Source: an uncultured Roseburia sp. | Lineage (GTDB): Bacteria; Bacillota; Clostridia; Lachnospirales; Lachnospiraceae | Assembly: GCA_900539115.1 (NCBI GenBank) | Contig: UQAQ01000001.1 | Span: 21,368-85,367 of the forward strand | Length of the DNA: 64,000 nt | Direction of reading: 5' to 3' | In this document: positions 1-64,000 of the stretch, piece after piece | Position numbering within the stretch: position 1 is the first letter of the stretch | Layout of the letters: each line of letters opens with the position of its first letter | Notes under the pieces: generated by a model | What the model was told of the DNA's origin: nothing | What the model saw: only the letters and a program-made list of their open reading frames with translations | Databases searched by the model: none | Position numbers and translations under genes: made by a program

Positions 1-945
1 TATAACTTGTTTGCCGTAACGATGAAACGCATGGGAATTGATTTTACATTCGTTGATCCGGACTGTTCGGACGAAGAGTTGGAAGCGGCTTTCCAGCCAA
101 ATACGAAAGCCGTATTCGGAGAGACAATCGCCAACCCGGCATTGATCGTATTTGACATCGAGCGGTTTGCGAACGCAGCACATGCTCATGGTGTTCCATT
201 GATCGTGGACAATACCTTTGCGACACCGATCAACTGTCGCCCATTTGAATGGGGAGCGGATATTGTAACACACTCCACTACCAAGTATATGGATGGACAT
301 GATGCGACCGTTGGAGGATGTATCGTAGATTCCGGTAAATTTGACTGGTTTGCTCATGCAGATAAATTCCCGGGGCTTACGACACCGGATGAATCTTACC
401 ATGGGATTACTTATGCCGAGAAATTTGGTCAGGAGGGCGCGTTTATCACGAAAGCGACGGCTCAGCTGATGAGAGATCTCGGATCTATTCAGGCACCGAT
501 GAATTCCTTCCTTTTGAATCTTGGGTTGGAGTCCATGCATGTGCGTATGCCGAGACATTGCGAAAATGCACAGAAAGTGGCAGAGTTTTTGGAAGCCAAC
601 AAAAATGTAACCTGGGTAAATTATCCGGGACTGCCGGGCAATAAATATTATGAAAGAGCGAAAAAATACATGCCAAATGGTACATGTGGTGTTGTTTCCT
701 TTGGCGTGAAAGGAGGCCGTGCAGCGGCCGAAAAATTTATGGCGAAATTAAAGATTGCGATGATCGCGACACATGTGGCAGATGCGCATACATGTGTTTT
801 ACATCCGGCATCTTCCACGCATCGACAGATGAGCGATGAAGAACTGCTGGCAGCAGGAGTAGCACCGGATCTGGTTCGTTTGTCCGTTGGAATTGAAAAT
901 GTAGAAGATATTATCGCAGATTTGAAGCAGGCACTGGAAGACTAA
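1..945 (+). CDS. metY: O-acetylhomoserine/O-acetylserine sulfhydrylase (Cys/Met-metabolism PLP enzyme), C-terminal part; the gene begins upstream of the window
   Basis: The ORF 7..945 translation carries the PLP-lysine motif HSTTKYMDGH and a C-terminal region typical of MetY/CysD-family PLP enzymes. The reading frame stays open back to position 1. Confidence 0.7.
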   Translation, partial: YNLFAVTMKRMGIDFTFVDPDCSDEELEAAFQPNTKAVFGETIANPALIVFDIERFANAAHAHGVPLIVDNTFATPINCRPFEWGADIVTHSTTKYMDGHDATVGGCIVDSGKFDWFAHADKFPGLTTPDESYHGITYAEKFGQEGAFITKATAQLMRDLGSIQAPMNSFLLNLGLESMHVRMPRHCENAQKVAEFLEANKNVTWVNYPGLPGNKYYERAKKYMPNGTCGVVSFGVKGGRAAAEKFMAKLKIAMIATHVADAHTCVLHPASSTHRQMSDEELLAAGVAPDLVRLSVGIENVEDIIADLKQALED

Positions 946-971
946 AGTGACGTTTCAGAATGGAGGTATGT

Positions 972-2408
972 ATGAAAAAAGTATTGTTTGTAGCATCCGA
1001 ATGTGTACCATTTATCAAAACAGGAGGTTTGGCTGATGTAGTTGGATCGCTTCCAAAGTATTTTGATAAAAATGAATTTGATGTACGTGTTATGATACCG
1101 AAGTATGTTTCGATTCCGGAAGAATACAAAAATCAGATGGAGTTTGTCACACATTTTTATTTGGAACTTGCTTGGAGAAAACAATATGTTGGTATTTTTC
1201 AGATGCAATACCAAGGGGTTACATTTTATTTTCTTGATAACGAATTTTATTTTAGCGGAAATCGTCCATATGGAGAGATTTATCAGGACATTGAGAAATT
1301 TGCGTTCTTCAGTAAAGCAGCATTGTCTGCCCTTCCGGTTATCGGTTTTCGCCCGGATATCATCCATTGTCATGACTGGCAGACCGGTTTGATTCCGGTA
1401 TATTTGAAAGATTCGTTCCAGCAGGGAGAATTCTTCCGCAGAATTAAGTCAATCATGACGATACATAATTTGAAATTCCAGGGAGTCTGGGATAAGAAAA
1501 CAGTCATGGATACGACGGGACTGGATGCGTATTATTTTACACCGGACAAATTGGAAGCCTATGGAGATGCCAATTATCTCAAAGGCGGACTTGTTTATGC
1601 AGACCAGATCACGACAGTAAGTGATACGTATGCAGAAGAGATCAAGACACCATTTTATGGAGAAAAACTGGATGGTCTGATGAATGCCCGTTCTGCGTGC
1701 TTAACAGGAATTGTCAATGGGCTTGATTATGATGAGTATAATCCGGCGACGGATCCGATGATCGAGGCACATTATGATGCGAGAACATTCCGCAAGGAAA
1801 AGATTAAAAATAAACGCGCTTTACAAAAAGAACTGGGGCTTGCACAGGATGACAAGAAATTTATGATCGGTATTGTTTCCCGTCTGACAGACCAGAAGGG
1901 GTTTGATCTGATCGACTATGTGATTGAGGAAATCTGTGCCGAGGATACACAGCTTGTGGTACTGGGAACCGGAGAAGAAAAATATGAGCATCTGTTCCGC
2001 CATTTTGCATGGAAATATCCGGAACGAGTTTCGGCAAACATTTTCTATTCCAATGAGCGTTCGCATAAGATTTATGCTTCCTGCGATGCCTTTTTGATGC
2101 CGTCCCTGTTTGAACCATGCGGTTTGAGCCAGTTGATGAGTCTTCGTTATGGTACTGTTCCGATCGTACGTGAGACCGGCGGTTTGAAAGATACGGTAGA
2201 ACCATACAATGAATATGAGAGCAAGGGAACCGGTTTCTCATTTGCCAATTACAACGCACATGAGATGCTCAATACGATCCGTTATGCGAAGCATATTTAT
2301 TTTGACCGCAAACGTGACTGGAATAAGATTATAGATCGTGGAATGGCGATGGATTTCTCCTGGGCAAATTCTGCGAAGAAATATCAGGATCTGTATAATC
2401 GTATGTAG
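972..2408 (+). CDS. glgA: Glycogen (starch) synthase, ADP-glucose type
   Basis: The N-terminus MKKVLFVASECVPFIKTGGLADVVGSLP is the GT5 KTGGL signature, and the length (~478 aa) fits GlgA. GGAGG lies upstream of the ATG at 972; the track ORF begins at 960. Confidence 0.9.
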   Translation: MKKVLFVASECVPFIKTGGLADVVGSLPKYFDKNEFDVRVMIPKYVSIPEEYKNQMEFVTHFYLELAWRKQYVGIFQMQYQGVTFYFLDNEFYFSGNRPYGEIYQDIEKFAFFSKAALSALPVIGFRPDIIHCHDWQTGLIPVYLKDSFQQGEFFRRIKSIMTIHNLKFQGVWDKKTVMDTTGLDAYYFTPDKLEAYGDANYLKGGLVYADQITTVSDTYAEEIKTPFYGEKLDGLMNARSACLTGIVNGLDYDEYNPATDPMIEAHYDARTFRKEKIKNKRALQKELGLAQDDKKFMIGIVSRLTDQKGFDLIDYVIEEICAEDTQLVVLGTGEEKYEHLFRHFAWKYPERVSANIFYSNERSHKIYASCDAFLMPSLFEPCGLSQLMSLRYGTVPIVRETGGLKDTVEPYNEYESKGTGFSFANYNAHEMLNTIRYAKHIYFDRKRDWNKIIDRGMAMDFSWANSAKKYQDLYNRM

Positions 2409-2432
2409 AGGATACAGATAGAAGAGTAAAAT

Positions 2433-2466
2433 AAGGGTACCTTATCTAGTGTGATGAGGTACCCTT
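2433..2466. terminator. Bidirectional rho-independent terminator between convergent glgA and csoR
   Basis: A perfect 10-bp inverted repeat (aagggtacct / aggtaccctt) with a 14-nt loop. It has an A-run on the left and a T-run on the right. Confidence 0.6.
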
Positions 2467-2484
2467 GTCATGACACATGTTTTC

Positions 2485-2784
2485 TTATTTTATCATTTTT
2501 TGTAAGATCGACAGAAGTTCTTCGACTTTTTCATCGTCCCCCTGACGGATGCCATCCACCACACAACTTTCGATGTGCGTGCTGAGCAGCTCCCTGTTAA
2601 ACGCAGTCAGTGCCGCAGAAGCTGCGGATGACTGTACCAGAATATCCATACAATACGCATCGTCCTCCAACATCCCGCGCAGTCCGCGAATCTGCCCTTC
2701 AATGCGGTTCAGGCGGTGAATCAGTTTCTTCTTTTCCTCATCCGAACGATATTTTTTATGACAACAGCAACTCTTATCCGACAT
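2485..2784 (-). CDS. csoR: CsoR-family copper-sensing transcriptional repressor
   Basis: It is 99 aa long. The LNRIEGQIRGL...YCMDILVQSSAASAAL...ESC core matches the CsoR/RcnR DUF156 fold with the Cys/His metal ligands. It is divergent from copZ–copA. Confidence 0.8.
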   Translation of the reverse strand: MSDKSCCCHKKYRSDEEKKKLIHRLNRIEGQIRGLRGMLEDDAYCMDILVQSSAASAALTAFNRELLSTHIESCVVDGIRQGDDEKVEELLSILQKMIK

Positions 2785-2876
2785 AATAACCCTCCACTTG
2801 TAGTTGAAACATTTTATCTATAGTATACCCATAATTTTTTTAGAAGTAAAGAGTTATTATTTTTGTTGTAATGCTA

Positions 2877-3017
2877 TTTTTCCCCATGGGATTCCTTCCC
2901 GCACCGGGATTTTGAACACCGTCAGTTTCCAGAGGACGTATTGTGTCCTCGGAAACTGCTACGTGTGTTCACTAAGCGCAAGCGGTCCCAAGCGGAAAGG
3001 AATCCCATGGGGAAAAA
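2877..3017. repeat. ~140-bp palindromic structured element: 20-bp perfect terminal inverted repeat (25 bp with 1 mismatch) enclosing an internal near-perfect hairpin
   Basis: ttttccccatgggattcctt at 2877–2896 is the exact reverse complement of aaggaatcccatggggaaaa at 2998–3017. An internal hairpin cagtttccagaggac / gtcctcggaaactg lies at 2923–2958. The overlapping 77-aa track ORF 2804..3037 has no RBS and is probably not coding. Confidence 0.5.
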
Positions 3018-3049
3018 GAATAATTGCAGAAAAATAATCACTTAGCCAC

Positions 3050-3080
3050 TTGACAACATACCCCCAAGGGGTATAGTATA
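3050..3080 (+). promoter_or_regulatory. copZA promoter (TTGACA, ~17-nt spacer, TATAGT) with an overlapping CsoR operator palindrome ATACCCCCAAGGGGTAT
   Basis: TTGACA lies at 3050–3055. The GC-rich pseudo-palindrome at 3058–3074 resembles the B. subtilis copZA CsoR operator (TACCC..GGGGTA) and sits across the spacer and the -10 region. Confidence 0.6.
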
Positions 3081-3129
3081 TAAGAAAAAGAAATGGAAAT
3101 ACTATTTTAAATATCAGGAGGAATTAGCG

Positions 3130-3384
3130 ATGTATAAAACAATTATGGATGTAGAAGGTATGATGTGTGGCAACTGTGAAAAGCACATGAATGAAATGAT
3201 TCAGGAGAAATTCGATGTCAAAGAAGTAACGTCTTCTCATAAGAAAGCAGAGACGCAGATCATTTCAGAAGAAAAACTTGACGAAGATAAATTGAAGGCG
3301 GAAGTGGATGAAATCGGTTACAAAGTCATTGAAATCGAAGTGGAACCTTACGAAAAGAAGAAATTTTCCCTGTTCCACAAATAG
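3130..3384 (+). CDS. copZ: Copper chaperone (HMA domain)
   Basis: An 84-aa protein with the MxCxxC metal-binding motif (MMCGNCEKHM). It lies immediately upstream of copA, behind the CsoR operator. Confidence 0.75.
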   Translation: MYKTIMDVEGMMCGNCEKHMNEMIQEKFDVKEVTSSHKKAETQIISEEKLDEDKLKAEVDEIGYKVIEIEVEPYEKKKFSLFHK

Positions 3385-3396
3385 GAGGAAGAGGCG

Positions 3397-5655
3397 ATGC
3401 GACAGTTTAATGTGACAGGTATGAGTTGTGCCGCATGCAGCAGCCGTGTAGAAAAGGCAGTTTCTAAGCTGGATGGAGTGACATCCTGTTCGGTCAGCCT
3501 TTTGACAAACTCAATGGGGGTCGAAGGAAATGTGTCTGATGATACGATCATTGCGGCGGTGCAGAATGCCGGATATGGTGCGTCTGTAAAAGGTGCAGAG
3601 ACGGCGGGAGCATCGATACAGAGGGAGGCAGCAGAAGAAGCGTTGGAAGATCATGATACGCCTGTGTTAAAAAAACGGTTATTTGCGTCCCTTGGATTTT
3701 TGATCATTCTCATGTACTTTTCCATGGGACATATGATGTGGGGCTGGCCGCTTCCGCATTTTTACGACAATAATCATGTGGCGATGGGGCTGACCCAGCT
3801 TCTGCTGACAGTGATTATTATGGTGATCAATCAGAAGTTTTTCGTCTCCGGATTTAAAAGTTTGTGGCACCGCGCACCGAATATGGATACGCTGGTGGCA
3901 CTCGGTTCGTCCGCGGCCTTTTTGTACAGCACCTTTGCGTTGTTTGAAATGACCGCTGCGCAGGTAGCAGGAGATGACGCTGCTGTCATGCACTATATGA
4001 TGGAGTTCTATTTTGAGTCGGCGGCCATGATTCTTACATTGATCACCGTAGGAAAGATGTTAGAAGCCCATTCGAAGGGAAAGACGACCGATGCATTGAA
4101 AAGTCTTATGCGTCTGGCTCCGAAAAAGGCGAATATCGTTCGGGATGGAAAAGAAGTTGAAATTCCGATCGAGCAAGTGAAAATGGGCGATGTCTTCGTC
4201 GTAAGACCGGGCGAGAGCATTCCGGTAGATGGCGTTGTTCTCGAAGGAAACAGTGCGGTCAATGAAGCGGCACTTACCGGCGAAAGCATTCCGGTGGATA
4301 AGACGGCAGGAGATGAAGTTTCGGCGGCGACGATGAACCAGTCCGGGCTGCTTCGCTGTGAAGCGGTTCGTGTCGGAGAAGATACGACACTTCAGCAGAT
4401 CATTCAGATGGTAAGCGATGCAGCAGCGACGAAGGCGCCGATCGCGAAGATTGCGGACAAAGTATCGGGTGTATTTGTACCGGTTGTTATCTCAATCGCA
4501 GTCATTACGACCATTGTATGGATGCTCCTTGGCAGGGAATTTGGCTTTGCAATCGCCAGAGGAATTTCCGTACTCGTGATCAGCTGCCCGTGTGCGCTCG
4601 GACTTGCGACACCGGTAGCGATCATGGTTGGAAACGGCCGCGCGGCAAAGAAAGGAATCCTCTTTAAAAATGCGGCAGCACTGGAAGAAGCCGGAAAAGT
4701 AAAGATTGTGGCACTGGATAAAACCGGTACGATCACAGCCGGAGAACCGAAAGTGACGGATATCTGTCCGGCAGAGGGCATTTCGGAAAAACAACTTTTA
4801 CAGATGGCATATTCTCTGGAAAAAGGAAGCGAACACCCTCTTGCGAAAGCCATTTTGCAAAAGGCAGAAGAAGAGGGCATGGAAAGCGAAGAAGTAACAG
4901 AATTTCAAGCACTTCCGGGCAATGGACTGGAAGCAGTCCGTGTTGCCGACCAGGCAAAACTTGTCGGTGGAAGTTTTATGTATATCCAGAATTTGTCAGA
5001 AGTGAGCGCCACAATGATAGAGCGTGCTGAGAAACTGGCAGAAGAAGGAAAAACGCCGCTGTTATTTGCGAAAGACGGTGTGCTGCAGGGAATGATCGCA
5101 GTAGCAGACGTGATGAAAGAAGACAGTGCAGAAGCCATCCGTGAATTAAAAGAGATGGGAATCCGCGTTGTCATGCTGACCGGCGACAATGAGCGTACGG
5201 CAAAAGCCATCGGTGAGCAGGCAGGAGTCGATGAAGTGATCGCAGACATACTGCCGGATGGTAAAGAGGCAGTTGTCCGCAAACTTCGCAAAAAAGGTGA
5301 AGTGGCGATGGTGGGCGACGGAATTAACGATGCGCCGGCATTGACAAGGGCAAACATTGGTATCGCGATCGGGGCAGGAACCGATGTGGCAATCGATGCA
5401 GCAGAGATCGTATTGATGAAGAGCCGGTTGTCTGATGTGCCACAGGCCATTCGGATCAGCCGGAAGACACTCCGCAATATCCATCAGAATCTGTTTTGGG
5501 CATTTTTCTATAACACTATCGGAATACCACTTGCAGCCGGACTTCTGATTCCGTTTGGACTCACATTGAATCCGATGTTTGGCGCAGCAGCGATGAGTTT
5601 AAGCAGTTTCTGCGTGGTTTCCAATGCGCTGAGACTGAATACGATAATAAAATAA
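3397..5655 (+). CDS. copA: Copper-translocating P1B-type ATPase
   Basis: It has an N-terminal HMA domain (GMSCAACSSRVEK), a CPC transmembrane metal site, the DKTGT phosphorylation motif and GDGINDAP. It is 752 aa long. Confidence 0.9.
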   Translation: MRQFNVTGMSCAACSSRVEKAVSKLDGVTSCSVSLLTNSMGVEGNVSDDTIIAAVQNAGYGASVKGAETAGASIQREAAEEALEDHDTPVLKKRLFASLGFLIILMYFSMGHMMWGWPLPHFYDNNHVAMGLTQLLLTVIIMVINQKFFVSGFKSLWHRAPNMDTLVALGSSAAFLYSTFALFEMTAAQVAGDDAAVMHYMMEFYFESAAMILTLITVGKMLEAHSKGKTTDALKSLMRLAPKKANIVRDGKEVEIPIEQVKMGDVFVVRPGESIPVDGVVLEGNSAVNEAALTGESIPVDKTAGDEVSAATMNQSGLLRCEAVRVGEDTTLQQIIQMVSDAAATKAPIAKIADKVSGVFVPVVISIAVITTIVWMLLGREFGFAIARGISVLVISCPCALGLATPVAIMVGNGRAAKKGILFKNAAALEEAGKVKIVALDKTGTITAGEPKVTDICPAEGISEKQLLQMAYSLEKGSEHPLAKAILQKAEEEGMESEEVTEFQALPGNGLEAVRVADQAKLVGGSFMYIQNLSEVSATMIERAEKLAEEGKTPLLFAKDGVLQGMIAVADVMKEDSAEAIRELKEMGIRVVMLTGDNERTAKAIGEQAGVDEVIADILPDGKEAVVRKLRKKGEVAMVGDGINDAPALTRANIGIAIGAGTDVAIDAAEIVLMKSRLSDVPQAIRISRKTLRNIHQNLFWAFFYNTIGIPLAAGLLIPFGLTLNPMFGAAAMSLSSFCVVSNALRLNTIIK

Positions 5656-5699
5656 CTTGACATAGTTTCAACCTATAACAAAACCCTTCTTTTTTGTAT

Positions 5700-5958
5700 T
5701 TTACAATACAGGATATTCCGATTACAATGGGGATATGTAACTATTCAGGACGCCCCTCCCCACATTCGCATTTCGAACACTTCGTGTTCTTTTCTCGCCT
5801 TTGACAAGGCTAAAAATGCTCATATGTGGAGGGGAGCCCTATTAGGATCTCAATGTATGGAAATCAAAGTCTCCTACGTGCAAGCACGACGATTCATTGA
5901 TTTCCATACATTGGACCCTGAATAGTTACGGTGATATCAAAAAGAGGAGGGTTTTTTT
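5700..5958 (+). promoter_or_regulatory. Long structured 5' leader of metE; candidate riboswitch or attenuator, class not identified
   Basis: A 13-bp long-range helix (gtaactattcagg 5737–5749 with cctgaatagttac 5915–5927) encloses ~160 nt that contain nested hairpins. These include a perfect 15-bp pair (atgtatggaaatcaa / ttgatttccatacat) and gaacacttcgtgttc. A C-rich anti-SD (cccctcccc, 5752–5760) can alternatively pair with the metE SD GAGGAGGG. No S-box, T-box or B12-box consensus could be matched by eye. Confidence 0.4.
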
Positions 5959-8229
5959 ATGAAAACATCAGTGATCGGATTCCCCCGAGTGGGAAAATTA
6001 AGAGAGTTAAAATTTGTGACGGAAAAGTTTTTCCGAGGGGAAGCAGATGCGGCAGAATTGGAAAAAACAGGGAAAGAAATTCGCTTAGAACAGTGGAAAT
6101 GGCAGAAGGACAGCCGGATTGATTTTATTCCGTCAGGGGATTTTTCATTTTACGATACGATTTTGGATGCGGCAGTTTTGTTTAATATCATTCCAAAGCG
6201 TTATAAAACACTGGGATTATCGGAGCAGGATACGTATTTTGCGATGGCGCGCGGTTATCAGGGAGCGCAGGGGGATGTAAAAGCGTTGGCGATGAAGAAA
6301 TGGTTTAACACCAACTATCATTATATGGTTCCGGAGATCGAGGACGATACAACGATTTCTCTGGCGGGAAATAAATTGGTGGACGAATATCTGGAAGCAA
6401 AGGAAAATGGATTCGAAACCAAACCGGTTATCGCAGGACCATTTACACTTTTGAAATTGATCCGTTTTGTCGGTGAAAAAGGGACTCGGGATTTTGCAGG
6501 ACAACTTTGCGAGGCATATTGTGAACTGATCGGGAAATTGGAAAAGGCAGGGGCTGTGTGGATTCAGCTTGATGAACCCTATCTTGTACATGATCTGACG
6601 AAAGAAGATCAGGAATTGTTTGTAGAATTATATGACAAGATATTGTCACAGAAAAAAGGAGTGAAAATACTTCTTCAGACGTATTTTGGGGATGTTCGTG
6701 ATATCTATGAAACGGTGGTGACGATGGATTTTGATGGAATCGGACTGGATTTTATCGAGGGAAAAGAGACAGCGGCACTTGTGGAAAAATATGGTTTTCC
6801 GGAAGATAAGCTTTTGTTTGCCGGTGTTGTTAATGGAAAAAATATCTGGCGTAATCATTATCAGAAAACTTTGAATCTGTTAGAGGGATTGCAAGCAAAA
6901 AATATTTCTGTTGTGATCAGCACGTCGTGTTCGCTCCTTCATGTGCCTTATACGCTGCAAAATGAGGGAAAACTGCCGGAAAATGTAGGGAAACATTTTG
7001 CGTTTGCGCTTGAAAAACTTCAGGAACTGGAAGAACTGAAAGCATTGGCAGAGGGAAAAGAAAGCGATACGTTGCAGGAAAACACAAGATTGTTTGCACA
7101 AACAAGAGACTGCAGTGATCCGGCGGTTCAGAAGCGTGTTTCTGAGATAAAAGAGGAAGATTTTACCAGATTGCCGGCGTTTGAAGAACGCGAAAAGATA
7201 CAAAAAGAAAGATTTTCGCTGCCATTGTTTCCAACAACTACGATTGGATCTTTCCCGCAGACAGCGGATGTGAAAGCAACGAGAACAGCATATCGCAAAA
7301 AAGAAATTTCCGAAGAAGAATATGTCGCATTTAACCGCAAAAAGATTGCGGAATGCGTCGCTTTGCAGGAAGAAATTGGGTTGGATGTGCTGGTTCACGG
7401 CGAATATGAGCGAAATGATATGGTGGAATATTTTGGAGAAAATCTCAAAGGATATTTGTTTACAGAGAAAGCATGGGTGCAGTCCTATGGAACAAGATGT
7501 GTAAAACCGCCAATCATCTGGGGCGATATTTCGAGGGAAAAAGCGATGACGGTAGCTTGGTCTGTATATGCACAGAGCCTTACGGATAAGCCGATGAAGG
7601 GCATGCTTACAGGTCCGGTTACGATACTCAATTGGTCTTTCCCGAGAGAGGATATTTCTTTGAAAGAAAGTGCATATCAGATTGCGCTGGCAATCCGCGA
7701 TGAAGTGCTTGATTTGGAAAAAAACGGAATATCTGTGATCCAGGTAGATGAGGCGGCGCTTCGCGAAAAACTGCCATTGCGTCGTTCTGACTGGTATACG
7801 GAATATCTGGATTGGGCAATCCGTGCCTTCCGTCTGGTACATAGTGGTGCCAAGGCAGAAACCCAGATCCATACGCATATGTGCTACAGTGAATTTACGG
7901 ACATTATTCCAGCCATCGATCAGATGGATGCCGATGTGATCACCTTTGAGGCCTCCCGCTCAGATCTGACGATATTAGATTCCCTGCAGGAAAATAATTT
8001 CCGTACAGAAGTCGGACCGGGTGTATATGATATCCACTCTCCGCGAATCCCATCCGAGGAAGAGATTGTTGCGGCACTGCGGAAGATGACGCAAAAGGTA
8101 AAAGTGGAAAAATTGTGGGTAAACCCGGACTGCGGTTTGAAGACAAGAGGAATCAAAGAAACAAAACCAAGTCTTTGCAATATGGTTTTAGCGGCGAAGA
8201 AACTACGCGAAGAGCAGGCTAATGGCTGA
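5959..8229 (+). CDS. metE: Cobalamin-independent methionine synthase (5-methyltetrahydropteroyltriglutamate–homocysteine methyltransferase)
   Basis: It is 756 aa with the two-barrel MetE architecture. The C-terminal zinc-site region HTHMCYS..CGL is present, and the N-terminus [18 protein letters not shown] is characteristic. Confidence 0.9.
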
Positions 8230-9121
8230 TATATTTTTTTAAGGCTTCCAGATAAAACGCCCCAAGCGGACTTCGTGAGCTGTTTCGGTGTGTGATGTAG
8301 CCAATGTGCATCTCGCCGGATTCCCGCAGAGGAACGGCGACGATGTTGCTGCCATTGAGTTCTGAATCAATGACACCGCTGCATATGGTATAGCCATTTA
8401 ACCCGATCAGTAGATTAAAAAGAGTCGCACGGTCCCGGACGCGGATATTTTTTTCGCGTACTTCGGTACTGAATAACTCTTCCGAAAAATAAAATGAATT
8501 ATGGTCGCCCTGTTCAAACGAAAGATATGGATAGGGCGATAATTCTTGCAATGAAATTACTTTCTTTTTTGCCAGCGGATGACTGCTGCTGATAAAAATA
8601 TGCGGTCTGGCTGTAAACAAAGGTTCAAATTGCAGCTGGCTGGTCTTCAATAATTTGCGGATGACAGGCTCGTTAAAAGAATCCAGATACAATACACCGA
8701 TCTCACTTTTCATTCGCGCAACATCCTCGATGATCTCGTAAGTCTGTGTCTCACGGAGAGAAAAATCGTATTCGTTCTGCCCGTATTCTTTGATCAGATC
8801 GACAAAGGCATTGACGGCAAAAGAATAATGCTGCGTCGAGATACAAAATTCCTGTTTTCGTGGTCCCTCGTTTTTATAGTGGTCCTCCAAAAGATAGACT
8901 TGCTCCAGAATCTGTCGCGCATAGCCTAAAAAAAGTTCCCCTTCTTTGGAGACATGAACGCCTTTATTCGTGCGGTCAAAAATCTGAATATTCATTTCTT
9001 TTTCCAATTCTTTGATGGCAGCCGTCAGACTGGGCTGGGAGATGTACAGAGCCTTCGCAGCATCTGTAATATTTCCTTTTTCTGCCACTAAGGTGATGTA
9101 TTTTAATTGCTGTAATGTCAA
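8219..9121 (-). CDS. LysR-family transcriptional regulator
   Basis: It has an N-terminal HTH ([38 protein letters not shown]) followed by a LysR substrate-binding domain, 300 aa in total. Its 3' end overlaps the metE stop by 11 nt, convergently. Confidence 0.8.
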
Positions 9122-9789
9122 ATTTCTTCTCCCTTCTCCTCCAGATCAATAAACATGATCATAAAGGCAATAAACAACAACCCGGCGCTGACAAGAATTG
9201 CCTTTTCATGCAACAGGGTAATACAAAGGTTTCCCAGTATCGCACCTAAGATAAAACAGCTAATAATTCCAAAATACAAAAATCCGTTTCGCAGACTTTT
9301 CTTCTCTTTGGTATGAAAAAAATCACACATATTCTGTGTGGCACTTCGCAGGTTTCCGATACACATTGTCGTGGCGATGCCGCGTCCGTGAATCTTTCGA
9401 AAACTTTCGACCTGAATGCCGCAGGCAAGAGAAGTCAGGCTGTTTGCCAGCAGATTGAGCGGCAAAGGGATAAAAGCGACACCGAACAGGATAACGGCTT
9501 CGATCAATACCGAAATCTGCCGCCAGTGAAGCATTTCGATGGATTTCATGCGGAAAACATCAGCCAGCATGATCCCGATCGTAAAGGCAAGGATCGGGCA
9601 GAAATAGGTCAATGCGGTTTGAAAATTTCCTTCGGAAAGGTTGACTCCAAAAAGGAGCATATTGCCGGTCTGGGCATTGGCAAACACATGTCCTCTCATA
9701 ATATATGAATACGCATCCATCATTCCGCCGGATATTGCAAGAAGGGCTCCCAGGCGGATGGATTCTGAAATTTGAGTTATCTTCATCAT
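9118..9789 (-). CDS. DUF1275 (YoaK-like) family membrane protein
   Basis: A polytopic membrane protein with a TGN-containing motif (ANAQTGNMLLFG). The start was moved to ATG 9789, which is preceded by AGGAGGA; the track ORF starts at 9885. Confidence 0.5.
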   Translation of the reverse strand: MMKITQISESIRLGALLAISGGMMDAYSYIMRGHVFANAQTGNMLLFGVNLSEGNFQTALTYFCPILAFTIGIMLADVFRMKSIEMLHWRQISVLIEAVILFGVAFIPLPLNLLANSLTSLACGIQVESFRKIHGRGIATTMCIGNLRSATQNMCDFFHTKEKKSLRNGFLYFGIISCFILGAILGNLCITLLHEKAILVSAGLLFIAFMIMFIDLEEKGEEI

Positions 9790-9984
9790 AAATATCCTCC
9801 TTCTTTCTTCGAACTGTATTATAGCAAGTTCGACGGTAAAGGTCAATATTAACGAGAAAAAAGCACGATTTACGGTCATTGACAAACAGGGAATTTCCCA
9901 TTATGATAGCGGTGTTATGTGATGATAGTAGCATTTTCGGGAGAGAATGCATAAAGATAAAAAAAGAGAGTCAGGAGAAAATAT

Positions 9985-10776
9985 ATGAATTCAGTCATTA
10001 CGGCTTTTTTACTTACAACGCTTGCCGGGCTTAGTACCGGGATTGGCAGCTGCATTGCGTTTGTGGCAAAACATACAAATAAGAAATTTCTCTCTGTCAG
10101 CCTGGGATTTTCTGCAGGTGTGATGATCTACGTGTCATTGGTGGAAATTCTTGCGAAGGCAAAGACATCGCTTACGGCAGAACTGGGGGAGAGGGGAGGA
10201 AACTGGAGCACTATTCTGGCGTTTTTTGGCGGAATGCTGGTGATCGCAGTCATTGATAAACTGATCCCATCGGAGGAAAATCCGCATGAGGTCAGATGTC
10301 TGGAGAAAGAGAAGAAGAAATCCGGGAAGTTGATGCGGATGGGAGTGTTTACGGCACTGGCAATTGGAATCCACAATTTTCCGGAAGGACTGGCGACGTT
10401 TGTATCGGCATTGCAGGAACCCAGTGTAGCACTTCCCATCGTTGTTGCAATCGCAATTCATAACATACCGGAAGGGATCGCGGTGTCGGTTCCCATCTAT
10501 CAGGCGACCGGCTCCAAATGCAAAGCATTTAACTATTCCTTTTTATCGGGGCTTGCGGAACCACTTGGAGCGCTGATCGGATGGCTGATCTTACTTCCGA
10601 TTATGAATGATATTGTATATGGTGTTATATTTGCAGGTGTAGCCGGTATCATGGTGTTTATCTCGTTTGATGAACTGCTTCCGGCGGCGCAGGAATACGG
10701 CGAGCACCATTTGTCGCTGTATGGATTGATCTCCGGAATGGGTGTGATGGCGGTAAGTTTGCTACTGTTTTTGTAA
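9985..10776 (+). CDS. zupT: ZIP-family zinc transporter
   Basis: A 263-aa protein with 8 predicted TM segments. It carries the conserved HNxPEG motifs ([16 protein letters not shown]) of ZupT. Confidence 0.8.
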
Positions 10777-10840
10777 ATGCGCTTGACATTTCCCGCGGAA
10801 AACGGCACAATGGGTATAGAAGACTGGCAGAAATGAGGAA

Positions 10841-12127
10841 ATGTTTATGATAGAGACGAGAGAACGAAAAGAACGGGTTATTTTGATCGCAGTAGACCTC
10901 GGGGATGGCACGGAGGTTGAGGCTTCGCTTGCCGAGCTTGCAGAACTTGCGGATACCGCCGGTGCGGAGACTGTGGGAACCCTGATTCAGAACCGGGAAG
11001 CGGTTCATGCGGGAACCTATATTGGAAAGGGAAAAATTGAGGAGTTGCGGGAGTTGATCCATCTGTACGAGGCGGATACGGTGATCAGTGACGATGAGCT
11101 GTCGCCGGCACAGATTGGAAATCTGCAGGAAGAACTTGGTTGTAAGGTCATTGACCGGACAGTATTGATTTTGGATATTTTTGCCGCGCATGCGAGTACG
11201 AGTGAGGGAAAATTACAGGTGGAACTTGCCCAGCTTCGCTATCGTGCTTCCCGACTGACCGGACTTGGAAAATCGCTGTCTAGGATCGGCGGTGGTGCGG
11301 CGGGCAGCAGCGGCGGTATCGGCACCAGAGGACCCGGAGAGAAAAAACTGGAACTGGACCGCCGTCTCATCCGTGAACGGATCTCAATGCTCAACCGGCA
11401 GTTAAAAAGTGTCGTGGCAACCCGTGAGACAATGCGCAAACAGCGTCTTAATAATGGAAGCAAAGTCGTGGCAATCGTTGGATACACAAATGCCGGAAAA
11501 TCAACGCTTTTGAATGCTTTGACGCATTCGGATGTGCTGGAAGAGGACATGCTTTTTGCGACACTGGATCCGACGACGAGAAGTTATGAATTGGAAAATG
11601 GACAAAAGATTTTGTTTACGGACACGGTCGGATTTATCAATAAACTGCCGCATCATCTGATTCAGGCATTCCGAAGTACGTTGGAAGAAGCAAGATACGC
11701 AGATATGATACTGCATGTCGTGGACTGCTCGGATGAACATTATGAGACGCATATGAATGTTGTTTATGAGACGTTGAAAAATCTGGATGTACAGGATAAA
11801 CCGGTTTTGACAGTATTTAACAAAATCGACCGGCTGCAGGCAGAAGGAAAGAGTGTGGATCCGCTTTTATTTAAAGATGCAAAAAGCAAAGATGTCCAGC
11901 TTCTATCCGCGAAAAAGAAACAGGGATTTGACGAACTTCTTGAAAAGATTGAGAAGATTCTGAATGAGGATTTTGTTCGCATCGAGAAGACATTTTCCTA
12001 TCAGGAAGCGGGAAAGATTCAGATCATACGTGAATATGGCAGACTGGATACGGAAGAATACCGAGACGACGGCATCTACGTCGAAGCGGCAGTGCCGGCC
12101 GCTTATGTCGGCAAAGTGATGGGGTGA
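10841..12127 (+). CDS. hflX: Ribosome-associated GTPase HflX
   Basis: It has the HflX N-domain and a G-domain with GYTNAGKST (G1), DTVGF (G3) and NKID (G4). It is 428 aa long. Confidence 0.85.
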   Translation: MFMIETRERKERVILIAVDLGDGTEVEASLAELAELADTAGAETVGTLIQNREAVHAGTYIGKGKIEELRELIHLYEADTVISDDELSPAQIGNLQEELGCKVIDRTVLILDIFAAHASTSEGKLQVELAQLRYRASRLTGLGKSLSRIGGGAAGSSGGIGTRGPGEKKLELDRRLIRERISMLNRQLKSVVATRETMRKQRLNNGSKVVAIVGYTNAGKSTLLNALTHSDVLEEDMLFATLDPTTRSYELENGQKILFTDTVGFINKLPHHLIQAFRSTLEEARYADMILHVVDCSDEHYETHMNVVYETLKNLDVQDKPVLTVFNKIDRLQAEGKSVDPLLFKDAKSKDVQLLSAKKKQGFDELLEKIEKILNEDFVRIEKTFSYQEAGKIQIIREYGRLDTEEYRDDGIYVEAAVPAAYVGKVMG

Positions 12128-12131
12128 TCGG

Positions 12132-12617
12132 ATGGCAAAGGAAATACGGATGATCGCAGCGGTGGCATCGGATCTTGGCATTGGAAAGGACGGAAAACTG
12201 CTGTTTCATATCAAGGAAGATATGGCGTGGTTTCGCAGCCATACGCTTCACAATGTGGTTGTCATGGGACGTAAGACATTGGAAAGTTTTCCCGGAGGCC
12301 GGCCGCTTCCGGAGCGGACGCACATTGTGCTCAGCCACAAGAAACACGAAAATACGGAAAATGTTATCTGGGTAACCTCGGTCGAAGAGGCGATTGTCGA
12401 GATGGAGAAAATGCCCGGAAATGTTTATGTCACCGGGGGTGAGCAGGTTTACCGGGAATTTCTTCCACTGGCATCGAAACTGTATCTTACCGAAGTGGCG
12501 GAAAAATGTGACGCAGATGCGTATTTTCCCGATTTTTTATCGGATGGTAATTGGGAAAAAATGGAAGAGAATAAGCGCGACGGTTTTTCGTTTGTAACGT
12601 ATGAAAGAAACCGGTAA
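12132..12617 (+). CDS. folA: Dihydrofolate reductase
   Basis: A 161-aa protein with IAAVASDLGIGKDGKLLFHIKEDMAWFRSHT...VVMGRKT, which is the canonical DHFR fold signature. It is coupled to hflX by a 4-nt gap. Confidence 0.85.
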   Translation: MAKEIRMIAAVASDLGIGKDGKLLFHIKEDMAWFRSHTLHNVVVMGRKTLESFPGGRPLPERTHIVLSHKKHENTENVIWVTSVEEAIVEMEKMPGNVYVTGGEQVYREFLPLASKLYLTEVAEKCDADAYFPDFLSDGNWEKMEENKRDGFSFVTYERNR

Positions 12618-12620
12618 CTA

Positions 12621-14339
12621 TTAAAATGAATCATTGAGGCACAGGACGCCCCAGCCGATCTGCGGATTGGGGTAAGTGCGCAAAGCAGGCAGTGGTCTGG
12701 CTCCGCGGATGAGCCAGGCTTTTATTTTTTGCCCGTAAAGAAACGGATCATTGCCCTGAATAATTCCGTACTGCATCAGAAGGGCGGCGCTTCCGGTTAC
12801 AAACGGAGTTGCCATCGAGGTACCGGAGCGGGCGTTGTACCCGCCGCCGACGGAAGTGCTTGTGATATTGACACCGGGGGCGGCCAGATCCGGTTTGGTA
12901 AGCGAAAGGGCGGTAAATCCCTGCCCGGAAAAGGAAGCAAGCTGATTGGCATTGCTGTCGTAGGCCGCGACTGTGATCGGACGGAAGGCAGTGGAGGGGA
13001 TGGTGAGAGAGGTTTCCGGATCCGCGACGAGAAAGCGCGTCTGTGGATTGATGCTGGAGGAAGAAGGCAGCCAAAGATCGAAACGTCCATTTCGAATGTT
13101 GACCGGAATCAACTGCCAGGTCCAAAGTCCCTCGGCAATCGTCTGCTGACCGGCGGAAGGAAGCATTTCTACATAAATTTCCTGAAAGATCTGATAGGGA
13201 GACGGTTCTCCGAAGAACCAGTACAGGTCAGTATTGTCGAGGTGCGTCTGATAGGTCCCGATGTAATTTTCATTGAGAAATACCGATTTGCCGGATGGAG
13301 CAGTAAGACGGATCTGAAATTCATCGGAAAAATCTTTCCAAAGCTGGATATTTAATGAAGTTTCCCCCGGGCCGACGGAAAGTTCTCTGGAAATAGGTGC
13401 CTGCGACAGCGTATCCGAAGCATGCCGCCCGAGATTTCCTTCGTTTCCGGTGCCGACAGCGATTGTCGTACGCCCGATCGTGGCTATCGTATCGAGATAG
13501 GTTTCCAATAGCGAAAATCCGGTATGACTGCCATAATTATTTCCGAAACTGAGATTGAGGGCGAGCGGCATTTGGAGTTCCAAAGACCGTCTGACACAAT
13601 AATCCAGAGCGGTCATCAGTTCCGTAGTACGTGGAAAGGCATCCGGAAGAAGATTTCCAAGTTTTACCACGATCAGCCGGCTTTTTGTTGCAACACCGGT
13701 GTAAAGTCCACCACTGGCACGCCCATTTCCTGCGGCGATGCCGGCGACGTGAGTGCCGTGCCCCGAAAGATCCCTGCTCGGAAACGTTCCATCGTCTGCA
13801 AGCAGGGCGGCATTGATCTCTTCTTCGGAAAATACCTGTCCAAGAGTCTGATCCCACAGATTTACAATGCGCGTCGTCCCATCATCATTGCGAAAGTCCG
13901 GGTGATAGATGTCGATGCCGCTGTCGATGATACCGATCAGGACATTTTCTCCCGTCAGATTTTTCGGGGGTCTTGTGACGGGAGGGATGCACGCTGCCGC
14001 TTTGGCTCCTGCCAGGGAAAACGACAGCCGTTTTGGTTTTTCGATGTATTCAATCTGGGGAAGAGCAGAAATTTCGTCAATCCGGTTTTCGGGCAGATAC
14101 AGGATTCCATAGCCGCCAAATAAGGAGACGAGAGTGACATCCTCCGGTAAAACCAGGTCGCCGGAATAGCGGATGATTAATTCCCACGACTGTGTTTCCG
14201 GTGAATAGCCGGTTTCCAGAGAGGGACTTTTGGCACGTACGGAAGACGGAACAGACAGAGCAAGCTCCAAAGCGGTTTCAAGTTTTTGGTTTGTCATTTT
14301 CATAGGCCTCACGAAGTTTTTCCAATGCCCGTTTTTCAA
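12621..14339 (-). CDS. Subtilisin-like S8 serine peptidase with ~100-aa N-terminal prodomain and ~250-aa C-terminal domain; Csp-like (germination-protease-like) architecture, no signal peptide
   Basis: The catalytic triad motifs are present: IGIIDSGIDIYHPDF (Asp), HGTHVAGIAAG (His) and GTSMATPFVTG (Ser). It is 572 aa long. Its 5' end overlaps the sigK stop by ~60 nt. The plus-strand ORFs inside it are GC-rich frame artefacts. Confidence 0.8.
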   Translation of the reverse strand: MKNGHWKNFVRPMKMTNQKLETALELALSVPSSVRAKSPSLETGYSPETQSWELIIRYSGDLVLPEDVTLVSLFGGYGILYLPENRIDEISALPQIEYIEKPKRLSFSLAGAKAAACIPPVTRPPKNLTGENVLIGIIDSGIDIYHPDFRNDDGTTRIVNLWDQTLGQVFSEEEINAALLADDGTFPSRDLSGHGTHVAGIAAGNGRASGGLYTGVATKSRLIVVKLGNLLPDAFPRTTELMTALDYCVRRSLELQMPLALNLSFGNNYGSHTGFSLLETYLDTIATIGRTTIAVGTGNEGNLGRHASDTLSQAPISRELSVGPGETSLNIQLWKDFSDEFQIRLTAPSGKSVFLNENYIGTYQTHLDNTDLYWFFGEPSPYQIFQEIYVEMLPSAGQQTIAEGLWTWQLIPVNIRNGRFDLWLPSSSSINPQTRFLVADPETSLTIPSTAFRPITVAAYDSNANQLASFSGQGFTALSLTKPDLAAPGVNITSTSVGGGYNARSGTSMATPFVTGSAALLMQYGIIQGNDPFLYGQKIKAWLIRGARPLPALRTYPNPQIGWGVLCLNDSF

Positions 14340-14946
14340 TCCGGCTTACATAACTGCGGCTGATGCCGTATTTTTTGGCTATTTCCCGCTGCGTGATCTC
14401 CGTCCGCTCCTGACTGTGATGGTGAGTGGGAAGGCCATAACGCATACGAATGATATCACGTTCCCGTTTGGTGAGAACAGTTTCCAGATATTGGTATATT
14501 TTTCTTGCGCTTTCTTCGAATTCGAGCCGCTCTGCGACATCCTCGTCATTGGTTTCCAGAAGATCCAGTAACTGAAGCATATTTCCCTCGCCGTCTTCTC
14601 CGTTGATCGGTTCCGAGAGAGAAATTTCTTTCGCTTGTTTTTTTGCACTGCGGAAGGTCATGAGAAGTTCATTGTCGATACAGCGTGAGGCGTAGGTTGC
14701 AAGGCGGACACCTTTGCCGGATTTGTAACTGTCCACGGCTTTGATCAGGCCGATGGTGCCGATGGAGATCAAATCTTCCTGTGGCAGGTCGCTTGAATTG
14801 TATTTTTTTACCAAATAAGCTACCAGCCGCAGATTTCGTTCGATCAGGATTCGGCGAGCCTCCTTATCTCCTTGCTCATGAAGCTTGAGATAGTGTTCTT
14901 CCTCTTTGGCGGACAAGGGGGTAGGAAAAGATTGCAATGGCGACAC
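14278..14946 (-). CDS. sigK: Sporulation sigma factor of the sigE/sigK group (best match sigma-K, no N-terminal pro-sequence)
   Basis: PLSAKEEEHYLKLHEQGDKEARRILIERNLRLVAYLVKKY...DLISIGTIGLIKAV...YASRCIDNELLM matches region 2 of sigK/sigE closely. The region 4 HTH (REIAKKYGISRSYVSRIEKRAL) is present. The start is GTG at 14946, or TTG three codons downstream behind GAGGTG. Confidence 0.6.
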   Translation of the reverse strand: MSPLQSFPTPLSAKEEEHYLKLHEQGDKEARRILIERNLRLVAYLVKKYNSSDLPQEDLISIGTIGLIKAVDSYKSGKGVRLATYASRCIDNELLMTFRSAKKQAKEISLSEPINGEDGEGNMLQLLDLLETNDEDVAERLEFEESARKIYQYLETVLTKRERDIIRMRYGLPTHHHSQERTEITQREIAKKYGISRSYVSRIEKRALEKLREAYENDKPKT

Positions 14947-14964
14947 CTCAGAAACTAGCGTTAT

Positions 14965-14990
14965 AGATAATGTATGAAAAGAAGGGGAAA
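14965..14990 (-). promoter_or_regulatory. Putative sigE/sigK-type promoter of sigK (-10 CATACATT)
   Basis: The minus strand reads ttttCATACATTatctataacgctagtttctgagGTG. CATACA-T is the sigE/sigK -10 consensus and lies ~25 nt upstream of the start. Confidence 0.3.
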
Positions 14991-15116
14991 ATAGTGCCTG
15001 ACCGGGGGAAAAATAAAGAAATGGAATTTTTTTACGGTTAGAGTAAAAATGTAATTGTTATGTTCGGAAATACATGTTATACTATTGTTATTTTATATTG
15101 GTAGGAGGAAATTATT

Positions 15117-15656
15117 GTGAAAGAAAAACAGACAAAAAGAAAATTTGAAAAATATTCCATTTTTGCTTTGCTTTGTGGGATTGGATTGGTTGCAGCGGGG
15201 ATTTTTGGGATTGTATCCAGTAGAATTGAAAGTTCCGAATATAAAAATTCGACAGATATACGAAAAGTCGCAGCTGTTATTGAAACATTGGAAACTCATG
15301 ATGAAAAAGACGATAACGATGTTATTGTTGAAACAAAATATAAGACCGGGGTTTCATTTGAGATTGATGGGAAAAAATATACGGGAAGATATCAATTTAA
15401 TGCGTATGCGAGGGATTATGCAAAAAAGAATGCCTATGACAGATTAAGAAGGGGCGATACAATTGATGTCGAGGTGTATAAAACGAAAAATGGGGATTAC
15501 AAAATATCGCCGGATGGAACTCCGGTGGACGTTCTCCTTTATTGTCTGGCAATCCTTTTTGGTGCTGTTATTATTGTAGGAATGCTTTATGAGATATTTG
15601 GAAGGAAAACCAAAAAAGGGGAAAGTGAACCAACGGAAAAAGCGGAGAAAGATTGA
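15117..15656 (+). CDS. Small membrane protein with a TM helix at each end flanking a ~110-aa soluble domain (DUF3592-like topology)
   Basis: A 179-aa protein with an N-terminal TM (IFALLCGIGLVAAGIFGIV) and a C-terminal TM (LLYCLAILFGAVIIVGML). The start has an alternative codon. No catalytic motif was seen. Confidence 0.35.
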   Translation: MKEKQTKRKFEKYSIFALLCGIGLVAAGIFGIVSSRIESSEYKNSTDIRKVAAVIETLETHDEKDDNDVIVETKYKTGVSFEIDGKKYTGRYQFNAYARDYAKKNAYDRLRRGDTIDVEVYKTKNGDYKISPDGTPVDVLLYCLAILFGAVIIVGMLYEIFGRKTKKGESEPTEKAEKD

Positions 15657-15679
15657 AACAAAGGATAGGAAGGTGATTT

Positions 15680-16984
15680 ATGAATTTATCAGAAGCATTG
15701 TTGATTGCGGCGGCAATTGCTGTGTCTTGTGCCTTTTTTATTGGCGAGAAGATTATTAAAGTAGACTTTTCCGGATTTTTACCTAAAAACCGAAAGAGTG
15801 AGAGGATGAAAAAACTGCTTGTTCCGCGTGAGACACCTTTGCAGGGAGAAAGACTTCATGGAAATATCAGGAAGAGTTTTGAACAAGTGCTGATTCCTCT
15901 TGGCAAAGCGGATAAAAGTTTGCTGCCGGCGAGAATGGATAGGATTTTTCGGAGAAAAACAGAGAAGCAGATTGAATTGTTGAAACAGCGTCAGCTTTGT
16001 CGTGACATTCGATTAGCGGATGTTGTGCCTTTGCCCAAGAACGATTTTAAAAGGTGGAATGATGATGGCAGAGAATGGCGGGAGTCTGTCTTGCAATGTA
16101 ATGCAGTGGAGCGTCTTGTGCCGAAGGGAAAAAACACACCTATCTATGAGCTGTATCATAAAAATGCCTATTTTAGGATTGTTCAGTCAAGACATATACG
16201 AAATACAGATCGTATAGAAAAAAAGAAAAATTATTATGGAAATCATACAAAGATTATATGCCCATCCTGTGGTGCGGAAGTGAAATTAAGTAGTCAGAAA
16301 GCGGTTTGTTCATACTGCGGTGGTGTGCTGCAAAGTGATTTTTATGACTGGCAGACTGAGAAATTTGATATATATGAGAAGATGGGAACGAACTTGCGAA
16401 GAACTTTGCAACTCTTGGCATCTGTGTTCATTTTGTTTGTGTGTGTGTTTCTTTGCTTGTGGCTTATTCAGGATACCGAGGTATCCTTGGCGGCAGGTGT
16501 GGTGGCAGCGATACTTATTATGGTGGGAATTACGGCTGTTATTGTTTGGGGGAGAATAAAACAGGAGAAACGGAGAGGGGAGATTGTCCGTTATTCTGAA
16601 AATTATTTGAGGTCATGTATCGGTGAGGTATTGTATGAGGAAAAAAAGGATACGGATTTGATGGATTATAGTATTGGAACAATTATTTTGAAAAAAGTTG
16701 TTAATACAGACGAAACGACGAAAATAATGATTCGAGTATATGTAAGCGAAACATATCTTCCGGAGAAAAAGAGACCATATACCAAAAAAGCAAAAAAGAA
16801 GCTTACACTACAACGGGCAAGATATCCTGAAAGAAGAAAAGCAGATGGAGCTTTTTTGATCGAGAAGGACTGTCCCTCTTGTGGTGCTAATTTTATACCG
16901 GATGCAAACCATTGTTGCTCGTTCTGCGGTTATGGTTTGCAAGTTAATAATGCAAAATGGGTTGCAGCGGCGACGGAAGAATAA
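15680..16984 (+). CDS. Membrane protein with two CxxC..CxxC zinc-ribbon motifs flanking a central 2-TM hairpin; function unknown
   Basis: It is 434 aa long. Zinc ribbons sit at CPSCGAEV...CSYCGG and CPSCGANF...CSFCGYG. There is an N-terminal signal-anchor and two central TM helices (LQLLASVFILFVCVFLCLWL, VVAAILIMVGITAVIVW). It is translationally close to the upstream 179-aa protein. Confidence 0.4.
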   Translation: MNLSEALLIAAAIAVSCAFFIGEKIIKVDFSGFLPKNRKSERMKKLLVPRETPLQGERLHGNIRKSFEQVLIPLGKADKSLLPARMDRIFRRKTEKQIELLKQRQLCRDIRLADVVPLPKNDFKRWNDDGREWRESVLQCNAVERLVPKGKNTPIYELYHKNAYFRIVQSRHIRNTDRIEKKKNYYGNHTKIICPSCGAEVKLSSQKAVCSYCGGVLQSDFYDWQTEKFDIYEKMGTNLRRTLQLLASVFILFVCVFLCLWLIQDTEVSLAAGVVAAILIMVGITAVIVWGRIKQEKRRGEIVRYSENYLRSCIGEVLYEEKKDTDLMDYSIGTIILKKVVNTDETTKIMIRVYVSETYLPEKKRPYTKKAKKKLTLQRARYPERRKADGAFLIEKDCPSCGANFIPDANHCCSFCGYGLQVNNAKWVAAATEE

Positions 16985-17036
16985 AAGGAAGTTTTTGATA
17001 TTGATTCAGCAGAGGCACTTTGTTTTACGCATTCCT

Positions 17037-17065
17037 TTGACATGCCATCTCTTGTATGCTATGAT
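17037..17065 (+). promoter_or_regulatory. SigA-type promoter of glgP (TTGACA, 17-nt spacer, TGcTATGAT extended -10)
   Basis: TTGACA lies at 17037–17042 and TATGAT at 17060–17065, with a TG at -15/-14. Confidence 0.55.
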
Positions 17066-17108
17066 GAGTAGGAGAGTATAAACTAAGCTTTTAAGTGGAG
17101 GAAAGAGC

Positions 17109-19367
<2,259 letters not shown>

Positions 19368-19374
19368 GGCGTGT

Positions 19375-20247
19375 TCAGGACAAGAACCGTTTCAGATCGA
19401 AAAGTCCCCAGCCTTGTTTGTTGTGGGGCAGACCGAGATCGGTACAGCTGTTTTTTAACCGGATTTTGACTTCTTTTGGTTCATAAAACCGGTATTTTGG
19501 TAAACTTAAAAGTAAGGCGATGCCTCCACTGACAACCGGAGTTGCCATGGAGGTGCCGCTTTTTTTCGTATACGGAACTTTTTCGATGTTCGTATGATGA
19601 CAGCTGACGATATGGCTTCCCGGCGTGATGACATCGGGCTTTTTGATGCAATGGATGGTGGGGCCGGTGCCGGAATTTCCCTCTCTGCCATAATAACCGA
19701 CGGTAATGACTTTGCGGCTGTTTCCGGGAGCACTGATCGTACCGGCTTCCGGACCGCGGTTTCCGGCAGAAACCACGACCACGAGACCGGCATCCCAAAG
19801 TTCCTCTACTTTCCGCACGAGAGGAGAGGATTCATCAAATTGCTTTTCTTTGGCGGTGCCGGCGGAAATATTTACGATGTTGATGCCATAGCGCATTCGG
19901 TTTCGGAGAACCCAGTCGATGCCGGTGCAGATATTTTCGACGGTTCCTTCTCCGTAGCGGTTCAACACTTTGACTGCGACGAGATCCGCCCGGGGAGCGA
20001 TACCGCGGTACAATCCCCGGCTTGCCTGGCCGCTTCCGGCAGCAATCCCGGCGACGTGGGTTCCGTGGCCGTAGTCATCGTAAGGCTGGCGGGTGGAAGA
20101 AAGGACGTCATGCCATCCGACGATGCGCCCGCTAAAGTCCGGATGTGGGGAGATTCCGCTGTCGAGTATGGCGATGCAGCTCCCTGCCCCATAGATATGC
20201 GCCCCATGTGCATAAGAGGCTTTGACGATTTCACGGACACGATTCAT
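19375..20247 (-). CDS. Small intracellular subtilisin-like S8 peptidase (catalytic domain only)
   Basis: A 290-aa protein with AILDSGI (Asp), HGTHVAGIAAG (His) and GTSMATPVVSG (Ser). It has no signal peptide. Its His motif is identical to that of the 572-aa S8 at 12621. Confidence 0.8.
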   Translation of the reverse strand: MNRVREIVKASYAHGAHIYGAGSCIAILDSGISPHPDFSGRIVGWHDVLSSTRQPYDDYGHGTHVAGIAAGSGQASRGLYRGIAPRADLVAVKVLNRYGEGTVENICTGIDWVLRNRMRYGINIVNISAGTAKEKQFDESSPLVRKVEELWDAGLVVVVSAGNRGPEAGTISAPGNSRKVITVGYYGREGNSGTGPTIHCIKKPDVITPGSHIVSCHHTNIEKVPYTKKSGTSMATPVVSGGIALLLSLPKYRFYEPKEVKIRLKNSCTDLGLPHNKQGWGLFDLKRFLS

Positions 20248-20369
20248 ACGAAATCCCGCCTTTTACCCTTTTGTTTTAGTATATGGAAAGCACAAGAAAG
20301 ATGTGACTGCTGTTTACATCGCGTTAAAGATGTGTTATAATTATGTCAATTATACCTTGAGAATGGAGA

Positions 20370-22457
20370 ATGAAAAATATCATGGAAATGCCAATTATAC
20401 GTTTGAATGGTTCCTCTTATATCAATGATATGGAGTTAAAAGAAAGATATAAAGTATATAATGACAGCTGCTGGATCTCCCTTCTGTCTTTGGTGGGAAA
20501 CCCGGACGGAGCGATCGTTACGGTAGATGAACCGGTATCGCCGCTTTTGACGATGGATCTGGAAAAACGGTTGAAAACCGCATTGGAAGAAGACCCGGCA
20601 GATTTTCTTGTGGTAGATATGTGTTATACGGCGGGACACCGCCTGTGTGTGTGGAAAGACCAGGTGTTTACGAAAAATCCAAAATTCGAAGAAAGCCGTT
20701 TTTATGCGGAGCATCAGGACGAGATGGAAGAGATTGATGTGATGCGAGACCGGAATTTTGATTGGAAACCATATATGGACCGTTACCTGGAGCTGATTTC
20801 AAAATATTTTGACAAGGATCACATTATCCTTATCAAATCCAGATGCCCGAAGTGGTTTGCAACCCATACCCATGTGCGGAAAGTACAAAAGAAGAGCAGC
20901 AAAGCATACAACAGCCGCATCAAAGAATTGGAAGACTACTTTGTGGAAAAAACGGATCCGTATGTGATTGACATTTATTCCCATTATTTTTTGGACTTTA
21001 ATCACAAAAAGGGATATACCATGTCTTCTTACGAGAAACCGTTTTATCATCATGCGAGACGGCTGATTTCTTATATTATCCGCTATCAGCCGGAAAAACG
21101 GGTATTTACGGAAGATGAATTTTATATTCGTTTTGGGCGTTTTATCAAATATTATGATAATTTGTTTGCCAAAAATAACACGGCCCTTTTTATGGATGAC
21201 AGCAAATTTATCGATCATCTGATCCTGAGTCTGGGAAGACCGGTTTTGGTAGAATTTGAGTATGATATCGTAAAAATACAGCAGGAAGGGTATGCAAGTA
21301 TACAGGAGATCCTTGACAAATATGATTTCCGTTTTTCCGAAGGACTTTGCACCTGCCTGAAAGTGGTACAGGCTGTGGAAGAAGGCGATTTGTTTTGCGA
21401 AGGCGTGCAGTATGAAGCAATCTATGAGTATAAGATGAAGATTGTGAAAACTTATACGGAACTTGTTAAGAAAGAACTGGAAAAACGAGGCTGGCTGGAA
21501 GGCCCGCTGTATATCAATGAAGTGCATGCCGGAACTTTTGATGCCATTCTGCGTGCGCTGGATGCCGGAAAAGGGAAAGAAGCCAAAAAGATATTGTTTG
21601 CGGCAGCCGAAGAAGATTTTGAACACGACCGCATAAAAGAGTGCTATCATAAAGAACTGGAAGTGGACAAGCAGCTTGCGCCAATCCGTGCACTCAATGC
21701 CTTTTATGAGCCGGTTCAGGTGGATCTTTGGGGATCTTGCATTACCCGCGAGATTTTGAACGAAGATACCGGGCGTTTTAAGATTGGCAAATACGCATAC
21801 CGCAACAGCTTTTTATTTGCCTTTGACGAACCGATCCCTTATGACGATACGAAATTTGAGAATCTGTCGTTATTTGAAAACAGCAATTGGCGTGTCGGAT
21901 ATATCAAAAGTGCGTTCCACAAGGATCTGCCGGGACAGCTGGAAGCGACCGGTTCCAAGTGGCTGCTTCTTGATTTTTACGACCTGATCTGTGATGTCGT
22001 AAAATACCGGGGCGGCTATCTTACGGCAGACAGCGAAGTGCGTGGACTTGGCTTTTATAAAGAGATCAAAGACGACTGTGAATTGACAACCGTAGAGGAT
22101 GTGCTGAGTGATGAGGAGATCAAAGCACGTTTTGATACGTTTATCGAGTTTTTAAAACGCCGCTATGGAAAGCAGATCATTTTCATTAAAGCAGATGTAA
22201 AACTCAAATTTTTAGATTATCAACGTCGTAAAAAGAATATCCGCGGATATAAACAGGCGACTTTAAAGAAGAAAAAAGCCTTTTTGCAGAAATGGCAGGA
22301 TTATTTCGAAAAACAGATGGACTGTCACGTAATCGATTATGCGAAAGACTATGATGCAGATGATCTGTGCGTGTCTGGTGCATTCATGGTGCATTATGAA
22401 AAAGAATTTTACGAGAAAGGGTATCAGGCGCTTTTGGACATCATTTATAGAGGTTGA
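20370..22457 (+). CDS. Hypothetical 695-aa soluble protein built from two homologous ~330-aa modules (internal tandem duplication); first gene of the glycopolymer locus
   Basis: Module 1 (aa ~8–340) and module 2 (aa ~445–690) align. IILIKSR..KELEDYFVEKTDPYVIDIYSHYF..SSYEKPFY matches IIFIKAD..QKWQDYFEKQMDCHVIDYAKDY..HYEKEFY. Each module begins with a G-S-[SC] motif (NGSSY, WGSC). No TM segments and no recognisable catalytic signature were found. Confidence 0.5.
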   Translation: MKNIMEMPIIRLNGSSYINDMELKERYKVYNDSCWISLLSLVGNPDGAIVTVDEPVSPLLTMDLEKRLKTALEEDPADFLVVDMCYTAGHRLCVWKDQVFTKNPKFEESRFYAEHQDEMEEIDVMRDRNFDWKPYMDRYLELISKYFDKDHIILIKSRCPKWFATHTHVRKVQKKSSKAYNSRIKELEDYFVEKTDPYVIDIYSHYFLDFNHKKGYTMSSYEKPFYHHARRLISYIIRYQPEKRVFTEDEFYIRFGRFIKYYDNLFAKNNTALFMDDSKFIDHLILSLGRPVLVEFEYDIVKIQQEGYASIQEILDKYDFRFSEGLCTCLKVVQAVEEGDLFCEGVQYEAIYEYKMKIVKTYTELVKKELEKRGWLEGPLYINEVHAGTFDAILRALDAGKGKEAKKILFAAAEEDFEHDRIKECYHKELEVDKQLAPIRALNAFYEPVQVDLWGSCITREILNEDTGRFKIGKYAYRNSFLFAFDEPIPYDDTKFENLSLFENSNWRVGYIKSAFHKDLPGQLEATGSKWLLLDFYDLICDVVKYRGGYLTADSEVRGLGFYKEIKDDCELTTVEDVLSDEEIKARFDTFIEFLKRRYGKQIIFIKADVKLKFLDYQRRKKNIRGYKQATLKKKKAFLQKWQDYFEKQMDCHVIDYAKDYDADDLCVSGAFMVHYEKEFYEKGYQALLDIIYRG

Positions 22458-22535
22458 CAAGGTAGAAAAAGTGCTTTATACTTATATAAGATATGCCTTT
22501 TTTAGGCAGTAAAAGGGAAAGGTGGTAACCCCACG

Positions 22536-24293
22536 ATGAAAAACGTACTGAAAAAGTACAAATGGGAATTTGTCGCTGTGGCAGTATTAATGTTGTTGGT
22601 ATATGCTTCATTGGCGATTTCTTTCGATTTTAAAAATTATGACGTTTCTATGCCTATTGCTTACCAAGGCGGAGATGATTTTGGAACTGCTTATAAGCAT
22701 GCGAAAGTGGTTTCGGATAGTCAAAGTACGTGGATTTATGAGACGGAGCGGCTAGGTGCCCCATATGGAGCAGAATATTATGATTTTATGCCGGATTCGT
22801 TAATGAATGCAGATGTATTGTTCCTGAAGTTTTTTGGGCTGTTTTCCGAGGATCCGGTTGCGATTGTAAATATGACCATTATATTTTTGTTCTTTTTAAT
22901 TGCGTTGATATCTTATTTTGTAATGAGACAGCTGGGGATTCGGCAGGATTTTGCAGTGATAGGAACTTTGCTTTTTGATTTTATGTATTATCATTTTATG
23001 CGGCTGGTAAGTCATTTTTGCTTAAGTTCGTATGAATTTGTACCATTGTCGATTTTAATCTGTGTATGGCTGTGGAAAGATGATAAATTGTTTGAATTCG
23101 GAAAAGGATTCTTTAAATATAAGAAAAACTATCTTGTATTACTTTTCTTTTTTATGATTGCAAACAATGGAATTGGATATTACACATTTTTCACTTGTAT
23201 GTTTCTTGCTATTACCGGGATTTCCAAGGCAATGAAGCATCGTAGCTGGAAAGCAGTATTTCAAATGATTCGCATGGTGGTTTCGAATGTTTTGTTTATG
23301 GTAATTGCATTGATTCCGTGTATCATATACCAAATTCAAAATGGAGCTAATCTTACAGAACGTTCACTTGCGGATTCTGAATTGTATGCATTGAAGATTG
23401 TACAGTTGCTGATTCCGTATAAAGATTATGGAATACAAAAGTTACAGGAATATAATCAGGAATATTATCAGATATTTATCAAGACGGAGTCAATGACTTC
23501 GTACCTTGGTATTATGGCTGGCATTGGTTTTTTGGCATTGATTATTGGCTTGATGCGTAGACGGGAAATTGCCAGGCGGAGAGAACCGCTTGCCTTGTTT
23601 GTGGAATTAAATGTATTTGCAGTTCTTTTTGCTACGATGGGCGGCTTTGGTGGAATCTTTGCCAATTTTGTAACCAGCCTTGTGCGAGGAACTAACCGTA
23701 TTTCTATTTTTATCGCCTTTATGTCGCTTTCGACATTGGGGATATTAATGACACGATGGATGAAAAAACAGAATAAGTATTCTAAAATATGGAAGCCGAT
23801 TTGTGAAGTTCTTTTTTGCGCACTGGCAATATTTAGCTTGTATGATCAGGTCCCGGCGAGTGTGACAGGAGCAGCGGCGCAATTACAAGAAGAAAAGAAT
23901 TCGGACAGCCGGTTTATAGAAAAGATAGAAGCAAGTGTACCGGAAAAATCTATGATTTTTCAGCTCCCGTATCATCCGTATCCGGAGGGAGGTCCCGTGA
24001 ATCAAATGCAGGATTATCATTTGTTTATTGGATTTATGTATTCCGAGCAGTTACGGTGGAGTTACGGTGGAAGCAAAGGACGCGAGGGCGATCTTTGGTA
24101 TCAGCAGACTGCAGGAATGCCGGTAAAACAGATGATAGACGAATTGAAGAAAAAAGGATTTGCCGGAATTTATGTGGACAAGCGTGCTTATGATGAGGAG
24201 AGTTTTGCTTCTCTGGATGCAGCACTAAAAGCAGAACTTGATTGTGAACCGATCAACAGTGCAAACGGAAATTTATATTTTTATGAATTTTAA
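22536..24293 (+). CDS. Polytopic membrane protein (≥10 TM) with a C-terminal extracytoplasmic domain; putative GT-C-type glycosyltransferase or polymerase
   Basis: A 585-aa protein in an AT-rich region. Its architecture resembles the 728-aa protein at 31172. It has no nucleotide-binding motifs, which is consistent with the use of a lipid-linked donor. Confidence 0.45.
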   Translation: MKNVLKKYKWEFVAVAVLMLLVYASLAISFDFKNYDVSMPIAYQGGDDFGTAYKHAKVVSDSQSTWIYETERLGAPYGAEYYDFMPDSLMNADVLFLKFFGLFSEDPVAIVNMTIIFLFFLIALISYFVMRQLGIRQDFAVIGTLLFDFMYYHFMRLVSHFCLSSYEFVPLSILICVWLWKDDKLFEFGKGFFKYKKNYLVLLFFFMIANNGIGYYTFFTCMFLAITGISKAMKHRSWKAVFQMIRMVVSNVLFMVIALIPCIIYQIQNGANLTERSLADSELYALKIVQLLIPYKDYGIQKLQEYNQEYYQIFIKTESMTSYLGIMAGIGFLALIIGLMRRREIARRREPLALFVELNVFAVLFATMGGFGGIFANFVTSLVRGTNRISIFIAFMSLSTLGILMTRWMKKQNKYSKIWKPICEVLFCALAIFSLYDQVPASVTGAAAQLQEEKNSDSRFIEKIEASVPEKSMIFQLPYHPYPEGGPVNQMQDYHLFIGFMYSEQLRWSYGGSKGREGDLWYQQTAGMPVKQMIDELKKKGFAGIYVDKRAYDEESFASLDAALKAELDCEPINSANGNLYFYEF

Positions 24294-24332
24294 GTAATAT
24301 ATGCGTACATCAACGCGGAAAAGGAGAGAAAA

Positions 24333-25112
24333 ATGAAAGCAGTTATTTTAGCAGGAGGATATGGAACAAGAATTAGCGAGGAAAGCCATTTGAAACCGAA
24401 ACCGATGATTGAAATCGGCGAGAAACCAATTTTGTGGCACATTATGAAAGAATACTCACACTATGGGATTAATGAGTTTATCATTTGCTGCGGATATAAA
24501 CAGCACATTATTAAAGAATACTTTAATGACTATTATCTGCACAATAGTGATATTACCTTTGATTTTACCGATGGAAATAAAATGACGGTTCATAATAATG
24601 TGGCAGAACCATGGAAAGTAACATTGGTGGATACCGGTCTGGATACGATGACGGGCGGCCGTGTGAAACGTGTTCAGAAATATGTAGGTGATGAAACCTT
24701 TATGCTTACATACGGCGACGGAGTTTCGGATGTAGATATTGCAAAATTGCTTGAATTCCATAAGGCACACGGGAAAATGGCTACATTGACTGCGATTAAT
24801 GTGGAACAGAGATTTGGTGTGCTGGATATTACGGAAGATGGATTTATCGAGAATTTCCGTGAAAAATCGAAGATGGATGGAAACCGTATCAATGCAGGTT
24901 ATATGGTATTGGAGCCGGGAATTTTTGATCTGATCGAAGGCGATTCTACCGTATTTGAAAAAGAACCATTGGAAAAAGTTGCCAAGATGGGCGAGCTCAA
25001 AGCTTATAAACATGATGGCTTCTGGCAGTGTATGGACACCAAGCGTGAAAAAGAAAAACTGGAAGAACTTTGGGCTTCCGGAAAAGCACCTTGGAAAGTC
25101 TGGGAAGACTAA
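24333..25112 (+). CDS. rfbF: Glucose-1-phosphate cytidylyltransferase
   Basis: MKAVILAGGYGTRISEESHLKPKPMIEIGEKPILWHIM closely matches Salmonella RfbF (DdhA). It is 259 aa long. Confidence 0.85.
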   Translation: MKAVILAGGYGTRISEESHLKPKPMIEIGEKPILWHIMKEYSHYGINEFIICCGYKQHIIKEYFNDYYLHNSDITFDFTDGNKMTVHNNVAEPWKVTLVDTGLDTMTGGRVKRVQKYVGDETFMLTYGDGVSDVDIAKLLEFHKAHGKMATLTAINVEQRFGVLDITEDGFIENFREKSKMDGNRINAGYMVLEPGIFDLIEGDSTVFEKEPLEKVAKMGELKAYKHDGFWQCMDTKREKEKLEELWASGKAPWKVWED

Positions 25113-25136
25113 TCGAAAAAATGGAGGAAGACCACG

Positions 25137-26186
25137 ATGGATTTGACATTTTATAAGGGGAAAAAAGTACTTATTACAGGACATACCGGTTTTAAAGGAA
25201 GCTGGATGTGCCGTACATTGATTCAGGCAGGGGCAGAGGTGACAGGATATTCCCTCGAGCCTCCGACGGATCCCAATCTGTTTTCTATGGCAGAGATTGA
25301 GGATAAGATGAATTCCGTAATCGGAGATATCCGTGATTTGGAAAAATTATCCAATGTTTTCCGGAAAGTACAGCCGGAGATCGTGATTCACCTTGCTGCA
25401 CAGCCGATTGTAAGAGATTCCTATAAGGATCCGGTTTACACGTATGAGACCAATGTGATGGGAACCGTAAATATCTGTGAATGCGTACGCCGGAATCCGT
25501 GTGTGAAGAGTTTTCTCAATGTCACAACGGATAAGGTATATGAAAATAAAGAATGGGAATGGGGATATCGTGAAAATGAGCCGCTGGATGGCTACGATCC
25601 ATATTCCAACAGTAAATCCTGTTCCGAATTGGTGACACATAGTTACAAAAATTCATTTTTCAATGAGACCGGCGTTGCGGTATCGACAGCGAGAGCGGGT
25701 AATGTCATCGGCGGCGGTGATTTTGCCAACGACCGTATTATCCCCGACTGCGTGCGCGCGGCAAAAGAAAAGAAAGATATCGTGATCCGTAATCCATTTT
25801 CCACGCGTCCTTACCAGCACGTTCTGGAGCCGGTCATTGCGTATCTGATGATTGCCAAAGAGCAGTATGAGGATGCCAAATACCAGGGATATTACAATGT
25901 AGGACCGGATGAGACAGACTGCGTGACAACCGGTGATCTGGTCGACCTGTTTGTGGAAAAATGGGGCGAAGGCATGAAATGGGTCAATCAGTATGACGGA
26001 GGTCCTCATGAGGCAAATTTCCTGAAACTGGACTGTTCCAAATTAAAGACAACATTTGGATGGAAACCACGCTGGACCGTATCCGAAGCTTTGGATAAGA
26101 CGGTAGAATGGACAAAGGTATATTTTGCCGGCGAAAGTGTGGCAGACATTATGGACAAGCAGATTAGAGAATTTTTAAATCGATAA
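25137..26186 (+). CDS. rfbG: CDP-glucose 4,6-dehydratase
   Basis: An SDR with GHTGFKGSW and the YSxSK catalytic motif (YSNSKSCSE). It is 349 aa long and follows rfbF. Confidence 0.85.
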   Translation: MDLTFYKGKKVLITGHTGFKGSWMCRTLIQAGAEVTGYSLEPPTDPNLFSMAEIEDKMNSVIGDIRDLEKLSNVFRKVQPEIVIHLAAQPIVRDSYKDPVYTYETNVMGTVNICECVRRNPCVKSFLNVTTDKVYENKEWEWGYRENEPLDGYDPYSNSKSCSELVTHSYKNSFFNETGVAVSTARAGNVIGGGDFANDRIIPDCVRAAKEKKDIVIRNPFSTRPYQHVLEPVIAYLMIAKEQYEDAKYQGYYNVGPDETDCVTTGDLVDLFVEKWGEGMKWVNQYDGGPHEANFLKLDCSKLKTTFGWKPRWTVSEALDKTVEWTKVYFAGESVADIMDKQIREFLNR

Positions 26187-26216
26187 TAATTACTAAAATC
26201 AGAAAGGATTAATATT

Positions 26217-27554
26217 ATGTTTGAAAATCAGAATGAAAAACAGGCAAGAGAAAGTATTTTGGAGATGGTAAAAGAGTATTGTGACAAATACCACAATCAG
26301 GAAAAACCTTTTAAAGAAGGCGACCGTATCCCATATGCTTCCCGTTATTATGGACATGAAGAGATGGTAAATCTGGTAGACAGTTCCCTCGAGTTCTGGC
26401 TTACTTCCGGAAGATATACCGATCAGTTTGAAAAGGAATTTGCAGAGTACCTTGGAATTAAATACTGTTCTTTGGTAAACTCCGGTTCTTCCGCAAACCT
26501 GCTCGCATTTATGGCACTGACTTCTCCGTTGATGGGAGACCGCCGTATTATGCCGGGAGACGAAGTGATCACTGTGGCTGCCGGATTCCCTACAACGATT
26601 GCGCCGATCATTCAGTATGGTGCGGTTCCGGTATTTGTTGATATGACCATTCCACAGTACAATATGGATGCTTCCATGCTGGAAGATGCCCTTTCCGATA
26701 AGACAAAAGCGATCATGATCGCTCATACATTGGGAAATCCATGGGATCTTGGAGCAATCAAAGAATTTTGTGACAAACATAATTTATGGCTTGTAGAAGA
26801 TAACTGTGATGCACTGGGATCCAAATATACGATCAACGGCGAAGAAAAATTCACCGGTACGATCGGTGACATCGGTACTTCCAGTTTTTATCCGCCACAC
26901 CATATGACAATGGGTGAAGGTGGAGCGGTTTATACCGACAATCCATTGATCCATAAGGCAGTCCGCTCTTTGAGAGACTGGGGAAGAGACTGCGTATGTC
27001 CATCCGGAAGAGACAACTTGTGCGGACATCGTTTTGACAAGCAGTATGGAGAACTTCCACTTGGATATGACCACAAATATGTATATTCTCATTTTGGATA
27101 CAATTTGAAAGCAACCGATATGCAGGCAGCAGTAGGATGTGCTCAGCTTGCTAAGTTCCCTACATTTGTAGAAAAGAGAAGACATAACTTTGACCGTCTT
27201 CGTGCTGCTTTGGAAGAAGTAGAAGATAAACTCATTCTTCCGGAACCATGTCCAAATTCAAAACCAAGCTGGTTCGGATTCCTTCTTACCTGTCGCGAGG
27301 GCGTAGATAAGAATAAAGTGGTTCAGTATATCGAAGATCATGGCGTACAGACCCGTATGCTCTTTGCAGGAAATATCGTAAAACAGCCTTGTTTCGATGA
27401 AATGCGTGCATCCGGAAAAGGATACCGCGTAGTCGGAAATCTTGCTGTGACAGACCGTATCATGAAAGATACATTCTGGCTTGGTGTATATCCGGGTATG
27501 ACCGATGAAAAGATTGATTATATGGCAAAAGTGATCAAAGAAGCTTTACAATAA
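26217..27554 (+). CDS. rfbH: CDP-6-deoxy-D-xylo-4-hexulose-3-dehydrase (E1), PMP-dependent, with [2Fe-2S] cysteine motif
   Basis: It matches Salmonella RfbH over its whole length: GDEVITVAAGFPTT, FYPPHHMTMGEGG (His replaces the usual PLP-Lys) and DWGRDCVCPSGRDNLC (the C-x-C-x7-C Fe-S motif). It is 445 aa long. Confidence 0.85.
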   Translation: MFENQNEKQARESILEMVKEYCDKYHNQEKPFKEGDRIPYASRYYGHEEMVNLVDSSLEFWLTSGRYTDQFEKEFAEYLGIKYCSLVNSGSSANLLAFMALTSPLMGDRRIMPGDEVITVAAGFPTTIAPIIQYGAVPVFVDMTIPQYNMDASMLEDALSDKTKAIMIAHTLGNPWDLGAIKEFCDKHNLWLVEDNCDALGSKYTINGEEKFTGTIGDIGTSSFYPPHHMTMGEGGAVYTDNPLIHKAVRSLRDWGRDCVCPSGRDNLCGHRFDKQYGELPLGYDHKYVYSHFGYNLKATDMQAAVGCAQLAKFPTFVEKRRHNFDRLRAALEEVEDKLILPEPCPNSKPSWFGFLLTCREGVDKNKVVQYIEDHGVQTRMLFAGNIVKQPCFDEMRASGKGYRVVGNLAVTDRIMKDTFWLGVYPGMTDEKIDYMAKVIKEALQ

Positions 27555-27571
27555 AAGGAAGGAAGAAGCAG

Positions 27572-28381
27572 ATGACCAGTGAAGAACTTGCTTTAGCAAT
27601 GCGAAAAGACACTGTTCAGATGATTCATAACAGTCATGCGGCACATATTGGTGCCGTATTGTCTGTTATTGATATTGTGGCAGTGCTTTATCATGATGTG
27701 ATGAATTATGATTGTAAAAATCCGAAAATGGAGACAAGAGACCGTCTTGTGCTTAGTAAAGGACATGCAGGTGTAGCCATTTATACGGCTCTTGCAGAAT
27801 GCGGTTTTTTTGATCGTTCGGAATTGAAAAAATATTATACAGACGGCAGTGTGTATTCCGGCCATGTATCCAGTAAAGGGGTGCCGGGAGTCGAAGTTTC
27901 TACCGGAAGTCTCGGACATGGAGCTGGTATGGCGTGTGGTATGGCAATTGCGCTCAAACGGAATGGCAGCCCAAGCCGTGTCTTTGCAATTATCGGAGAC
28001 GGTGAGTGCGAAGAAGGAGAAATCTGGGAAATGGCACTGCTGGCAAATAAACAGAAACTGGGAAATTTTACAGTCATTATTGATCATAACAAATGGCAGG
28101 CTCTAGGAAGATGCGAAGATGTTATCGCTTTTACGGATCTGCCACGCCGCTGGGAAGCCTTTGGCTGGAATGTCATTGACGTAAAGGATGGAAATGATCA
28201 TAATCAGTTGAGAGATGCGTTCTCGCACTTGTCAGAAGAAAAACCAAATGTGATCGTTGCCAATACGATAAAAGGAAAAGGGGTTTCCTTTATGGAAGAT
28301 ACTCTTTTGTGGCATTACCGTGATCCGCAGGGAGAAGCTTATGAACAGGCAATGCAGGAACTGGGAGGTGAATCCTTGTGA
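27572..28381 (+). CDS. Transketolase, N-terminal (ThDP-binding) subunit of a split enzyme
   Basis: It is 269 aa long. It has the ThDP motif GDGECEEGEIWE, the SKGHAG motif and a His cluster. Confidence 0.8.
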   Translation: MTSEELALAMRKDTVQMIHNSHAAHIGAVLSVIDIVAVLYHDVMNYDCKNPKMETRDRLVLSKGHAGVAIYTALAECGFFDRSELKKYYTDGSVYSGHVSSKGVPGVEVSTGSLGHGAGMACGMAIALKRNGSPSRVFAIIGDGECEEGEIWEMALLANKQKLGNFTVIIDHNKWQALGRCEDVIAFTDLPRRWEAFGWNVIDVKDGNDHNQLRDAFSHLSEEKPNVIVANTIKGKGVSFMEDTLLWHYRDPQGEAYEQAMQELGGESL

Positions 28382-29298
28382 GAAATCATTTGATTAATGA
28401 ATTGACCGCAATCGCAAAAAAAGATAAAGACGTGATGCTGATTGCCGGAGATCTTGGCTTTGGAGTGTTGAATGAATTTATGGAGACACTGCCGGATCAG
28501 TTTATCAATGCGGGAATCTGCGAGCAAAATATGGCAAGTGTGGCCGCCGGTCTTGCGTTGGAAGGAAAGAAAGTATATGTGTATTCCATAGGAAACTTTC
28601 CGGGAATCCGATGCTTAGAGCAGGTAAGAAATGACATCTGCTACCACAATGCCAATGTAAAGATTATTGTTGTAGGTGGCGGATTTGCTTATGGACAGCT
28701 CGGAATGAGCCATCATGCGACAGAAGATCTGTCTATTATGCGTTCTCTGCCAAATATGACAGTGTATTCCCCTTCGGATCCGCTGGAAGCTGTGGATGTG
28801 ATCCGTGAGGCTTACGCGACAGAAGGGCCGGGATATATTCGTCTCGGAAAAGGTGGCGAAAATGAACTCTACGACCATGAGATCCAAAAAGGATTTCAGC
28901 CGGTGATCACGCTGCAGGAGGGAGAGAAAGTTGCGCTTTTGGCTACCGGATCTCTTTTGGAAGAAGCAAAGACAGCTTGCGAACAACTTGCGGAGGAAGG
29001 CGTTCATGCGGGACTTTATGATTTTGTCAGCGTGAAACCACTTTCCGAAGAAAAAGTACGTGACATTGCTAAAAAATACCAAGTAATTGTCACAATTGAA
29101 GAGCATACTATAGTCGGAGGCTTCGGAGGAGCGGTTTGTGAAGTGGTTGCCGGAATGTCAGGGGAACGTGCAAGTGTTATCCGCATGGGACTGCAGGATG
29201 AGTATACTACAATTGTAGGAAGCCAGAGGTTTTTAAGAGAATATTATCATATGGTAGCAGAAGATATTGTAAATAAAGTAAGGGAGATTGTTGGATGA
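28378..29298 (+). CDS. Transketolase, C-terminal (pyrimidine-binding/TK-C) subunit
   Basis: A 306-aa protein whose start overlaps the N-subunit stop (GTGA). It has a TK pyrimidine-binding domain and a C-terminal domain. Confidence 0.8.
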   Translation: MRNHLINELTAIAKKDKDVMLIAGDLGFGVLNEFMETLPDQFINAGICEQNMASVAAGLALEGKKVYVYSIGNFPGIRCLEQVRNDICYHNANVKIIVVGGGFAYGQLGMSHHATEDLSIMRSLPNMTVYSPSDPLEAVDVIREAYATEGPGYIRLGKGGENELYDHEIQKGFQPVITLQEGEKVALLATGSLLEEAKTACEQLAEEGVHAGLYDFVSVKPLSEEKVRDIAKKYQVIVTIEEHTIVGGFGGAVCEVVAGMSGERASVIRMGLQDEYTTIVGSQRFLREYYHMVAEDIVNKVREIVG

Positions 29299-30209
29299 AA
29301 CGAGTAGTAGTGACGGGAGCTTCCAGTTTTATTGGAGCCTATCTGATACAGGAATTGCTAAAAGATACAGAAAATGAAATTTATGCGGTGATCCGGCCGA
29401 ATTCGTCAAATCGTGACCGGGTGCCTCAGGATGACAGAGTGAAGATTGTAGAATTGGATATGGCTCAGATAGAAGAACTGCCGTCCTATGTACCGGGACA
29501 GGTGGAAGGATTTTATCACCTTGCCTGGAACGGAACTCGTGGAGAGACCAGGGATGATGAGAAAAAGCAAAAGGAGAATTATGAGGCTTCCCTTCTTGCA
29601 GCAAAAACGGCAGAAAAACTGCAGGCAAAGATGTTTTTGGGAAGCGGTTCTCAGGCAGAATACGGGATTGTGAAAGAGGTTGTTTCAGAAGCCGATGAAG
29701 CGAAGCCGACAACTGCTTACGGAAAAATGAAAAAGCAGACGTATGATGCTTTGAAAGAGTATTTTGCCAATACTTCTGTGAAATTGTACTGGGTTCGTAT
29801 TTTTAGTGTATTTGGACCGGAAGATTATGAAGGAACGCTTATCATGTCATCGCTCGATAAAATGCAGAAAAATGAACCATTGCAATTGACCGAGTGCATT
29901 CAAAAATGGGACTATATCTATATACGAGATGTGGCAGATGCGCTGGCCGGCTTTTTGACAGGACAGGCAGAAGCAGGCATTTACAATGTGGCATCCGGCC
30001 GGGTGCGACCATTGAAAGAATTTGTGCTGGAAATGAAAGAAATTTTACATTCGGAGTCAGAGATTCAATTTGGTGCGGTGCCTTATGGCCCGGCAGGTCC
30101 GGTAAATCTTTGCCCGGATGTCAGTAAAATAAAAAGACAACTTAAGTGGCAGGCAAAAACAAAATTTGATGAAGGAATTGAAGAAATCCTTAAGAAGAAA
30201 TGGAGATAA
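29295..30209 (+). CDS. NAD(P)-dependent sugar-nucleotide reductase/epimerase of the CDP-paratose/abequose synthase (RfbS/RfbJ) type
   Basis: It has the SDR fold with GASSFIG, a YGKMK catalytic pair and WDYIYIRDV (compare RfbS RDFLYIKDL). It is 304 aa long and is coupled to the transketolase C-subunit gene. Confidence 0.65.
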   Translation: MKRVVVTGASSFIGAYLIQELLKDTENEIYAVIRPNSSNRDRVPQDDRVKIVELDMAQIEELPSYVPGQVEGFYHLAWNGTRGETRDDEKKQKENYEASLLAAKTAEKLQAKMFLGSGSQAEYGIVKEVVSEADEAKPTTAYGKMKKQTYDALKEYFANTSVKLYWVRIFSVFGPEDYEGTLIMSSLDKMQKNEPLQLTECIQKWDYIYIRDVADALAGFLTGQAEAGIYNVASGRVRPLKEFVLEMKEILHSESEIQFGAVPYGPAGPVNLCPDVSKIKRQLKWQAKTKFDEGIEEILKKKWR

Positions 30210-30211
30210 TA

Positions 30212-31168
30212 ATGAAAAAGCGAATTAGTGTATTGATACCAACGTACAACGAAGAAGAAAACGTCGTGCCATTAAGCGAAGCAATTGTGGCAGAGTTTCA
30301 AAAAAGTCTTCCGCAATATGAGTATGAAATTGTTTTTATAGACAATGACTCTACCGATACTACAAGAGATAAAATTCGTATGATCTGCAAGAAAGATCCG
30401 CAGATCAAGGCTATCTTTAATGCAAAGAATTTTGGACAATTTAATTCACCATATTATGGTTTGATGCAGACTACGGGAGAATGCGTAATCCTTATGTGTG
30501 CGGATTTCCAGGATCCGATTGATATGATTCCCAAATTTGTTGCAGAATGGGAAGCGGGCAATAAAATTGTGATCGGAATTAAATCGAAAAGTAAAGAAAA
30601 TAAAATTATGTATTTCTTGCGAAGCTGTTATTATAAGCTCATCAAAAAGATGTCGAGTGTAGAGCAGATTGAACATTTTACCGGGTTTGGCTTATATGAC
30701 AGAGGGTTTATCGAAGTATTGAAAGAGCTGGATGACCCGACTCCGTTTCTTCGCGGAATTGTAGCAGAACTCGGATATAAGAGAAAAGATATAGAATATC
30801 AGCAGGAAAAAAGACGTGCCGGAAAGACACACAATAATTGGTATAGTTTATATGACGCGGCGATGCTTGGGTTTACATCCTATACAAAAGTGGGGATGCG
30901 GATCGCTACGATCGCAGGCTTCATATTGTCTGGGATCAGTGTTGTAGTTGCCTTGATATACCTGGTCTTGAAATTGATTTTTTGGGATCGTTTCGTGGCA
31001 GGTATGACACCAATTCTTTTGGGAATATTTATATTTGGATCGATTCAATTGTTTTTTATCGGACTGCTTGGCGAATATATAATGAATATTAATTCCCGAG
31101 TGACACACCGTCCGCTTGTGATTGAGGAAGAAAGAGTAAATTTTGATAAAGCAGGAGATGAGGAATAA
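30212..31168 (+). CDS. GT2 polyprenyl-phosphate sugar synthase (GtrB/CsbB/DPM1-like) with C-terminal TM helices
   Basis: ISVLIPTYNEEENV..FIDNDSTDTT is the DPM1-like GT2 pattern. Two C-terminal TM segments follow. The start was moved to the ATG at 30212, behind GGAGA. Confidence 0.75.
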   Translation: MKKRISVLIPTYNEEENVVPLSEAIVAEFQKSLPQYEYEIVFIDNDSTDTTRDKIRMICKKDPQIKAIFNAKNFGQFNSPYYGLMQTTGECVILMCADFQDPIDMIPKFVAEWEAGNKIVIGIKSKSKENKIMYFLRSCYYKLIKKMSSVEQIEHFTGFGLYDRGFIEVLKELDDPTPFLRGIVAELGYKRKDIEYQQEKRRAGKTHNNWYSLYDAAMLGFTSYTKVGMRIATIAGFILSGISVVVALIYLVLKLIFWDRFVAGMTPILLGIFIFGSIQLFFIGLLGEYIMNINSRVTHRPLVIEEERVNFDKAGDEE

Positions 31169-31171
31169 GGT

Positions 31172-33358
31172 ATGAAAAAAGAGAATAATGTAAAAAAAAT
31201 GAGATGGAATATGAAAAATCCGGACAGTTTAAAATGGTATTTTTTGATCGGCGCGTTGATCGGAGCCGTGTTGTTTGTGCTGATCTATGGATTTAGTGTT
31301 TTGAATGTGACAAACGATGCCTGGCTTTTGACGGGAAAAGATCTTCAGCAGCATTACATTGGCTGGAAGTATTACCGCGATGCAGCATGGACTTTTCCGA
31401 TTGGTTTACATGATGGTTTAACACATCCATATATGGTAAGTGTTCTTTATACAGACTCGATTCCATTATTTGCCATTTTCTTTAAAGCACTGTCTCCACT
31501 GTTGCCGGAGACGTTTCAGTACTTTGGATTGTTTGGCTTGATGTGTTATATGTTGAACGGTGGTTTTGCGGCATTGATTGTGGCAAAAATTCGGAAGAAT
31601 AAATTGTACTGTGCTATGGGAAGTGTGTTCTTTATCCTTTCTACACCTGTATTGCAGCGTATGTTTGGATTGTTGACACAAAATTCTCGTCATACTTCAC
31701 TGGCAGCACACTTTTTGATTCTGGCGCCGATTGCAATCTGGATGTACCGTGATCGTTTTCAGAAAATTTGGAAAGCCGCAGCTGCATTTGCAATTCTGGG
31801 AGCTCTCTGTGTTTTGATTCAGATGTACATTATTTTTATTGTAGGTGGACTGATGTGTGGCTATCTGCTTCATAGTTTGTTGGAAGAGCGTAAATGGAAA
31901 CGTGTATTTATTGTATTTGGAAGTTTTGTGGCAGCTTTTTTGGTAACCTTCTTTGTGGTTGGTGGATTTACCGATGTACTGGATTCAGGAAGTAACGGAT
32001 TTGGACTGTATTCAGCCAATCTGAATGCATTAATCAATCCATATGAATATTCTTCGTTCTTCCCTGGAATGGGAATGCGAAGCGGCCAGTATGAGGGATT
32101 TGCTTATCTGGGACTTGGTATGATCGTATTGTGTGCTATTGGTATCGGATTATTGATTCGTCGTATGATTCAGATGCACAAAGTAAAGAAACTGTGGATT
32201 CGGATGAAACAGTTTATTAAAAAGCATGTCAGTGGACTGGTTTCCCTGTCGATTGTTGTCATTGTATTTGGGTCTTTGGCACTTACAACCTGGGTATATA
32301 TTGGAAAACATATTGTTTTACAGGTATACCTTCCGCAATTTTGTTATGATGTTCTTGCTATTGTACGTTCTTCCGGACGTTTTATCTGGGTGATCATGTA
32401 TATGGCGATGATTTTTGGACTATATATGGCAGCAAGAATGATCCGCAATAAAAAAGTTTGTACGATCATTGTCGCAGTGTGCCTTTGTCTTCAACTTATG
32501 GATCTGGCAAAACCAATTTCCCGGATTCATAAACAGTATACATCAGAACCTGTGGCGGAAGAGGATATGGTAAAAAATGCTTTTTGGGATACGCAGTTAA
32601 AAAATTATAAACATATTGTATATTATCCGGTAGCAGGATATGGTTTGTATCAGATGATGCAGGTCGGAACAAAGGCTTCTATGGTAGAGGGGATGGATGT
32701 AAATTATTTTTACATGTCTCGCTTTATTAAATATAGTTTGATCGAAAAAGAAAATAAAGAGATTAAAAAGAAGTTTATGAATAATGCACTGGATGAAGAT
32801 ACCCTTTATATTGTAGATTACCGTAGTGCACATAAATATAAAAATGTGGCCAATTTTTATGAAGTAGACAATAAAATTTTAGCTTCGAAAAAACCAATTG
32901 CAGATGTTCCGGTTTACCGGGATGTATATTTGAGTGCAGAAAGTCCTTATGTAGAACTTGATTTTTCAGATCAGGGGCTTGGAAAGAAATTTGCACACAG
33001 CGGATGGAATGAGACAGATTTCGGAGATGATGGAACTTGGACTTCCGGTCAGAGTGTTGTTCGTCTTTTGTCAGGAGGTGCTAAGAAAGCGCATGTTACG
33101 GTTGAATATGAAGCCGGAAAGAAGAAGGGAACAACAAAAATTAAGGTTAACGGAAAGGAACGAGCCAAACTGAAAAATAACGAATCCGGCATCGTCGAGT
33201 TTGATACAACGCTTAAGACTACGACAAATGAGCATAAGGGTGAAGGCGTTAACTGGCTGTTCTTTAACACAGATAGTGTATTTAAATCAAAACACAATGA
33301 TGATGATATTACTTGCGGAATCTACGTTAAGAAGATTACGGTAACGTATCTGCGGTAG
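31172..33358 (+). CDS. Large polytopic membrane protein (728 aa) with a ~230-aa C-terminal extracytoplasmic domain; putative GT-C glycosyltransferase using a lipid-linked sugar
   Basis: It has ≥12 TM helices and lies immediately downstream of the GtrB-like gene. This is the classic GtrB + GT-C pairing. Confidence 0.45.
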   Translation: MKKENNVKKMRWNMKNPDSLKWYFLIGALIGAVLFVLIYGFSVLNVTNDAWLLTGKDLQQHYIGWKYYRDAAWTFPIGLHDGLTHPYMVSVLYTDSIPLFAIFFKALSPLLPETFQYFGLFGLMCYMLNGGFAALIVAKIRKNKLYCAMGSVFFILSTPVLQRMFGLLTQNSRHTSLAAHFLILAPIAIWMYRDRFQKIWKAAAAFAILGALCVLIQMYIIFIVGGLMCGYLLHSLLEERKWKRVFIVFGSFVAAFLVTFFVVGGFTDVLDSGSNGFGLYSANLNALINPYEYSSFFPGMGMRSGQYEGFAYLGLGMIVLCAIGIGLLIRRMIQMHKVKKLWIRMKQFIKKHVSGLVSLSIVVIVFGSLALTTWVYIGKHIVLQVYLPQFCYDVLAIVRSSGRFIWVIMYMAMIFGLYMAARMIRNKKVCTIIVAVCLCLQLMDLAKPISRIHKQYTSEPVAEEDMVKNAFWDTQLKNYKHIVYYPVAGYGLYQMMQVGTKASMVEGMDVNYFYMSRFIKYSLIEKENKEIKKKFMNNALDEDTLYIVDYRSAHKYKNVANFYEVDNKILASKKPIADVPVYRDVYLSAESPYVELDFSDQGLGKKFAHSGWNETDFGDDGTWTSGQSVVRLLSGGAKKAHVTVEYEAGKKKGTTKIKVNGKERAKLKNNESGIVEFDTTLKTTTNEHKGEGVNWLFFNTDSVFKSKHNDDDITCGIYVKKITVTYLR

Positions 33359-33380
33359 AGGTAATGAGGAGGATGAAAGG

Positions 33381-34835
33381 ATGGAAAAATTACGTAAACG
33401 GTTAAATGCTTGGAATGATGGAAAGGGAGGCCCAAGAAAAGGAGATTGGATGGCAGCTCTTGCTATCGTTGCGATTTTGACGTTGTTTTTTTGCTTTTTG
33501 AAGGATTTCAAACTTACGGTGACGCAGTCATTAACGTTTGATTCTTGTTTGTTTAATGGAAGATTGAAGGATTTTTATACTATTGTAAACAAACAGGCAT
33601 TGTCTGGGTACTACGATGCTGTCTGGGGCAAAAATTTAAGTGCCGGTGCGAATTATTCCATCATTAATTACGCGACACTGGGAGTGTTATGTCTTCCGAT
33701 TTATGTGATAGAGAAATTAGCACATATTACAATTCCTTTTGTTGTTTATGAATTGGAATTGAAATTGTTATTTGCTGTGGCTGTTCTTTATCTTACAAAG
33801 GTTCTTGCAGATATTTGTACAGCAGTTTCAATGAAAGAAGAGACGAAAAAGTGGGTAACGTTCTGCTTCCTTACTTCACCGATTTTATGGTATGGATTTT
33901 TGATGATCTCTCAGATGGATATCTTTGCCGTATTATTTATGGTTTTAGGACTGCGTGCTTGGTTACAAAAGAAAAAGATATGGGAATTGGCGTTTTTTGC
34001 CATAGCGGTATTTTACAAACCGCTTGTTTTGATTGGTTTGATTCCATTGTTTTTACTTCGTGAAAAAAGGATCAGCTATATTTTACGAGATTGTATTGTG
34101 TCGGTACTTGGTTTGCTTTTGCAACAGATTTTTTATGGATCAGATCCGGGATATCAACGGGTGCAGAAGTATATGAGCGGATTGTATAGTTTTTGGGAAC
34201 GTTTATTCAATGCGGGAATTCCGACGACTCGAAATGTTTATACGGCAAATAGCAGTTATTTTATCATTTTGTTTATATTGATCTGCATTGTGGCTTACAG
34301 TATTCATAACGTGACAATGCAGCTTGCTTTTGGTTTGCCGATGCTTAGCTGGCTGTCATTTATTTTATTTGTTCAGTGGCATCCAAACTGGCTTTTCTAT
34401 ATGGTGCCGTTTGCAGTTATGATGTTAGGTTTTAGTTACCGTAAAAAACTGTTGTGTCTGATTGAGTGTGTATTTAGTGTATGCTGGCTGGCTGTATGTG
34501 CGCTGGGGTGGCTGTTTAATTATGATAATGATTTGATAAACGGCGGTGTTTTTTCGCAGCTTTTGGGAATTCATACGGAAGGCGGAGAGTTTGGTACCAT
34601 TTATCCGATTCTTGTACAAAAAATGGCAGGAATTCCGGTGGACCTTTATATTTCATTATTATCCGCAGTATTGGCAGCGTGGATGGCAGCAGTTGGATTT
34701 GATTTATACCGGAACCGAAAGGACATGAAAATGGGGAAAAAAGAGATGACATTTGAGCGTGGACCTGTATTACTCCGAAGCCTTCCGATGATGTTATTTA
34801 TACTTTATTCATTTGCAATTTGTTTTATCTCTTGA
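33381..34835 (+). CDS. Polytopic membrane protein (484 aa); putative GT-C glycosyltransferase or Wzy-like polymerase
   Basis: It has ~12 TM helices and no soluble catalytic motifs. Confidence 0.4.
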   Translation: MEKLRKRLNAWNDGKGGPRKGDWMAALAIVAILTLFFCFLKDFKLTVTQSLTFDSCLFNGRLKDFYTIVNKQALSGYYDAVWGKNLSAGANYSIINYATLGVLCLPIYVIEKLAHITIPFVVYELELKLLFAVAVLYLTKVLADICTAVSMKEETKKWVTFCFLTSPILWYGFLMISQMDIFAVLFMVLGLRAWLQKKKIWELAFFAIAVFYKPLVLIGLIPLFLLREKRISYILRDCIVSVLGLLLQQIFYGSDPGYQRVQKYMSGLYSFWERLFNAGIPTTRNVYTANSSYFIILFILICIVAYSIHNVTMQLAFGLPMLSWLSFILFVQWHPNWLFYMVPFAVMMLGFSYRKKLLCLIECVFSVCWLAVCALGWLFNYDNDLINGGVFSQLLGIHTEGGEFGTIYPILVQKMAGIPVDLYISLLSAVLAAWMAAVGFDLYRNRKDMKMGKKEMTFERGPVLLRSLPMMLFILYSFAICFIS

Positions 34836-34879
34836 TAAGATAGAACAATAAAAAGAGAACGTAGACAGGAGATACGATT

Positions 34880-35431
34880 ATGAATAAGATAGCAGAAGTA
34901 TTATGGAACTTGATTGAAACAATCGTCCGTGCAGTGTTCGGTGTTATATTGAAGATTGCACACAAAGAACTGAACGAAGAGCAGTGGGAAACCTTGTTTC
35001 AATTTGTGAAATTTGGTTTGGTCGGTGTGTGGAACACCATCTTTAACTATGTGATCTATTTGGTGAGTTTGATTGCTCTGCAGGGAGCCGGCATTGATAA
35101 GATGACAGTGTTAGGATTTGACAATGCGCCTGTTGCAGTTTGGATTGCAACCGCAATCGGATTTTTGATCAGTGTATTTGTTTCGTTCCTGCTTAACAGC
35201 CGTTTTGTATTCAAATTAGAAGAAGGAAAGTCAAGAAGTTTTGGAAAAGCCTTATTAAAGACCTATCTTTCTTATGGAGTGACCGGAATTGTGTTGAACC
35301 CGGTTTTGAATACCGTATGGGTAAGTGTTTGCCATATTTCTGATCGAATCGCACCACTTATCAGTTTGGTTATTGCCATTCCGATTAATTTCCTGATGAA
35401 CAAATTGTGGGCCTTTAAGGCAGAAGAATAA
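34880..35431 (+). CDS. GtrA-family membrane protein (lipid-linked sugar flippase-like)
   Basis: A 183-aa protein with 4 TM helices. The motif VKFGLVGVWNTIFNYVIYLV is typical of GtrA. Confidence 0.7.
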   Translation: MNKIAEVLWNLIETIVRAVFGVILKIAHKELNEEQWETLFQFVKFGLVGVWNTIFNYVIYLVSLIALQGAGIDKMTVLGFDNAPVAVWIATAIGFLISVFVSFLLNSRFVFKLEEGKSRSFGKALLKTYLSYGVTGIVLNPVLNTVWVSVCHISDRIAPLISLVIAIPINFLMNKLWAFKAEE

Positions 35432-35512
35432 AAAAAACCCTTTTCAAATGCCTTTTTGTATGGTAAAATAAATTGTTGAATAATGAATTACTAGAATGAT
35501 GGAGGAAGAATC

Positions 35513-36220
35513 ATGGGAATCAGCGTAGTTTTGCTGGCATATAAGGAAGAAGAAAACCTGAAAGTATTATTGCCGCAAATTATTGAAAATGTTGAGAAAA
35601 CCGGAGAAGAGTTCGAGATATTAGTTATTGATACCGCAGAACCTTTGGATAACACGAAAGGAGTATGCGAGGAGTTTGGTGCTCGTTATATCAATCAGGA
35701 AGAACCCGCATTTGCAGGTGCGTTTAAGACCGGAATCAAATATGCTGAGAAGGACAAGTTCCTGATCTTAGACAGCGACGGATCTCACAACCCTAAGTAT
35801 ATTCCTGATTTATATAAGAAGTTTGTGGATGACAAATGTGATGTTGTTATCGGCTCCCGTTACGTAGAGGGCGGTAAGACAAACGATGCCAAATCATCCA
35901 TCGTGATGTCACATATCTTAAACGGTATGTTCCGCTTTTTCCTTGGAATCAAGGCAAAAGACATTTCTACCGACTATCGTATGTATGAGACAGCACAGCT
36001 GAAAGAAGTAAAACTTACCTGCCACAATTATGATGTGCTTCAGGAAGTTCTTCTGTGTCTGCGCCTCAACAAAGCCGATAAGAAGTTAAAGATCGGGGAA
36101 GTGCCGATCGAGTTTGATAAGAGAATTTATGGGGAATCGAAGAGACAATTGATTCCGTTTATCATGAGTTATATCAAGACACTGTTTAAATTGACGGCAA
36201 AGAGAATTGCCGGAAAATAG
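35513..36220 (+). CDS. GT2 glycosyltransferase (DPM1/GtrB-like catalytic domain, no TM anchor)
   Basis: ISVVLLAYKEEENL..LVIDTAEP..DSDGSHNP is the GT2 signature. It is 235 aa long. Confidence 0.7.
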   Translation: MGISVVLLAYKEEENLKVLLPQIIENVEKTGEEFEILVIDTAEPLDNTKGVCEEFGARYINQEEPAFAGAFKTGIKYAEKDKFLILDSDGSHNPKYIPDLYKKFVDDKCDVVIGSRYVEGGKTNDAKSSIVMSHILNGMFRFFLGIKAKDISTDYRMYETAQLKEVKLTCHNYDVLQEVLLCLRLNKADKKLKIGEVPIEFDKRIYGESKRQLIPFIMSYIKTLFKLTAKRIAGK

Positions 36221-36243
36221 GTTAAAGGACAAAGAGTGATAAT

Positions 36244-37206
36244 ATGTATCCAATGAAATTGGCTCCGGCGTACAAGGATTATCTTTGGGGCGGTCATGAA
36301 CTGGAGCGCCTGTTTGGAAAAGCCGGTGATGGCGATTGTACGGCAGAAAGCTGGGAACTCAGCTGTCATCCGGATGGAAAAAGTACGGTCCGAAATGGAG
36401 CATTTAAGGGGAAAACATTGGAAGAAGTATTGGATCAGTTTCCAGAATATGTTTCCCACAAATTTCAACCAGAAGATAAATTTCCGATTTTGATCAAATT
36501 TATTGATGCAAAGGAAAATCTTTCTATACAGGTTCATCCGTCGGATGAGACGGCAAAGAGTGAGCTGGGCGAGCAGGGGAAAGCCGAGATGTGGTATGTA
36601 CTTGCCGCAAAACCGCATGCCTTTTTGTATTATGGGTTGAACCGGGAAGTTTCCAAAGAAGAGTTGGAGCAGAAGATGCAGGACGGTTCGATTCCGCAGA
36701 TTTTAAATAAAGTAGAGGTGAATGAGGGGGACTGCTTTTTCATTCATCCGGGAACGATCCATGCGATCGGTGCGGGCGTTGTGATTGCGGAGATTCAGCA
36801 GAGTTCCAATACGACATTCCGCGTGTATGACTATCTTCGAAAGGATAAAAACGGAAATTACCGTGAACTCCATGTGGAACGAGGGGTAGAAGTGATTGAC
36901 CGTACTCCGATCGTACCTTCGCAGGTGTTCGATAACAACGAAGTAAGTCTGAAGCATGGAAGGATCCGAAGATTGTTTGAGTGTGATTATTTCTGTGTCA
37001 ATAAGATTGACTGCGAGAATGGAAAGATCAAACTTTGGTGCGATAAGTCCTCGTTCCAGTCGCTGCTTATCGTAAAAGGAAACGGATATTTGGAATATAA
37101 AGGACGCCGCTATGATTTTAAGGCAGGAGACAGTATTTTTGTGCCGGCCGGATTTGGCGAGTATTATATCCATGGTAACAATGAAATCTTAATGTCAAAA
37201 TTATAA
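36244..37206 (+). CDS. manA: Mannose-6-phosphate isomerase, class I (cupin)
   Basis: It matches B. subtilis ManA closely (KDYLWGG, SIQVHPSD, AEMWYVL, FRVYDY). It is 320 aa long. Confidence 0.85.
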   Translation: MYPMKLAPAYKDYLWGGHELERLFGKAGDGDCTAESWELSCHPDGKSTVRNGAFKGKTLEEVLDQFPEYVSHKFQPEDKFPILIKFIDAKENLSIQVHPSDETAKSELGEQGKAEMWYVLAAKPHAFLYYGLNREVSKEELEQKMQDGSIPQILNKVEVNEGDCFFIHPGTIHAIGAGVVIAEIQQSSNTTFRVYDYLRKDKNGNYRELHVERGVEVIDRTPIVPSQVFDNNEVSLKHGRIRRLFECDYFCVNKIDCENGKIKLWCDKSSFQSLLIVKGNGYLEYKGRRYDFKAGDSIFVPAGFGEYYIHGNNEILMSKL

Positions 37207-37234
37207 ATACAAATTTAAGAGGAAAGGAAGAACT

Positions 37235-38305
37235 ATGAAAGTTACAGCAATGATCATGGCAGGTGGACGTGGCGAGCGTTTTTGGCCAAAAAGCCGTAAG
37301 AATCTGCCAAAACAGTTTTTGAGTCTGACGGATGATGGAATTACCATGATCCAGCATACGGTAAATCGTATTCTGCCACTGGTAGATATGGAAGATATTT
37401 ACATTGTGACAAACCGCGATTATAAAGCATTGGCAAAGGAACAGTTGCCGGATCTTCCGGAGGAGAACATTTTGTGCGAACCGGTTGGAAGAAATACGGC
37501 TCCTTGTGTAGGACTTGCTGCCATGCACATTAACAAAAAGTATGACGATGCTCTTATGATCGTGCTTCCATCCGATCATTTGATCAAATACAATTCGATG
37601 TTTGTTGATGTATTGAAAGATGCCTGCCAGGTGGCAGAAAAAGGAAGCAACCTGACGACGATCGGTATTACACCAAACTATCCGGAGACCGGATATGGTT
37701 ACATCAAATTTGATCCGGATCAGAGCGAGGGACGTGCGTATGGCGTCGAGTGCTTTGTAGAGAAGCCAAATCTGAAAAAGGCAAAAGAATATCTTGCAGA
37801 TGAATCCTATCTGTGGAACAGCGGAATGTTTGTCTGGAAGATTTCTACCATCTTAAATAATATGAAAGAATTTATGCCAAAGACCTATGAAGGACTTGTG
37901 AAGATCCAGGATGCGATCGGAACCGAGGAACAGGAAAGTGTTCTTGAGGCTGAATTTGAAAAGATGGATTCGGAATCCATCGATTACGGTATCATGGAAA
38001 AGGCAGAGAATATCTTTGTACTGCCCGGTACATTCGGATGGGATGATGTAGGATCCTGGCTGGCAGTGGGACGTATCCGCTCCACCAATGAATTTGGAAA
38101 TGCCGTTCAGGGAAATGTTATCACAGTAGAGACAAAGAATTCGATCATCGAAGGTTCGGACAAGCTGATCGCAGCCGTAGGACTGGAGGACATCATCGTA
38201 GTAGATACCGAAGATGCGCTGCTGATCTGCGACAAAGGTCATGCCGGAGATATCAAAAAGGTACTTGAAAATCTTAGAATTTGCAACCGCAATGAGTACA
38301 TCTAA
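37235..38305 (+). CDS. manC: Mannose-1-phosphate guanylyltransferase
   Basis: It has the nucleotidyltransferase N-domain (IMAGGRGERFWP) and is 356 aa long. Confidence 0.8.
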   Translation: MKVTAMIMAGGRGERFWPKSRKNLPKQFLSLTDDGITMIQHTVNRILPLVDMEDIYIVTNRDYKALAKEQLPDLPEENILCEPVGRNTAPCVGLAAMHINKKYDDALMIVLPSDHLIKYNSMFVDVLKDACQVAEKGSNLTTIGITPNYPETGYGYIKFDPDQSEGRAYGVECFVEKPNLKKAKEYLADESYLWNSGMFVWKISTILNNMKEFMPKTYEGLVKIQDAIGTEEQESVLEAEFEKMDSESIDYGIMEKAENIFVLPGTFGWDDVGSWLAVGRIRSTNEFGNAVQGNVITVETKNSIIEGSDKLIAAVGLEDIIVVDTEDALLICDKGHAGDIKKVLENLRICNRNEYI

Positions 38306-38331
38306 GATTTTACAATAAATAAAATGAATAG

Positions 38332-39390
<1,059 letters not shown>

Positions 39391-39489
39391 TCTTTTATAT
39401 GAAAACGGCGCCGGGATTAACCGCATATGTGGGCGATGCCAGCGCCTTTTTCACATATTGGATCATTATCAATGAAAGTGAATGAAGGC

Positions 39490-40437
39490 ATGAAAAAAGC
39501 ATTAATTATCGGTGGAGCCGGATTTGTAGGGAAGTATCTGGCCGAATATTTGAGTGGAGAGTGCGGATATCAGGTGCGCTCTACCAAGATGAAACAGGAG
39601 ACACTTGAGCCGGAAGGCTACGATGTCGTGGATATGAATCTTTTGGAAAAACAGGAAGTGGTTGACGTAATCGAGAATTTTGCGCCGGATTACATATTTC
39701 ATCTGGCAGCACAGAGTTCTGTTGCAGTATCCTGGTCAAATCCACAATTGACTGTCGATGTAAATATCAAAGGTGCATTGAATTTATTGGATGTATTAAA
39801 AGAAATGGAATATAAGGGCAGAGTATTGCTGATCGGTTCCGGAGAAGAATACGGAAGAATTCACCCGGATCAGGTGCCGATCGTCGAAGATACGGTACTT
39901 CGCCCAGGAAATATATATGCAGCGACAAAAAGCTGCCAGAATATGCTTGGTACGATCTATGCGCAGGCATATCAGCTGGAACTCGTGATGGTTCGCGCAT
40001 TTACGCACGTAGGACCGAGACAGTCACCGCAGTTCGTTGTGTCTGACTTTTGTAAACAGGTTGTTGAAGTGGAAAAAGGACTGCGTGAGCCGGTAATCCA
40101 TGTCGGAAATCTGAAGGCAAAACGAGACTTTACCGATGTGCGTGATGTGATCGCCGCGTATGAGTGCCTGATTCGTCAGGGAAAGAGCGGAGAGACGTAC
40201 AATGTAGGTTCCGGCAAAGCTTATGAGATTCAGGAAGTTTTAGATAAGATCATAGAACTTTCGGGCCGTGAGATCAATGTAGAGGTGGAACAGGCGAGAC
40301 TTCGTCCAATCGATGTGCCGATCATTGAAGCGGATATTACAAAGATTACAGAGCAGACGGACTGGAAACGTAAGATCAGTCTGGAGCAGACTTTGAAAGA
40401 CACGTTAGACTATTGGCGTGCCAATGTAGAAGCATAA
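39490..40437 (+). CDS. rmd: GDP-4-dehydro-6-deoxy-D-mannose reductase (GDP-D-rhamnose synthase)
   Basis: It aligns to P. aeruginosa Rmd (VIHLAAQSSVAVSWSNP, FTHVGPRQSPQFVVS, RDFTDVRDV, YNVGSG). The start was chosen at MKKALIIGGAGFVG. A possible terminator lies after gmd at ~39399–39450. Confidence 0.7.
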   Translation: MKKALIIGGAGFVGKYLAEYLSGECGYQVRSTKMKQETLEPEGYDVVDMNLLEKQEVVDVIENFAPDYIFHLAAQSSVAVSWSNPQLTVDVNIKGALNLLDVLKEMEYKGRVLLIGSGEEYGRIHPDQVPIVEDTVLRPGNIYAATKSCQNMLGTIYAQAYQLELVMVRAFTHVGPRQSPQFVVSDFCKQVVEVEKGLREPVIHVGNLKAKRDFTDVRDVIAAYECLIRQGKSGETYNVGSGKAYEIQEVLDKIIELSGREINVEVEQARLRPIDVPIIEADITKITEQTDWKRKISLEQTLKDTLDYWRANVEA

Positions 40438-40452
40438 AGGAGGATTATAAAA

Positions 40453-42126
40453 ATGGATATGATGGAAAATTATAAAAGATGGCTTGGAAAAGTGACAGAA
40501 GAAGATCTTTTAACAGAATTGAAAGCCATCGAGGGAAAGGAAGAAGAAATTAACGATCGCTTTTACCGCGATCTGGAATTTGGTACCGGCGGACTTCGTG
40601 GTGTGATCGGAGCAGGAACCTATCGTATGAATGAGCATACGGTAGCCAGAGCGACACAGGGATACAGCAATTATTTGAACAAAGCTGCTAAAAACCCTTC
40701 GGTATCGATCGCTTATGACAGCCGTAATAAATCCGACATTTTCGCAAAAACGGCGGCAAGTGTATTTGCAGCCAATGGGATATTGGTAAATATTTACAAA
40801 GAATTGATGCCTACACCATCTCTTTCCTATGCTGTGCGTGCATTGAACTGTGATGGCGGTATCGTAGTGACAGCAAGCCATAACCCTGCAAAATACAATG
40901 GTTACAAAGTATATGGAGCCGATGGATGTCAGATTACTTTGGAAGTGGCAGACGCTATCCTGGCGGAGATTGAAGCGGTAGATGTGTTTGATGATGTAAA
41001 GATCATGGATTTTGAAGCCGGACTTTCCGAAGGAAAGATTAAATATATCGAAGATGACGTAATTACCGGATTTATTGATGCCGTTTCCGAGCGCGCATTG
41101 AATCCGAAAGAGATTGACAAAAATGTATCCATCGTATACACGCCACTCAACGGAACCGGCCGTTACTGTGTGACGAGATGTCTGAAAGAAAATGGTTACA
41201 CACAGATCACGATTCCAAAAGAGCAGGAAATGCCGGATGGAAACTTTACCTCTTGTCCATATCCAAATCCTGAGATCCGCGAGGCATTGGAAGTTGGTTT
41301 GAAAAAGGCAAAAGAAGTAGGAAGCGACCTCCTTCTGGCAACGGATCCGGACTGTGACCGTGTCGGCGTAGCCGTAAAAGAAGGCGACGATTATCAGTTA
41401 ATTTCCGGAAATCAGATGGGAATCCTTCTCTTTGACTATATTTGCAAGACGTACAAAGCAAATGGAACAATGCCGGAAAATCCGGTGGTTGTAACGACGA
41501 TCGTATCGACGAAAATGATTGACAAGATTGCTGCAGATTATGGCGTAGAGGTAAGACGTGTGCTTACCGGATTCAAATTTATCGGCGAGCAGATCGGATT
41601 TTTGGAAGCAGACGGAGAGGTAGACCGTTATATCTTCGGATTTGAAGAGAGTTATGGTTATCTGAGCGGCGGACATGTTCGTGACAAAGACGGAGTGAAT
41701 GCCTCCCTTTTGATCTGTGAGATGTTTGCACATTACAAAGCCCTGGGAATTTCTTTGGTACAGATGTTGAATCAGTTGTATGAAAAATATGGTTATTTCA
41801 AAGAAGCTCTTCAGTCCATTACTTTTGAAGGAGCCAGCGGTGCGAAGAAGATGGCAGATCTGATGGAAAGCCTTCGTACGAATGCACCAAAAGAAGTGGC
41901 TGGTTATAAAGTGATCGATGTGAAAGATTATAAGGCCGGAATTGGAAATCTTCCAAAATCCAACGTGTTGGAGTTCAATATGGAAGATGACATCAATGTT
42001 TTGGTTCGCCCATCCGGAACAGAGCCAAAGATCAAGATGTATTATCTGGTAAAGGGAAGCAGCGAACAGGCTGGTGCAGAGATTGTAGCTGCTCTCGAAT
42101 CTTATTTCACAGAGGTTTGTAAATAA
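40453..42126 (+). CDS. Phosphohexomutase (phosphoglucomutase/phosphomannomutase family)
   Basis: It has the active-site loop TASHNPAKYNGYKV and a metal loop. It is 557 aa long. In this context it probably supplies mannose-1-P or glucose-1-P. Confidence 0.85.
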   Translation: MDMMENYKRWLGKVTEEDLLTELKAIEGKEEEINDRFYRDLEFGTGGLRGVIGAGTYRMNEHTVARATQGYSNYLNKAAKNPSVSIAYDSRNKSDIFAKTAASVFAANGILVNIYKELMPTPSLSYAVRALNCDGGIVVTASHNPAKYNGYKVYGADGCQITLEVADAILAEIEAVDVFDDVKIMDFEAGLSEGKIKYIEDDVITGFIDAVSERALNPKEIDKNVSIVYTPLNGTGRYCVTRCLKENGYTQITIPKEQEMPDGNFTSCPYPNPEIREALEVGLKKAKEVGSDLLLATDPDCDRVGVAVKEGDDYQLISGNQMGILLFDYICKTYKANGTMPENPVVVTTIVSTKMIDKIAADYGVEVRRVLTGFKFIGEQIGFLEADGEVDRYIFGFEESYGYLSGGHVRDKDGVNASLLICEMFAHYKALGISLVQMLNQLYEKYGYFKEALQSITFEGASGAKKMADLMESLRTNAPKEVAGYKVIDVKDYKAGIGNLPKSNVLEFNMEDDINVLVRPSGTEPKIKMYYLVKGSSEQAGAEIVAALESYFTEVCK

Positions 42127-42147
42127 TTGTAAGAATGAAAATAATGA

Positions 42148-42190
42148 GGCACCAATTTGATGAACTTGAATTGGTGCCCCTTGTCATGTT
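42148..42190 (+). terminator. Rho-independent terminator after the phosphomutase gene
   Basis: A perfect 10-bp stem (ggcaccaatt / aattggtgcc) with an 11-nt loop, followed by a T-rich tract. Confidence 0.55.
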
Positions 42191-42205
42191 ATGTAGGAGG
42201 TCAGA

Positions 42206-44869
42206 ATGAACGGACAGAAAAAGAAACATATCCGGTTTATCCTAGAATACACTGCGTCGTTTGCAGTGCTTTTTCTGTTGATCTATCTTGGATTTATTTT
42301 GAATCATCGTTCGTTTATTTGGTTTTATGACGGAAATAAACAGCATTTTCCGGCCCTCCTTTATCTGCGTGATTATTATCTCAAAGTGGCAGGAAATCTC
42401 TTTTCCGGTCATTTTACCCTGCCGATGTTCGATTTTTCCATCGGTATGGGAGAAGATATCCTGACGACATTGAACTTTTACGGTATGGGAGATCCGCTGA
42501 CGCTGCTTTCTGTTTTTGTGCCGAAGCAGCATATGGAAATGTTTTACGATTTTCTCGTTGCTTTCCGCATGTATCTGGCAGGACTTACTTTTATTTTTTA
42601 CTGCCGCAACAGAGGAAAAGGGCGGGCAGTGAGTTTAGCCGGTGCGTGGCTGTACGTATTTTCCGGTTATGTTCTTCATGTCGCGGTAAAACATCCCTTT
42701 TTTATCTCGCCGATGATCCTGCTTCCCCTTATGCTGACGGGGGTGGACCGGTATCGGGAGAAAAAAAGAGGCGGTCTGTTGATCGGAAGTGTGTTTTTGT
42801 GTGCACTCAATGGATTTTATTTTTTCTATATGAACAGCATCTTTGTGTGCCTGTCCGCATTGATCTCGGTATTTGCCGGTAAAATGCAGGGAAAAATAAA
42901 AGTTTTCTGTGGCTTTGCCCTTAGATATGTGGCGGGGACAGCGATGGCAGCGAGCTTGTTCCTTCCGGTGATACTGTCATTTCTTTCCAGCAGCCGAAAT
43001 GACAGTGCCGTGAATCCTGGAAATTTATGGCTCTTTGACGGGGAAAGGTATCTGACAATCTTTTCCGGACTGATCGGAACGCCACACATTACATGGGATT
43101 ATCTGGGGATGGCGGCGATTGTGCTTCCGGCGTTGATCGTCCTTTTTGCAACCCGCGGACGGTGGAAATTGAAAAGCAGTTTTTTAATCTGGACTTTGAT
43201 GATGTTAATTCCGGCGGGCGGCTATATTATGAATGGTTTTTCGTATGTGTCGGGGCGTTTTTTATACCTTGTGACATTTGTATATGCGTATTGTGTCGTC
43301 GAAGTGCTTCCGAAATTTATGACAATGAAGCGGCTTTCCAAGGTGCTCATGCTGGTTATGGCAATTGGATATACTACAGCTGCAGCGTTCGGAGAAGAAA
43401 AGGATCTGTGGTATACATGGTTTGGTGTTGTGACCCTGATATTGACAATACTTGTATTGTTTTTACTTGCGTCCCGGTGGGCGGCTCGATGGCGGTGGCA
43501 GGTGAAAATGTCACTTGTTCTCGTGATGCTTGCCATTTCGCTTATAGGGAATGGCTGGCTGCTTTTTGACAGCCACGCACAAAATTATATGGACCAGTTT
43601 CTTCCGCAGGGACAGGCTTCGGCAAATCTGGCAGAGGCGGCAGAAACGGAAGTGGAAAAATGTGCAGATGATGAATTTTACCGCGTCGACGTGCAGGATA
43701 AAGAAATCCAGAATACGGGGCTTGCTAGCGGGATCTATGGGGTGTCGACATATCTGAGTTTGTCCAATCCATACCGCTTATCGTGGGATAGTGCGGTCGA
43801 AAATGGTGCCGTCGAAGACAGTATGTTTAAAGTGAATGGACTGGATCAGCGAAGCGGACTGGAGGCACTTGCCTGTGTGCGTTATTATATCGCGCCGGCT
43901 GGAGATGACAGCAAAGTGCCTTGCGGATTTGAACGGCGGAAAACCTTTACGAAAAACAGAGCCGCCTATGATCTGTATGAAAATCCGACGCCATTGGCAT
44001 TTGGGACAACTTACGATGCGGTTCAAAAGAAAACAGAGGAATGGGAAAAAGCGAGTGGCTGCGAAAAGGAAAGCAGGATGCTTACGACGATGGTTCGGGA
44101 TGACATTGAGGATAAGACAAGTGTAGAAACAGGAAAAGCAAAAGATTTCGGGACGCCGGAACTCCCGTATGAGATTACCGGAAAACGGCGGATCGAGATT
44201 CGGGGAGAGGATATCATTGTAAAGAAAAAACACGCCCGCCTGAAACTAAAGGTGGAAGCAGACCATCTTGCAGAAACCTATGTGAGACTGGGAGATTATG
44301 AGATCACGAATGAGCGATTTCGTTATTGTGACATAACCGCATCGCTGGGAACGGTACAAAAGTCACTTCGTGTGCTGACTCCGGAATGGAACTGGTATTT
44401 TGGCAGAAAGGAATATTTGTTTCATCTTGGAAAAATGTCCGGCGAGATGGAGATCACATTGGAATTTCAGGTAGAGGGAAGAGTTTCCAAGAAAGATCTT
44501 CAGGTATTTGGAAAAAAAGAAGAGACGATAAAAACACAGATCAATCGTAGAAATGAGTACACTCTGCAGAATATAAAACGGACCGGTAATATCGTCCGCG
44601 GCGAGATCAATGTGCCGGAAAAACGGTATTTGCAATTGTCTGTTCCGTATAGCAGCGGATGGCGTGCTTATGTGGATGGAAAGGAAACGGAGACGTATGC
44701 CGCCAATGTCATGTTTTTAGGAATGGACATCCCGGCGGGAAACCATACGGTGGAAATCCGTTACCGGACACCGGGACTGGTGGCCGGTGTGATACTTAGT
44801 CTGATCGGATGTCTGGCGGCAGGCTTTATCCTGTGGTATGAGAGAAAGGAGAGAAAACATGGATTATAA
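42206..44869 (+). CDS. YfhO-like large membrane glycosyltransferase (GT-C fold candidate), 887 aa
   Basis: It has ~14 N-terminal TM helices, a large extracytoplasmic domain and a C-terminal TM anchor. This is the size and topology of YfhO-family proteins. Confidence 0.5.
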   Translation: MNGQKKKHIRFILEYTASFAVLFLLIYLGFILNHRSFIWFYDGNKQHFPALLYLRDYYLKVAGNLFSGHFTLPMFDFSIGMGEDILTTLNFYGMGDPLTLLSVFVPKQHMEMFYDFLVAFRMYLAGLTFIFYCRNRGKGRAVSLAGAWLYVFSGYVLHVAVKHPFFISPMILLPLMLTGVDRYREKKRGGLLIGSVFLCALNGFYFFYMNSIFVCLSALISVFAGKMQGKIKVFCGFALRYVAGTAMAASLFLPVILSFLSSSRNDSAVNPGNLWLFDGERYLTIFSGLIGTPHITWDYLGMAAIVLPALIVLFATRGRWKLKSSFLIWTLMMLIPAGGYIMNGFSYVSGRFLYLVTFVYAYCVVEVLPKFMTMKRLSKVLMLVMAIGYTTAAAFGEEKDLWYTWFGVVTLILTILVLFLLASRWAARWRWQVKMSLVLVMLAISLIGNGWLLFDSHAQNYMDQFLPQGQASANLAEAAETEVEKCADDEFYRVDVQDKEIQNTGLASGIYGVSTYLSLSNPYRLSWDSAVENGAVEDSMFKVNGLDQRSGLEALACVRYYIAPAGDDSKVPCGFERRKTFTKNRAAYDLYENPTPLAFGTTYDAVQKKTEEWEKASGCEKESRMLTTMVRDDIEDKTSVETGKAKDFGTPELPYEITGKRRIEIRGEDIIVKKKHARLKLKVEADHLAETYVRLGDYEITNERFRYCDITASLGTVQKSLRVLTPEWNWYFGRKEYLFHLGKMSGEMEITLEFQVEGRVSKKDLQVFGKKEETIKTQINRRNEYTLQNIKRTGNIVRGEINVPEKRYLQLSVPYSSGWRAYVDGKETETYAANVMFLGMDIPAGNHTVEIRYRTPGLVAGVILSLIGCLAAGFILWYERKERKHGL

Positions 44870-47519
44870 ATACAAATTTTCGGTCGTGATCCCGGTTTAT
44901 AATGTGGAAGGATATCTCGCGGAAACATTGGACTCCGTGATCGGGCAGAGCATTGGCTTTGAAAATAATATCCAGATTATCCTTGTCAATGACGGAAGTC
45001 CGGATGACAGCGAAAAAATCTGCCTGGAATATGCAAAAAAATATCCGGATAACATCCTTTATCTGAAGCAGGAAAACAAAGGCGTCAGTGCGGCGAGAAA
45101 TTACGGAATGCAGTATGTAGAGGGAAAATATGTGAATTTTCTGGATTCGGATGATAAGTGGACCAGCGGAAGTTTTCAGGCAGTGTACGATTTTTTTGAA
45201 AAACGTCGGGACAAGATTGACTTGGTGGCCTGTCCACAGAAATTTTTTGAGGCAAGAGACGATTATCACTGGCTTTTCTTTAAATATGAGCAGGGGAGCC
45301 GGATTATCGATGTATTGGAAAAATATAATTATGTGCAGATGCATGTGACGGCTTCCTTTGTGAAAGCAGAGGTTTTGAAAACGCACCGGTTTGATGAAAA
45401 ATTGAAATTTGCGGAAGACTCCAAATTTGTCAATTCCATCATTTTGGATAAATTGAAATACGGTGTCGTGGCAGATGCCCTTCATCTGTACCGCAAGCGT
45501 GTGAATGCTTCTTCGGCGATCCAGAACAAGGGAACATCCAAAGAATGGTATCTTGACACGCCGGAACATTATTATCTGGAGCTGATTCAGGAGTCATTGG
45601 ATAAATACGGAACCGTTCTTTTGTACATTCAGTATTTGATCTTGTACGATTTTCAATGGCGGCTCCGCGATGACCTGAATGGGATATTGACGGAAGAAGA
45701 GCAGGAGTGGTACAAGGAATGGCTGCGGAAAATGCTGCAATATATGGATGACGATCTGATCTGTCATCTGGACAAAATGTATGTCGAGTATAAATTGTAT
45801 GCGCTCTCGCTCAAATATGGCAGAGACATCCGCAAAGAACTGGTATACCGGCGGGGAGCCTTGTATTTCGATCATATTAAAATGTACAGTCTGCAGGCAA
45901 AGTCGCTGTTTTCTGTCGATGTGCTGAATATCCACGAAGATTGTCTGGAACTTGCCGGAAGAATCTGGTGTCCGTTTGCCGATGATCTCACGATCACAGT
46001 GGAAAATGACCGGGGCGAGAGTTTTCCGGTTACTTCCAAGCCGGCACAGTTTCGAAAGGCAGTGATTTTTGGGGAAGAAATGATGCGCGTGCGCGGGTAT
46101 GAGATCCGGCTGCCGCTTGAAGATGCGACGACGTATGAAGTTTACGGGCAGTATCAGGACAATATGCCGCAGCGGTTATTTATCAAACTTGGTAAGTTTT
46201 CCCATCTGAGTCCGAATGTGGAGCAGTTGTATTTCCACAATCACGGATTTATGGTAAGTACCAATCCGGAAAATACAAAATTGTTTGTCGAAAAGAAACG
46301 CGGCTGGAAACATTTGGCAAAAGAATGTGCGCTTTTAAAGCGGTGTTTTCATGATAAAAAGAAAGCGATTGCCGGATACCGCATTCTGGCACATAGTATC
46401 CGCCCATTTTTGCGGAAAGAGCGCTGGCTTGTGATGGAACGCATCAATGTAGCGGGCGACAATGCCGAACATTTTTATAAATATTTGAAGCGGGCGGAAG
46501 AAAAAGATGTAAAATCACGATTTACATTGTCGGAGGACAGTGTGGATTATGAAAAAATGAAAGCTGTCGGACCGGTGCTTCCGTTCCGAAAATTTCATTA
46601 TAAATTGTTTGTGCTGCTTGCCAAACATATTATTTCTTCTCAGGGCGAGGACAATATTTTCAATCCGTGGGATGACGACAGCGAATATATCCGCGATCTG
46701 TACAAGTACAATTTTGTATTTTTGCAGCATGGTATCATTAAGGATGACTTGTCGCAGTGGCTGAACCGGTTCAATAAAAATCTACAGATGTTTGTTACGT
46801 CAGCAAAGCCGGAGTATGAGTCTATTTTGAATGGCGATTATTTTTATGATGAGTCGGTCGTGAAATTGACGGGACTTCCGAGATATGACAATTTGAAACA
46901 GGAAAGTGCCCCGCAGAAGACCATTTTGATCCTGCCGACATGGCGTGCGGCTCTTGCCTGCCGTCTGAACAATGATACCGGCGAGCGTATTTACAATCCG
47001 TTGTTTAAATATTCGGAATTTTACCGTTTTTACAATGCACTGATTCACGATGAGAGACTGCTTCGCATCATGAAGGAAAAAGGGTACCGTGGGAAATTTT
47101 TCCTGCATACCCATCATAAGGTGCAGCTGAAAGATTTTACCGGAAATGATATTATCGAAGTGATGCAGGATGGAATTGATTACCAGGAGGAATTTCGAAA
47201 CAATGCACTTCTTGTGACAGATTTTTCCAGTGTTGCCTTTGACTTTGCGTATTTGAAAAAGCCGGTCATTTATGCCCAGTTTGATAAAGATACCTTCTTT
47301 CAGGGGCAGGTGTATTCGGAAGGATATTTCGATTATGAGAGAGATGGGCTGGGACCGGTGTGCTATGATTATGAATCAACGATAGAGGCGTTAATCCATG
47401 CAATCGAGAACGAGTGCGTGCTGGATCCGTTGTACGACGAGCGCGGCAATGCCTTTTACCGCTGGTTTGACCAGGATAACTGTAAACGAGTTTATGATGA
47501 GATAAGGAGATTGCATTGA
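44859..47519 (+). CDS. Bifunctional GT2 glycosyltransferase + CDP-glycerol/ribitol-phosphate transferase (TagF-like) fusion
   Basis: The N-terminus (FSVVIPVYNVEGYL..LVNDGSPDDS) is a GT2 domain. The C-terminal ~380 aa carry the TagF/TarF-type motif ILILPTWRAA and a His-containing catalytic region. The start at the ATG at 44859 lies behind AAGGAGAG and overlaps the 3' end of the previous gene. Confidence 0.75.
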   Translation: MDYKYKFSVVIPVYNVEGYLAETLDSVIGQSIGFENNIQIILVNDGSPDDSEKICLEYAKKYPDNILYLKQENKGVSAARNYGMQYVEGKYVNFLDSDDKWTSGSFQAVYDFFEKRRDKIDLVACPQKFFEARDDYHWLFFKYEQGSRIIDVLEKYNYVQMHVTASFVKAEVLKTHRFDEKLKFAEDSKFVNSIILDKLKYGVVADALHLYRKRVNASSAIQNKGTSKEWYLDTPEHYYLELIQESLDKYGTVLLYIQYLILYDFQWRLRDDLNGILTEEEQEWYKEWLRKMLQYMDDDLICHLDKMYVEYKLYALSLKYGRDIRKELVYRRGALYFDHIKMYSLQAKSLFSVDVLNIHEDCLELAGRIWCPFADDLTITVENDRGESFPVTSKPAQFRKAVIFGEEMMRVRGYEIRLPLEDATTYEVYGQYQDNMPQRLFIKLGKFSHLSPNVEQLYFHNHGFMVSTNPENTKLFVEKKRGWKHLAKECALLKRCFHDKKKAIAGYRILAHSIRPFLRKERWLVMERINVAGDNAEHFYKYLKRAEEKDVKSRFTLSEDSVDYEKMKAVGPVLPFRKFHYKLFVLLAKHIISSQGEDNIFNPWDDDSEYIRDLYKYNFVFLQHGIIKDDLSQWLNRFNKNLQMFVTSAKPEYESILNGDYFYDESVVKLTGLPRYDNLKQESAPQKTILILPTWRAALACRLNNDTGERIYNPLFKYSEFYRFYNALIHDERLLRIMKEKGYRGKFFLHTHHKVQLKDFTGNDIIEVMQDGIDYQEEFRNNALLVTDFSSVAFDFAYLKKPVIYAQFDKDTFFQGQVYSEGYFDYERDGLGPVCYDYESTIEALIHAIENECVLDPLYDERGNAFYRWFDQDNCKRVYDEIRRLH

Positions 47520-48715
47520 AACAACAGTCATTTATTTTTTGGAAAGAATTGACAAAAGAATATGTGCCGGGAAAAGATGCCCTTGTCCTTTCAAAGCGGG
47601 AGAAGAAACGACTCGATGCCTTTCTTGCTTCTCTGAAACCGGATGTGATGATGGTCGTTCTCTCGGATGAGCCGGTGGAGGGAAAACAGCATATGGCGTA
47701 TGTGAAGGAGCATTATAATGTCGGAACGATCGATGCTTCCCGACTGCTGGTCCGTCCGGAGTTTGTGGCTTTGATACGAAAAAAAGAAAGCGATGGGGAT
47801 TTTGCGCTTCTCTGCCGGCTGTACGAGACGGCAGAAAAATTTGCGGTTTATGAGCGGAAAGAAGAGGACATTATCGTGGATACAAACCGTCCCCGCACAT
47901 GGAATGAGGCGGGGGAATATCCGGTTTCCATCGTTATGTATAAAAATATATGGAAACGCCTGCAGAAAAAACAGGGAAATGTGCTTCCGTTTTTCCAGCA
48001 TCTGCTGATTCAAAATCTGTTTCACGCCGGATTTACGGAAAAAGATTCGATGAGTGAAAATTTGAAACGGGATTTTATCTCGATTTTGGAAGGCATCGAA
48101 GATGATATTTTATGTGGCTGTGAGCAGATTCCGGATGATGTAAAAATCTGGCTGTTAGAAGCGAAAAAGCAAAAAACGATTTTGCCGGAACTTGTATACC
48201 GGAGCGGAAGACTGCGCTACCACAATCTTACGATTACGTCGCTAAAAGAAATGCCGTATGAGATAACATCGATCGCTTACCGGAAGAAAAAGCTCGTTGT
48301 AAGCGGCGAGGTGATTCAGCCGGCAGAGGATGCAGAGATCGTTTATTATGCGATGGACAACCGAAATAAAGAAGTTCCTTTTTCGGTGACAGAAAAAGAG
48401 GTATATTATCTGGGTGAAAAGAAACATACGAGAAAATGCTTTGAAGCCGAAATTCCGGTATCCACAAAGCCGGTGGGGCTGCGCTTTATGTACCGTTACC
48501 ATGAGTTATACCGTGCCAGAGTGCGGATGGCATTTGCCGGGGAATTGAAACTGGTGCCGGAAACCAAAGATGATTATGCGTTTTTGGATCAGCTGATGCT
48601 GCGTACGGAAAAGCGGATTTTGTTTGCTGCACCGCTGCAAAAGAAAACCCGGATAAAGCAGTTCTTTACATTTGGACGAAAAAGCATTAAAATAGAGACA
48701 GGATTACAACAGTAA
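47516..48715 (+). CDS. Hypothetical protein (399 aa), TTG start overlapping the stop of the GT2–TagF gene
   Basis: The reading frame is open with no recognisable motif, and there is no internal ATG for 45 codons. It could be an accessory subunit or the N-domain-like partner of the downstream TagF enzymes. Confidence 0.35.
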   Translation: MKQQSFIFWKELTKEYVPGKDALVLSKREKKRLDAFLASLKPDVMMVVLSDEPVEGKQHMAYVKEHYNVGTIDASRLLVRPEFVALIRKKESDGDFALLCRLYETAEKFAVYERKEEDIIVDTNRPRTWNEAGEYPVSIVMYKNIWKRLQKKQGNVLPFFQHLLIQNLFHAGFTEKDSMSENLKRDFISILEGIEDDILCGCEQIPDDVKIWLLEAKKQKTILPELVYRSGRLRYHNLTITSLKEMPYEITSIAYRKKKLVVSGEVIQPAEDAEIVYYAMDNRNKEVPFSVTEKEVYYLGEKKHTRKCFEAEIPVSTKPVGLRFMYRYHELYRARVRMAFAGELKLVPETKDDYAFLDQLMLRTEKRILFAAPLQKKTRIKQFFTFGRKSIKIETGLQQ

Positions 48716-48763
48716 ATACATCAGAAAATTTGTACTTGTTATTCTGGTGGAATGGAGGAAGTT

Positions 48764-49486
48764 ATGATTTATGGAGTAGTACTTGCCGGTGGTGTCGGAA
48801 GCCGGATGGGAAATGTCGGAAAACCAAAACAGTATCTGCTGGTAGGAGACAAACCGATCTTAATCCACACGTTGGAAAAATTTTACATGCAAAGTGAATT
48901 TGAAAAGGTTCTCGTATTGTGCCCGACCGAGTGGATCTCGCACACAAAGAACCTTGTTCGTAAATATATGAAAGACACTGAGAGAATTGTGGTTCTTGAA
49001 GGCGGCGAGACGAGAAATGAGACGATTATGAATTCGATCGCCTACATCGAAAAAGAGGGCAATCTTAATGAAGATACGATCATTGTCACACATGATTCGG
49101 TTCGTCCTTTTGTGACGCAGAGGATACTGGAGGAAAATATCCGCTATGCGAAAGAATACGGTGCCTGCGATACCGCAGTGGCAGCGACCGATACGATCGT
49201 GTGCAGCGAGGACAATGTGGTGATCAGCGATATTCCGGAGCGTCGCAAAATGTATCAGGGACAGACACCACAGACATTTAAGGCATTGAAACTCCGCCAA
49301 TTATATGAGGCGCTTAGTCCCAAGGAAAAAGAACTTTTGACGGATGCGGCAAAGATTTTTGTTATGAAAGGTGAAAAAGTTCATATCGTAGACGGAGAGG
49401 TGTTTAATATCAAGATTACCTATCCTTATGATCTGCGTGTGGCAGAAGCTTTGATCAAAGGGGAAGAAAACAAATCGGAAGGATGA
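48764..49486 (+). CDS. tarI: Ribitol-5-phosphate cytidylyltransferase (IspD family)
   Basis: MIYGVVLAGGVGSRMG is the IspD/TarI signature. It is adjacent to a TarJ-like dehydrogenase. The start was moved to the ATG at 48764, behind GGAGGA. Confidence 0.75.
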   Translation: MIYGVVLAGGVGSRMGNVGKPKQYLLVGDKPILIHTLEKFYMQSEFEKVLVLCPTEWISHTKNLVRKYMKDTERIVVLEGGETRNETIMNSIAYIEKEGNLNEDTIIVTHDSVRPFVTQRILEENIRYAKEYGACDTAVAATDTIVCSEDNVVISDIPERRKMYQGQTPQTFKALKLRQLYEALSPKEKELLTDAAKIFVMKGEKVHIVDGEVFNIKITYPYDLRVAEALIKGEENKSEG

Positions 49487-49495
49487 AATTAGACT

Positions 49496-50518
49496 ATGCT
49501 GAATGCAGTTTACCGTCTGGTTGCACCCAGACGATTTGAAGTAGAATTTACGGATATTGACCTGACAGCGGGCAATGTGATCGTCAGACCGACGTATTTG
49601 TCAATCTGTAATGCCGATCAGAGATATTATCAGGGAAAACGTGCGGAAGATGTTCTGCGTCAGAAATTGCCGATGGCATTGATCCATGAGGGGATTGGAC
49701 AGGTTGTTTATGATCCGGAAGGAGAATTTCAGGCAGGCGAAAAAGTGGTAATGATCCCCAATACACCGATGAGTGAAGATGAGATCATTGCAGAAAATTA
49801 TCGAAGAGATTCCAAATTCCGCGCCAGCGGTTTTGACGGCTTTATGCAGGATGTTGTGGATATTCGCAGAGACCGGCTAGTCCGTCTCCCGGAGAATATC
49901 AATCCGCTTGTGGCAGCATTTACGGAAATTGTATCGGTCAGTGTACATGCTCTCAGCCGGTTTGATCGAATTGCGCACAAACGCCGGGAATGTGTCGGCA
50001 TCTGGGGCGATGGAAATTTGGGTTATATTACTGCCGTATTTTTTAAGGCAATGTTCCCGGATACGAAGTTATGTATTTTTGGTGTAAACCGCGATAAATT
50101 GTCAGATTTTACCTTTGCAGATGAGACGTATGTGGTTTCCCGGATTCCGGAAGATCTGCAGATCGACCATGCGATTGAATGTGTCGGCGGCGAAGGTTCT
50201 CCGAAAGCAATCAATCAGATTATTGATTATATCCGCCCGGAGGGTACGATTGCGATTTTGGGCGTGTCGGAAAACCCGGTTTCAATCAACACCCGTATGA
50301 TGTTGGAAAAGGGACTTCGTATGTTTGGCAGCAGTCGAAGCGGCAGAGCGGATTTTATGAAAACCATTGAGTTGTATCAATCCAATCCGGAGATTCCGGA
50401 ATATCTGCAAAATATCGTAGGCGGTGTATTTAAAATTCGTTCGATCGATGATATGCGCAAAGCCTTTGAAGCAGATATACACAAAGAATTTGGAAAAACC
50501 ATTATGATATGGAGTTAA
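49496..50518 (+). CDS. tarJ: Ribulose-5-phosphate reductase (zinc-type alcohol dehydrogenase family)
   Basis: It has the MDR fold with the catalytic Zn ligand region SICNADQRYYQG. It is 340 aa long and forms a tarIJ pair. Confidence 0.7.
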   Translation: MLNAVYRLVAPRRFEVEFTDIDLTAGNVIVRPTYLSICNADQRYYQGKRAEDVLRQKLPMALIHEGIGQVVYDPEGEFQAGEKVVMIPNTPMSEDEIIAENYRRDSKFRASGFDGFMQDVVDIRRDRLVRLPENINPLVAAFTEIVSVSVHALSRFDRIAHKRRECVGIWGDGNLGYITAVFFKAMFPDTKLCIFGVNRDKLSDFTFADETYVVSRIPEDLQIDHAIECVGGEGSPKAINQIIDYIRPEGTIAILGVSENPVSINTRMMLEKGLRMFGSSRSGRADFMKTIELYQSNPEIPEYLQNIVGGVFKIRSIDDMRKAFEADIHKEFGKTIMIWS

Positions 50519-50531
50519 ATGGAGGATATTT

Positions 50532-52589
50532 ATGAGTGGCTTACTTTCAAATAAAAATAAGCGGTTTTTAAAGAAGCGATTGAAATTCTGGTTGCAGTGT
50601 CTGACCCATCCGATCTTAAATGAGCATTTGATTGTCTTTGAGGCATTCAGCGGCAAACGATGCGGGGGAAATCTTCGTGCCATCTATGAAGAACTGATGG
50701 AAGATGAGAGATACCGCGATTTCCGCTTTGTATGGATTGTCAATGATATAGAGGCTCATGCGGATCTTAAGGTGCGCCGTCATACACGTGTCGTAAAAAA
50801 GGATTCCCGCTCGGCATTTATCCTTTATGCGAAAGCAAAATACTGGTTTAACAATGTAGCACTGCCAAACTATTTGATTCCGCGTCCGCATCAGGTATAT
50901 GTTGAAACGTGGCACGGAACGCCGTTAAAGCGTCTCGGAAATGATATTCAGTTTGAGGTGGATCCGAGACAGTCTTTGGCAGAAATGCACAAAAAATATT
51001 ATATCAAGGGACGCAAGATGGATTATCTCATCTCGCCATCCCGTTTTTACAGCGAAAAGATGATTTCTTCGTTCCGTCTCGATAAGAGTCATAAAGAAGA
51101 TATCATTTTGGAAACCGGTTATCCGCGAAACGATGCGCTCTTTAAATTTACCGACGAAGATGTCAAACGCATCAAGGAAGAGGTCGGAGTGCCGGAAGAC
51201 AAGAAAGTGATCCTGTACACACCGACTTGGCGCGACAACCAGTTTAAAAAGGGTGAAGGATTCCAATATAATACAGAACTTGATTTCAATAAACTGATGC
51301 AGCAGCTTGGCGACGAATATGTCCTTTTGTTCCGCGCTCACCATCAGATCGGATTCAAAGATGTGGCCAATGATGTGCCGGGTGTGATCGATGTAACGCT
51401 GGTGGATGATGTCAATGATCTGTATATTATCAGTGACCTTATGATCACGGACTATTCTTCGACGATGTTTGATTATGGCGATCTGAAGCGTCCGATGGTA
51501 TTTTATATGTATGATCTCGACGAATATCAGGGCGAGATCCGCGATTTTTATTTTGATATCAACGAATTGCCGGGTCCGATCGTAAAGACACAGGATGACC
51601 TTGTGAAGGCAATTATAGACCAGTTTGCCAACTTCACATACGACGAGAAATACAAAGCATTTACGGAGAAGTTTAATTATCTTGATGATGCCCATGCGGC
51701 ACGCCGTGTTATTGAAAAGACGATTAAGACAGATCTTGGTCCGGCATTCCGCTTTTATAAATGGGTCATCCATACAAAGAATGTCATCCGCAAGAGTTTC
51801 CGTGACGGTTATATCGCATTTTCCGGTATGCTCCGCTGCATGGGACTTTGCCGGACGGAAAACAGCAAACTTTTGTATTCCTATAAAAACAAGCATAAGG
51901 GGCAGCGTTGTTTCCTTGTTGGAAATGGTCCGAGCATGCGTCTTTCGGATCTCGAAGGACTCCAGAAAAACGGCGAGATCACGTTTGGCTGCAATCTTGT
52001 GACGAAGGCATTTGAGCAGACGACCTGGCGTCCGGATTATTATTTCCTGATCGACCGCATCTGTGCGAAATTCCAGAGCGAGGAGATCAACGAGGCAATT
52101 GGAGATATTCCATTATTTACCAATATCACGACATATAATATCTTCCGCGAGAAACCGAAAAATCCGGTTATTTTGTACAATATCGCAAAAGATAAGTACA
52201 AAGTAAAACGTTCTCCGCTGGCATATTATATCCCGTCCGGTTCGACGGTGATGTCATTGATGATTGAGATGGCGGTTTATATGGGATTTTCCGAGATTTA
52301 TCTGATCGGCTGCGACTGTACCTCGACGTTTACCGGAAATACGCATTTTATCAACGGTTATACGGATGACAAATTGAAGCAGCGTGATGCGAAGAAGATT
52401 GTGGATCGCATGCGCCGCCTTGGCATCCAGAGCGATGATTATGAGAAATATTTTCTGGATGGTTCGCTGAATGCGTACACGCTTTTAAAAGAGCATGCCA
52501 TCAAACACCATGTGAAGATTTTCAACGCCACCCGCGGAGGGGCCTTGGAAGTGTTTGACCGCGTGAATCTGGATGATTTTGTAAAATAA
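50532..52589 (+). CDS. TagF/TarL-like polyol-phosphate transferase fused to a C-terminal DUF115 / MptE-like (Maf-type) domain
   Basis: The N-terminal ~430 aa carry TagF hallmarks (YVETWHGTPLKRLG, PTWRD). The C-terminal ~250 aa contain FLVGNGPSMRLSDLEGL, which is the GNGPSL signature of the DUF115 / 6-hydroxymethylpterin diphosphokinase MptE-like fold. Confidence 0.65.
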   Translation: MSGLLSNKNKRFLKKRLKFWLQCLTHPILNEHLIVFEAFSGKRCGGNLRAIYEELMEDERYRDFRFVWIVNDIEAHADLKVRRHTRVVKKDSRSAFILYAKAKYWFNNVALPNYLIPRPHQVYVETWHGTPLKRLGNDIQFEVDPRQSLAEMHKKYYIKGRKMDYLISPSRFYSEKMISSFRLDKSHKEDIILETGYPRNDALFKFTDEDVKRIKEEVGVPEDKKVILYTPTWRDNQFKKGEGFQYNTELDFNKLMQQLGDEYVLLFRAHHQIGFKDVANDVPGVIDVTLVDDVNDLYIISDLMITDYSSTMFDYGDLKRPMVFYMYDLDEYQGEIRDFYFDINELPGPIVKTQDDLVKAIIDQFANFTYDEKYKAFTEKFNYLDDAHAARRVIEKTIKTDLGPAFRFYKWVIHTKNVIRKSFRDGYIAFSGMLRCMGLCRTENSKLLYSYKNKHKGQRCFLVGNGPSMRLSDLEGLQKNGEITFGCNLVTKAFEQTTWRPDYYFLIDRICAKFQSEEINEAIGDIPLFTNITTYNIFREKPKNPVILYNIAKDKYKVKRSPLAYYIPSGSTVMSLMIEMAVYMGFSEIYLIGCDCTSTFTGNTHFINGYTDDKLKQRDAKKIVDRMRRLGIQSDDYEKYFLDGSLNAYTLLKEHAIKHHVKIFNATRGGALEVFDRVNLDDFVK

Positions 52590-52600
52590 TAGCAGGAATG

Positions 52601-52636
52601 GGGCGCTGCGTGCAGCGCCCTGTAATGGTTTTGGAA
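52601..52636 (+). terminator. Rho-independent terminator closing the glycopolymer locus
   Basis: gggcgctgc / gcagcgccc is a perfect GC-rich 9-bp stem, followed by tgtaatggtttt. Confidence 0.6.
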
Positions 52637-52690
52637 AGCTGTGAGCTTGCGTGGCATGCGAGGTTCCGGGGCCCTGATGGCTTGAGGCGA

Positions 52691-52750
52691 GGTATTACGG
52701 GGAGTATTGCAGTGAGTGTTGCAGGGAGTATTGCGGGAAGTATTGCGGGG
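52691..52750. repeat. Five tandem copies of a GC-rich 12-nt unit (aGTATTGCgGGg)
   Basis: The five units are ggtattacgggg, agtattgcagtg, agtgttgcaggg, agtattgcggga and agtattgcgggg. They are contiguous and sit in an otherwise AT-rich non-coding region. Confidence 0.7.
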
Positions 52751-52802
52751 TCAGGGGCGAAATCATTTATTGGAGCGAAAATTGACTTGAAAAATGGAAA
52801 AT

Positions 52803-53035
52803 TCGTTTTAGGTCAAGGAAAAAAGAACTTGTTTTTGGTCTAGAAAGAGTTTTTTAAAGGTGGACCATAAAGCAACTTGTAAGAGTTTGGTCTAGCAAAG
52901 GATACTGGCTTTTCAGGTCAAATACAAGATGCAAAACGTATGACTCAAAGCAGGAAAGAGTCATGTGGGTCAAAAGAGTAGTATAAATTTGTTGGTCTAA
53001 TCACTTGAAAAATTAAATTAGGTCAAAAAGAAAGG
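52803..53035 (+). repeat. Iteron-like array: nine direct repeats of T-rich–GGTC(A/T)A–A-rich with ~26-bp periodicity
   Basis: GGTCAA or GGTCTA occurs at 52811, 52837, 52889, 52916, 52968, 52994 and 53021. Degenerate copies (GGACCA, GACTCA) lie at 52862 and 52942. The spacings are 26, 25, 27, 27, 26, 26, 26 and 27 bp, all in the same orientation. The array ends 13 nt before the Lar-like start. Confidence 0.65.
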
Positions 53036-53044
53036 AATAAGAAT

Positions 53045-53269
53045 ATGAATATCGAAGAAATGTTAGAGATCAGTGACTGTCCGCTGTGTGAGGGCGGCGC
53101 ATTGTTGGAAGAAGAATGTGGCTGTGGTTATTATGTGATGTGTCTGGAGTGCGGATGTCATTCGGTGACGATTGATTTCCACTCCGAGGATGAGCGGCTG
53201 GAGGCAGCGAAAAGAGCAGTGACACTCTGGAATACCGGCAAGGTGATTTCCAGCAGTCCGGGAGAATGA
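53045..53269 (+). CDS. Lar-family (restriction-alleviation-like) zinc-ribbon protein
   Basis: A 74-aa protein with four Cys pairs (CPLCEGG..CGCG..CLECGC) and the C-terminal A-x-x-x-WNT motif (AVTLWNTGK) typical of Lar/PF14354. Confidence 0.45.
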   Translation: MNIEEMLEISDCPLCEGGALLEEECGCGYYVMCLECGCHSVTIDFHSEDERLEAAKRAVTLWNTGKVISSSPGE

Positions 53270-53270
53270 T

Positions 53271-54059
53271 ATGGCAAGGGTAGATGGTCATATTCATATT
53301 GAGCGGGGAGATTACTCGCTAGAATGGATCCAACAATTTGTAGACAAGGCAGTAGAGACGCAGATGGATGAAATCCGCTTGCTCGAACACTGCTACATAT
53401 TTGAAGAATTTAGACCAATGTATCATTCTGTATGTGCACACAGTAAGTTTGTGGATGAGTGGTTTCAAAGAAAAGCCGGTAAGCATAAGCTGCCAGAGTA
53501 TTTTAAACTGATTGAAAAAGTAAGAAATCAAAAATATCCTGTTACGATAAAGTTTGGACTTGAAATATGTTACTTTAAAGAGCAGGAGGCATTTATTGAA
53601 AAAATCACGAAAAACAAAGGCTTTGATTTCTTGTTAGGGAGCGTTCATTTTGTGGATGATTTCGCCTTTGATCATAAGCCGGAACACTGGATTGGAATCG
53701 ATGTCGATGCGATATACCGCACCTACTTTGAAGATTCCATATTGCTGGCAAAAAGCAAATTGTTTGATGGAATTGGTCATCCGGATGCCATAAAATTGTT
53801 TGGTCACCGGCCTTCTTTTTCCCTTTCCGGTTATTATGAAAGATTAGCAAAGGAACTTTCAAATAGTAATATGTATGCAGATCAAAACAGCGGGGCAGCC
53901 AGAAGATGTCCCGGAACTTCTTCTTTGGGAATGGAGCGCGAATTACTTCGGGCAATGAAGAAAAATTATGTGAAAATTATTACTTCATCGGATGCTCATT
54001 GTCCGGAAGACGTGGGCGACAAAATTCGGGACTTGGAAAATTGTGTTGTAAATGCTTAG
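53271..54059 (+). CDS. PHP-family phosphoesterase (HisJ/HisK histidinol-phosphatase-like)
   Basis: It has the DGHIHIERG N-terminal metal-binding motif, and GSVHF and HPD motifs. It is 262 aa long. Its start lies 1 nt after the Lar-like stop. Confidence 0.6.
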   Translation: MARVDGHIHIERGDYSLEWIQQFVDKAVETQMDEIRLLEHCYIFEEFRPMYHSVCAHSKFVDEWFQRKAGKHKLPEYFKLIEKVRNQKYPVTIKFGLEICYFKEQEAFIEKITKNKGFDFLLGSVHFVDDFAFDHKPEHWIGIDVDAIYRTYFEDSILLAKSKLFDGIGHPDAIKLFGHRPSFSLSGYYERLAKELSNSNMYADQNSGAARRCPGTSSLGMERELLRAMKKNYVKIITSSDAHCPEDVGDKIRDLENCVVNA

Positions 54060-54091
54060 AAATGGAATTGGTTATGGAGGAGAGGAAATAT

Positions 54092-54514
54092 ATGGTGAGT
54101 AAAAATATGGAAAAAGATATTTGGAAAATTATGTATGACAAGGCAAGAGAAGTTCAAAATGAGAGAGAGATTTCTCCGTTCATTGAAGCAGGAGGTGTTG
54201 CGGCAGCGATATTAACAAAAAGTGGAAATATATATGTTGGTGTATGTATAGATACCGCGAGCACGTTAGGAATGTGTGCAGAAAGAAATGCGATTGCAAA
54301 TATGATTACAAATGGAGAAAGTAAAATAGATAAAATGGTTGCGGTGGTTGAAGACGGCAGTGTGGGAGCACCATGTGGAGCATGCCGGGAATATATGATG
54401 CAGCTGGATAAAGAAAGTGGTGATATTGAGATTTTAATGGATTATGAAACAAGAAAAACGGTGAGATTAATTGAATTAATACCGGAGTGGTGGGGGCACA
54501 GCAGATTCAAATAA
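54092..54514 (+). CDS. Cytidine/deoxycytidylate deaminase-fold protein (blasticidin-S-deaminase-like)
   Basis: It has the zinc ligand motifs CAERNA and PCGACRE. The start was moved to the ATG at 54092, behind GGAGGAGAGG; the track ORF starts at 53906 inside the PHP gene. Confidence 0.6.
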   Translation: MVSKNMEKDIWKIMYDKAREVQNEREISPFIEAGGVAAAILTKSGNIYVGVCIDTASTLGMCAERNAIANMITNGESKIDKMVAVVEDGSVGAPCGACREYMMQLDKESGDIEILMDYETRKTVRLIELIPEWWGHSRFK

Positions 54515-54545
54515 TCTTCCGGTCTGAGAAGAAAAGGAGTAAAAT

Positions 54546-54878
54546 ATGGAATATTGTGGAATTATAGCATTGGTTTTGCTGCTTTGCTATTCAGCATATC
54601 CGGGAAAGGTAAAGCGGCTGGAAGCAAAAGTAAAACGATTGGAGAAAAAGCAGAAAGGAGATAATTATATGTCGCAGTTGATTGATGATCTTGTAGGTGA
54701 ACAATGTACCATTAAGTCGGAAGCTATTCTGAATTTCGCAGGAAAAACAGAATTATCCTGCACGATTTTGGATGCAGATGATGAATGGATGAAGATCTGT
54801 TATACGGATAAAAAGAATAAGCAGGTAACGAAACTTTTACGAATTGAAGCGATTGACGAAATAGAAATCGAAGAGTGA
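54546..54878 (+). CDS. Small hypothetical protein (N-terminal TM + KVKRLEAKVKRLEKK basic repeat + acidic C-terminus)
   Basis: The ORF is only 110 aa; an alternative start gives a 70-aa product. No family was recognised. Confidence 0.3.
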   Translation: MEYCGIIALVLLLCYSAYPGKVKRLEAKVKRLEKKQKGDNYMSQLIDDLVGEQCTIKSEAILNFAGKTELSCTILDADDEWMKICYTDKKNKQVTKLLRIEAIDEIEIEE

Positions 54879-55027
54879 GTTCTATTTTTCGGGAACAGTA
54901 CTTCGACTCGGAAATCAGAATGTGATATTTGACTTGGGTAATATTTTGGCACATTGTCATATGGGCATATATAGTTTGATTGAATTGAAAAAAGAAGTGT
55001 AAATCGAAATTTGTGGAGGACCTTATC

Positions 55028-55642
55028 ATGAAAGTCATTTTTGTCAGGCATGGAAAAGATGACAATAAATACCGTGGCGGATGGAGTAAAATAGACTTAA
55101 TCCCAGAAGGGATTGAACAAGCAAAGCAATTGGCCAATCATATGAAAGAAAACAGTCAGGAATATCACATTCAGCGGATTATTGCAAGTGATTTACCAAG
55201 AACCATATCCACTGCTCGTTTTATATCTGCTGAATTAGGCTTACCAATCCAACAAGAGTATCGCCTGAGAGAAATGAATAATGGCGATTTAGCAGGTATG
55301 CTTAATGAGGAAGCTCTTAAGCAGTATCCTGGCCTCTTTTTTAGCTCATTAAAAATGGATGAAGCATACCCAAATGGAGAAAGCCCCAGTGATTTCTTTG
55401 CGCGAATTAGAAGCTGGTTTGATGAATTTGTTGAAAAAAGCAAAAATACGAATGATAATATTTTGATAGTAACTCACGGCGGAGTAATCAATATTATTTA
55501 CCATCTGGTAAACGGAATAGAATGGAACAACCAAAGTCATATTTATAAGGTAGCGAATTGCAGTGTCCATGTTTTAGATATGGACACAATGAAATTTGAA
55601 GTTGAAAACAAAATCGATTTCTTGCTATCCGCAGTAAACTAA
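55028..55642 (+). CDS. Histidine phosphatase superfamily protein (phosphoglycerate-mutase-like)
   Basis: The N-terminus carries the catalytic RHG motif (VIFVRHGK), and TH (VTHGGVI) lies downstream. The start was moved to the ATG at 55028, behind GGAGGA. Confidence 0.7.
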   Translation: MKVIFVRHGKDDNKYRGGWSKIDLIPEGIEQAKQLANHMKENSQEYHIQRIIASDLPRTISTARFISAELGLPIQQEYRLREMNNGDLAGMLNEEALKQYPGLFFSSLKMDEAYPNGESPSDFFARIRSWFDEFVEKSKNTNDNILIVTHGGVINIIYHLVNGIEWNNQSHIYKVANCSVHVLDMDTMKFEVENKIDFLLSAVN

Positions 55643-55693
55643 AAAATTCAAGTTTGGAGAATTGAGAAAATCGGGATTTGATGGTGAGAAGAT

Positions 55694-56782
55694 ATGTCTT
55701 TAAATATGCGAAAGCATTACATTGATAATTTAAGATGGATTATACTTTTGATACTTATACCATATCATGCAGCAATGGCATGGAATTCATGGGGCGAACC
55801 GAATTATATTTACTTTGAAAATAATCGAGTAATAAGTAGTATTATTGTATTTTTTGGTCCCTATTTTATGCCACTGTTATTTGTGTTGTCAGGTGTAAGT
55901 ACGAAATTTGCATTGCGAAAGAGAACAAATAAGGAGTATTTGATTGAGAGAGTAAAAAGGTTACTTATCCCCCTTTTGTTTGGAACAATAGTTTTAATGC
56001 CGATTATGACATATATGGCAGATAAATTTAATTGTTCTTATAATGGTGGTTTGCTAAAACATTATGCTATATTTTTTACAAAATATACGGATTTGATAGG
56101 GGCAGATGGTGGCTTTTCGTTTGGACAGTTTTGGTTTTTGTTATATCTGCTGGTTATTTCGGTTGTAGGTATTTGTGTAATTACACTGTTGAATAAGATA
56201 ATTGTTAAGTCGAAGCAAACGATTCCGTTCTGGATGGTTTTAGTATTGGGTTTACCATTACCACTGCTAAGTGAACTGCTTTCTATAGGTGGGAAAAGCT
56301 TTGTGGAATATACATATCTATTTTTGATTGGTTATTATGTATTTGCAGATGAAGAAGTAGTTGATAAAGCAGAGAAGAATAATTTATTATTGTTTGGTGT
56401 TGGACTAATAGCGACCATTTTGAATGTTTATCTTTTTGTTTGGTCAGATGTGGAATTGACATTTTTAAACATTATTACAAAATATGTTTCAGAGTGGATT
56501 ATGGTAATTGCTTTAATAGGCTTAGCAAAAAGATATTTAAATTTTGGAGGTAAAACTTCAGATTATATGAATAAAAGGTCATTTTTATTTTATATCTATC
56601 ATTTTATCTGGGTTGTTCTGTTTCAGTACATATTATATGGTTTTGTTGGAAATAAAACCGTTGTATTGTTTATTGGCTCGGTGCTAATGTCTTATTTGAT
56701 GACATCTATTTGTTGCGAGATTAGTATCAGAGTACCTGGTTTGTGTTTTCTGACAGGAACAAAATATACTGCAAATAAGTGA
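55694..56782 (+). CDS. Acyltransferase family 3 membrane protein (O-acyltransferase)
   Basis: It has ~10 TM helices. The N-terminal motif YIDNLRWIILLILIPYHAAM is typical of the AT3 family. It is 362 aa long and very AT-rich. Confidence 0.7.
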   Translation: MSLNMRKHYIDNLRWIILLILIPYHAAMAWNSWGEPNYIYFENNRVISSIIVFFGPYFMPLLFVLSGVSTKFALRKRTNKEYLIERVKRLLIPLLFGTIVLMPIMTYMADKFNCSYNGGLLKHYAIFFTKYTDLIGADGGFSFGQFWFLLYLLVISVVGICVITLLNKIIVKSKQTIPFWMVLVLGLPLPLLSELLSIGGKSFVEYTYLFLIGYYVFADEEVVDKAEKNNLLLFGVGLIATILNVYLFVWSDVELTFLNIITKYVSEWIMVIALIGLAKRYLNFGGKTSDYMNKRSFLFYIYHFIWVVLFQYILYGFVGNKTVVLFIGSVLMSYLMTSICCEISIRVPGLCFLTGTKYTANK

Positions 56783-56898
56783 TTGAACAGACCGTGAAAT
56801 TCCAGTTTGTATGACTCGCAAACAATTTAATAATCATTATACACAGCACTTTAGCCAAAGGTTAAGGTGCTATTTTTTACCACAAAAGGAGGATTTGA

Positions 56899-57237
56899 AT
56901 GTCATATAAATTAAAACTTGTCTGCACGATTACATCCGCAGGAAAAACATCCTATACCAGTAAAAAATTGCGGAAAAATGATTGGTATAAGTATGAGGTT
57001 CAGGCATATCGTATCGTGGATGGGAAAAAAGTCGTTTTTGGACGTTCTTTACAGCTTCATGCGGCGACGAAGGGCAGCAAAAAATATGCAAATCCAGTGG
57101 CTGTACGCATTGCAGGAAGCAAAAAACGCACATTGAAAGTGGGAAAAATCATAACCAAGAAGCCCGGACAAGCTACCGTTTATGTGGTTACGCAAAATGG
57201 TGTGATGGCTAAAATAAAGGTGAAGGTGAGGAAATAG
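56899..57237 (+). pseudogene. Isolated bacterial Ig-like (Big_2) domain fragment; probable gene remnant
   Basis: The 112-aa ORF ends in a Big_2-like segment (KRTLKVGKIITKKPGQATVYVVTQNGVMAKIKVKV). It has no signal peptide or partner domains, and there are ~120 nt of non-coding sequence on each side. Confidence 0.3.
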
Positions 57238-57377
57238 ATAATAATTTTTTAGAAAATATAGTGACTAGGTGCAGGTTTTCTGCACCTTTTTGTTTTTTAA
57301 ACCGACCAAATGTGATACTATTTTATCTAATAGTTGTAGTACTTAATTTCAAGGCTTTGGAAGAAAGGAATAACCCC

Positions 57378-57908
57378 ATGGATACGAAACTTGTGATACA
57401 AGCGAAAAAGCATGACAAAGAGGCCTTTGTGAAACTGATTGAGGATAATCAAGCAAGTATGTATAAAGCCGCCATTGCCATTTTGCAAAATGACGAGGAT
57501 GCTGCGGACGCGATACAGGAAACGATTCTTATCTGCTGGGAAAAGATTGGTTCTCTGCGACACGCCGGATATTTTAAAACGTGGCTGATGCGCATTTTAA
57601 TTCATCAATGTTATGCGATTTATAATCAAAAGAAAAAAATGATTACAGCGGAAAAATTTCCGGATATCGAGGATCAATCTGAAGGATACGGAGAGATCGA
57701 GTGGCAGGAAATGTTACGTTATTTGAATAAAAAGCAGCGGATTGTTGTGGAACTTTATTATGGGCAGCAGTTTAAGGTGCGGGAAATTGCGGAGGCACTG
57801 CAGATTGGCCAAAGTGCAGTAAAAAGCAGGCTGCAGTCGGCAAGGAAAGCACTGGAAAAATATTATGATATCGGGAAAGAAACGTCGGCAGGTGTGGACG
57901 ATTTATAA
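57378..57908 (+). CDS. ECF-type RNA polymerase sigma factor (sigma-70 regions 2 and 4)
   Basis: A 176-aa protein with region 2 (FVKLIEDNQASMYKAAIAIL) and the region 4 HTH (VREIAEALQIGQSAVKSRLQSARKAL). The start was moved to the ATG at 57378, behind GAAAGGA. Confidence 0.8.
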   Translation: MDTKLVIQAKKHDKEAFVKLIEDNQASMYKAAIAILQNDEDAADAIQETILICWEKIGSLRHAGYFKTWLMRILIHQCYAIYNQKKKMITAEKFPDIEDQSEGYGEIEWQEMLRYLNKKQRIVVELYYGQQFKVREIAEALQIGQSAVKSRLQSARKALEKYYDIGKETSAGVDDL

Positions 57909-57924
57909 AATGGAGGGATTCATT

Positions 57925-58941
57925 ATGGATGCATATAAAAAATGGTTTGATGGGATTCAGAGAGACGATGAAGTGCCGGAAGTGGTAAAAAACGTTGTCG
58001 GGGAGACCTTGCAGTATCTGCCGGAAGTGCCACAAAAAATGCATAAGAAAAATGTTTGGAAAAGAGTGGCTGTTGCGGCAACCGTGCTTGTCATAATAGG
58101 TGGAGGTGTGTTGGCGGTGAATCCGTCCTTGGCGGCAAAACTTCCGGTGATTGGAAGCATCTTTCAGCAGGTAGGGAAAGAGGCGGTTTACTCCGGCGAA
58201 TATACGGATTCAAAGAAGATCATACCGGAAAAAACGGGCAGTTTAAGTGCGGAGAGCCAGGGGATTAAACTGACGGCATCCGAAGTTTACTGCGATGGAT
58301 TTTCGGTATATGTGACGATGCAGATGCAGGGCGCGGATATGGATTTTTCAAAAGAAGGGAAACGGATCTGTGTGAAAGCCCGGTACGGTTTCGACCAGCC
58401 AATGACGCGGGAAGATTCGGATATTCTGATTGATGGAAAATGTGTTGATAAGCATACTTTTATTGGCATGATGAAGTTTGATAAAACGGATGTTATTAAA
58501 AAAGATGGGACATTACAGATCCGGATTTTGACAATTTACAGGCAGGAAGAATCGGTTTCCGGTTTGTGGGATTTTGAAATCCCATACACGGTTTATGAAG
58601 AGGGAAGCCGGGAGATTGCGGTCAATAGAAAATTAAGCAGTTATTTGACGATAAAAAATGTATTTATATCGCCATACCAGATTGTGGTATTTACAAAAGA
58701 GACTGGGGGCGTGCACAGCCAGATTGCGCTGTTTGATCAAAATGGAAAGAAGATTTCTTTTGAAGAAATCGGGGACAAAGAAGGACGATGGGAGCGGAAA
58801 TTGTATGCAAGGAATGGACGCGTGATAACGAAACTGTATGGTTATGTTACGACGGAAGATAGTATTGCCTTGTATAAGGCGAAAACGAGAAAAGAGGCAA
58901 AAAGGTTGTCTACGTATCAGTTTTCCGTGGATGTTTTATAA
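57925..58941 (+). CDS. Putative anti-sigma factor: short cytoplasmic N-terminus, one TM, ~250-aa extracytoplasmic domain
   Basis: It starts 14 nt after the sigma stop, behind GGAGGG. The TM helix is VAVAATVLVIIGGGVLAV. The topology is typical of ECF anti-sigma factors. Confidence 0.5.
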   Translation: MDAYKKWFDGIQRDDEVPEVVKNVVGETLQYLPEVPQKMHKKNVWKRVAVAATVLVIIGGGVLAVNPSLAAKLPVIGSIFQQVGKEAVYSGEYTDSKKIIPEKTGSLSAESQGIKLTASEVYCDGFSVYVTMQMQGADMDFSKEGKRICVKARYGFDQPMTREDSDILIDGKCVDKHTFIGMMKFDKTDVIKKDGTLQIRILTIYRQEESVSGLWDFEIPYTVYEEGSREIAVNRKLSSYLTIKNVFISPYQIVVFTKETGGVHSQIALFDQNGKKISFEEIGDKEGRWERKLYARNGRVITKLYGYVTTEDSIALYKAKTRKEAKRLSTYQFSVDVL

Positions 58942-58952
58942 GGAGGAAAAAG

Positions 58953-60464
58953 ATGAAGAAAAAAATAGGCATGGTAGTTTTTGTGCTCATAATTATAAAT
59001 GTTCTAGCTGTTATTTTATTTACGATGCATAAAGAGACTACAAAAGTAGAAAAAACAGATACTGCAAGTAAGCAGGAAATGGTAAAAAATGAGGGCAAAG
59101 CATATGCAAGTCAATATCAGCTGCAAGTATCGCTGGATACTCAAAATAAAGTCCTTTCCGGAACCGTTTGTGCAACACTTAAAAATGCAACAGACGAGGA
59201 TTTAAAAAAGATTTGTGTGCGGAACTGGGCGGCAGCCATATTAAAAGGGAAAAAGTTTAAAACAGAGATCAGTTCGGCAAAAATTGGGAAAGAAAATTTG
59301 CAGATTGATAAAAAAGAGGACGCGTCTATTGTCTATTTATCTGCTGCAAACCGAATAATAGCGCCGGCTCGCAGTAATGCAAAAGTGGAAATTTCATTCC
59401 GAACGGAGATCCCAAAACAGAAAAATCGTTTTGGTTATGTTCTTTTTGATGGACACGAAATGTATCAACTTTCATTTTGCTTTCCAAGCATCTCTTTATA
59501 CCAAAACGGACAATGGAATGAAAATCCATATATGGGGGACAACGATGAAACGTATGTCAATGAGGCAGCAGATTATGATGTTACATTTTTGCATCCGAAA
59601 AACTATACCGTTGCGGCTGCCGGGACGGAGCATTCTATGCAAGACGGAACGAGGATTACCGGCAAAAATCTGAGAGAATTTGCAGCGGTTGTGTCGGATG
59701 ACTTTTGTCGTCTGGATGCCAATGAGGGGAAAACCACCATTTCCATTCTGGCTCCTGATTATAAGAAAAATCAGAAGTATTACAAATATTCTCTGCAGCT
59801 TGCCAAAGAGGCGGTCCGTGTTTTTTCGGAAAAAATAGGAGAGTACCCATTTACGGAATTGAAAATTGTGCATTGTTTCTTTGATGGCGCAATGGAATAT
59901 CCGGGGCTTTGCATGATCGGCATGCCGGATGTGAAAGAATTCCGCAATATTGATAAAAATTCTTTTGGAAAATTGGAATCACATGTGCCGCATGAAATCG
60001 CCCACCAGTGGTTTTATGCGGCAATCGGCAACGATTCTTATAAGGAACCGTGGCTCGACGAAGGCTTTAGTGAGTTTTGCGAAGATATTTTATTTCCCTA
60101 TTTTGCTAATAAAAAACTGCAGAAAACGTTGTGGGGAAATAAATACAATTCCCGTAAAGACATGGATAAATGGTTCCGGAAAATCGTTATTCCTCAGTCC
60201 ATGCGGACCAAACCGATCAATCGGAAAGTAAGTGATTATCAGGAAACATCGGATGAATATTCGACCTGTGTTTATGAGGGTGGCAAACTATTTTTGTATG
60301 AATTGTGGAAGGCGATGGGCGATAAAACATTTTTTGAAATGCTGCAAAAATATTATCAGATGTATCAGTTCCGGATTGCGACGACAGAGGATTTTTTAAT
60401 CATGGTTCGGGCAGTTGGAAAGGATGAGAAAGTGGAGCAGATTATTGAGCGGTATGTGGAGTAA
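58953..60464 (+). CDS. Membrane-anchored M1-family zinc metallopeptidase (gluzincin)
   Basis: HEIAHQWFY...WLDEGFSEF is the HExxH-x18-E motif of aminopeptidase-N-like enzymes. There is an N-terminal signal-anchor. It is 503 aa long. Confidence 0.7.
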   Translation: MKKKIGMVVFVLIIINVLAVILFTMHKETTKVEKTDTASKQEMVKNEGKAYASQYQLQVSLDTQNKVLSGTVCATLKNATDEDLKKICVRNWAAAILKGKKFKTEISSAKIGKENLQIDKKEDASIVYLSAANRIIAPARSNAKVEISFRTEIPKQKNRFGYVLFDGHEMYQLSFCFPSISLYQNGQWNENPYMGDNDETYVNEAADYDVTFLHPKNYTVAAAGTEHSMQDGTRITGKNLREFAAVVSDDFCRLDANEGKTTISILAPDYKKNQKYYKYSLQLAKEAVRVFSEKIGEYPFTELKIVHCFFDGAMEYPGLCMIGMPDVKEFRNIDKNSFGKLESHVPHEIAHQWFYAAIGNDSYKEPWLDEGFSEFCEDILFPYFANKKLQKTLWGNKYNSRKDMDKWFRKIVIPQSMRTKPINRKVSDYQETSDEYSTCVYEGGKLFLYELWKAMGDKTFFEMLQKYYQMYQFRIATTEDFLIMVRAVGKDEKVEQIIERYVE

Positions 60465-60521
60465 ATGCTGATTGCAGAACAGGAAATTGTGTGATATTCT
60501 TGCTTGAAAAAGGAGAAAATC

Positions 60522-61442
60522 ATGAAGAAACAATTGGAATTAATCGAAGAGTATTTATATTATGGGAGAAAGCAGCGAAAATTAGATGAAAAAACGATCC
60601 GCGCGTATCGCATTGATTTGAAGCAGTTTTTAGAGTTTAACGGACAGGAAGAATTGGTGATGTCAAGAGAGGCAATCCGGAAATATATCCTGCATTTGCA
60701 TGATGTTTATAAGCAAAAGACAGTAAAGCGGAAGATTGCAAGTTTGAAAGCATTTTACTCGTATTTAGAGGAAGAAGAGATTATAGAAGACAGCCCAATG
60801 CGAAAGGTGCGGACGGAATTTCGTGAGGAGAAAGTTTTGCCACGTACGATTCCTTATTCTACTTTGGAAACACTGCTCAGCTATATGTATTCTTTAAAAT
60901 TACAGACAAAAAATACGGAAAGCAGAACAAAGCTGTTAAATCGCGATATTGCGGTGGTTGAAACACTTTTTGCAACGGGAATACGGATTTCGGAACTATG
61001 CAATTTACCGCAGAAAAATATTGATCTGGAGCAAGGAATATTTTGTATAAAGGGCAAGGGAAACAAGGAGCGGTATCTTCAAATAGGAACCGTTCAAGTA
61101 ATAAAGCAATTGCAGGAATATAAAAATCAATGGAAGGATGAACTGAGCCAGACAGAGTTTTTCTTCCTCAATCGTTATGGGGAGCGATATTCAGAACAAT
61201 CAGCCCGTCGTATGGTCAGACGCTATGCAGAGCACGCAATGATTGATCTTCATGTTACACCCCATATGTTTCGCCATGCATTTGCAACACTGCTTTTAGA
61301 GGAAGAAGTGGACATTCGTTTTATCCAAAAAATGTTAGGCCACGCTTCCATTACGACAACGCAGATTTATGCGGAAGTGGCGTCAAAAAAGCAGATGGAA
61401 ATATTAAGGATGAAGCATCCGAGAAATCGTATGAATATATAG
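60522..61442 (+). CDS. Tyrosine site-specific recombinase (XerC/XerD / phage-integrase family)
   Basis: The C-terminal catalytic motifs HMFRHAFATLLLEEEVDIRFIQKMLGHASITTTQIYAEV (the R..H-R-H..Y set) are present. The start was moved to the ATG at 60522, behind AGGAGA; the track ORF starts at TTG 60504. Confidence 0.85.
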   Translation: MKKQLELIEEYLYYGRKQRKLDEKTIRAYRIDLKQFLEFNGQEELVMSREAIRKYILHLHDVYKQKTVKRKIASLKAFYSYLEEEEIIEDSPMRKVRTEFREEKVLPRTIPYSTLETLLSYMYSLKLQTKNTESRTKLLNRDIAVVETLFATGIRISELCNLPQKNIDLEQGIFCIKGKGNKERYLQIGTVQVIKQLQEYKNQWKDELSQTEFFFLNRYGERYSEQSARRMVRRYAEHAMIDLHVTPHMFRHAFATLLLEEEVDIRFIQKMLGHASITTTQIYAEVASKKQMEILRMKHPRNRMNI

Positions 61443-61618
61443 GAGGGGGGAGTGATTGAAAGGATTGTTAAAAAATCAAAAACAATTTGTATAGTTACTA
61501 ATAACTTTTAATTATCAGTACCACATTCCCAAGTATCTTTCTCGTGCTTTTTTCCTTGTAATTTACCAATGATTTTTCGACAATATTTGGTAGAATATAC
61601 GGAAAGGAGGAAGATAGC

Positions 61619-62536
61619 ATGAGAAAAAAATTATGTTTGCTTGTTATGTGTATGGCCGTTTCTTTTGTGATTGCTGGGTGTGGAAATTCTTCATCAGATA
61701 AATCCGATACGAAAACATCAGAAGAAGGAAAAAACGAAAAAACTTCCAATAAATCTCAGGAAGAGGATATCCATGTAAAAGCAGTAAAACAGGGAAGCCC
61801 GAAAGCTTATCCCAATATTAAATATGGTGATGCCTTTGGTGAATTCTTTGATGAGGCAAACTGGCGGTATTTCAAAGCCAAAAAGGGACAGGACATCGTG
61901 GAATTTACAGGATATTGTACGTACAAAGAATCCCGGGTAAAGGCGCGCCTTCAGTTTGTTGTGGATATGGACAACGGCTCTTTTACACAGGGGGCATTGA
62001 GCTTTAATGATGTACCACAGGAGGATACCATCACAAGTGTTATGATTCTAAAAGCATTTGAGGATTATGCGGAGAACCATAATGTCGATGAAGAGGATGT
62101 GGATAAAAATTCATTTGAATCGGGAACGGTCACGCAGTTTGATAATTCAGAGGAGACTTCGACACCGGAACCAGAAGTGACGCCGGAACCGGAGCCTACC
62201 CCGGAAGAAGAGGTGGAAGATTCTTATGATTATTACGAGGATGAAGAGGATTCAGAAGATAATACGGATTATTACATTTTGCCAAATTCAGATACGAAAA
62301 AAGTGACAAAGGCAGATCTGAAATCATTGACAAAAGAACAGTGCCGTATTGCCCGAAATGAAATTTATGCACGACACGGCAGACGCTTTAATGATAAGGA
62401 ACTGCAGGATTATTTTGATAAACAATCCTGGTATTTTGGTTCTGTAGAGGCGGATGAATTTAGTGAAAGTGTATTGAATCCAATCGAAAAGGCAAATGCG
62501 AAGTTTATTCTTAAATATGAGAATAAATTAAAATAA
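61619..62536 (+). CDS. Lipoprotein with low-complexity acidic linker and C-terminal YARHG domain
   Basis: It has a lipobox (VIAGC), a TPEPE repeat and the YARHG motif (EIYARHGRRF). It is 305 aa long. Confidence 0.7.
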   Translation: MRKKLCLLVMCMAVSFVIAGCGNSSSDKSDTKTSEEGKNEKTSNKSQEEDIHVKAVKQGSPKAYPNIKYGDAFGEFFDEANWRYFKAKKGQDIVEFTGYCTYKESRVKARLQFVVDMDNGSFTQGALSFNDVPQEDTITSVMILKAFEDYAENHNVDEEDVDKNSFESGTVTQFDNSEETSTPEPEVTPEPEPTPEEEVEDSYDYYEDEEDSEDNTDYYILPNSDTKKVTKADLKSLTKEQCRIARNEIYARHGRRFNDKELQDYFDKQSWYFGSVEADEFSESVLNPIEKANAKFILKYENKLK

Positions 62537-62552
62537 AACGGAGGAAGTTTTT

Positions 62553-63584
62553 ATGCAGACAAATGAACAAAATAAACGTTATGTGGCGGATGAGTACCTT
62601 GGAGAGGCTACATTGTTCCGGTCATTTCTTGGCCAGCGATTAGGCTTAATGAATACCAAGGTGGCATCCTGGATCGTATTTGGAGAAGATCGATTAAAGA
62701 TTGGAACAATGCCAAATACATATCAAAAGAAAAGAGAAATCTGTTATCGGGACATTGCCTCGGTTAGTATAAAACGGTATATTAATTTATATGGAATTAT
62801 AATTATTGCGCTGTGTGCGATAGCGGCATTTTTTACAGCAGGAGTAGGACTGATCTGTGCTGCGGTTGTTTTATGGTCAGCACTTGGCTGCAAATTGGAG
62901 ATAAAAACGAGAGATGGAAATACCTACAATTACTGGAGTGTAAGTTCTCCTTCCCATTATTCGGATTTTATGAATAAACTTCAGACAATAATTTCTTGCG
63001 CACAGCAGGATCAAGAATGCTTGTCAATGGAATCAGAGACAGCGGATGTTGCTTCCCGGCTTTTTATTCAAAGAGATATGAATATGGGAAGAGGCATAAA
63101 AGAAAGCTGGGATATTATGCTTGGCTTGTTGTGCTCGGGAAAAGAAATTGATGAGATGTTTCTCCAGCTGGAGGAGAAAATCCAAGGCCAAAAAGGACTG
63201 GCTACCATGCGTTCCAATGAAAAAGTATATCAGGAAATCCAGGGCAAGGTAGCACCTTATCTGCAGCAGGATGAAGTGATTCTGTTCTGTGCAAAAACAG
63301 GACTGACATCTGCTTCGAAAAACTATATGTTATTGACCAATCGGCGAATTGCATTTTTCTATGGAAAGAATTTTTATGGTGAATATTATGAAAATATTTA
63401 CCGTTTGATGCATCTCTCGCAAGGCGCATATTGGTTTATTAATGGGCCGTTAGATCAAACGGAAGAATCATTGAACGGTGTATATTTGGATAGAGAACAA
63501 ACAGGAATTGTTCTTGCAATCATCTGTAAATATTATGAGGAGAGAAGAGCACCGGGACATAAGATTGCTATTTGCGGTCAGTAA
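62553..63584 (+). CDS. Hypothetical membrane protein with bacterial PH-like (bPH) segments
   Basis: It has a central 2-TM region. YMLLTNRRIAFFYGK resembles bPH_2/YdbT-type motifs. It is 343 aa long. Confidence 0.4.
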   Translation: MQTNEQNKRYVADEYLGEATLFRSFLGQRLGLMNTKVASWIVFGEDRLKIGTMPNTYQKKREICYRDIASVSIKRYINLYGIIIIALCAIAAFFTAGVGLICAAVVLWSALGCKLEIKTRDGNTYNYWSVSSPSHYSDFMNKLQTIISCAQQDQECLSMESETADVASRLFIQRDMNMGRGIKESWDIMLGLLCSGKEIDEMFLQLEEKIQGQKGLATMRSNEKVYQEIQGKVAPYLQQDEVILFCAKTGLTSASKNYMLLTNRRIAFFYGKNFYGEYYENIYRLMHLSQGAYWFINGPLDQTEESLNGVYLDREQTGIVLAIICKYYEERRAPGHKIAICGQ

Positions 63585-63598
63585 AGAGGAGGTATTTT

Positions 63599-64000
63599 GT
63601 GAAAAAAATAATTGCTTTAATGTTGGTAACCGTGTTATGCATTGTCAATTTGACAGCATGTGGTTCCTCTGAGGAATCAAAGCCGTCAGTCTATTCTGTG
63701 GGAGATGTACTTAACTTTTCTAACAGTAATGGTGAAGAGTATAGTGTCTGCATTACAGATTGGGGAACGAGTGTGGATGGAAGTATATTGGATATTTTTT
63801 CATTAAAAACAGTTACCTGGTTTCAATATGTGATCATGAATACCGGAGATGAAGAAGTTACGGTGTCGGATAATATTTTCAATATTTATGCGGATGATTA
63901 CAGTGTAGATACGGAATGGTCGGAAGAAGGTACTTTCCTAGAGACATTGGCTCCGGGTAAAAAAACATCCGGTAAAGTATATGCGGAAATGGATGCGGAT
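63599..64000 (+). CDS. Lipoprotein (DUF4352-like), 3'-truncated by the window end
   Basis: A GTG start lies behind AGGAGG. It has a signal peptide with a lipobox (NLTAC). The frame is open to the window end at position 64000. Confidence 0.5.
   Translation, partial: MKKIIALMLVTVLCIVNLTACGSSEESKPSVYSVGDVLNFSNSNGEEYSVCITDWGTSVDGSILDIFSLKTVTWFQYVIMNTGDEEVTVSDNIFNIYADDYSVDTEWSEEGTFLETLAPGKKTSGKVYAEMDAD

Follow-up and report, generated by a model that had tools for sequence, protein, structure and literature searches.

In yersiniose biosynthesis, YerE and YerF act on CDP-4-keto-3,6-dideoxyglucose (PMC9306805). Hydroxyacetyl branching of keto sugars has, for its part, been proposed for split transketolases, though to date solely for natural products of Streptomyces (PMC12247030). 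Whereas yersiniose systems use the ThDP enzyme YerE together with YerF, the locus described here has a split transketolase and an SDR at the same position. It lies in a 64-kb window (the whole stretch of DNA analysed) from a common, Eubacterium-like human-gut bacterium with Clostridia-type spore-germination genes.

The 23 genes found between positions 22536 and 52589 are all on the + strand, with intergenic spacings of -32 to +81 bp and several 4-bp overlaps. The first-pass annotation had seen here one co-directional block with three nucleotide-sugar routes, and all three modules are indeed present where it had placed them. The 3′ limit also stands: a terminator-like hairpin (52598-52623, +; 11-bp stem with 7 GC pairs), located 9 bp past the last stop codon, marks the end of the unit. 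On the + strand, no stronger terminator-like site occurs within 36000-55900, and nothing comparable to it was found between the genes inside the block. The 5′ start, on the other hand, is probably one gene earlier than was proposed. The likely first gene of the unit encodes a DUF6270 protein of 695 aa without TM segment (20370-22457, +; PF19786 98 bits, in two stretches), and its position 5′ of the block is kept in loci L001-L008. A strong promoter-like site (20313-20341; 11/12 matches plus a TG extension) lies ahead of this gene, and a further promoter-like site (22454-22482) precedes the gene of a 585-aa GT-C protein. Apart from three weak intergenic sites inside the block (35441-35469, 42117-42145 and 48665-48693), which may permit separate transcription of the modules, promoter-like sites are confined to its 5′ end.

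The CDP arm begins with RfbF/DdhA, the glucose-1-phosphate cytidylyltransferase (24333-25112, +; TIGR02623 405 bits, cutoff 300), RfbG/DdhB, the CDP-glucose 4,6-dehydratase (25137-26186, +; TIGR02622 453 bits, cutoff 278) and RfbH/DdhC, the E1 enzyme or CDP-6-deoxy-L-threo-D-glycero-4-hexulose 3-dehydrase (26217-27554, +; NF011936 718 bits; PDB 3bcx, E 1.7e-154). In RfbH the active-site histidine (H228, Yersinia H220) is conserved and all four Cys ligands are kept (C197, C259, C261 and C269, corresponding to Yersinia Cys193, 251, 253 and 261). These three enzymes are expected to produce CDP-4-keto-3,6-dideoxy-D-glucose. This much of the CDP-3,6-dideoxyhexose route in the first-pass annotation is retained, but the route is not complete in its classical form, as profile searches detected no E3-like reductase gene (RfbI/DdhD) anywhere in the 64-kb window and no paratose or abequose synthase is recognisable in the CDP arm. 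Because the locus encodes no E3, the electrons for E1 would come from a general donor of the ferredoxin or flavodoxin type. The absence of E3 may also reflect a different outcome of the E1 reaction.

The genes that follow RfbH were missing from the earlier description of this arm. They encode the N-terminal, PP-domain subunit (27572-28381, +; PF00456; PDB 6yak, a split transketolase, E 1.5e-63) and the C-terminal, Pyr-domain subunit (28378-29298, +; PF02779 and PF02780; PDB 6yaj, E 1.3e-52) of a split transketolase-like ThDP enzyme, and then an extended SDR of 304 aa, SDR304 (29295-30209, +; PF01370), for which a PDB search found no close characterised relative (best match E 1.7e-15). Stop and start codons overlap between the two subunit genes, and again between the second of them and the SDR gene, by 4 bp in each case, and the split transketolase is translationally coupled. 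Using E. coli numbering, the N-subunit keeps H26, H66, H100, D155, N185 and H261, and the C-subunit retains R358, E411 and H473 and carries the substitutions S385G, F434I, H461G, D469L and R520K. Structural work on transketolases has established that H100 and H473 hold in place the C1-OH of the intermediate, dihydroxyethyl-ThDP. The altered C-subunit signature is found in every one of the 150 nearest representatives of 50%-identity clusters, whereas the metabolic split transketolases examined keep S385, H461 and D469 along with R358, E411 and H473 and the N-subunit residues H26, H66, H100 and H261. The enzyme is a member of a large clade in which S385, H461 and D469, the residues that bind phosphate and acceptor, have been lost and the catalytic ones retained. 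The clade is also found in clusters without RfbH, for example beside an aldo/keto reductase in capsule-like loci, so its acceptor need not be a CDP-keto sugar.

To place these genes in context, we compared 62 informative loci whose RfbH is 73-80% identical to that of the window. An AHAS/YerE-like ThDP enzyme follows RfbH in 29 of them; 25 of these 29 YerE-type loci contain an SDR304 homolog (25-47% identity), and 20 have an ortholog of the GtrB-like GT2 of the window (59-71% identity). LicD takes the place of the ThDP enzyme in a further 17 of the 62, none of which has an SDR304 homolog or a GT2 ortholog (0/17 for each). The series RfbF-RfbG-RfbH-TKN-TKC-SDR, where TKN and TKC are the transketolase subunits, is repeated in locus L121 (67, 65, 77, 59, 50 and 41% identity, respectively), and RfbH adjoins the transketolase also in L029 (Bacillota) and L030 (Acidobacteria). 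Given that neither E3 nor a paratose/abequose synthase was found, and that the transketolase and the SDR occupy the YerE/YerF position, the product is likely a branched derivative. The best reading of this pair is that of a non-orthologous analogue of YerE/YerF which would yield a C-branched 3,6-dideoxyhexose. The transketolase-like enzyme would add a C2 unit, most likely a hydroxyacetyl from a ketol donor, to the keto carbon of CDP-4-keto-3,6-dideoxy-D-glucose, and the neighbouring SDR304 would reduce the branch carbonyl, in a YerF-like role.

For the GDP arm, the proposed synthesis of GDP-D-rhamnose by manA-manC-gmd-rmd and a phosphomutase agrees with family matches for all five genes. ManA is a class I mannose-6-phosphate isomerase (36244-37206, +; TIGR00218 162 bits, cutoff 116). 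ManC, the mannose-1-phosphate guanylyltransferase (37235-38305, +; PF00483 and PF22640), scores 349 bits against the bifunctional model TIGR01479, slightly under its 373-bit cutoff. Gmd, the GDP-mannose 4,6-dehydratase (38344-39390, +; TIGR01472 485 bits, cutoff 415), is 343 aa long with the start that gene callers place at an internal ATG. Rmd, the putative GDP-6-deoxy-D-lyxo-4-hexulose reductase yielding GDP-D-rhamnose (39427-40437, +), has as best PDB matches the Aneurinibacillus thermoaerophilus Rmd (2pk3, E 8e-77) and a GDP-6-deoxy-D-mannose reductase (6x3b, E 1.5e-45), a similarity that alone cannot separate Rmd-type reductases from GDP-6-deoxy-D-talose synthases. The phosphohexomutase of the PGM/PMM family (40453-42126, +; 557 aa; PF02878, PF02879, PF02880 and PF00408) reaches the cutoff of no NCBIfam model; it may be the source of Man-1-P and perhaps also of Glc-1-P. 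Acting in the order ManA, phosphomutase, ManC, Gmd and Rmd, the five enzymes would lead to GDP-D-rhamnose.

The third arm is likewise as first described, with tarIJ and two TagF-like transferases. TarJ, the ribulose-5-phosphate reductase (49496-50518, +; full-length match to PDB 6xh9, 'ribulose-5-phosphate reductase 1', E 3.4e-126), and TarI, the D-ribitol-5-phosphate cytidylyltransferase (48752-49486, +; NF001183 367 bits, cutoff 166), would provide CDP-ribitol. One of the transferases is an 893-aa fusion of a GT2 and a TagF-like polyol-phosphate transferase (44838-47519, +; PF00535 at residues 15-179, PF04464 at residues 521-889), an arrangement similar to that of capsule polymerases joining GT and TagF-like domains (PMC5974469) and of poly(glycosyl-polyol-phosphate) polymerases. 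GDP-D-rhamnose could be a direct, cytoplasmic substrate of its GT2 domain. The other combines a TagF/TarF-like phosphotransferase (residues 25-396) with an MptE-like domain (residues 448-597) (50532-52589, +; PF04464 342 bits, PF01973 60 bits); in NCBIfam it scores 298 bits for TarF and 94 bits for TarL, each under cutoff. In the cytoplasm, these two enzymes would assemble a polymer containing ribitol phosphate. The gene that follows the fusion, overlapping it by 4 bp, encodes a cytoplasmic protein of 399 aa (47516-48715, +) without Pfam, NCBIfam or PDB-profile match, whose 19 homolog clusters are all unannotated.

Instead of the at least five polytopic GT-C-like proteins announced by the first-pass annotation, we count four. 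The 585-aa protein (22536-24293, +; about 10 TM segments and a C-terminal outer domain) has no Pfam match of its own and is a divergent DUF6311 member, most of its 82 homologs carrying PF19830. Its AF2 model (pLDDT 89, pTM 0.90) has GT-C enzymes for all 14 of its best Foldseek PDB matches (E 4e-8 to 2e-4), including STT3, AglB, AftD, AftA (TM 0.55) and ArnT. The 728-aa DUF6311 protein (31172-33358, +; about 9 TM segments; PF19830 99 bits) aligns with the family of the former in hhalign (probability 62.7%, E 7e-5), from which we infer that it is a GT-C glycosyltransferase. The 484-aa GT-C-fold protein (33381-34835, +; AF2 pLDDT 86.8, pTM 0.89), without Pfam or NCBIfam match, belongs to a small family of only 25 homolog clusters, restricted to Lachnospiraceae-type bacteria; its top Foldseek matches are ALG6 (E 2.6e-4, TM 0.51), EmbA/B, GPI-MT-I, ALG9, ALG3 and PglB. 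The fourth is a YfhO-family GT-C glycosyltransferase of 887 aa (42206-44869, +; PF09586 365 bits, full length).

The GtrA/GtrB-type modules were correctly recognised. Three GT2s are the only GT domains in the block, and two of these are in proteins resembling polyprenyl-phosphate-sugar synthases: a GtrB/ArnC/PgfS-like GT2 with two C-terminal TM helices (30200-31168, +; PF00535; TM segments at residues 238 and 272; below-cutoff NCBIfam scores of 186 bits for PgfS and 105 bits for ArnC) and a soluble DPM1/AglJ-like GT2 of 235 aa (35513-36220, +; PF00535), whose best NCBIfam matches are all polyprenyl- or dolichyl-phosphate sugar synthases, namely AglJ at 80 bits, a Dol-P-hexose transferase at 57 bits, ArnC and PpgS. 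A small GtrA-family membrane protein (34880-35431, +; PF04138 65.6 bits) is a candidate flippase for polyprenyl-phosphate sugars. Since profile searches of the block found neither GT-B enzymes nor Wzx/Wzy, an ABC exporter or a priming transferase, both rare sugars are most likely attached first to polyprenyl phosphate and then transferred extracytoplasmically by the GT-Cs. The GtrB-like GT2 would transfer the finished CDP-arm sugar to the carrier, and the DPM1-like GT2 would load D-rhamnose from GDP-D-rhamnose. We know of no polyprenyl-phosphate glycosyltransferase that uses a CDP-sugar. GtrA would then flip the lipid-linked sugars to the outer face of the membrane, where the four GT-C enzymes would move the two rare sugars onto the ribitol-phosphate polymer or another surface acceptor, the three activated precursors feeding a mostly extracytoplasmic assembly line.

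The whole is best explained, with a confidence only a little above even, as one cell-envelope glycopolymer locus transcribed in one to a few units, combining a branched CDP-dideoxyhexose, GDP-D-rhamnose and CDP-ribitol with lipid-carrier loading and GT-C decoration outside. The sequence itself shows the enzyme families, how the genes are ordered and coupled, the changed pocket of the transketolase, the GT-C folds and the synteny shared with YerE-type loci, from which the branching chemistry, the lipid-carrier route for the CDP- and GDP-sugars and the acceptor are inferred. The sugar could instead be a plain 3,6-dideoxyhexose, SDR304 being a C4 ketoreductase similar to paratose or abequose synthase and the split transketolase a metabolic enzyme that provides sedoheptulose 7-phosphate or pentose phosphates, such as ribulose or xylulose 5-phosphate to be used by TarJ. 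Every ThDP and catalytic residue is retained, the best PDB relative is a genuine metabolic split transketolase and TarJ needs ribulose 5-phosphate. However, the three residues that bind the sugar phosphate and the acceptor C2-OH, kept in all metabolic split transketolases examined, are replaced, the transketolase genes lie 20 kb from tarIJ and show translational coupling with RfbH and the SDR, they fill the YerE-like slot of related loci, and SDR304 homologs are lacking in all 17 LicD-type loci, which have no ThDP enzyme; we regard this possibility as quite improbable. It is also unlikely, though slightly less so, that the enzyme decarboxylates pyruvate in the manner of DXS and forms an acetyl branch, making the product yersiniose-like and not new. 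The C-subunit does resemble DXS (E about 1e-29), and the downstream GT2 has orthologs, up to 71% identical, that serve YerE-type cassettes, which suggests similar sugars; but H100 and H473 are both retained, and the protein is nearer to transketolase than to DXS (182 versus 106 bits for the C-subunit, and 245 versus 34 bits in NCBIfam for the N-subunit).

The nature of the acceptor and the unity of the block also have to be weighed. It is reasonable to predict a teichoic-acid-like polymer with decorations, but profile searches found no TagO/TagA/TagB, TagGH or LCP genes in the 64-kb window; with no linkage-unit, exporter or LCP ligase genes there, wall teichoic acid is not established, and S-layer or protein glycosylation is possible. 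We accordingly give some weight, while thinking it doubtful, to a Pgf-like O-glycosylation of proteins or S-layer, or a decoration of lipoteichoic acid, by the GtrB-like GT2, YfhO and the other GT-Cs, the ribitol-phosphate genes serving a separate polymer. The best NCBIfam matches of this GT2 and of YfhO are PgfS and PgfM1/PgfM2 of Streptococcus mutans protein glycosylation, weak and far under cutoff, and the best PDB match of Rmd comes from A. thermoaerophilus, whose S-layer glycan contains D-rhamnose. Against this, no gene for an S-layer protein was identified in the window, the modules together form one block that has just one strong terminator-like site, and TagF-MptE co-occurs with the GT-C/GDP module in another species. 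There, locus L183 carries an 80%-identical DPM1-like GT2 with GtrA, ManA, ManC and Gmd, two DUF6311 proteins and a homolog of the 484-aa GT-C. This same locus has no CDP arm, the CDP arm with the GtrB-like GT2 occurs alone in many metagenome loci, and the three internal promoter-like sites fall exactly at module borders, as they would in a mosaic of three independent loci (a CDP-sugar three-component decoration, a GT-C system for D-rhamnose and one for a ribitol-phosphate polymer) with their own promoters and targets. Such a mosaic nevertheless seems rather unlikely to us, as no terminator-like hairpin separates the modules and the entire block seems to rely on one GtrA and one phosphomutase. 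Moreover, the locus is conserved across strains. The variability expected of it was seen only weakly, the sole departure from a common gene order among the contigs inspected being a 1.7-kb insertion in one strain, and a sister species (~80% DNA identity) has the same order and content.

Under the single-locus reading that we prefer, a transketolase-like enzyme in the slot of the yersiniose branching enzyme predicts a branched surface sugar not described before. If this is true, transketolase-type branching would give rise to an undescribed C-branched 3,6-dideoxyhexose in a surface polymer.

The genes between positions 22536 and 52589 form a single co-directional block of 23 ORFs, all on the + strand; the gaps lie between -32 and +81 bp, and several genes overlap by 4 bp at their stop and start codons. 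As the first-pass annotation had proposed, the block carries three precursor routes, and family scans assign the CDP, GDP and CDP-ribitol arms unambiguously. The best two promoter-like sites on this strand (11/12 matches) are located at 20313-20341, 5′ of a DUF6270 gene, and at 22454-22482, 5′ of the first GT-C gene, and the best terminator-like hairpin (52598-52623, + strand, 11-bp stem) begins 9 bp past the last stop codon. No comparable hairpin was found between the block genes with our pattern scan, and three weaker promoter-like sites, at 35441, 42117 and 48665, fall in the largest gaps or in those at module borders. These signals, all of them pattern matches only, are compatible with one long operon having internal promoters. 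An Rfam scan of the whole window detected no regulatory RNA and no Rfam family. Directly 5′ of the block, on the same strand, the DUF6270 gene (20370-22457) encodes a cytoplasmic protein of 695 aa in which two stretches match DUF6270; it has its own strong promoter-like site and is present with the block in all strains.

In the CDP arm, RfbF (TIGR02623, 405 bits) and RfbG (TIGR02622, 453 bits) both score above the cutoffs of their models, and RfbH, the E1 enzyme (DdhC), matches NF011936 with 718 bits and the Yersinia enzyme of PDB entry 3bcx with 518 bits (E 1.7e-154). The hallmark of the E1 dehydrase is an active-site His instead of Lys, together with a C-X57-C-X1-C-X7-C iron-sulfur motif. 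When aligned to 3bcx, H228 and C197, C259, C261 and C269 of the window protein correspond to Yersinia H220 and C193, C251, C253 and C261, and the cofactor ligands are all kept. Since this E1 retains the active-site His and the four Cys, it should need an electron donor. Nevertheless, a Pfam scan of all large ORFs in the 64-kb window revealed no Fer2, FAD_binding_6 or NAD_binding_1 architecture that could correspond to E3 (RfbI/DdhD), and our metagenome scan found no E3 beside any of 80 related RfbH genes. The complete CDP-3,6-dideoxyhexose route announced at first reading is thus not what the block holds: E3 was not found, and RfbH is followed by a split transketolase, with its N-subunit (TKN, 27572-28381) and C-subunit (TKC, 28378-29298), by a 304-aa extended SDR (SDR304, 29295-30209) and by a GtrB-like GT2 (30200-31168). 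TKN and TKC overlap by 4 bp, as do TKC and SDR304. SDR304 was considered for the terminal C4 reductase or epimerase step, which would lead to paratose, abequose, tyvelose or ascarylose; its best PDB match reaches only E 1.7e-15, and the protein is without a close characterised relative.

The genes found in this position in related loci are informative. The metagenome scan with RfbH recovered 80 loci at 73-80% identity, 62 of which had enough downstream sequence to be judged. RfbH is followed by a 576-643-aa ThDP enzyme in 29 loci, 25 of them with an SDR304 homolog and 20 with a GT2 at least 50% identical to that of the window (59-71% identity). All five proteins of this group scanned with Pfam, from five loci, carry the TPP_enzyme_N/M/C domains, the others being assigned by BLAST to the protein of one of these loci (L098), which itself matches AHAS models below cutoff. 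From these domain and BLAST assignments, the ThDP enzyme of the 29 loci is judged to be of the YerE type. A single locus (L121) has a split transketolase after RfbH; it repeats the order RfbF-RfbG-RfbH-TKN-TKC-SDR, the last three proteins being 59, 50 and 41% identical to ours, and it shows the same transketolase signature, with an SDR304 homolog but no GT2 above the 50% level. RfbH also adjoins a transketolase in two MAGs, one from Bacillota (L029), where YfhO and a GtrB-like GT2 are present as well, and one from Acidobacteria (L030). In 14 further loci the next gene was none of these types, with an SDR304 homolog in six and a GT2 at least 50% identical in one. A LicD-family phosphotransferase lies directly after RfbF-RfbG-RfbH in 17/62 loci (L088, L092, L120, L123, L128, L136 and 11 more), from human-gut and other metagenomes; these loci are without a ThDP enzyme and without an SDR304 homolog, and none has a GT2 reaching 50% identity. 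The LicD adjacency hints at a CDP-deoxysugar serving as sugar-phosphate donor.

The window transketolase belongs to PF00456, PF02779 and PF02780 and does not match the YerE-type TPP_enzyme_N/M/C architecture. We aligned it with E. coli TktA, whose numbering is used here, and with some 80 split transketolases taken from a genome scan at species level. The window protein and the 25 sequences closest to it conserve H26, H66, H100, D155, N185, H261, R358, E411 and H473, and carry the changes S385G, F434I, H461G and D469L, with R520 retained or replaced by K, as in the window. S385, H461, D469 and R520 are retained in the approximately 50 metabolic split transketolases of the same alignment. In transketolase structures the substrate phosphate is bound by S385, H461, R358 and R520, D469 binds the C2-OH of the acceptor, and the dihydroxyethyl-ThDP intermediate is held at its hydroxyl by H100 and H473. 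TKC was then searched exhaustively against 1.84 billion cluster representatives, and the best 150 clusters at 50% identity (P0158-P0307) were aligned: the variant signature is present in all of them, H461 being lost in 150/150 and replaced by Gly in 146/150, mostly with F434I and D469L/A/Q, while E411 and H473 are retained. The variant transketolase thus forms a large, distinct and apparently uncharacterised clade and is not a decayed copy. A housekeeping transketolase was rejected on this active-site signature together with the synteny.

Clustered at 50% identity, the clade numbers at least 150 clusters; its members come from several phyla of bacteria and from some archaea, and their genes invariably lie in glycan clusters. 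The closest relatives of the window proteins (50-58% identity, same altered pocket) lie in capsule-like clusters without RfbH in Oscillospiraceae and Ruminococcus MAGs (L009-L027), where a cassette of priming transferase, in some cases acyltransferase, aldo/keto reductase, TKN, TKC and GT4 recurs (for example L014:7387-13821 and L016:7171-12955). The acceptor of the clade is therefore not always a CDP sugar.

What could such an enzyme do after RfbH? In yersiniose synthesis, YerE takes an acetyl unit from pyruvate and attaches it at C4 of CDP-4-keto-3,6-dideoxyglucose, and YerF then reduces the product (PMC9306805). The simplest reading is that the window transketolase and SDR304 are a non-orthologous replacement of YerE and YerF. 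Together they would yield a C2-branched 3,6-dideoxyhexose, the branch probably being hydroxyacetyl and then reduced to 1,2-dihydroxyethyl. The yersiniose A pathway of Y. pseudotuberculosis (DdhA-D, YerE, YerF) shares with the window its first three enzymes and, directly 3′ of them, a ThDP enzyme followed by a reductase; moreover, in loci of close RfbH relatives this slot is occupied by genuine YerE-like enzymes. It differs in that its ThDP enzyme is of the decarboxylase-family TPP_enzyme_N/M/C type, whereas that of the window is a two-subunit transketolase-family enzyme, in having E3/DdhD, which the window does not, and in its host, the window coming from a Gram-positive-type anaerobe. Furthermore, the window sugar appears to be loaded on polyprenyl phosphate instead of entering an O-unit.

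Split transketolases have been considered in a similar role before. Krug et al. 2024 (Angew. Chem. e202403535) reportedly list YerE-like and transketolase candidates found in silico. According to a 2025 review, the 13 transketolases of that study all come from Streptomycetes, split transketolases have been proposed for hydroxyacetyl transfer to keto sugars in Streptomyces natural-product clusters only, a proposal never verified, and the use of ketone acceptors by the transketolase family has never been shown in vitro (PMC12247030). Our literature search for 'split transketolase' with 'polysaccharide' returned zero papers. The split-gene enzymes of the Streptomyces miharamycin and amipurimycin clusters, which we compared by description only, likewise adjoin keto-sugar-forming enzymes and are proposed to perform ketone C2 branching (PMC12247030). 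However, those are secondary-metabolite clusters whose transketolases are themselves uncharacterised, whereas the window pair belongs to a gut Firmicute and to a locus for a primary cell-surface glycan, and has a CDP sugar as its proposed acceptor. Pushed to its full extent, the replacement of YerE and YerF would make this transketolase the first member of its family that puts a branch on a nucleotide sugar destined for a primary cell-surface glycan, converting CDP-4-keto-3,6-dideoxyglucose through a 4-C-hydroxyacetyl intermediate into a new 4-C-(1,2-dihydroxyethyl) sugar, which an abundant gut commensal would display via a CDP-sugar-dependent polyprenyl-phosphate route, and would make the clade a widespread and hitherto unrecognised family of branched-sugar synthases; we advance this whole chain tentatively, as a possibility with somewhat worse than even chances.

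In the GDP arm, Gmd passes its equivalog model (TIGR01472, 485 bits), and the SDR at 39427-40437 has as best PDB matches 2pk3 from A. thermoaerophilus (E 8e-77) and 6x3b, a GDP-6-deoxy-D-mannose reductase (E 1.5e-45). ManA scores above the TIGR00218 cutoff; ManC and PMM were assigned via Pfam, the mutase being of the PGM/PMM family, and a comparison of this phosphomutase with PDB sequences gave zero matches at E <=1e-30, a threshold that was too strict. These assignments indicate that a GDP-D-rhamnose route is present, with Gmd, an Rmd-type 4-reductase and a GDP-mannose supply, D-rhamnose as opposed to 6-deoxy-D-talose being the predicted C4 outcome. The likeness to the Gmd/Rmd systems of A. 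thermoaerophilus and P. aeruginosa lies in the Gmd equivalog and in the nearest structural relatives of Rmd. In contrast to these systems, the block is without GT-B rhamnosyltransferases and without an ABC transporter, and its Gmd and Rmd are joined instead to a DPM1-like GT2, GtrA and GT-C enzymes.

How would these sugars reach the glycan? Family scans of the block found no GT-B glycosyltransferase, no priming phosphotransferase, no Wzx/Wzy and no ABC exporter, and the only glycosyltransferase domains they detected are three GT2s. Two of these are candidate polyprenyl-phosphate sugar synthases: the 322-aa GtrB/ArnC/PgfS-like GT2 at 30200-31168, which has two TM helices at its C-terminus, and a soluble 235-aa DPM1/AglJ-like GT2 at 35513-36220. 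Their best NCBIfam matches all belong to the sugar-synthase class, below cutoff. The first is coupled to the CDP arm in the window and in 20 related loci; the second stands at the head of the GDP arm, and in a locus of another species (L183) its ortholog, 80% identical, sits with GtrA, ManA, ManC and Gmd. That locus also holds two DUF6311 proteins, a homolog of the 484-aa GT-C candidate and a TagF-MptE ortholog, and is without the CDP arm. The GtrA-family protein of the window scores 65.6 bits with PF04138, against a cutoff of 26.

Of the "at least five" GT-C-like membrane proteins initially counted, four were found. YfhO (42206-44869) matches PF09586 over its full length with 365 bits, and the 728-aa protein (31172-33358) is a DUF6311 protein by Pfam. 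The 585-aa protein (22536-24293) has no Pfam match itself, and most of its 82 homologs carry DUF6311; its AlphaFold model (pLDDT 89, pTM 0.90) gave 14 significant PDB matches, all of them GT-C (STT3, AglB, AftD, AftA, ArnT). BLASTP found no match between the 585-aa and 728-aa proteins and profile comparison linked them with 62.7% probability, so that their probable relationship rests mainly on the Pfam matches of the homologs and on the predicted fold. The 484-aa protein (33381-34835) belongs to a tiny family of 25 clusters, and its model (pLDDT 86.8) matches ALG6, EmbA/B, GPI-mannosyltransferase I, ALG9, ALG3 and PglB. For both predicted structures, of 585 and 484 aa, the top of the PDB searches is occupied by GT-C enzymes only. 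Literature searches on DUF6311, as on DUF6270, returned zero papers.

Because the glycosyltransferase domains are limited to three GT2s, two of them synthase-like and coupled to the two arms, beside GtrA and four GT-C proteins, we propose a lipid-carrier route, in which both rare sugars would be placed on polyprenyl phosphate, flipped, and then added outside the membrane by the GT-C enzymes. The concept of three-component glycosylation has been described (PMC7389260, PMC11127046), and the GtrB-like GT2, GtrA, YfhO and the other GT-Cs recall GtrA/GtrB/GtrC, CsbB/GtcA/YfhO (acting on LTA and WTA), ArnC/ArnT and the Pgf system of S. mutans; Pgf protein-glycosylation proteins of S. mutans are the weak best matches of the GT2 and of YfhO. 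Unlike these systems, the window combines two lipid-sugar synthases and four GT-Cs in one block, its DUF6311 and 484-aa GT-C families are without a characterised member, and its proposed donors are a CDP-sugar and GDP-D-rhamnose instead of UDP-Glc or UDP-GlcNAc. The acceptor could be a ribitol-phosphate chain, LTA or a surface protein.

In the ribitol-phosphate arm, TarI (NF001183, 367 bits) and TarJ (6xh9, the S. aureus ribulose-5-phosphate reductase, E 3.4e-126) are clear orthologs. TagF-type domains (PF04464) are present in two proteins, one of 893 aa with an N-terminal GT2 and one of 685 aa with a C-terminal MptE-like domain, and both stay below the TarF, TarL and TarB equivalog cutoffs. 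The GT2-TagF fusion resembles the capsule polymerases for poly(glycosylpolyol phosphate) (PMC5974469). In the cytoplasm, the TagF-like enzymes would assemble a chain that contains ribitol phosphate. TarI, TarJ and two TagF-like domains, one of them fused to a GT2, are shared with the TarI/TarJ/TarL/K/TarF genes and with TagF-like capsule polymerases. The window departs from ribitol-phosphate teichoic acid genes by its MptE-like domain and by having no TagO/A/B/D, TagGH or LCP nearby: no gene for the TagO/TagA/TagB linkage unit, the TagGH exporter or an LCP ligase was found in the 64-kb window, though such genes may lie in another part of the genome. The TagF-MptE protein (50532-52589; PF01973 for the MptE-like part) has a 50%-identical ortholog at L183:4616-6679, which adjoins CTP_transf_3, HMGL-like and HAD genes, neighbours that suggest a CMP-activated acid sugar in that species. 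A further protein of 399 aa (47516-48715) gave only chance-level matches with Pfam (E up to 1), NCBIfam and a PDB-sequence profile search, and its homolog search returned 19 clusters, all unannotated.

In the assembly index, 558 blocks contain a protein identical to this RfbH, and most of them come from human-gut metagenomes. Variation between strains had been expected at such a locus, but the gene order was identical in every contig inspected, also in a sister species whose DNA is about 80% identical, with one structural variant (L006) as the sole exception. The locus is therefore a conserved species trait with limited variation in GT-C content, and no hypervariable island. In L006, a 1.7-kb insertion (L006:18653-20543, against window ~34826-34881) between the 484-aa GT-C and GtrA encodes an extra 524-aa 9-TM protein without a family hit; in front of it lies a 170-nt duplicate of window 35387-35556, and the same strain carries a diverged, 75% identical allele of the 585-aa GT-C. 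In L001, a 16-bp deletion splits the DUF6311 gene (window ~32581), and in the L002 assembly indels of 1-2 bp split the DUF6270, RfbG and 484-aa genes (window 21310, 25603 and 34146). These frameshifts could be real inactivating mutations or assembly errors; they do not lie at long homopolymers, and we did not retain phase variation as an explanation. A foreign origin was not retained either: the dips in GC (0.37-0.39) fall on the membrane-protein genes, and the composition gives no argument for recent transfer.

Around the block, an O-acyltransferase-type membrane protein (Acyl_transf_3, 55694-56782), 3 kb to the 3′ side, could modify the glycan. Beyond 55.6 kb the strains differ, others having Fic, Rce1-like and acetyltransferase genes. 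The flanks hold glycogen genes and a CspBA-type germination protease, which adjoins a sigma-70-family factor (12621-14946, - strand), and on the 3′ side (57261-58941 and 60504-61442) an ECF sigma with its DUF4179 anti-sigma partner, as well as a tyrosine recombinase.

In conclusion, the modules of this block are all of known kinds (Ddh/Rfb, Gmd/Rmd, TarIJ/TagF and Gtr-type three-component glycosylation). The block differs from these systems in that the YerE slot, within a locus for a cell-surface glycan, is taken by a transketolase-family enzyme, and in that CDP- and GDP-deoxysugars are apparently used via lipid-phosphate carriers. It differs also by its four-GT-C array, with three members from uncharacterised families, and by combining all these and the ribitol-phosphate genes in a single block that is conserved in an abundant gut commensal. 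Given the occurrence of RfbH in so many assembly blocks and the conservation of the locus across strains, the product is likely a major surface antigen of a frequent and little-known gut commensal. The locus offers a test case for natural keto-sugar acceptors of transketolase-family enzymes, for the entry of CDP- and GDP-deoxysugars into glycans by polyprenyl-phosphate carriers and GT-C enzymes, and for the roles of the DUF6311 and the new 484-aa GT-C families. If the proposed branching reaction is true, the transketolase would be a new ThDP enzyme forming α-functionalised tertiary alcohols, of interest for biocatalysis.

Follow-up and report, generated by a model that had tools for sequence, protein, structure and literature searches.

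A split-transketolase operon for a probable branched-chain sugar

The 64 kb stretch of gut Firmicute DNA analysed here (the window) carries an operon that, judging from its sequence, most likely builds a branched-chain sugar, not previously described, for decoration of the cell wall. The six genes under study lie at 24333-30209, all on the plus strand, and encode RfbF, RfbG, RfbH, the two subunits of a split transketolase (TK) and an SDR; an earlier reading made from the sequence alone (the sequence-only reading) had named these six genes, and all were found where it had placed them. Together with flanking membrane and transfer genes, they are listed below.

22536..24293, + strand: membrane protein directly 5′ of rfbF, no family match; about 8 TM segments (hydropathy scan)
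24333..25112, + strand: RfbF/DdhA, glucose-1-phosphate cytidylyltransferase; TIGR02623, 405 bits (curated cutoff 300); PF00483
25137..26186, + strand: RfbG/DdhB, CDP-glucose 4,6-dehydratase; TIGR02622, 453 bits (curated cutoff 278)
26217..27554, + strand: RfbH/DdhC (E1), PMP- and [2Fe-2S]-dependent 3-dehydrase; NF011936, 718 bits (cutoff 423)
27572..28381, + strand: TktN, N-terminal (PP-domain) subunit of a split transketolase-family ThDP enzyme; Transketolase_N, PF00456
28378..29298, + strand: TktC, C-terminal (Pyr and C domain) subunit; Transket_pyr and Transketolase_C (PF02779 and PF02780)
29295..30209, + strand: extended SDR, proposed YerF-like side-chain ketone reductase; PF01370
30212..31168, + strand: GT2 polyprenyl-phosphate glycosyltransferase (GtrB/ArnC/PgfS type); PF00535
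31172..33358, + strand: DUF6311 membrane protein, candidate GT-C-type extracytoplasmic transferase; PF19830, 99 bits
33381..34835, + strand: membrane protein of the same operon, no family match; about 10 TM segments (hydropathy scan)
34880..35431, + strand: GtrA-family protein, presumed lipid-linked sugar flippase; PF04138, 66 bits

The overlaps described in the sequence-only reading are real: TktN and TktC are joined by a GTGA overlap at 28378-28381, and TktC and the SDR by an ATGA overlap at 29295-29298, with a GGAGG-type ribosome-binding site ahead of each. These overlapping start and stop codons suggest that the TK pair and the SDR are co-translated. A promoter-like site is present at 22454-22482. 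Taken jointly with the branching mechanism set out below, we hold with moderate confidence that the region from 24.3 to 35.4 kb would form a cell-envelope glycan decoration module.

Proposed pathway

Strong family matches identify RfbF and RfbG as the makers of CDP-4-keto-6-deoxyglucose and the Fe-S/PMP-dependent E1 as the enzyme that takes off its 3-hydroxyl. E1 would draw its electrons from a general ferredoxin or flavodoxin with no dedicated E3. With hydroxypyruvate or a ketose phosphate as ketol donor, the split TK would build dihydroxyethyl-ThDP and join the dihydroxyethyl unit to C4 of the 4-keto CDP-sugar; that carbon would then bear a tertiary hydroxyl and a hydroxyacetyl side chain. 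This role parallels that of YerE with pyruvate in yersiniose synthesis. The translationally coupled SDR would reduce the side-chain ketone in a YerF-like manner, yielding CDP-3,6-dideoxy-4-C-(1,2-dihydroxyethyl)hexose. The GT2 would load this sugar onto undecaprenyl phosphate, GtrA would flip the lipid-linked sugar, and the DUF6311 protein would attach it to a wall polymer, probably a teichoic acid encoded downstream. We consider this product, with the whole route through wall attachment, to be reasonably probable.

The idea that a split TK branches a keto sugar is not wholly new, because split TKs of the miharamycin and amipurimycin systems and 13 further Streptomyces sequences have already been proposed, unproven, as enzymes that move a hydroxyacetyl group onto a keto sugar (PMC12247030). 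A tertiary alcohol is predicted there too, and those enzymes are likewise uncharacterised in vitro (PMC12247030); they serve actinomycete nucleoside antibiotics and the window enzyme a predicted primary cell-surface glycan. A likeness by reaction is offered by the steroid-17,20-desmolase DesAB of Clostridium scindens, a split TK from gut Clostridia that interconverts a tertiary alpha-ketol (C17-OH, C20=O, C21-OH) with a cyclic ketone and a C2 unit (PMC3735941, PMC12065433). Its operon also encodes a side-chain ketone reductase (DesC/DesE), but DesAB works in the cleavage direction, the reverse of the reaction proposed here, on steroids and within a catabolic operon.

The transketolase pair stands in the YerE slot

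The SDR had been called RfbS/RfbJ-like in the sequence-only reading, a label that found no confirmation: no specific family model matched it in NCBIfam, its best structural matches were generic epimerases at ≤60 bits, and its homologues partner ThDP carboligases, a YerF-type context. Five SDR homologues were sampled without regard to the TK (L098, L099, L100, L101 and L102; 34-48% identity): four (L098, L099, L100 and L102) adjoin or lie near a YerE-like ThDP carboligase, and the fifth (L101) directly follows a TK pair. The SDR gene adjoins that of the ThDP enzyme in the window, L098, L099, L100 and L101, and shares an operon with it in L102.

The loci of Pelosinus sp. UFO1 (L098) and L099 have the gene order RfbF-RfbG-RfbH-(GtrA)-[YerE-like]-SDR-GT2, and their proteins are, respectively, 46/39% (SDR), 70/67% (GT2) and 63/80% (RfbH) identical to those of the window. 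Their ThDP enzymes match best to 5AHK and 8RPH, which we take to be PpYerE and JanthE. Structures of PpYerE and JanthE exist (PMC12247030). Because SDR homologues partner YerE-like enzymes in otherwise orthologous loci, the TK stands here in the place of YerE, and the SDR most likely has a YerF-like and not an RfbS/J-like role. The earlier suggestion that the TK branches a 4-keto sugar at C4 gains from this placement and is, as a prediction from gene comparison, the most likely role.

The YerE/YerF pathway to yersiniose A (Yersinia pseudotuberculosis O:VI; PpYerE, ErwE, JanthE) starts from the same CDP-4-keto-3,6-dideoxyhexose precursor, made with DdhA-C homologues. A ThDP enzyme then adds its unit at the C4 ketone, and the side-chain ketone so formed is reduced, as proposed for the window. 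Among Firmicute loci, the slot before the SDR and GT2 is taken by a YerE-like gene in some and by the TK pair in others. The two systems differ in the branch, which would be glycolyl from a likely ketol donor in the window and is acetyl for YerE, in the lack of an E3 from the window locus, and in the fate of the sugar, which in the window would follow a polyprenyl-phosphate GT2/GtrA/GT-C route and not enter an O-unit. They differ also in the enzyme itself: the two-subunit window enzyme belongs to the transketolase superfamily (PF00456, PF02779/PF02780) and is without the TPP_enzyme_N/M/C architecture of YerE-like carboligases, which are members of the AHAS-like decarboxylase superfamily. The window TK thus appears YerE-like in role while standing outside the YerE family.

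Distribution of the transketolase subfamily

The specialised TK subfamily occurs in at least 593 species genomes and spans Firmicutes, Bacteroides and other phyla. A glycan-type context was classifiable at 68 of the 80 best loci, comprising 54 with a PglC-type transferase and a reductase, 13 with RfbF/RfbG and one with both; the remaining 12 lie mostly on truncated contigs. A pentose-phosphate context was never seen for the subfamily in the loci examined. Unrelated kinds of glycan locus (Wzx/Wzy, ABC-transporter and flagellin-island) repeat the order RfbF-RfbG-RfbH-TktN-TktC-SDR, and the tktNC-in-rfb synteny to which the sequence-only reading had drawn attention is conserved in other taxa.

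A general acceptor class for the whole subfamily is not secure, because only a minority of loci in the class with a PglC-type transferase, a reductase (AKR) and a TK have a 4,6-dehydratase within 10 kb. Furthermore, L013/L014 (an allele of the window locus) and L065 carry both the TK pair and a YerE-like enzyme, a co-occurrence that one-for-one replacement of YerE by the TK does not predict. Both observations would suit a TK that acts in the pathway other than as C4 brancher, by making or trimming a donor or precursor or by extending a side chain that another enzyme installs. In the window operon, the sugar would then stay unbranched, its C4 reduced by the SDR, or the TK product would be other than that proposed. 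A sugar TK that takes a ketone as acceptor has yet to be characterised (PMC12247030), which also speaks for such a role. We nevertheless judge it unlikely. The TK would have nothing to assist in the window operon, which encodes no second carboligase, and ThDP carboligases are regular partners of this SDR family. The GT2, which should recognise the finished sugar and is 63-95% identical across eight TK loci, shows 67-70% identity when TK-type loci are compared with YerE-type ones, which argues for similarly shaped, and therefore branched, products.

Active site of the split transketolase

TktN aligned with the split-TK N chain 6YAK at 218 bits and TktC with 6YAJ at 182 bits; DXS proteins were the second-best structural matches. 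TktN keeps H26, H66, H100, the GDG motif (D155) and N185, TktC keeps E411, H473 and R358, and an H261 equivalent is present in the phmmer alignment. The five histidines of canonical TK are all present, and ThDP/Mg binding (GDG...N), the cofactor-activating Glu and the catalytic histidines are those expected of a transketolase.

The sugar-phosphate/acceptor set (R358, S385, H461, D469, R520) is, in contrast, not that of a transketolase: only R358 is kept, and TktC carries S385G, H461G, D469L and R520K, where S385 and H461 are presumably phosphate-binding and D469 acceptor-binding positions in TK. Further changes among the acceptor and phosphate-site residues are E468Q, F434I and, in TktN, R91Y; R91Y and Q118H in TktN are subfamily-specific. 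The TktC motif VGGGFAYGQLGMSHHATED is invariant across 14 aligned homologues, and GGGFAYG(Q/S/A)LG stands in place of THxGxxxGEDG in 14/14 of them. Because of the four acceptor-residue changes, we do not class the pair as a true transketolase (EC 2.2.1.1). Canonical TKs, including the split TK of C. hydrogenoformans (6YAK/6YAJ; PMC7661550), share with it the fold, the domain split, the ThDP/Mg motifs, the catalytic Glu and the five histidines and differ from it at S385G, H461G, D469L, E468Q, F434I and R91Y; the C. hydrogenoformans enzyme keeps R358, S385, H461, D469 and R520. In E. coli TK, mutating S385, D469, R358 and R520 retunes acceptor specificity (PMC7661550).

Branching could also proceed as proposed but with pyruvate, or a DXS-like donor, in place of a ketol, in which case a non-homologous enzyme would make ordinary yersiniose (1-hydroxyethyl). 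DXS, another member of the TK superfamily, ranks second among the structural matches, and the GT2 and SDR are common to YerE-type loci. This reading is nonetheless improbable, as the five retained histidines include H100 and H473, whose counterparts in canonical TK bind the C1-OH of the donor, and identical products would leave the coexistence of both enzyme types in L013 and L065 hard to explain.

E1 and the missing E3

The window E1 aligned with the Yersinia E1 (PDB 3BCX) at 518 bits. It keeps the substitution of the PLP lysine by His (HH motif; SFYPPHHMTMGEGG) and conserves the C...CxC...C cysteines of the [2Fe-2S] cluster (EDNCDALGS; RDCVCPSGRDNLC); with these cysteines aligned to 3BCX and the NF011936 match of 718 bits, the intact Fe-S motif reported in the sequence-only reading is borne out.

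That reading was also right that an E3 (RfbI/DdhD) is absent from the 64 kb window, as judged by motif regex and tblastn. Across the window and 100 related loci, a plant-type 2Fe-2S motif regex gave no credible match, and an AscD-like tblastn probe, whose architecture was checked (Fer2, FAD_binding_6 and NAD_binding_1), gave no match at E≤1. Both searches likewise found no E3 in 9/9 TK loci containing E1, and the YerE-type loci L098 and L099 carry E1 with neither E3 nor TK found. Because YerE-type Firmicute loci also go without an E3, its absence is a general trait of such Firmicute loci that has nothing to do with the TK. General ferredoxin or flavodoxin systems support the E1 homologue SpnQ (PMC8987622). 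Relative to the CDP-paratose/abequose/tyvelose pathway (RfbF/G/H/I with RfbS or RfbJ; Salmonella, Yersinia), the window has the RfbF, RfbG and Fe-S E1 equivalogs but no E3 (RfbI/DdhD/AscD), a ThDP enzyme is inserted, and the SDR groups by context with carboligase-partner reductases.

The sequence-only reading had implied a tie between the missing E3 and the TK. In a related reading, the TK pair would replace E3, with oxidised dihydroxyethyl-ThDP feeding the [2Fe-2S] cluster of E1, an oxidation modelled on the ferricyanide reaction or PFOR, and with the SDR as a plain C4 reductase. The lack of an E3 in the window and in all nine E1-containing TK loci, the position of the TK directly after E1 and the fact that L013 and L065 carry a YerE-like enzyme besides the TK are in keeping with such a substitution. 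However, most subfamily members reside in loci without E1 (54 of the PglC-type transferase class and seven of the CDP type), E1 occurs without either E3 or TK in L098 and L099, and E1 presence and absence are intermixed across the TktC tree. The seven CDP-type TK loci (L015, L019, L027, L043, L046, L082 and L096) have RfbF/RfbG without a tblastn trace of RfbH, and in an eighth E1 is reduced to a 50-residue remnant, which argues that the TK is not an E3 substitute. The implied tie fails on these grounds, and the distribution of TK versus E1 largely refutes the substitution, which we regard as very unlikely.

Very unlikely, too, is an ordinary pentose-phosphate TK that landed in the operon by chance, with E3 encoded elsewhere and plain paratose, abequose or tyvelose as product: TK-family membership is clear and TktC shows 52-62% identity to its best matches among several thousand annotated ‘transketolase family proteins’, but those matches are themselves of the specialised subfamily (GGGFAYG(Q/S/A)LG in all 14 aligned), S385, H461 and D469 are unchanged in the canonical split TK of C. 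hydrogenoformans, 68 of the 80 best loci are glycan-type, and the start/stop overlaps suggest co-translation with the SDR. The remodelled acceptor residues and glycan-locus context speak against the coincidental, housekeeping alternative that the sequence-only reading had entertained; by these features, the TK is a specialised enzyme.

Membrane and transfer genes

The GT2, whose start at 30212 was taken from gene calls on identical contigs, matched PgfS (186 bits) and ArnC (105 bits) over its full length, both under their cutoffs, and has two C-terminal TM segments (hydropathy scan). In the DUF6311 protein, about nine TM segments precede a soluble C-terminal part (hydropathy scan), and we infer it to be a candidate wall-polymer transferase. 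The membrane protein at 33381..34835 had no Pfam or NCBIfam match and is conserved in L001-L009 and L018. A GtrA gene is present in 6/13 CDP-type TK loci and in L098 and L099.

The membrane protein at 22536..24293 likewise had no Pfam or NCBIfam match. It is swapped in other strains (variants L003-L005 and L007) for a 578-aa protein, which has a DUF6311 match in 4/6 loci carrying it, and is possibly a second transferase of the module. The arrangement resembles three-component glycosylation systems (GtrA/GtrB/GtrC; CsbB/YfhO; PgfS-type) in its GT2 with C-terminal TM segments, its GtrA and its large polytopic membrane protein, and would differ from them in its predicted CDP-sugar donor and in a membrane transferase of the DUF6311 family, for which this role is a candidate one.

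An embedded split transketolase in a CDP-sugar operon

Tightly packed plus-strand genes form an operon at 24.3-35.4 kb, in which the two subunits of a split transketolase (TK) lie between CDP-sugar genes and a reductase of the extended short-chain dehydrogenase family (SDR):

24333-25112, + strand, RfbF (TIGR02623, 405 bits)
25137-26186, + strand, RfbG (TIGR02622, 453 bits)
26217-27554, + strand, RfbH, the E1 enzyme (NF011936, 718 bits)
27572-28381, + strand, TktN, a Transketolase_N protein
28378-29298, + strand, TktC, a Transket_pyr plus Transketolase_C protein
29295-30209, + strand, extended SDR
30212-31168, + strand, GT2 glycosyltransferase of PgfS/ArnC type with two C-terminal TM segments
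31172-33358, + strand, DUF6311 membrane protein
33381-34835, + strand, 10-TM protein
34880-35431, + strand, GtrA

Family matches and searches for the E3 reductase (RfbI/DdhD/AscD type) confirmed the observations of the sequence-only reading, namely the rfb genes, the embedded TK pair, its overlaps and the missing E3. The GTGA and ATGA overlaps are present, with a Shine-Dalgarno-like GGAGG or AGGGAG 5′ of each. A promoter and terminator scan of the region found no convincing internal terminator; its best promoter-like sites lay at 20313-20341, the top site, which belongs to the DUF6270 gene, and 22454-22482, the total number of such sites being near chance. Rfam and tRNA scans across the window returned no matches.

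The TK pair and YerE-like enzymes occupy the same pathway slot

Against solved structures and NCBIfam, the SDR gave only generic matches. Five of its homologues were sampled independently of the TK, and all five adjoin or lie near a ThDP carboligase. In Pelosinus sp. UFO1 (L098; SDR 46% identical) the order is RfbF-RfbG-RfbH-GtrA-[YerE-like]-SDR-GT2, and in L099 (39%) it is RfbF-RfbH-[YerE-like]-SDR-GT2-RfbG-GtrA. The SDR is likewise partnered by a YerE-like protein in L100 (35%) and L102 (34%), and in L101 (48%) it stands immediately 3′ of a TK pair. The GT2 proteins of L098-L100 share 67-70% identity with that of the window, and RfbH of L099 is 80% identical to the window RfbH. The YerE-like proteins of these loci best match 5AHK and 8RPH, which we take to be PpYerE and JanthE. 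Structures of both carboligases are available (PMC12247030).

A split TK or a YerE-like enzyme thus fills one slot of an otherwise orthologous pathway, a case of non-orthologous replacement. This exchange argues that the TK is the putative C4-branching enzyme and the SDR a probable YerF-type side-chain reductase rather than an RfbS/J-type C4 reductase. The comparison supports the central idea of the sequence-only reading, that the TK performs YerE-like branching to give a dihydroxyethyl-branched dideoxyhexose; its RfbS/J label for the SDR gains no support, since all five sampled homologues accompany ThDP carboligases.

Active-site signature of the transketolase subfamily

TktC is 52-62% identical to its top matches among several thousand database "transketolases", and the motif VGGGFAYG(Q/S/A)LGMSHHATED is common to all 14 aligned homologues. 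Residues were mapped onto E. coli TktA, whose sequence was checked at 15 landmark residues. The subfamily keeps H26, H66, H100, GDG155, N185, E411, H473 and R358 and carries the changes S385G, H461G, D469L, E468Q/S/A, F434I, R91Y and Q118H, with R520K found in the CDP-linked group. Unlike this subfamily, the split TK characterised from C. hydrogenoformans retains the canonical residues. In E. coli TK, mutating R358, S385, D469 or R520 alters which acceptors are preferred (PMC7661550). The division between kept and changed residues indicates that ThDP and ketol-donor chemistry is probably conserved and that the acceptor and phosphate site has been remodelled.

Distribution of the subfamily and alternative explanations

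With one genome scanned per species, at least 593 loci were recovered, of which the best 80 were annotated. In capsule-type clusters, 54 of these combine a PglC-type phosphoglycosyl transferase (PGT) and a reductase with the TK pair, the reductase being an AKR in 40 and a classical SDR in 14. Another 13 are CDP-type loci that join RfbF/RfbG, the TK pair and the extended SDR, usually with the same GT2 and GtrA; one locus shows both arrangements, and the remaining 12 are mostly truncated contigs. Just 6 of these 13 encode E1. RfbH left no trace in seven CDP-type loci, the C. beijerinckii flagellin island among them; in Harryflintia acetispora (L022) a 50-residue RfbH remnant (8959-9108; 44% identity) persists between rfbG and tktN, evidence of E1 decay next to TK-SDR-GtrA-GT2 genes that are still intact. 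In a neighbour-joining tree, CDP-linked TKs cluster together, with E1-positive and E1-negative loci interspersed inside the cluster.

These results bear on the possibility that the TK substitutes for E3 as an electron donor; the connection between TK and missing E3 that the sequence-only reading suggested gains no support either. A full-length alignment with Yersinia E1 (3BCX; 518 bits) shows that the window E1 retains both the His of the active site and the cysteine motif of the cluster, C...CxC...x7C, and hence requires an external donor. Neither a 2Fe-2S motif regex nor tblastn with an AscD-like probe (verified Fer2 + FAD_binding_6 + NAD_binding_1 architecture) matched an E3 anywhere in the window or among 100 related loci. 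E3 is likewise absent from the YerE-type loci sampled through SDR homologues, and Firmicute E1-type 3-deoxygenation generally has no dedicated E3 encoded in the locus. Most TK loci also lack E1, and we therefore reject the TK as an E3 substitute. A housekeeping TK is rejected on its active-site changes and glycan-type context, and the distribution and tree dispose of both explanations.

The PGT-class module (54 of 80, among L016, L017 and L020-L097) is tightly linked, with a median gap of ~20 bp between reductase and TktN, and occurs in Firmicutes, Bacteroides, Nitrospirota, Atribacteria and Propionibacteriaceae. Its product may be a branched 6-deoxy-HexNAc serving as initiating sugar. The acceptor is less certain in this class, in which a CapD/PglF-type dehydratase lies within the 10 kb flanks of only a minority of loci.

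Proposed pathway

The first three steps rest on family assignment, and the later ones are inferred. RfbF converts Glc-1-P and CTP to CDP-Glc, RfbG converts CDP-Glc to CDP-4-keto-6-deoxy-Glc, and E1 yields CDP-4-keto-3,6-dideoxy-Glc, with a general ferredoxin or flavodoxin probably supplying electrons, as such carriers do for the E1 homologue SpnQ (PMC8987622). TktN/TktC would then take a ketol donor to dihydroxyethyl-ThDP and add it at C4, giving a 4-C-hydroxyacetyl tertiary alcohol, whose side-chain ketone the SDR would reduce to a 4-C-(1,2-dihydroxyethyl) branch. Finally, GT2 would load the sugar onto undecaprenyl phosphate, GtrA would flip it and the DUF6311 protein would attach it outside the membrane.

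The branching chemistry is supported by DesAB, a split TK of gut Clostridia that runs the reaction in reverse on the side chain of cortisol (PMC3735941, PMC12065433), and by the split TKs to which hydroxyacetyl transfer is attributed, as yet without proof, in the making of miharamycin and amipurimycin (PMC12247030). We consider the mechanism as a whole somewhat favoured. Were the donor pyruvate, the product would be ordinary yersiniose.

Genomic setting and an alternative allele

Many contigs from gut metagenomes encode an identical TktN with the same operon around it; the closest genome record is the MAG Eubacterium sp. SUG77 (TktC 92%, RfbH 97% identical). The operon is flanked as follows:

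19375-20247, - strand, S8 peptidase, conserved left flank of the variable cassette
20370-22457, DUF6270 protein, conserved left flank
35513-44869, second decoration module, directly downstream of the operon
35513-36220, short GT2 of that module
42206-44869, YfhO-family membrane protein of that module
44838-52589, teichoic-acid genes (ribitol-phosphate; TarI, TarJ and TagF types)
44838-47519, GT2 + TagF fusion
48752-49486, TarI-like cytidylyltransferase
49496-50518, TarJ-like dehydrogenase
50532-52589, TagF + MptE-like protein

The second module also holds a phosphomannose isomerase, GDP-mannose pyrophosphorylase, Gmd, a GDP-4-keto-6-deoxymannose reductase-like SDR and PGM/PMM, a set that points to teichoic acid bearing a GDP-6-deoxyhexose side chain. 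The teichoic-acid cluster, which includes an unassigned 399-aa protein, probably makes the polymer decorated by the branched sugar. With both sets of genes downstream, the operon is therefore one of several wall-polymer decoration cassettes.

At the site equivalent to ~19.4-35 kb, related strains carry an alternative allele (L013, 3604-15369, and L014). Upstream it has the S8 peptidase and DUF6270 genes in common with the window, yet it holds a different cassette, tktN-tktC-rfbG-rfbH-[JanthE-like ThDP enzyme, 605 aa]-SDR-GtrA-671 aa-GT87-rfbF-GT2, so the locus is allelic between strains. Its RfbH is 99.6-100% identical to that of the window (99.6% by tblastn), and its TktC only 80%. L013/L014 and L065 thus contain both a TK pair and a YerE/JanthE-like enzyme, a co-occurrence that does not fit the proposal well; it may reflect tandem elaboration into a longer side chain. 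L065 is an independent case and additionally encodes a sugar C-methyltransferase.

In some strains (L003-L006) an extra 524-aa gene precedes gtrA, and a 578-aa protein, with a DUF6311 match in most, replaces the 585-aa upstream protein; the latter and the DUF6311 protein of the window are not similar. Further upstream, G+C content peaks at 0.516 in 12001-14000 (against ~0.43) over overlapping ORFs at 12621-14339 (-), 12729-13355 (+) and 13524-14123 (+); no Rfam or tRNA match accounts for the peak.

A candidate class of sugar-branching transketolases

To our knowledge, keto-sugar branching by ThDP enzymes is confined to YerE-type and PDH-E1-type proteins. A 2025 review states that a ketone-accepting transketolase has never been characterised and lists only 13 Streptomyces sequences as candidates (PMC12247030). 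ThDP-dependent sugar branching is therefore already known, and a TK-type brancher has so far been hypothesised for Streptomyces only. Our literature searches found no description of this widespread Firmicute and Bacteroides family, and for TKs in O-antigen, capsule or flagellin loci only unremarked domain annotations, as in Actinoplanes wps-2.

We tentatively propose, at slightly under even confidence, that the window TK belongs to a large and so far uncharacterised TK-superfamily class (at least 593 species genomes) whose members would C-glycolylate NDP-4-keto sugars. The sugar would be CDP-linked in this operon and, in the PGT-AKR-TK capsule module, probably UDP-HexNAc-linked. If so, anaerobes of the gut and the environment would carry undescribed branched octoses in their walls, capsules and flagellins, and alleles of L013/L065 type, with TK and JanthE/YerE-like enzymes in tandem, would make longer, doubly elaborated side chains. 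The locus and its relatives offer abundant natural, soluble-looking candidate enzymes with a defined NDP-sugar acceptor, as well as a natural experiment in which TK and YerE are exchanged inside one pathway. Among the signature residues S385G, H461G and D469L, positions S385 and D469 are those mutated in enzyme engineering to change the acceptor specificity of TK. New branched sugars are predicted to coat common Firmicutes of the gut; because the locus varies among strains, they are probably antigenic and may be phage receptors.

Accessory genes in related loci

The YerE-type locus L102 (1827-8822) encodes, in this order, a YerE-like enzyme, an HMGL-like aldolase, a HAD hydrolase, a methyltransferase, the SDR and GT2, with GT87 genes upstream; by analogy with erwiniose- or caryophyllose-type pathways, a 4-hydroxy-2-oxoacid donor could come from the aldolase. 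Several CDP-type TK loci without E1 (L019, 4903-6730; L046, 10957-12799; L096, 10924-12796; L043, 11813-12826) insert a PF13469 sulfotransferase-family protein and an APH/choline-kinase-like kinase between TktC and SDR, which hints that the new side-chain hydroxyl is sulfated or phosphorylated. In the flagellin glycosylation island of Clostridium beijerinckii (L015), 934 bp between rfbF and rfbG carry no called gene and E1 is absent; two flagellin genes enclose rfbF, rfbG, tktN, tktC, the SDR and a gene for a TylF-like O-methyltransferase, an arrangement that predicts a branched, methylated 6-deoxyhexose on flagellin.

Follow-up and report, generated by a model that had tools for sequence, protein, structure and literature searches.

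Replication iterons are multiple phased repeats of one motif within a non-coding stretch: they measure 17–22 bp, are conserved over their full length, lie about two turns (about 21–22 bp) apart, and adjoin a rep gene, an AT-rich unwinding element and DnaA boxes. Mixed orientations occur in the nine incA iterons of P1 and in the heptad arrays bound by the omega protein of inc18 plasmids. The omega arrays consist of many short sites (7–10 bp) with a small core and overlap promoters; the heptads are contiguous, with a 7-bp period, and their copy number provides both cooperativity and redundancy. Type III toxin-antitoxin arrays of the ToxI kind are made of near-identical tandem repeats of ~34–45 nt, followed by a ToxN/AbiQ-type toxin gene. 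Cooperative repressors usually sit an integral number of helical turns apart, and a spacing of 2.5 turns is unusual.

Two repressor families are also relevant for comparison. CtsR reads the heptad RGTCAAA, and its operators are direct repeats over core promoters in Firmicutes (PMC12634643). The full CtsR operator is A/GGTCAAA NAN A/GGTCAAA, in which the heptads are 3 nt apart and in a 10-bp register (PMC12634643). NagR/DasR, of the GntR/HutC type, recognizes the dre operator GTGGTCTAGACCAC, the GG of which is contacted by two winged-helix arginines; the half-sites of this palindrome, GTGG...CCAC, are 6 nt apart (PMC4333415).

Here, we analyze an array of GGTC sites in a 64-kb stretch of Lachnospiraceae DNA (the window), which an earlier note had suggested might be either the origin or control region of an integrated element or an undescribed regulatory array. 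As far as its letters can be interpreted, the locus is best read as an orphan, species-restricted, phased operator-like array.

Architecture of the array and its surroundings

The array spans positions 52797–53035 on the forward strand and comprises nine slots with a 26.2-bp period; it occupies the space from the upstream terminator to the ribosome-binding site in front of the first gene in a co-directional block (Table 1). Successive starts of its seven perfect GGTCWA hexamers are separated by 26, 52, 27, 52, 26 and 27 bp, and the best lattice through them (26.2 bp) leaves a largest deviation of 0.5 bp; an equally good fit was obtained for none of 2295 random placements of seven sites over the same span, with periods from 15 to 40 bp allowed. 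The periodic spacing described in the earlier note was thus borne out by the recount. Only 30 GGTCWA hexamers occur in the window on both strands together, and shuffling the bases of the window produced at most four per 220 bp on one strand. Tandem Repeats Finder did not report the array, because the units share just a short core. The array is real, statistically secure and anatomically unusual.

Table 1. Coordinates of the array slots and of adjacent signals and genes in the window.
Feature	Position	Strand	Sequence or remark
Terminator-like hairpin	52598..52623	+	After the Glyphos_transf gene; end of the upstream glycopolymer operon
Unit 1	52811..52816	+	ttttaGGTCAAgg
Unit 2	52837..52842	+	tttttGGTCTAga; GGCCTA in strain L005
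Slot 3, inverted	52861..52866	-	TGGACC on +; minus strand ctttatGGTCCAcc (GGTCCA); GACC exactly in phase
Unit 4	52889..52894	+	agtttGGTCTAgc; GGTCTG in six strains
Unit 5	52916..52921	+	tttcaGGTCAAat
Slot 6, inverted	52940..52945	-	ATGACC in 7/12 conspecifics; minus strand ctttgGGTCAT
Slot 6, haplotype of the window	52940..52945	-	ATGACT; minus strand AGTCAT; C>T at 52945
Unit 7	52968..52973	+	atgtgGGTCAAaa; just 5' of the -10-like hexamer
-10-like TATAAA	52982..52987	+	Best in the array, between units 7 and 8; invariant in 12/12; putative promoter element
Unit 8	52994..52999	+	ttgttGGTCTAat; at the predicted transcription start
Unit 9	53021..53026	+	aattaGGTCAAaa; AGTCAA in L007 and L010; ends 18 nt before the ATG
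Ribosome-binding site AAGGA	53032..53036	+	8 nt before the ATG
Lar_restr_allev-family zinc-ribbon gene, 74 aa	53045..53269	+	First gene of the Lar-PHP-cytidine deaminase-110aa block

The earlier count of seven perfect copies stands; the two further copies, previously regarded as degenerate and direct, instead carry the core inverted and in phase, so that the copies do not all share one orientation as had been supposed. From slot 1 to slot 9, the order is > > < > > < > > >. In slots 3 and 6, the 5' T-run is inverted together with the core and the exact phase is kept; the minus strand of slot 3 with its flank reads ctttatGGTCCA. GTC is present in nine of nine slots, the G that precedes it is kept in eight slots of the window and in all nine of the majority haplotype, and the core as a whole is intact in seven of the nine slots of the window. 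T is enriched at positions -4 to -2 of the units, and outside positions -4 to +6 unit identity is 36%, compared with 29% expected from local composition. The base change that distinguishes slot 6 in the haplotype of the window (the window and four fetched sequences) also makes a perfect 7-bp inverted repeat, ATGACTC...GAGTCAT (52940–52965); in other strains, slot 6 reads TGACCCA, the perfect complement of TGGGTCA in unit 7.

Several familiar repeat classes were considered and rejected. In the case of a decaying minisatellite, the finding of six core positions intact in seven units has a probability of about 1e-11 given the divergence of the flanks, and tandem duplication cannot yield inverted copies. 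A minisatellite or VNTR fits neither the low unit identity outside the core nor the presence of all nine slots in 12 of 12 conspecific sequences. A ToxI-like array is not matched by units that are 26 nt long, diverged and in two cases inverted, or by a downstream gene of the Lar_restr_allev family. Finally, an inverton was rejected because the sole flanking inverted repeat (52782–52793 with 52910–52921) is built of the array motif.

The sites come in two flavours, (A)GGTCAA in the odd slots and (TT)GGTCTA in the even slots, with no exception among the seven direct copies; this alternation is one of 35 possible arrangements of seven direct copies (p about 1/35). The true repeat therefore comprises two sites and spans 52.5 bp, or 5 x 10.5 bp, corresponding to 5.0 turns of B-DNA. 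Neighboring sites are 2.5 turns apart and consequently lie on opposite faces of the helix, and sites of the same flavour, 5.0 turns apart, lie on the same face. The earlier note had correctly recognized the 26-bp phase and its 2.5 turns, but had missed the 52.5-bp alternation, which is a signature of DNA-level, face-by-face recognition.

The locus upstream of the array is of the teichoic-acid glycopolymer type, and its last gene (50532–52589) encodes a 685-aa protein in which a CDP-glycerol glycerophosphotransferase domain (Glyphos_transf) is joined to an MptE-like domain at the C-terminus. Between the terminator and the array, the DNA is GC-rich and includes a 12-bp tandem repeat (52692–52750). 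Downstream, GC content drops, and the genes, all on the forward strand, encode the Lar_restr_allev-family protein, a PHP/HisJ-family phosphatase, a cytidine-deaminase-fold protein and a 110-aa protein. The last copy of the motif had been placed 13 nt before the start codon of the first of these genes, a distance that is corrected in Table 1. Annotation with Pfam and NCBIfam covered the ORFs between 48.7 and 63.6 kb, ten spot-checked upstream ORFs and the domains of the conspecific loci. A recombinase gene at 60504–61442, 7.5 kb from the array, is full-length and aligns end to end with XerC/XerD models, and the rest of the window holds ordinary chromosomal genes, e.g., those for DHFR, the CspB germination protease, a sporulation-type sigma factor and a LysR regulator. 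By consensus scan, no full sigma-70 promoter was found inside the array, and none was evident upstream of unit 1.

The position of the array directly against a ribosome-binding site raises the question of whether the motif could act in RNA, as a transcribed 5' leader in which UUUnGGUCWA motifs or core-core hairpins bind an RNA-binding protein or control translation or stability. The forward strand does fold better than its shuffles (z = -2.96), which the minus strand does not (z = -0.78), but the repeats are complementary among themselves, T-run with A-run and GGTC with GACC, and this accounts for the extra folding energy. Rfam 15 covariance models gave chance-level matches only (E > 3), with no family matched, and the lack of an evident promoter upstream of unit 1 also argues against a leader of this length. 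Moreover, an RNA would be without the motif at the two inverted copies, and exact half-integer and integer helical turns are meaningless for RNA. As the inverted copies and the helical arithmetic thus point to DNA rather than RNA, we consider an RNA-level element very unlikely.

Variation within the species and occurrence elsewhere

The array was compared across 12 conspecific sequences. In 12 of 12, the nine slots are present in the same phase and at the same total length from unit 1 to the ATG, apart from a 1-bp deletion in the A-run at unit 5 in one strain. Unlike the array, the adjoining repeats 60–200 bp upstream (12-bp and roughly 48-bp) vary in copy number: the 12-bp tandem repeat, GTATTGCRGGGA, is present in 4.9 copies in the window and in about 2 to 5 among strains, and in two strains (L007 and L010) about 48 bp of the GC-rich segment before it are duplicated. 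A ~55-bp hairpin insert (GTAACTATTCAGG...CCTGAATAGTTAC) directly follows the stop codon of the upstream gene in several strains. Although the spacer is a hot spot for repeats, the GGTCWA array keeps a constant length.

Within the species, polymorphism affects 7 of 54 core positions and 21 of 185 flank positions (p = 0.81), and the cores of units 2, 4 and 9 and of slot 6 are lost in some strains; present-day selection on individual sites is therefore weak or absent. Variable sites are unevenly distributed along the array, with 3 of 78 in the promoter-proximal third (52967–53044) versus 26 of 170 in the distal part (p = 0.0096), and this less polymorphic third holds the only good -10-like hexamer.

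These patterns bear directly on the main rival to the operator reading, namely a functionless relic: an array that was once functional or duplicated and is now drifting, or a by-product of a repeat-prone spacer. The equal polymorphism of core and flank, the several strains without one or two cores, the two other copy-number-variable repeat families in the same spacer and the confinement of the array to one species all agree with such a relic. On the other side, the units are near-random and yet retain an intact core in seven of nine slots and GTC in every one, which excludes drift from duplication at about 1e-11, and the inverted in-phase copies and the alternation of flavours require selection or a templating process. 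The invariance of length and phase across the 12 sequences and the significant conservation of the proximal third likewise weigh against drift. Taken together, we judge a relic unlikely, although no other alternative competes as strongly with the operator reading.

The Lar-PHP-deaminase-110aa block occurs in all strains; in two of them an inserted gene separates PHP from the deaminase, and in one the call for the deaminase is truncated. In some strains, an Exo_endo_phos gene sits between the PHP and deaminase genes. Gene content beyond the conserved block (54900–57300 in the window; from about 4900 in L001–L010) is strain-dependent, the variable sets including His_Phos_1 with a 154-aa gene, a 107-aa gene with MarR and C_GCAxxG_C_C, and an AAA_15 ATPase. 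This downstream stretch is low in GC, hypervariable and without recognizable mobility genes. Among human-gut assemblies, 834 indexed blocks contain the Lar protein.

When 185,579 species representatives were scanned for a three-core pattern, seven loci matched: this species with an identical arrangement, three ordinary tandem repeats, two isolated, chance-like triples and one locus from a soil Clostridia MAG (L030); a comparable array was found in this species only. The GTDB representative of the species (L026, an uncultured Lachnoclostridium sp.) contains the triple-core pattern at one locus only, and the 64-kb window likewise holds a single locus, so that an interspersed, REP-like repeat scattered around the chromosome, an objection foreseen in the earlier note, was rejected. 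Plasmid and phage databases had also been named there as a place to look for the unit, and blastn in distant mode gave no match in 50,697 phage or 72,556 plasmid records. A pattern scan of viral contigs returned only chance-level triples or unrelated 8-/13-bp repeats. The corresponding scan of metagenomes gave at least 120 matches; among the matches listed, nearly all are ordinary 13- or 26-bp minisatellites, and the GGTCWA repeats listed mostly show 75–100% unit identity, versus 36% in the array.

The locus in the soil Clostridia MAG (DATESK010000059.1, 3700–3765, minus strand) contains TGTYGGTCAAA three times at 26- and 27-bp spacing, followed by a fourth GGTCAA 13 bp further, and is intergenic, between a terminator and a small lipoprotein-like gene. 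It resembles the array in its GGTCAAA core, its 26-/27-bp spacing and its intergenic position behind a terminator and before a small gene, but differs in having three phased copies, all direct, a conserved TGTY flank and unrelated neighbor genes. This triple may be an independent instance of the same site grammar; some such matches are expected by chance.

Other periodic GGTC motifs were encountered during these searches. In three phage-like metagenomic contigs (L078, 2751–2847; L150, 320–491; L153, 756–902), GGTCTAG or GGTCAAA recurs with a strict 13-bp period, and the intervening spacers of 6–7 nt are unrelated. In L078, a terminase large-subunit gene follows about 2 kb downstream of the array, with three small ORFs between, and the L150 array lies beside an early region with a DNA methyltransferase; all three may be pac- or ori-type protein-binding arrays. 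In a Candidatus Obscuribacteraceae MAG (L025, 6340–6790), a ~26.5-bp tandem repeat right after a histidine-kinase-like gene contains the palindrome TTGGTCAACAGCGACCAA in each unit, about 15 times; this is an ordinary full-length tandem repeat that shares with the array only the core and the period.

The genes next to the array were also followed into other species. Five groups of homologues of the Lar-like gene (73–91% identity) lie in unrelated contexts with no GGTC lattice upstream, and homologues of the PHP gene (73–81% identity) likewise have unrelated surroundings and lack an array; the idea that the element accompanies either gene was therefore rejected. With no array at the Lar or PHP homologues of other species, or, by the three-core pattern, in other GTDB species representatives, there is no comparative support for a conserved regulon. 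Close homologues of the 74-aa Lar_restr_allev protein (61–91%; L032–L039, L160 and L162) are widespread in gut Clostridia, where they are encoded by single small genes, e.g., behind genes for amylase, DHOase or YkuD, rather than in prophages. Given these chromosomal, non-prophage contexts, a restriction-alleviation role is doubtful for this Lar subfamily. Avoidance of the motif as a restriction site or methylation motif was rejected as well, since neither GGTCAA nor GGTCTA is depleted outside the array under order-2 and order-4 Markov models; the apparent depletion of GGTCWA outside the array is a composition effect.

Comparison with replication origins and known regulators

Like iterons, the array consists of a single motif repeated in phase many times over non-coding DNA, and its phasing and copy number had been called typical of them. 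The array could accordingly be imagined as replication iterons, or as a partition centromere for handcuffing or segregation, belonging to a plasmid, phage or ICE that is, or once was, integrated. Consistent with this are the nine phased repeats, some of them inverted as in the P1 incA iterons and the omega heptads, the drop in GC content and the strain-variable gene content downstream, and the phage contigs elsewhere in which GGTCWA recurs at a 13-bp period with variable spacers. Of the features that characterize iterons, i.e., full-length conservation, a two-turn phase, an adjacent rep gene, DnaA boxes and an AT-rich unwinding element, none was however found at the array. Its 26.2-bp period, phased at 2.5 turns, and its conserved core of 6–10 bp differ from iterons of 17–22 bp, so that the comparison made in the earlier note does not hold. 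No DnaA box (TTATCCACA, up to 1 mismatch) is present in 49863–53450, no Rep family domain was found in the annotated region, the ten upstream ORFs or the conspecific loci, and the annotated genes within about 10 kb include neither parA/parM nor a centromere-binding protein gene.

More broadly, no rep, par, relaxase, conjugation or phage gene was found in 48.7–63.6 kb or among the ten sampled upstream ORFs. No phage or plasmid record matched, and the viral contigs gave chance-level triples. The tyrosine recombinase at the end of the downstream islet is indeed present, full-length and Xer-like, 7.5 kb away, and the Lar-PHP-deaminase genes occur in every strain of the species. With no rep or par gene, DnaA box or mobile-element gene nearby, the idea of iterons or an origin is unsupported. 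Every feature tested (unit length and conservation, phasing, rep gene, DnaA boxes and mobile replicons) is absent, and we regard an origin or centromere at this locus as highly improbable.

The GGTC core matches the targets of Firmicute winged-helix repressors, and we treat these matches as leads to the type of protein that may read the array, rather than as memberships. One could nevertheless propose that the slots are sites of CtsR, of a GntR/HutC-type repressor (NagR), of Spo0A or of SpoIIID in an unusual single-half-site arrangement. Units 5, 7 and 9 contain the exact CtsR heptad GGTCAAA, and unit 1 matches it at six of seven positions. The even units, (T)TGGTCTA(G), reproduce one half of dre, including the arginine-contacted GG; more precisely, units 2, 4 and 8 hold TGGTCTA, one dre half plus the center. 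The host is a spore-former, and the CspB and sporulation-type sigma factor genes lie in the window.

The arrangement of these matches differs from both operators. CtsR heptads are paired 10 bp apart, whereas those of the array are alone, with no second heptad 10 bp from any unit and the next site 26–27 bp away, and the even units read GGTCTAR. The palindromic partner of dre is absent in all units, the sites are isolated in a 26-bp phase, and the odd units differ from the half-site. The downstream genes are neither clp or other class III stress genes, as would be expected for CtsR, nor amino-sugar genes, as would be expected for NagR, and chance alone would be expected to give 6-bp matches to several unrelated motifs. 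Control by one of these known regulators therefore appears quite unlikely.

A candidate operator array and what it may mean

The suggestion that the locus is an undescribed regulatory or cooperative repressor array remains the best reading, both attempts to refute it, i.e., the recount of the spacing and the search for scattered copies, having left it standing. We tentatively favor a cooperative protein-binding (operator) array placed over the promoter of the Lar-PHP-deaminase operon and occupied by a predicted binder, a possibility that we rank first while holding it with less than even confidence. Each slot would be an asymmetric site of ~10 bp, TTTnGGTCWA, for one sequence-specific DNA-binding protein. 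A winged-helix protein would fit this site, with its recognition helix on GGTC and its wing in the minor groove of the adjacent T-run. Bound units would interact along and across the helix to form a single cooperative nucleoprotein complex of about 230 bp, which would cover the -10-like TATAAA, the predicted start site and the leader, and would thereby set transcription of the operon, most simply by repression.

The two ends of the array could contribute differently to such a complex. Units 7–9 would lie over the spacer, the start site and the leader, and units 1–6 would reach 180 bp upstream. The six upstream sites may act as redundant helpers that raise the occupancy of the three promoter-proximal sites, a redundancy that, as proposed here, would account for the tolerance of single-core losses alongside conservation of the proximal third. 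The half-integral spacing and the alternating flavours might reflect contacts that link alternate sites on each face, or two sets of proteins that interleave.

The closest described parallel to such a complex is offered by cooperative multi-site operator arrays of ribbon-helix-helix or winged-helix repressors, for instance the omega-protein arrays, which are alike in having many short sites in mixed orientation, a small core and an overlap with the promoter, and in which copy number yields cooperativity and redundancy, as we propose for the array. The differences are considerable: in place of contiguous heptads, the sites here are 26.25 bp apart and separated by random spacers, no such repressor gene is adjacent, and the array is chromosomal and species-specific. 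Against an operator, the sequence also offers the 2.5-turn spacing, the lack of a complete sigma-70 promoter, the equal polymorphism of core and flank, and the occurrence in one species. Because the array was found in one species and its core shows no detectable constraint within that species, confidence in it as an important or general device is limited.

A bolder version of the operator reading would see the array as the docking platform of an undescribed bacterial nucleoprotein complex, in which one protein or a pair of paralogues reads the two flavours, set on opposite faces every 2.5 turns and with programmed inverted sites, and builds a zig-zag or two-layer filament that switches the promoter. 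We know of no precedent, in classical operators or iterons, for half-integral cooperative spacing with two alternating flavours. The triple repeat in the soil MAG hints at the same site grammar in other Clostridia, in which case the grammar might recur in this class. We consider this extension unlikely.

If the array is a relic, it is a caution that strict periodicity alone does not signal a replication origin. Transcription control in the Lachnospiraceae of the gut is almost unexplored, and if the operator reading is true, the array, with nine sites of defined core and phasing, would be a clean bait with which to isolate a new DNA-binding protein. It would, moreover, provide a naturally occurring case of half-integral cooperative binding with two alternating flavours.

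Follow-up and report, generated by a model that had tools for sequence, protein, structure and literature searches.

An interval of a Roseburia genome is probably a composite of two unrelated segments joined by a large inversion

Results

The interval 53045-61442 of the window (the whole 64,000-nt stretch of contig UQAQ01000001.1, from an uncultured Roseburia sp., that was analysed) is probably a composite of two unrelated segments, an accessory gene run and the end of a decayed ICE-derived island, joined by an inversion of ~1.26 Mb. An earlier note on this DNA had proposed a possible integrated element, and this appears to be true of one part: the stretch from 55681 to ~61500 would descend from such an element, but the interval as a whole is not a single one, its two parts lying ~1.26 Mb apart elsewhere.

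Gene content of the two blocks

The left block (53045-55667), its upstream context and its right-hand edge comprise the following features, in which the biochemical functions named, here and below, are those predicted for the encoded proteins:

52598..52623, plus strand: intrinsic terminator of a teichoic-acid-type (TarI/TarJ/TarF-L-like) operon (terminator scan; Pfam and NCBIfam on upstream ORFs)
52811..53026, plus strand: seven GGTCWA motifs on a ~26-nt lattice upstream of the Lar-like gene (motif count)
53045..53269, plus strand: 74-aa Lar-family zinc-ribbon protein (Lar_restr_allev PF14354, 58.9 bits)
53271..54059, plus strand: HisJ-family PHP phosphoesterase, 262 aa (Pfam PHP)
54092..54514, plus strand: deaminase-fold protein, 140 aa, homotetrameric cytidine-deaminase (CDA) / blasticidin-S-deaminase (BSD) type (PF00383)
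54546..54878, plus strand: 110-aa protein with a hydrophobic N-terminal segment and a charged repeat (KVKRLEAKVKRLEKK) (ORF, no family)
55028..55642, plus strand: histidine-phosphatase superfamily protein, 204 aa, CobC/PspA-like (His_Phos_1 PF00300, 144 bits)
55668..55680, plus strand: putative inversion crossover point, the 13-mer AAATCGGGATTTG (junction sequences; GCA_037068395.1 contig coordinates)

The right block (55681-~61520) carries the following genes, and ends in a site described further below:

55694..56782, plus strand: AT3 (Acyl_transf_3) membrane acyltransferase (PF01757; GC 0.309)
56845-56871: terminator after AT3 (terminator scan)
56899..57237, plus strand: 112-aa orphan ORF, C-terminal remnant of a larger protein (locus comparison)
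57378..57908, plus strand: ECF-type sigma factor, 176 aa (Sigma70_r2 and r4_2)
57925..58941, plus strand: DUF4179 membrane protein, putative cognate anti-sigma factor, 338 aa (PF13786, 66.8 bits)
58953..60464, plus strand: Peptidase_M1 family protein, 503 aa, hydrophobic segment at the N-terminus (PF01433, 87 bits)
60522..61442, plus strand: Xer-like tyrosine recombinase, 306 aa (Phage_integrase and SAM-like domain)

The gene content of the interval is heterogeneous, as described earlier, and the ORFs and most of the earlier domain calls hold. The exception is the Big2 label of the 112-aa ORF, which has no Pfam family at E<0.01 and an Fn3-like domain as top match (E=0.029). Its description as an orphan fragment was nevertheless right: in loci L165/L170 a 527-aa ORF matches positions 56908-57244 with its 3' portion (94-98%), so that the 112-aa ORF corresponds to the C-terminal part of the L165 protein, and in L012-L017 its N-terminus is different, the sequences parting at 56940.

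Several of the left-block proteins fall below the cut-offs of the more specific models. The PHP protein scores 89.5 against TIGR01856, just under the cut-off of 90.2, with histidinol phosphatase 2yxo as its top PDB match; the 140-aa protein is under cut-off in every NCBIfam CDA model (its PDB matches are CDA, 1e-10, and BSD, 1e-6), as is the His-phosphatase protein in the NCBIfam models, and the 110-aa protein has 0 matches across Pfam, NCBIfam, PHROGs and PADLOC.

The true left-hand context of this block is the end of the teichoic-acid-type operon at terminator 52598-52623; the block adjoins this Tar locus throughout the strains as well as in the sister lineage. It would be the opening of a long same-strand series of small accessory genes downstream of the terminator that closes this glycopolymer locus of wall-teichoic-acid type. 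Between terminator and Lar gene lie a 12-nt tandem repeat (52692-52751) and the GGTCWA array, in which 7 of the 15 plus-strand copies of the window are concentrated within 216 nt. The array, seen earlier as an iteron-like left boundary, is real, but it is not an element end because it is kept in all strains and the sister lineage; it is probably a regulatory region.

The junction and the inversion

When homologous loci were compared, nine matched the window only up to ~55711 and had other genes beyond, while five matched it only from 55668 on, with HicAB in front. The strain comparison that had been suggested thus splits the interval at 55668-55680 instead of showing a unitary islet, and gene order is not conserved as core across the genus. 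In the other arrangement, the ancestral one, the His-phosphatase gene, which is the final gene of the left block, is followed by a 154-aa ORF, an MGMT-like protein, GNAT, Fic and more genes. All three junction types that were observed have only AAATCGGGATTTG in common. This 13-mer is not an att site but a generic leader motif before a Shine-Dalgarno sequence; in metagenomes, AAATCGGGATTTG followed by GGAGG and ATG precedes numerous unrelated genes.

The two blocks can be located together in another genome of the same species (GCA_037068395.1, contig JBAMSM010000002.1), where the block from Tar to HisPhos is found at 1,530,082-1,550,696, reversed, and that from HicAB-AT3 through the recombinase to YARHG at 275,817-296,734, forward. 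As they lie ~1.26 Mb apart and in opposite orientation, one inversion yields exactly the order of the window. Plus-strand GC skew is positive in every bin of the two blocks and in all 1-kb bins of the window except 2001-3000, and is therefore compatible with a replichore-symmetric inversion. The window-type junction is real, being present in six independent metagenome assemblies. In the sister lineage (L018, 100% identical to L099) HisPhos is followed by GNAT and Fic, so that the window order is the derived one.

A single inversion is what we infer to be the joining event in the strain lineage of the window, which belongs to a Lachnospiraceae-like species of the human gut. It would have spanned ~1.26 Mb, most likely across the replication terminus, with the crossover falling within the 13-nt leader motif (55668-55680), between HicB and AT3; it would have left the HicAB end of the island on the other replichore and fused the stretch from AT3 to the recombinase to the His-phosphatase gene. 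The reciprocal junction expected from a simple inversion, HicB next to the 154-aa ORF, was absent in one exact-match scan of a collection holding almost none of this species.

Thirteen nucleotides are very little for homologous recombination, a point against the proposed inversion as far as its mechanism is concerned.

The right block as a decayed island

Elsewhere in the species the right block directly follows HicAB and ParB/SSB remnants (the 'SSB' ORF of L110 is a fusion of a ParB fragment and an SSB fragment). At the protein level HicA and HicB share 98-99% identity with those of islands whose terminal recombinase is 89% identical, and the DNA identity is 94-97%. Locus L155, in which HicAB is linked to NlpC/P60, MobC and relaxase, is 88% identical to L120, and L120 has relaxase and T4CP genes and then a 75%-identical recombinase. 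The backbone of this island family may be written as ParB-SSB-...-HicA-HicB-[cargo]-recombinase-site, and 55681-~61520 would be the right-hand part of a decayed ICE-derived island whose cargo is AT3, the gene fragment, the ECF sigma/DUF4179 pair and the M1 peptidase. No conjugation genes remain in the right block. Because the left island end is undefined and a search for an att repeat at the island ends found none, the putative label of ICE-derived is given on backbone homology only. AT3 is missing in L012-L017 and L165/L170 and is strain-variable cargo of the island. Whatever the arrangement, the M1 peptidase gene accompanies the recombinase and the sigma/anti-sigma pair, the DUF4179 gene adjoining the sigma gene in every locus fetched.

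The recombinase and its site

Downstream of the recombinase gene the window contains:

61468..61495, plus strand: weak sigma-70-like promoter, TTAAAA-16-TATAGT, directed towards the recombination site (promoter scan)
61496..61520, no strand assigned: single recombinase-type core site TACTAATAA-CTTTTAA-TTATCAGTA, with 9-nt inverted arms and a 7-nt spacer (site search)
61606..61609, no strand assigned: site where many other strains have an IS110-family element inserted, empty in the window (blastn breakpoints; gene tables of L002, L008, L012-L015 and L017)

The catalytic residues R155, K179, H248, R251, H274 and Y283 of the recombinase are invariant. In homologous loci the core-site architecture occurs as exact inverted pairs 1.8-4.7 kb apart, and a strong TTGAAA-17-TATAAT promoter stands at the position of the weak one in the window (downstream alignment; L165 sequence). 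In relatives, recombinases of this clade adjoin 2-5 kb segments lying between exact inverted GATAA-N7-TTATC core sites with a fixed promoter in front, an invertase-type layout. As the few loci that could be compared showed no orientation polymorphism of such segments, invertase activity of the clade is something that we only infer, and the recombinase of the window may act in the same way. The window itself has no partner copy of the core site, nor do the 10 kb to either side, and with one site left no local rearrangement is expected.

Alternative explanations

One may consider the entire interval as one integrated element (a genomic island, prophage remnant or IME) with the repeat array on its left and the integrase on its right. 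Its genes are heterogeneous, the recombinase is of mobile-element type, the Lar family has been recorded from prophages (Pfam description), and the interval is among the AT-richest 8.4-kb stretches of the window: its GC is 0.384 vs a window mean of 0.426, at the 5th percentile among 8.4-kb windows, and the lowest of these (start 53401, GC 0.378) overlaps it. However, the right flank (61443-64000) is equally AT-rich at 0.385, so that base composition does not change at the recombinase and the interval is not, as had been stated, AT-richer than both its flanks; glycan-locus stretches at 30-36 kb are comparably low (0.36-0.39), and the only strong outlier is the AT3 gene (GC 0.309, GC3 0.27). The flanking direct repeats (att) that had been suggested were searched for around the interval and none was found, nor was a tRNA gene or an Rfam match. 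Above all, the 1.26-Mb separation in a genome of the same species rules this explanation out unless the assemblies concerned are wrong, the two parts are found independently in many assemblies, the left block keeps to the Tar locus, and the array, being conserved everywhere, is no end. A single element is thus extremely improbable. Only slightly more credible, and still very unlikely, is the possibility, raised in the earlier note, that the recombinase is a resident dimer-resolution enzyme of XerC/XerD type (or a single XerS/XerH-like one) acting at the palindromic site 54 nt downstream as dif. Its top family matches are XerC/XerD and its top PDB match is XerD (1a0p), the gene is intact and, among the strain loci reaching that point, missing only in L010, and the adjacent site with its 9-nt arms and 7-nt spacer resembles the xerS-difSL layout. 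Against this, the XerC and XerD scores are equal and both far under cut-off (231.5 bits vs 335 and 228.2 vs 329.6); homologues of 61-89% identity occur in unrelated contexts, ICE ends included, some directly behind MobC, relaxase and T4CP, and the neighbourhood of the gene is not conserved. GC skew shows no switch in the vicinity of 61.5 kb, the terminus would lie ~0.6 Mb away by the inversion geometry, the inverted pairs of the site around gene segments in relatives form an inversion layout and not dif, and L010 lacks the gene yet has the site. A recombinase of mobile-element type does close the interval; it belongs to a mobile-island / invertase-associated clade and is not XerC or XerD.

Two further proposals concern function within the blocks. 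The Lar-PHP-deaminase trio had been put forward as a nucleotide-modifying or anti-defence module, and might, either alone or together with the 110-aa protein and the His-phosphatase, work as an operon whose products act on nucleotides or nucleic acids (anti-restriction, anti-defence or nucleotide-modifying). The tight gaps reported for it are confirmed (the Lar stop codon lies 1 nt ahead of the PHP start, and PHP and CDA are 32 nt apart), the genes share one upstream region with a conserved motif array, the first predicted terminator comes only after AT3, gene order is retained within the species and sister lineage, and the encoded enzymes are phosphoesterases and a deaminase. However, PHP homologues (66-83% identity) were found at loci of 78 other species, and the neighbourhoods of the 74 that entered clustering contained no Lar, no CDA and no recurrent neighbour at all; in the sister lineage PHP and CDA are separated by an inserted Exo_endo_phos gene, and four more genes are inserted ahead of the His-phosphatase. 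PADLOC gave 0 matches of the interval proteins to defence/anti-defence models, PHROGs gave only a weak Lar match (phrog_599) and a family without assigned function for the His-phosphatase, and a tblastn search of Lar against 50,697 phage genomes returned nothing at E<=1e-3. Such an operon is unlikely; the trio is not a conserved module, and PHP is a stand-alone gene that is widely conserved in other Clostridia. Similarly doubtful, if not a little more so, is a SigV-RsiV-OatA-like envelope-stress (lysozyme) resistance cassette as island cargo, formed by AT3, the ECF sigma factor and the DUF4179 anti-sigma factor by analogy with the sigV-rsiV-oatA operon of B. subtilis. The sigma factor, which is above cut-off for TIGR02937, does score 79.8 bits on the SigV model, DUF4179 is found on the anti-sigma protein, and AT3 lies 0.6 kb upstream, but that score is far under the cut-off of 190, the anti-sigma protein matched none of the RsiV structures, two terminators and a gene fragment separate AT3 from the sigma gene, and L012-L017 and L165/L170 keep sigma, anti-sigma and M1 without AT3. 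OatA, moreover, includes a C-terminal SGNH domain, for which AT3 has no space since Acyl_transf_3, its sole Pfam domain, fills residues 8-336 of 362.

Conclusion

The island genes were present in every strain seen except L010, and the island thus behaves as a fixed chromosomal region in the species, which counts against the reading proposed here. As a composite of an accessory gene run and a decayed island end, the interval would overall represent ordinary genome plasticity.

Gene content and composition of the interval

Between 48.7 and 64 kb of the window every substantial ORF lies on the + strand, and within the interval at 53045-61442, which an earlier note had described as an AT-rich islet of heterogeneous genes, most of the domain calls made from the sequence alone were confirmed by Pfam.

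Genes of the interval
53045-53269, +, Lar_restr_allev protein (Pfam PF14354, 58.9 bits against a cut-off of 28.6)
53271-54059, +, PHP protein (Pfam; NCBIfam HisJ family, just below the cut-off)
54092-54514, +, deaminase of the CDA fold (Pfam; under every NCBIfam cytidine-deaminase cut-off)
54546-54878, +, 110-aa protein, family-less in the Pfam scan
55028-55642, +, His-phosphatase, His_Phos_1 (Pfam)
55694-56782, +, AT3 acyltransferase, Acyl_transf_3 (Pfam)
56899-57237, +, p112, a 112-aa ORF, family-less in the Pfam scan
57378-57908, +, ECF sigma factor (Pfam)
57925-58941, +, DUF4179 protein, the putative anti-sigma factor (Pfam)
58953-60464, +, Peptidase_M1 (Pfam)
60522-61442, +, tyrosine recombinase with an N-terminal SAM-like domain (Pfam)

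For the PHP protein and the deaminase, PDB sequence searches concurred with the NCBIfam placement. Upstream lies a large wall-glycopolymer (Tar) locus encoding GT2 enzymes, DUF6311, YfhO and a Glyphos_transf fusion, together with a TarI-like cytidylyltransferase, a TarJ-like dehydrogenase and a TarF/L-like polymerase, whereas downstream of the recombinase there is a gene for a YARHG lipoprotein, followed by more small genes. None of ten interval proteins matched the PADLOC defence-system models (E<=1e-3), matches to PHROGs were weak or generic, and scans of the whole window for tRNA/tmRNA genes and against Rfam gave no match. When the whole interval was compared with plasmids a single 42-nt match was found, at 56852-56893, 5' of p112, which is 97.7% identical to a hypothetical-protein region of the Lachnospira eligens megaplasmid NC_012780.1.

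The description of the interval as an AT-rich patch holds in part. Its GC content is 0.384 as opposed to 0.426 for the window, close to the lowest value of any 8.4-kb stretch (0.378, in an overlapping stretch starting at 53401), and GC falls from 0.44 to 0.39 at the left edge. On the right, however, the flank at 61443-64000 is equally low (0.385 over 2.6 kb), so that composition does not change at the recombinase. The sole strong composition outlier is AT3, with a GC of 0.309.

Two chromosomal arrangements separated by a probable 1.26-Mb inversion

Public assemblies were looked up with the PHP, YARHG, His-phosphatase, recombinase and sigma proteins, and the resulting loci were aligned to the window. 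The Tar locus and the genes for Lar, PHP, deaminase, 110-aa protein and His-phosphatase form one uninterrupted block in all assemblies. Nine loci match the window only as far as a point just past the His-phosphatase gene, after which come genes for a 154-aa ORF, an MGMT-like protein, GNAT, Fic, PLPC, LUD and AAA_14. In five others the run from AT3 through p112, sigma, anti-sigma, M1 and recombinase to YARHG is preceded by GreA, LysS, an 'SSB' ORF, HicA and HicB. The sole sequence common to the three types of junction is the 13-mer AAATCGGGATTTG, at 55668-55680 of the window.

Both alternative junctions are found on a single 2.36-Mb contig of GCA_037068395.1, another genome of the same species, where the block from the Tar locus to the His-phosphatase lies at 1.530-1.551 Mb in reverse and the block from HicAB and AT3 to YARHG at 0.276-0.297 Mb in forward orientation. 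The two copies of the 13-mer are in inverted orientation there, and the gene order of the window is the exact product of inverting the DNA between them. The earlier view of 53045-61442 as one integrated element is therefore contradicted, since its two parts occur separately, about 1.26 Mb apart, in that genome. Direct repeats were also sought around 52.6 and 61.5 kb, where a search for att sites had been suggested, and only chance-level short matches were found; the same was true when the two ends of the island, beside lysS and beside the recombinase, were compared in L110, a locus of the alternative arrangement.

The window-type junction was seen in six independent metagenome assemblies and is thus not an assembly artefact. 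In a sister lineage (L018, a GTDB species representative, identical to L099) the His-phosphatase is followed by GNAT and Fic, which implies that the order in the window is the derived one. The reciprocal junction, of the HicB side with the 154-aa ORF side, had no exact match in metagenome contigs, a collection that holds one contig of this species. Coding-strand GC skew is positive for both blocks in the window, as expected from a replichore-symmetric inversion around the terminus. The rearrangement resembles the replichore-symmetric inversions known between strains, in that its breakpoints are in opposite orientation and 1.26 Mb apart and the orientation of genes relative to GC skew is kept on both sides, but the crossover proposed here is a shared leader motif of 13 nt rather than rRNA operons, IS copies or prophages.

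We also considered the 13-mer as a specific att or recombinase site. In a degenerate scan, however, the same sequence followed by GGAGG and ATG recurred 5' of many unrelated metagenome genes (L129-L154), often 7-10 nt past a TATAAT box, and as such a generic motif it was rejected as a site of this kind. It forms a small AAATC/GATTT hairpin and resembles a common leader that combines a hairpin at its 5' terminus with a strong ribosome-binding site.

The left block

The tight spacing of the genes for Lar, PHP and deaminase, which had been put forward as a coupled nucleotide-modifying or anti-defence module, was confirmed but is confined to this lineage. PHP homologues with 66-83% identity are present in loci of 78 other species, and in tblastn searches with all window proteins Lar and deaminase adjoin PHP only in this species and the sister lineage. 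The ORFs immediately 5' of PHP are mutually unrelated across species, and clustering of all neighbours within 4 kb in 74 PHP loci yielded no recurrent partner, the largest cluster comprising seven loci. Even in the sister lineage (L099, L104, L106 and L018) an Exo_endo_phos gene (277 aa) lies between PHP and deaminase, and a four-gene insertion, consisting of an AAA_21/SMC_N ATPase of 464 aa and ORFs of 225, 107 and 59 aa, separates the 110-aa gene from the His-phosphatase; this insertion could be a defence-type cassette.

Lar is the restriction alleviation protein of the Rac prophage. By its sequence the protein in the window is similarly a small CxxC...CxxC zinc-ribbon protein scoring above the PF14354 cut-off, but here it is encoded in non-prophage chromosome, right after a teichoic-acid locus, is translationally coupled to a PHP phosphoesterase and has no close relative in phage genomes. 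No tblastn match was obtained in 50,697 phage records, PHROGs gave only a weak match to phrog_599, and there are no phage genes near Lar. An anti-defence role for the three genes thus drew no support from PADLOC, PHROGs or the phage-genome search, and their adjacency is not evidence of a joint role of this kind. In L107, a Hadza metagenome contig, an identical His-phosphatase (10001-10615) has a very different setting, flanked by an NTP_transf_2/NTase_sub_bind pair on one side and a truncated integrase fragment on the other.

The non-coding DNA that follows the terminator of the Tar operon and precedes the Lar-like gene contains, at 52811-53026, seven GGTCWA motifs (consensus approximately TTTWGGTCWARAAAG) on a lattice of about 26 nt, which account for 7 of the 15 plus-strand copies of the window. 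Among the loci fetched, this array was limited to this species and the sister lineage, and its motifs may be binding sites for a regulator. Further upstream, at 52692-52751, is a 12-nt tandem repeat of 5-6 units resembling GTATTGCGGGGA; it falls inside a predicted ORF of 77-81 aa, which is probably spurious, and the repeat region varies between lineages (L018, L019, L099). A hairpin-forming stretch of about 54 nt, located right after the stop codon of the TarF/L-like gene in L007, L098, L099, L018 and L019, is missing from the window (at about 52590). Special conservation of the region 5' of Lar was rejected: identity to the sister lineage climbs gradually rightwards, from 90% to 99%, a pattern that suggests mosaic recombination more than any special constraint.

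The right block as a probable remnant of an integrative element

In the alternative arrangement, HicA and HicB share 98-99% identity with their counterparts in islands that are closed by an 89% homologue of the recombinase, and their DNA is 94-97% identical to three such loci (L125, L126 and L155), while the 'SSB' ORF beside them is a ParB fragment fused to an SSB fragment. In L155, obtained by a look-up with the HicB cluster representative, HicAB is linked to NlpC/P60, MobC and relaxase genes; this locus overlaps L120, which carries MobC, relaxase, T4CP and recombinase, at 88%, and the shorter island at 96% over 6.9 kb. The backbone of the right part (55681-~61520) is thereby collinear and homologous with elements bearing relaxase, T4CP and recombinase. 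The homologies of HicAB, SSB and recombinase point to an ancestral order of lysS, ParB'/SSB', HicAB, cargo, recombinase and YARHG, and the inversion would have cut this island, already decayed, between HicB and AT3. Neither the window nor the alternative-arrangement loci contain conjugation or mobilisation genes, the ParB/SSB fragments and HicAB being all that is left, and judging from gene content the island in this species appears to be a decayed one from which the conjugation genes are gone.

Decayed islands of gut Lachnospiraceae that derive from an integrative conjugative element (ICE) have a backbone of ParB-SSB-HicAB, then MobC-relaxase-T4CP, and then a tyrosine recombinase. What is shared with them are HicAB and ParB/SSB remnants at 94-99% identity, a closing recombinase at 75-89% and variable cargo between HicB and recombinase; what differs is that here there are no relaxase, T4SS or coupling-protein genes, no att repeats and no defined left end, and that the 1.26-Mb inversion splits the island, leaving only its right part in the window. 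The idea of a mobile element in this interval therefore survives for the recombinase-bearing remnant but not for the left third, which is an unrelated run of chromosomal accessory genes. The reading in the earlier note is partly supported, in that there is a recombinase-bearing remnant of a mobile element, limited to 55681-~61520 and cut short by the inversion.

The cargo is mosaic in its own right. L012-L017 and L165/L170 lack AT3 but keep the block of sigma, anti-sigma and M1 genes, p112 corresponds to the 3' part of a 527-aa ORF, and there is an extra cargo breakpoint at 56940. An apparent truncation of AT3 in L001 turned out to be only a scaffold gap of Ns. A module of the SigV-RsiV-OatA type is unlikely, because sigma, anti-sigma and M1 genes also occur without AT3 and terminators lie between AT3 and the sigma gene; an RsiV-like identity of the anti-sigma factor was rejected, as it had no structural-sequence match.

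Several insertions were observed in related loci. At 61606-61609, between recombinase and YARHG, L002, L008, L012-L015 and L017 carry an IS110-family element (about 1.8 kb, with a transposase of 425 aa); the insertion point is the same in many strains, and the site is empty in the window. L010 lacks the segment from sigma to recombinase and has there (L010 8020-9813) another IS110 (428 aa) together with unrelated genes (Peptidase_M64 and a 1557-aa ORF); of the recombinase gene only the final 10 nt are left next to them (window 61432), and the core site downstream is kept. In the related island that ends in the 89%-identical recombinase, the cargo after HicAB includes an AAA_15/AAA_21 ATPase and a DUF4435 protein (L125 4571-6789 and L128 4058-6277), a pair that may resemble a PARIS-like defence system.

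The recombinase and its relatives

The recombinase was also considered as a resident XerC/XerD dimer resolvase. Like XerC/XerD and XerS/XerH, it has the Xer domain architecture, its best sequence matches are among them (the best PDB match being XerD), and a short site with two inverted arms lies by the gene. Its scores, in contrast, are equal for XerC and XerD and far under the cut-offs (TIGR02224, 231.5 vs 335.15; TIGR02225, 228.2 vs 329.6; PRK00283, 224.6 vs 279), and there is no conserved synteny. The homologues grade from 99% to 61% identity and occupy unrelated places, with five distinct contexts for those of 61-97%: the one at 75% comes immediately after MobC/NikA, relaxase and a VirD4/TraG coupling protein, the one at 89% stands at the end of islands with the order ParA/ParB-SSB-HicA-HicB-cargo, and the one at 61% lies in a small islet between spoVG and pth. 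Moreover, no GC-skew switch was detected in the 64 kb (the only slightly negative bin is 2001-3000), cumulative skew still rises through the core site at 61496-61520, and in relatives such sites are paired in inverted orientation. The sub-cut-off scores, the shifting neighbourhood and the lack of a skew switch at the site led us to reject a resident resolvase. The recombinase is intact in all strain loci that reach it except L010, and the catalytic residues R155, K179, H248, R251, H274 and Y283 are all invariant among the aligned homologues.

Downstream of the homologues a conserved promoter (TTGAAA-17-TATAAT) faces a core site with the pattern nnnnGATAA-7 nt-TTATCnnnn. An exact inverted copy of the site follows at a distance of 3.7-4.7 kb in L118-L120, L123 and L125-L127, where a second pair is sometimes nested inside the first, and in L121 inverted site pairs lie upstream of the gene, about 1.9 kb apart. 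The segments listed here, of 2-5 kb, are found beside homologues of 61-97% identity, and all but that of L121 sit downstream of the gene, behind the promoter.

Segments bounded by inverted repeats beside recombinase homologues (coordinates within each locus)
L118, 7967-11941
L119, 7967-11789
L123, 7925-12033
L125, 11002-15751
L126, 10538-14239
L121, 5030-6930
L165, 10149 onward

The enclosed segments carry a large + strand ORF with signatures of STAND-type NTPases and TPR (in one case with an Mrr_cat nuclease domain), facing a - strand ATP-grasp, GT2, SHMT or DUF4062 gene; none of their proteins had a PADLOC match. As no orientation polymorphism was seen, it is from the layout of sites that we infer a gene-swapping invertase system in these relatives, and the STAND segments could be phase-variable, defence-like cassettes.

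Tyrosine recombinases that act as gene-switching invertases include RecV of C. difficile, PsrA/CreX of S. pneumoniae (ivr locus) and Rci of the R64 shufflon (PMC7096588, PMC5386303). The recombinase shares with these an Xer-like catalytic domain with all six catalytic residues, and in the homologous loci, as in those systems, exact inverted core sites flank a segment next to a fixed promoter. Unlike them, the window has one site only, inversion polymorphism was seen nowhere, and the segments of the relatives contain whole genes (STAND/TPR NTPases vs ATP-grasp/GT2) rather than promoters or hsdS/pilV fragments. The window has a weak promoter-like match at 61468-61495 and a single core site at 61496-61520 (TACTAATAA-CTTTTAA-TTATCAGTA), for which no partner was found in the 64 kb or within 10 kb on either side in L110, and no second copy with up to 7 mismatches. 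Nor did 52-64 kb of the window have a reverse-strand match among about 40 same-species loci; the homologous loci were represented by few assemblies, with places that encode the same proteins merged into one. A speculative and, in our judgement, unlikely extension is that the recombinase belongs to an Xer-like invertase clade of gut Clostridia that flips cassettes of 2-5 kb behind a fixed promoter, so that either an Avs-like STAND/TPR NTPase or the gene opposite to it (ATP-grasp, GT2 or others) is selected, and that the window has lost its cassette, leaving before the YARHG operon an intact enzyme, a promoter and one site, which could still act in trans on distant sites or be a docking point for such cassettes. 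No description of such a clade was found in the literature searched. In the window, the recombinase is neither a resident Xer protein nor attached to anything that can be rearranged.

Conclusions

The interval is a fresh instance of kinds of genome plasticity that are already known, and the most interesting lead, the putatively invertible STAND cassettes beside the recombinase's relatives, lies outside the window; these STAND-NTPase cassettes may merit study in the context of phase-variable defence in Firmicutes. A mixed AT-rich patch that ends in a recombinase may mimic a single island and yet be the junction of a megabase inversion, and it is strain comparison, rather than composition alone, that tells the two apart. 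For this gut species, the comparison indicates that the AT3 acyltransferase is strain-variable cargo and that two arrangements of the chromosome coexist in human populations.
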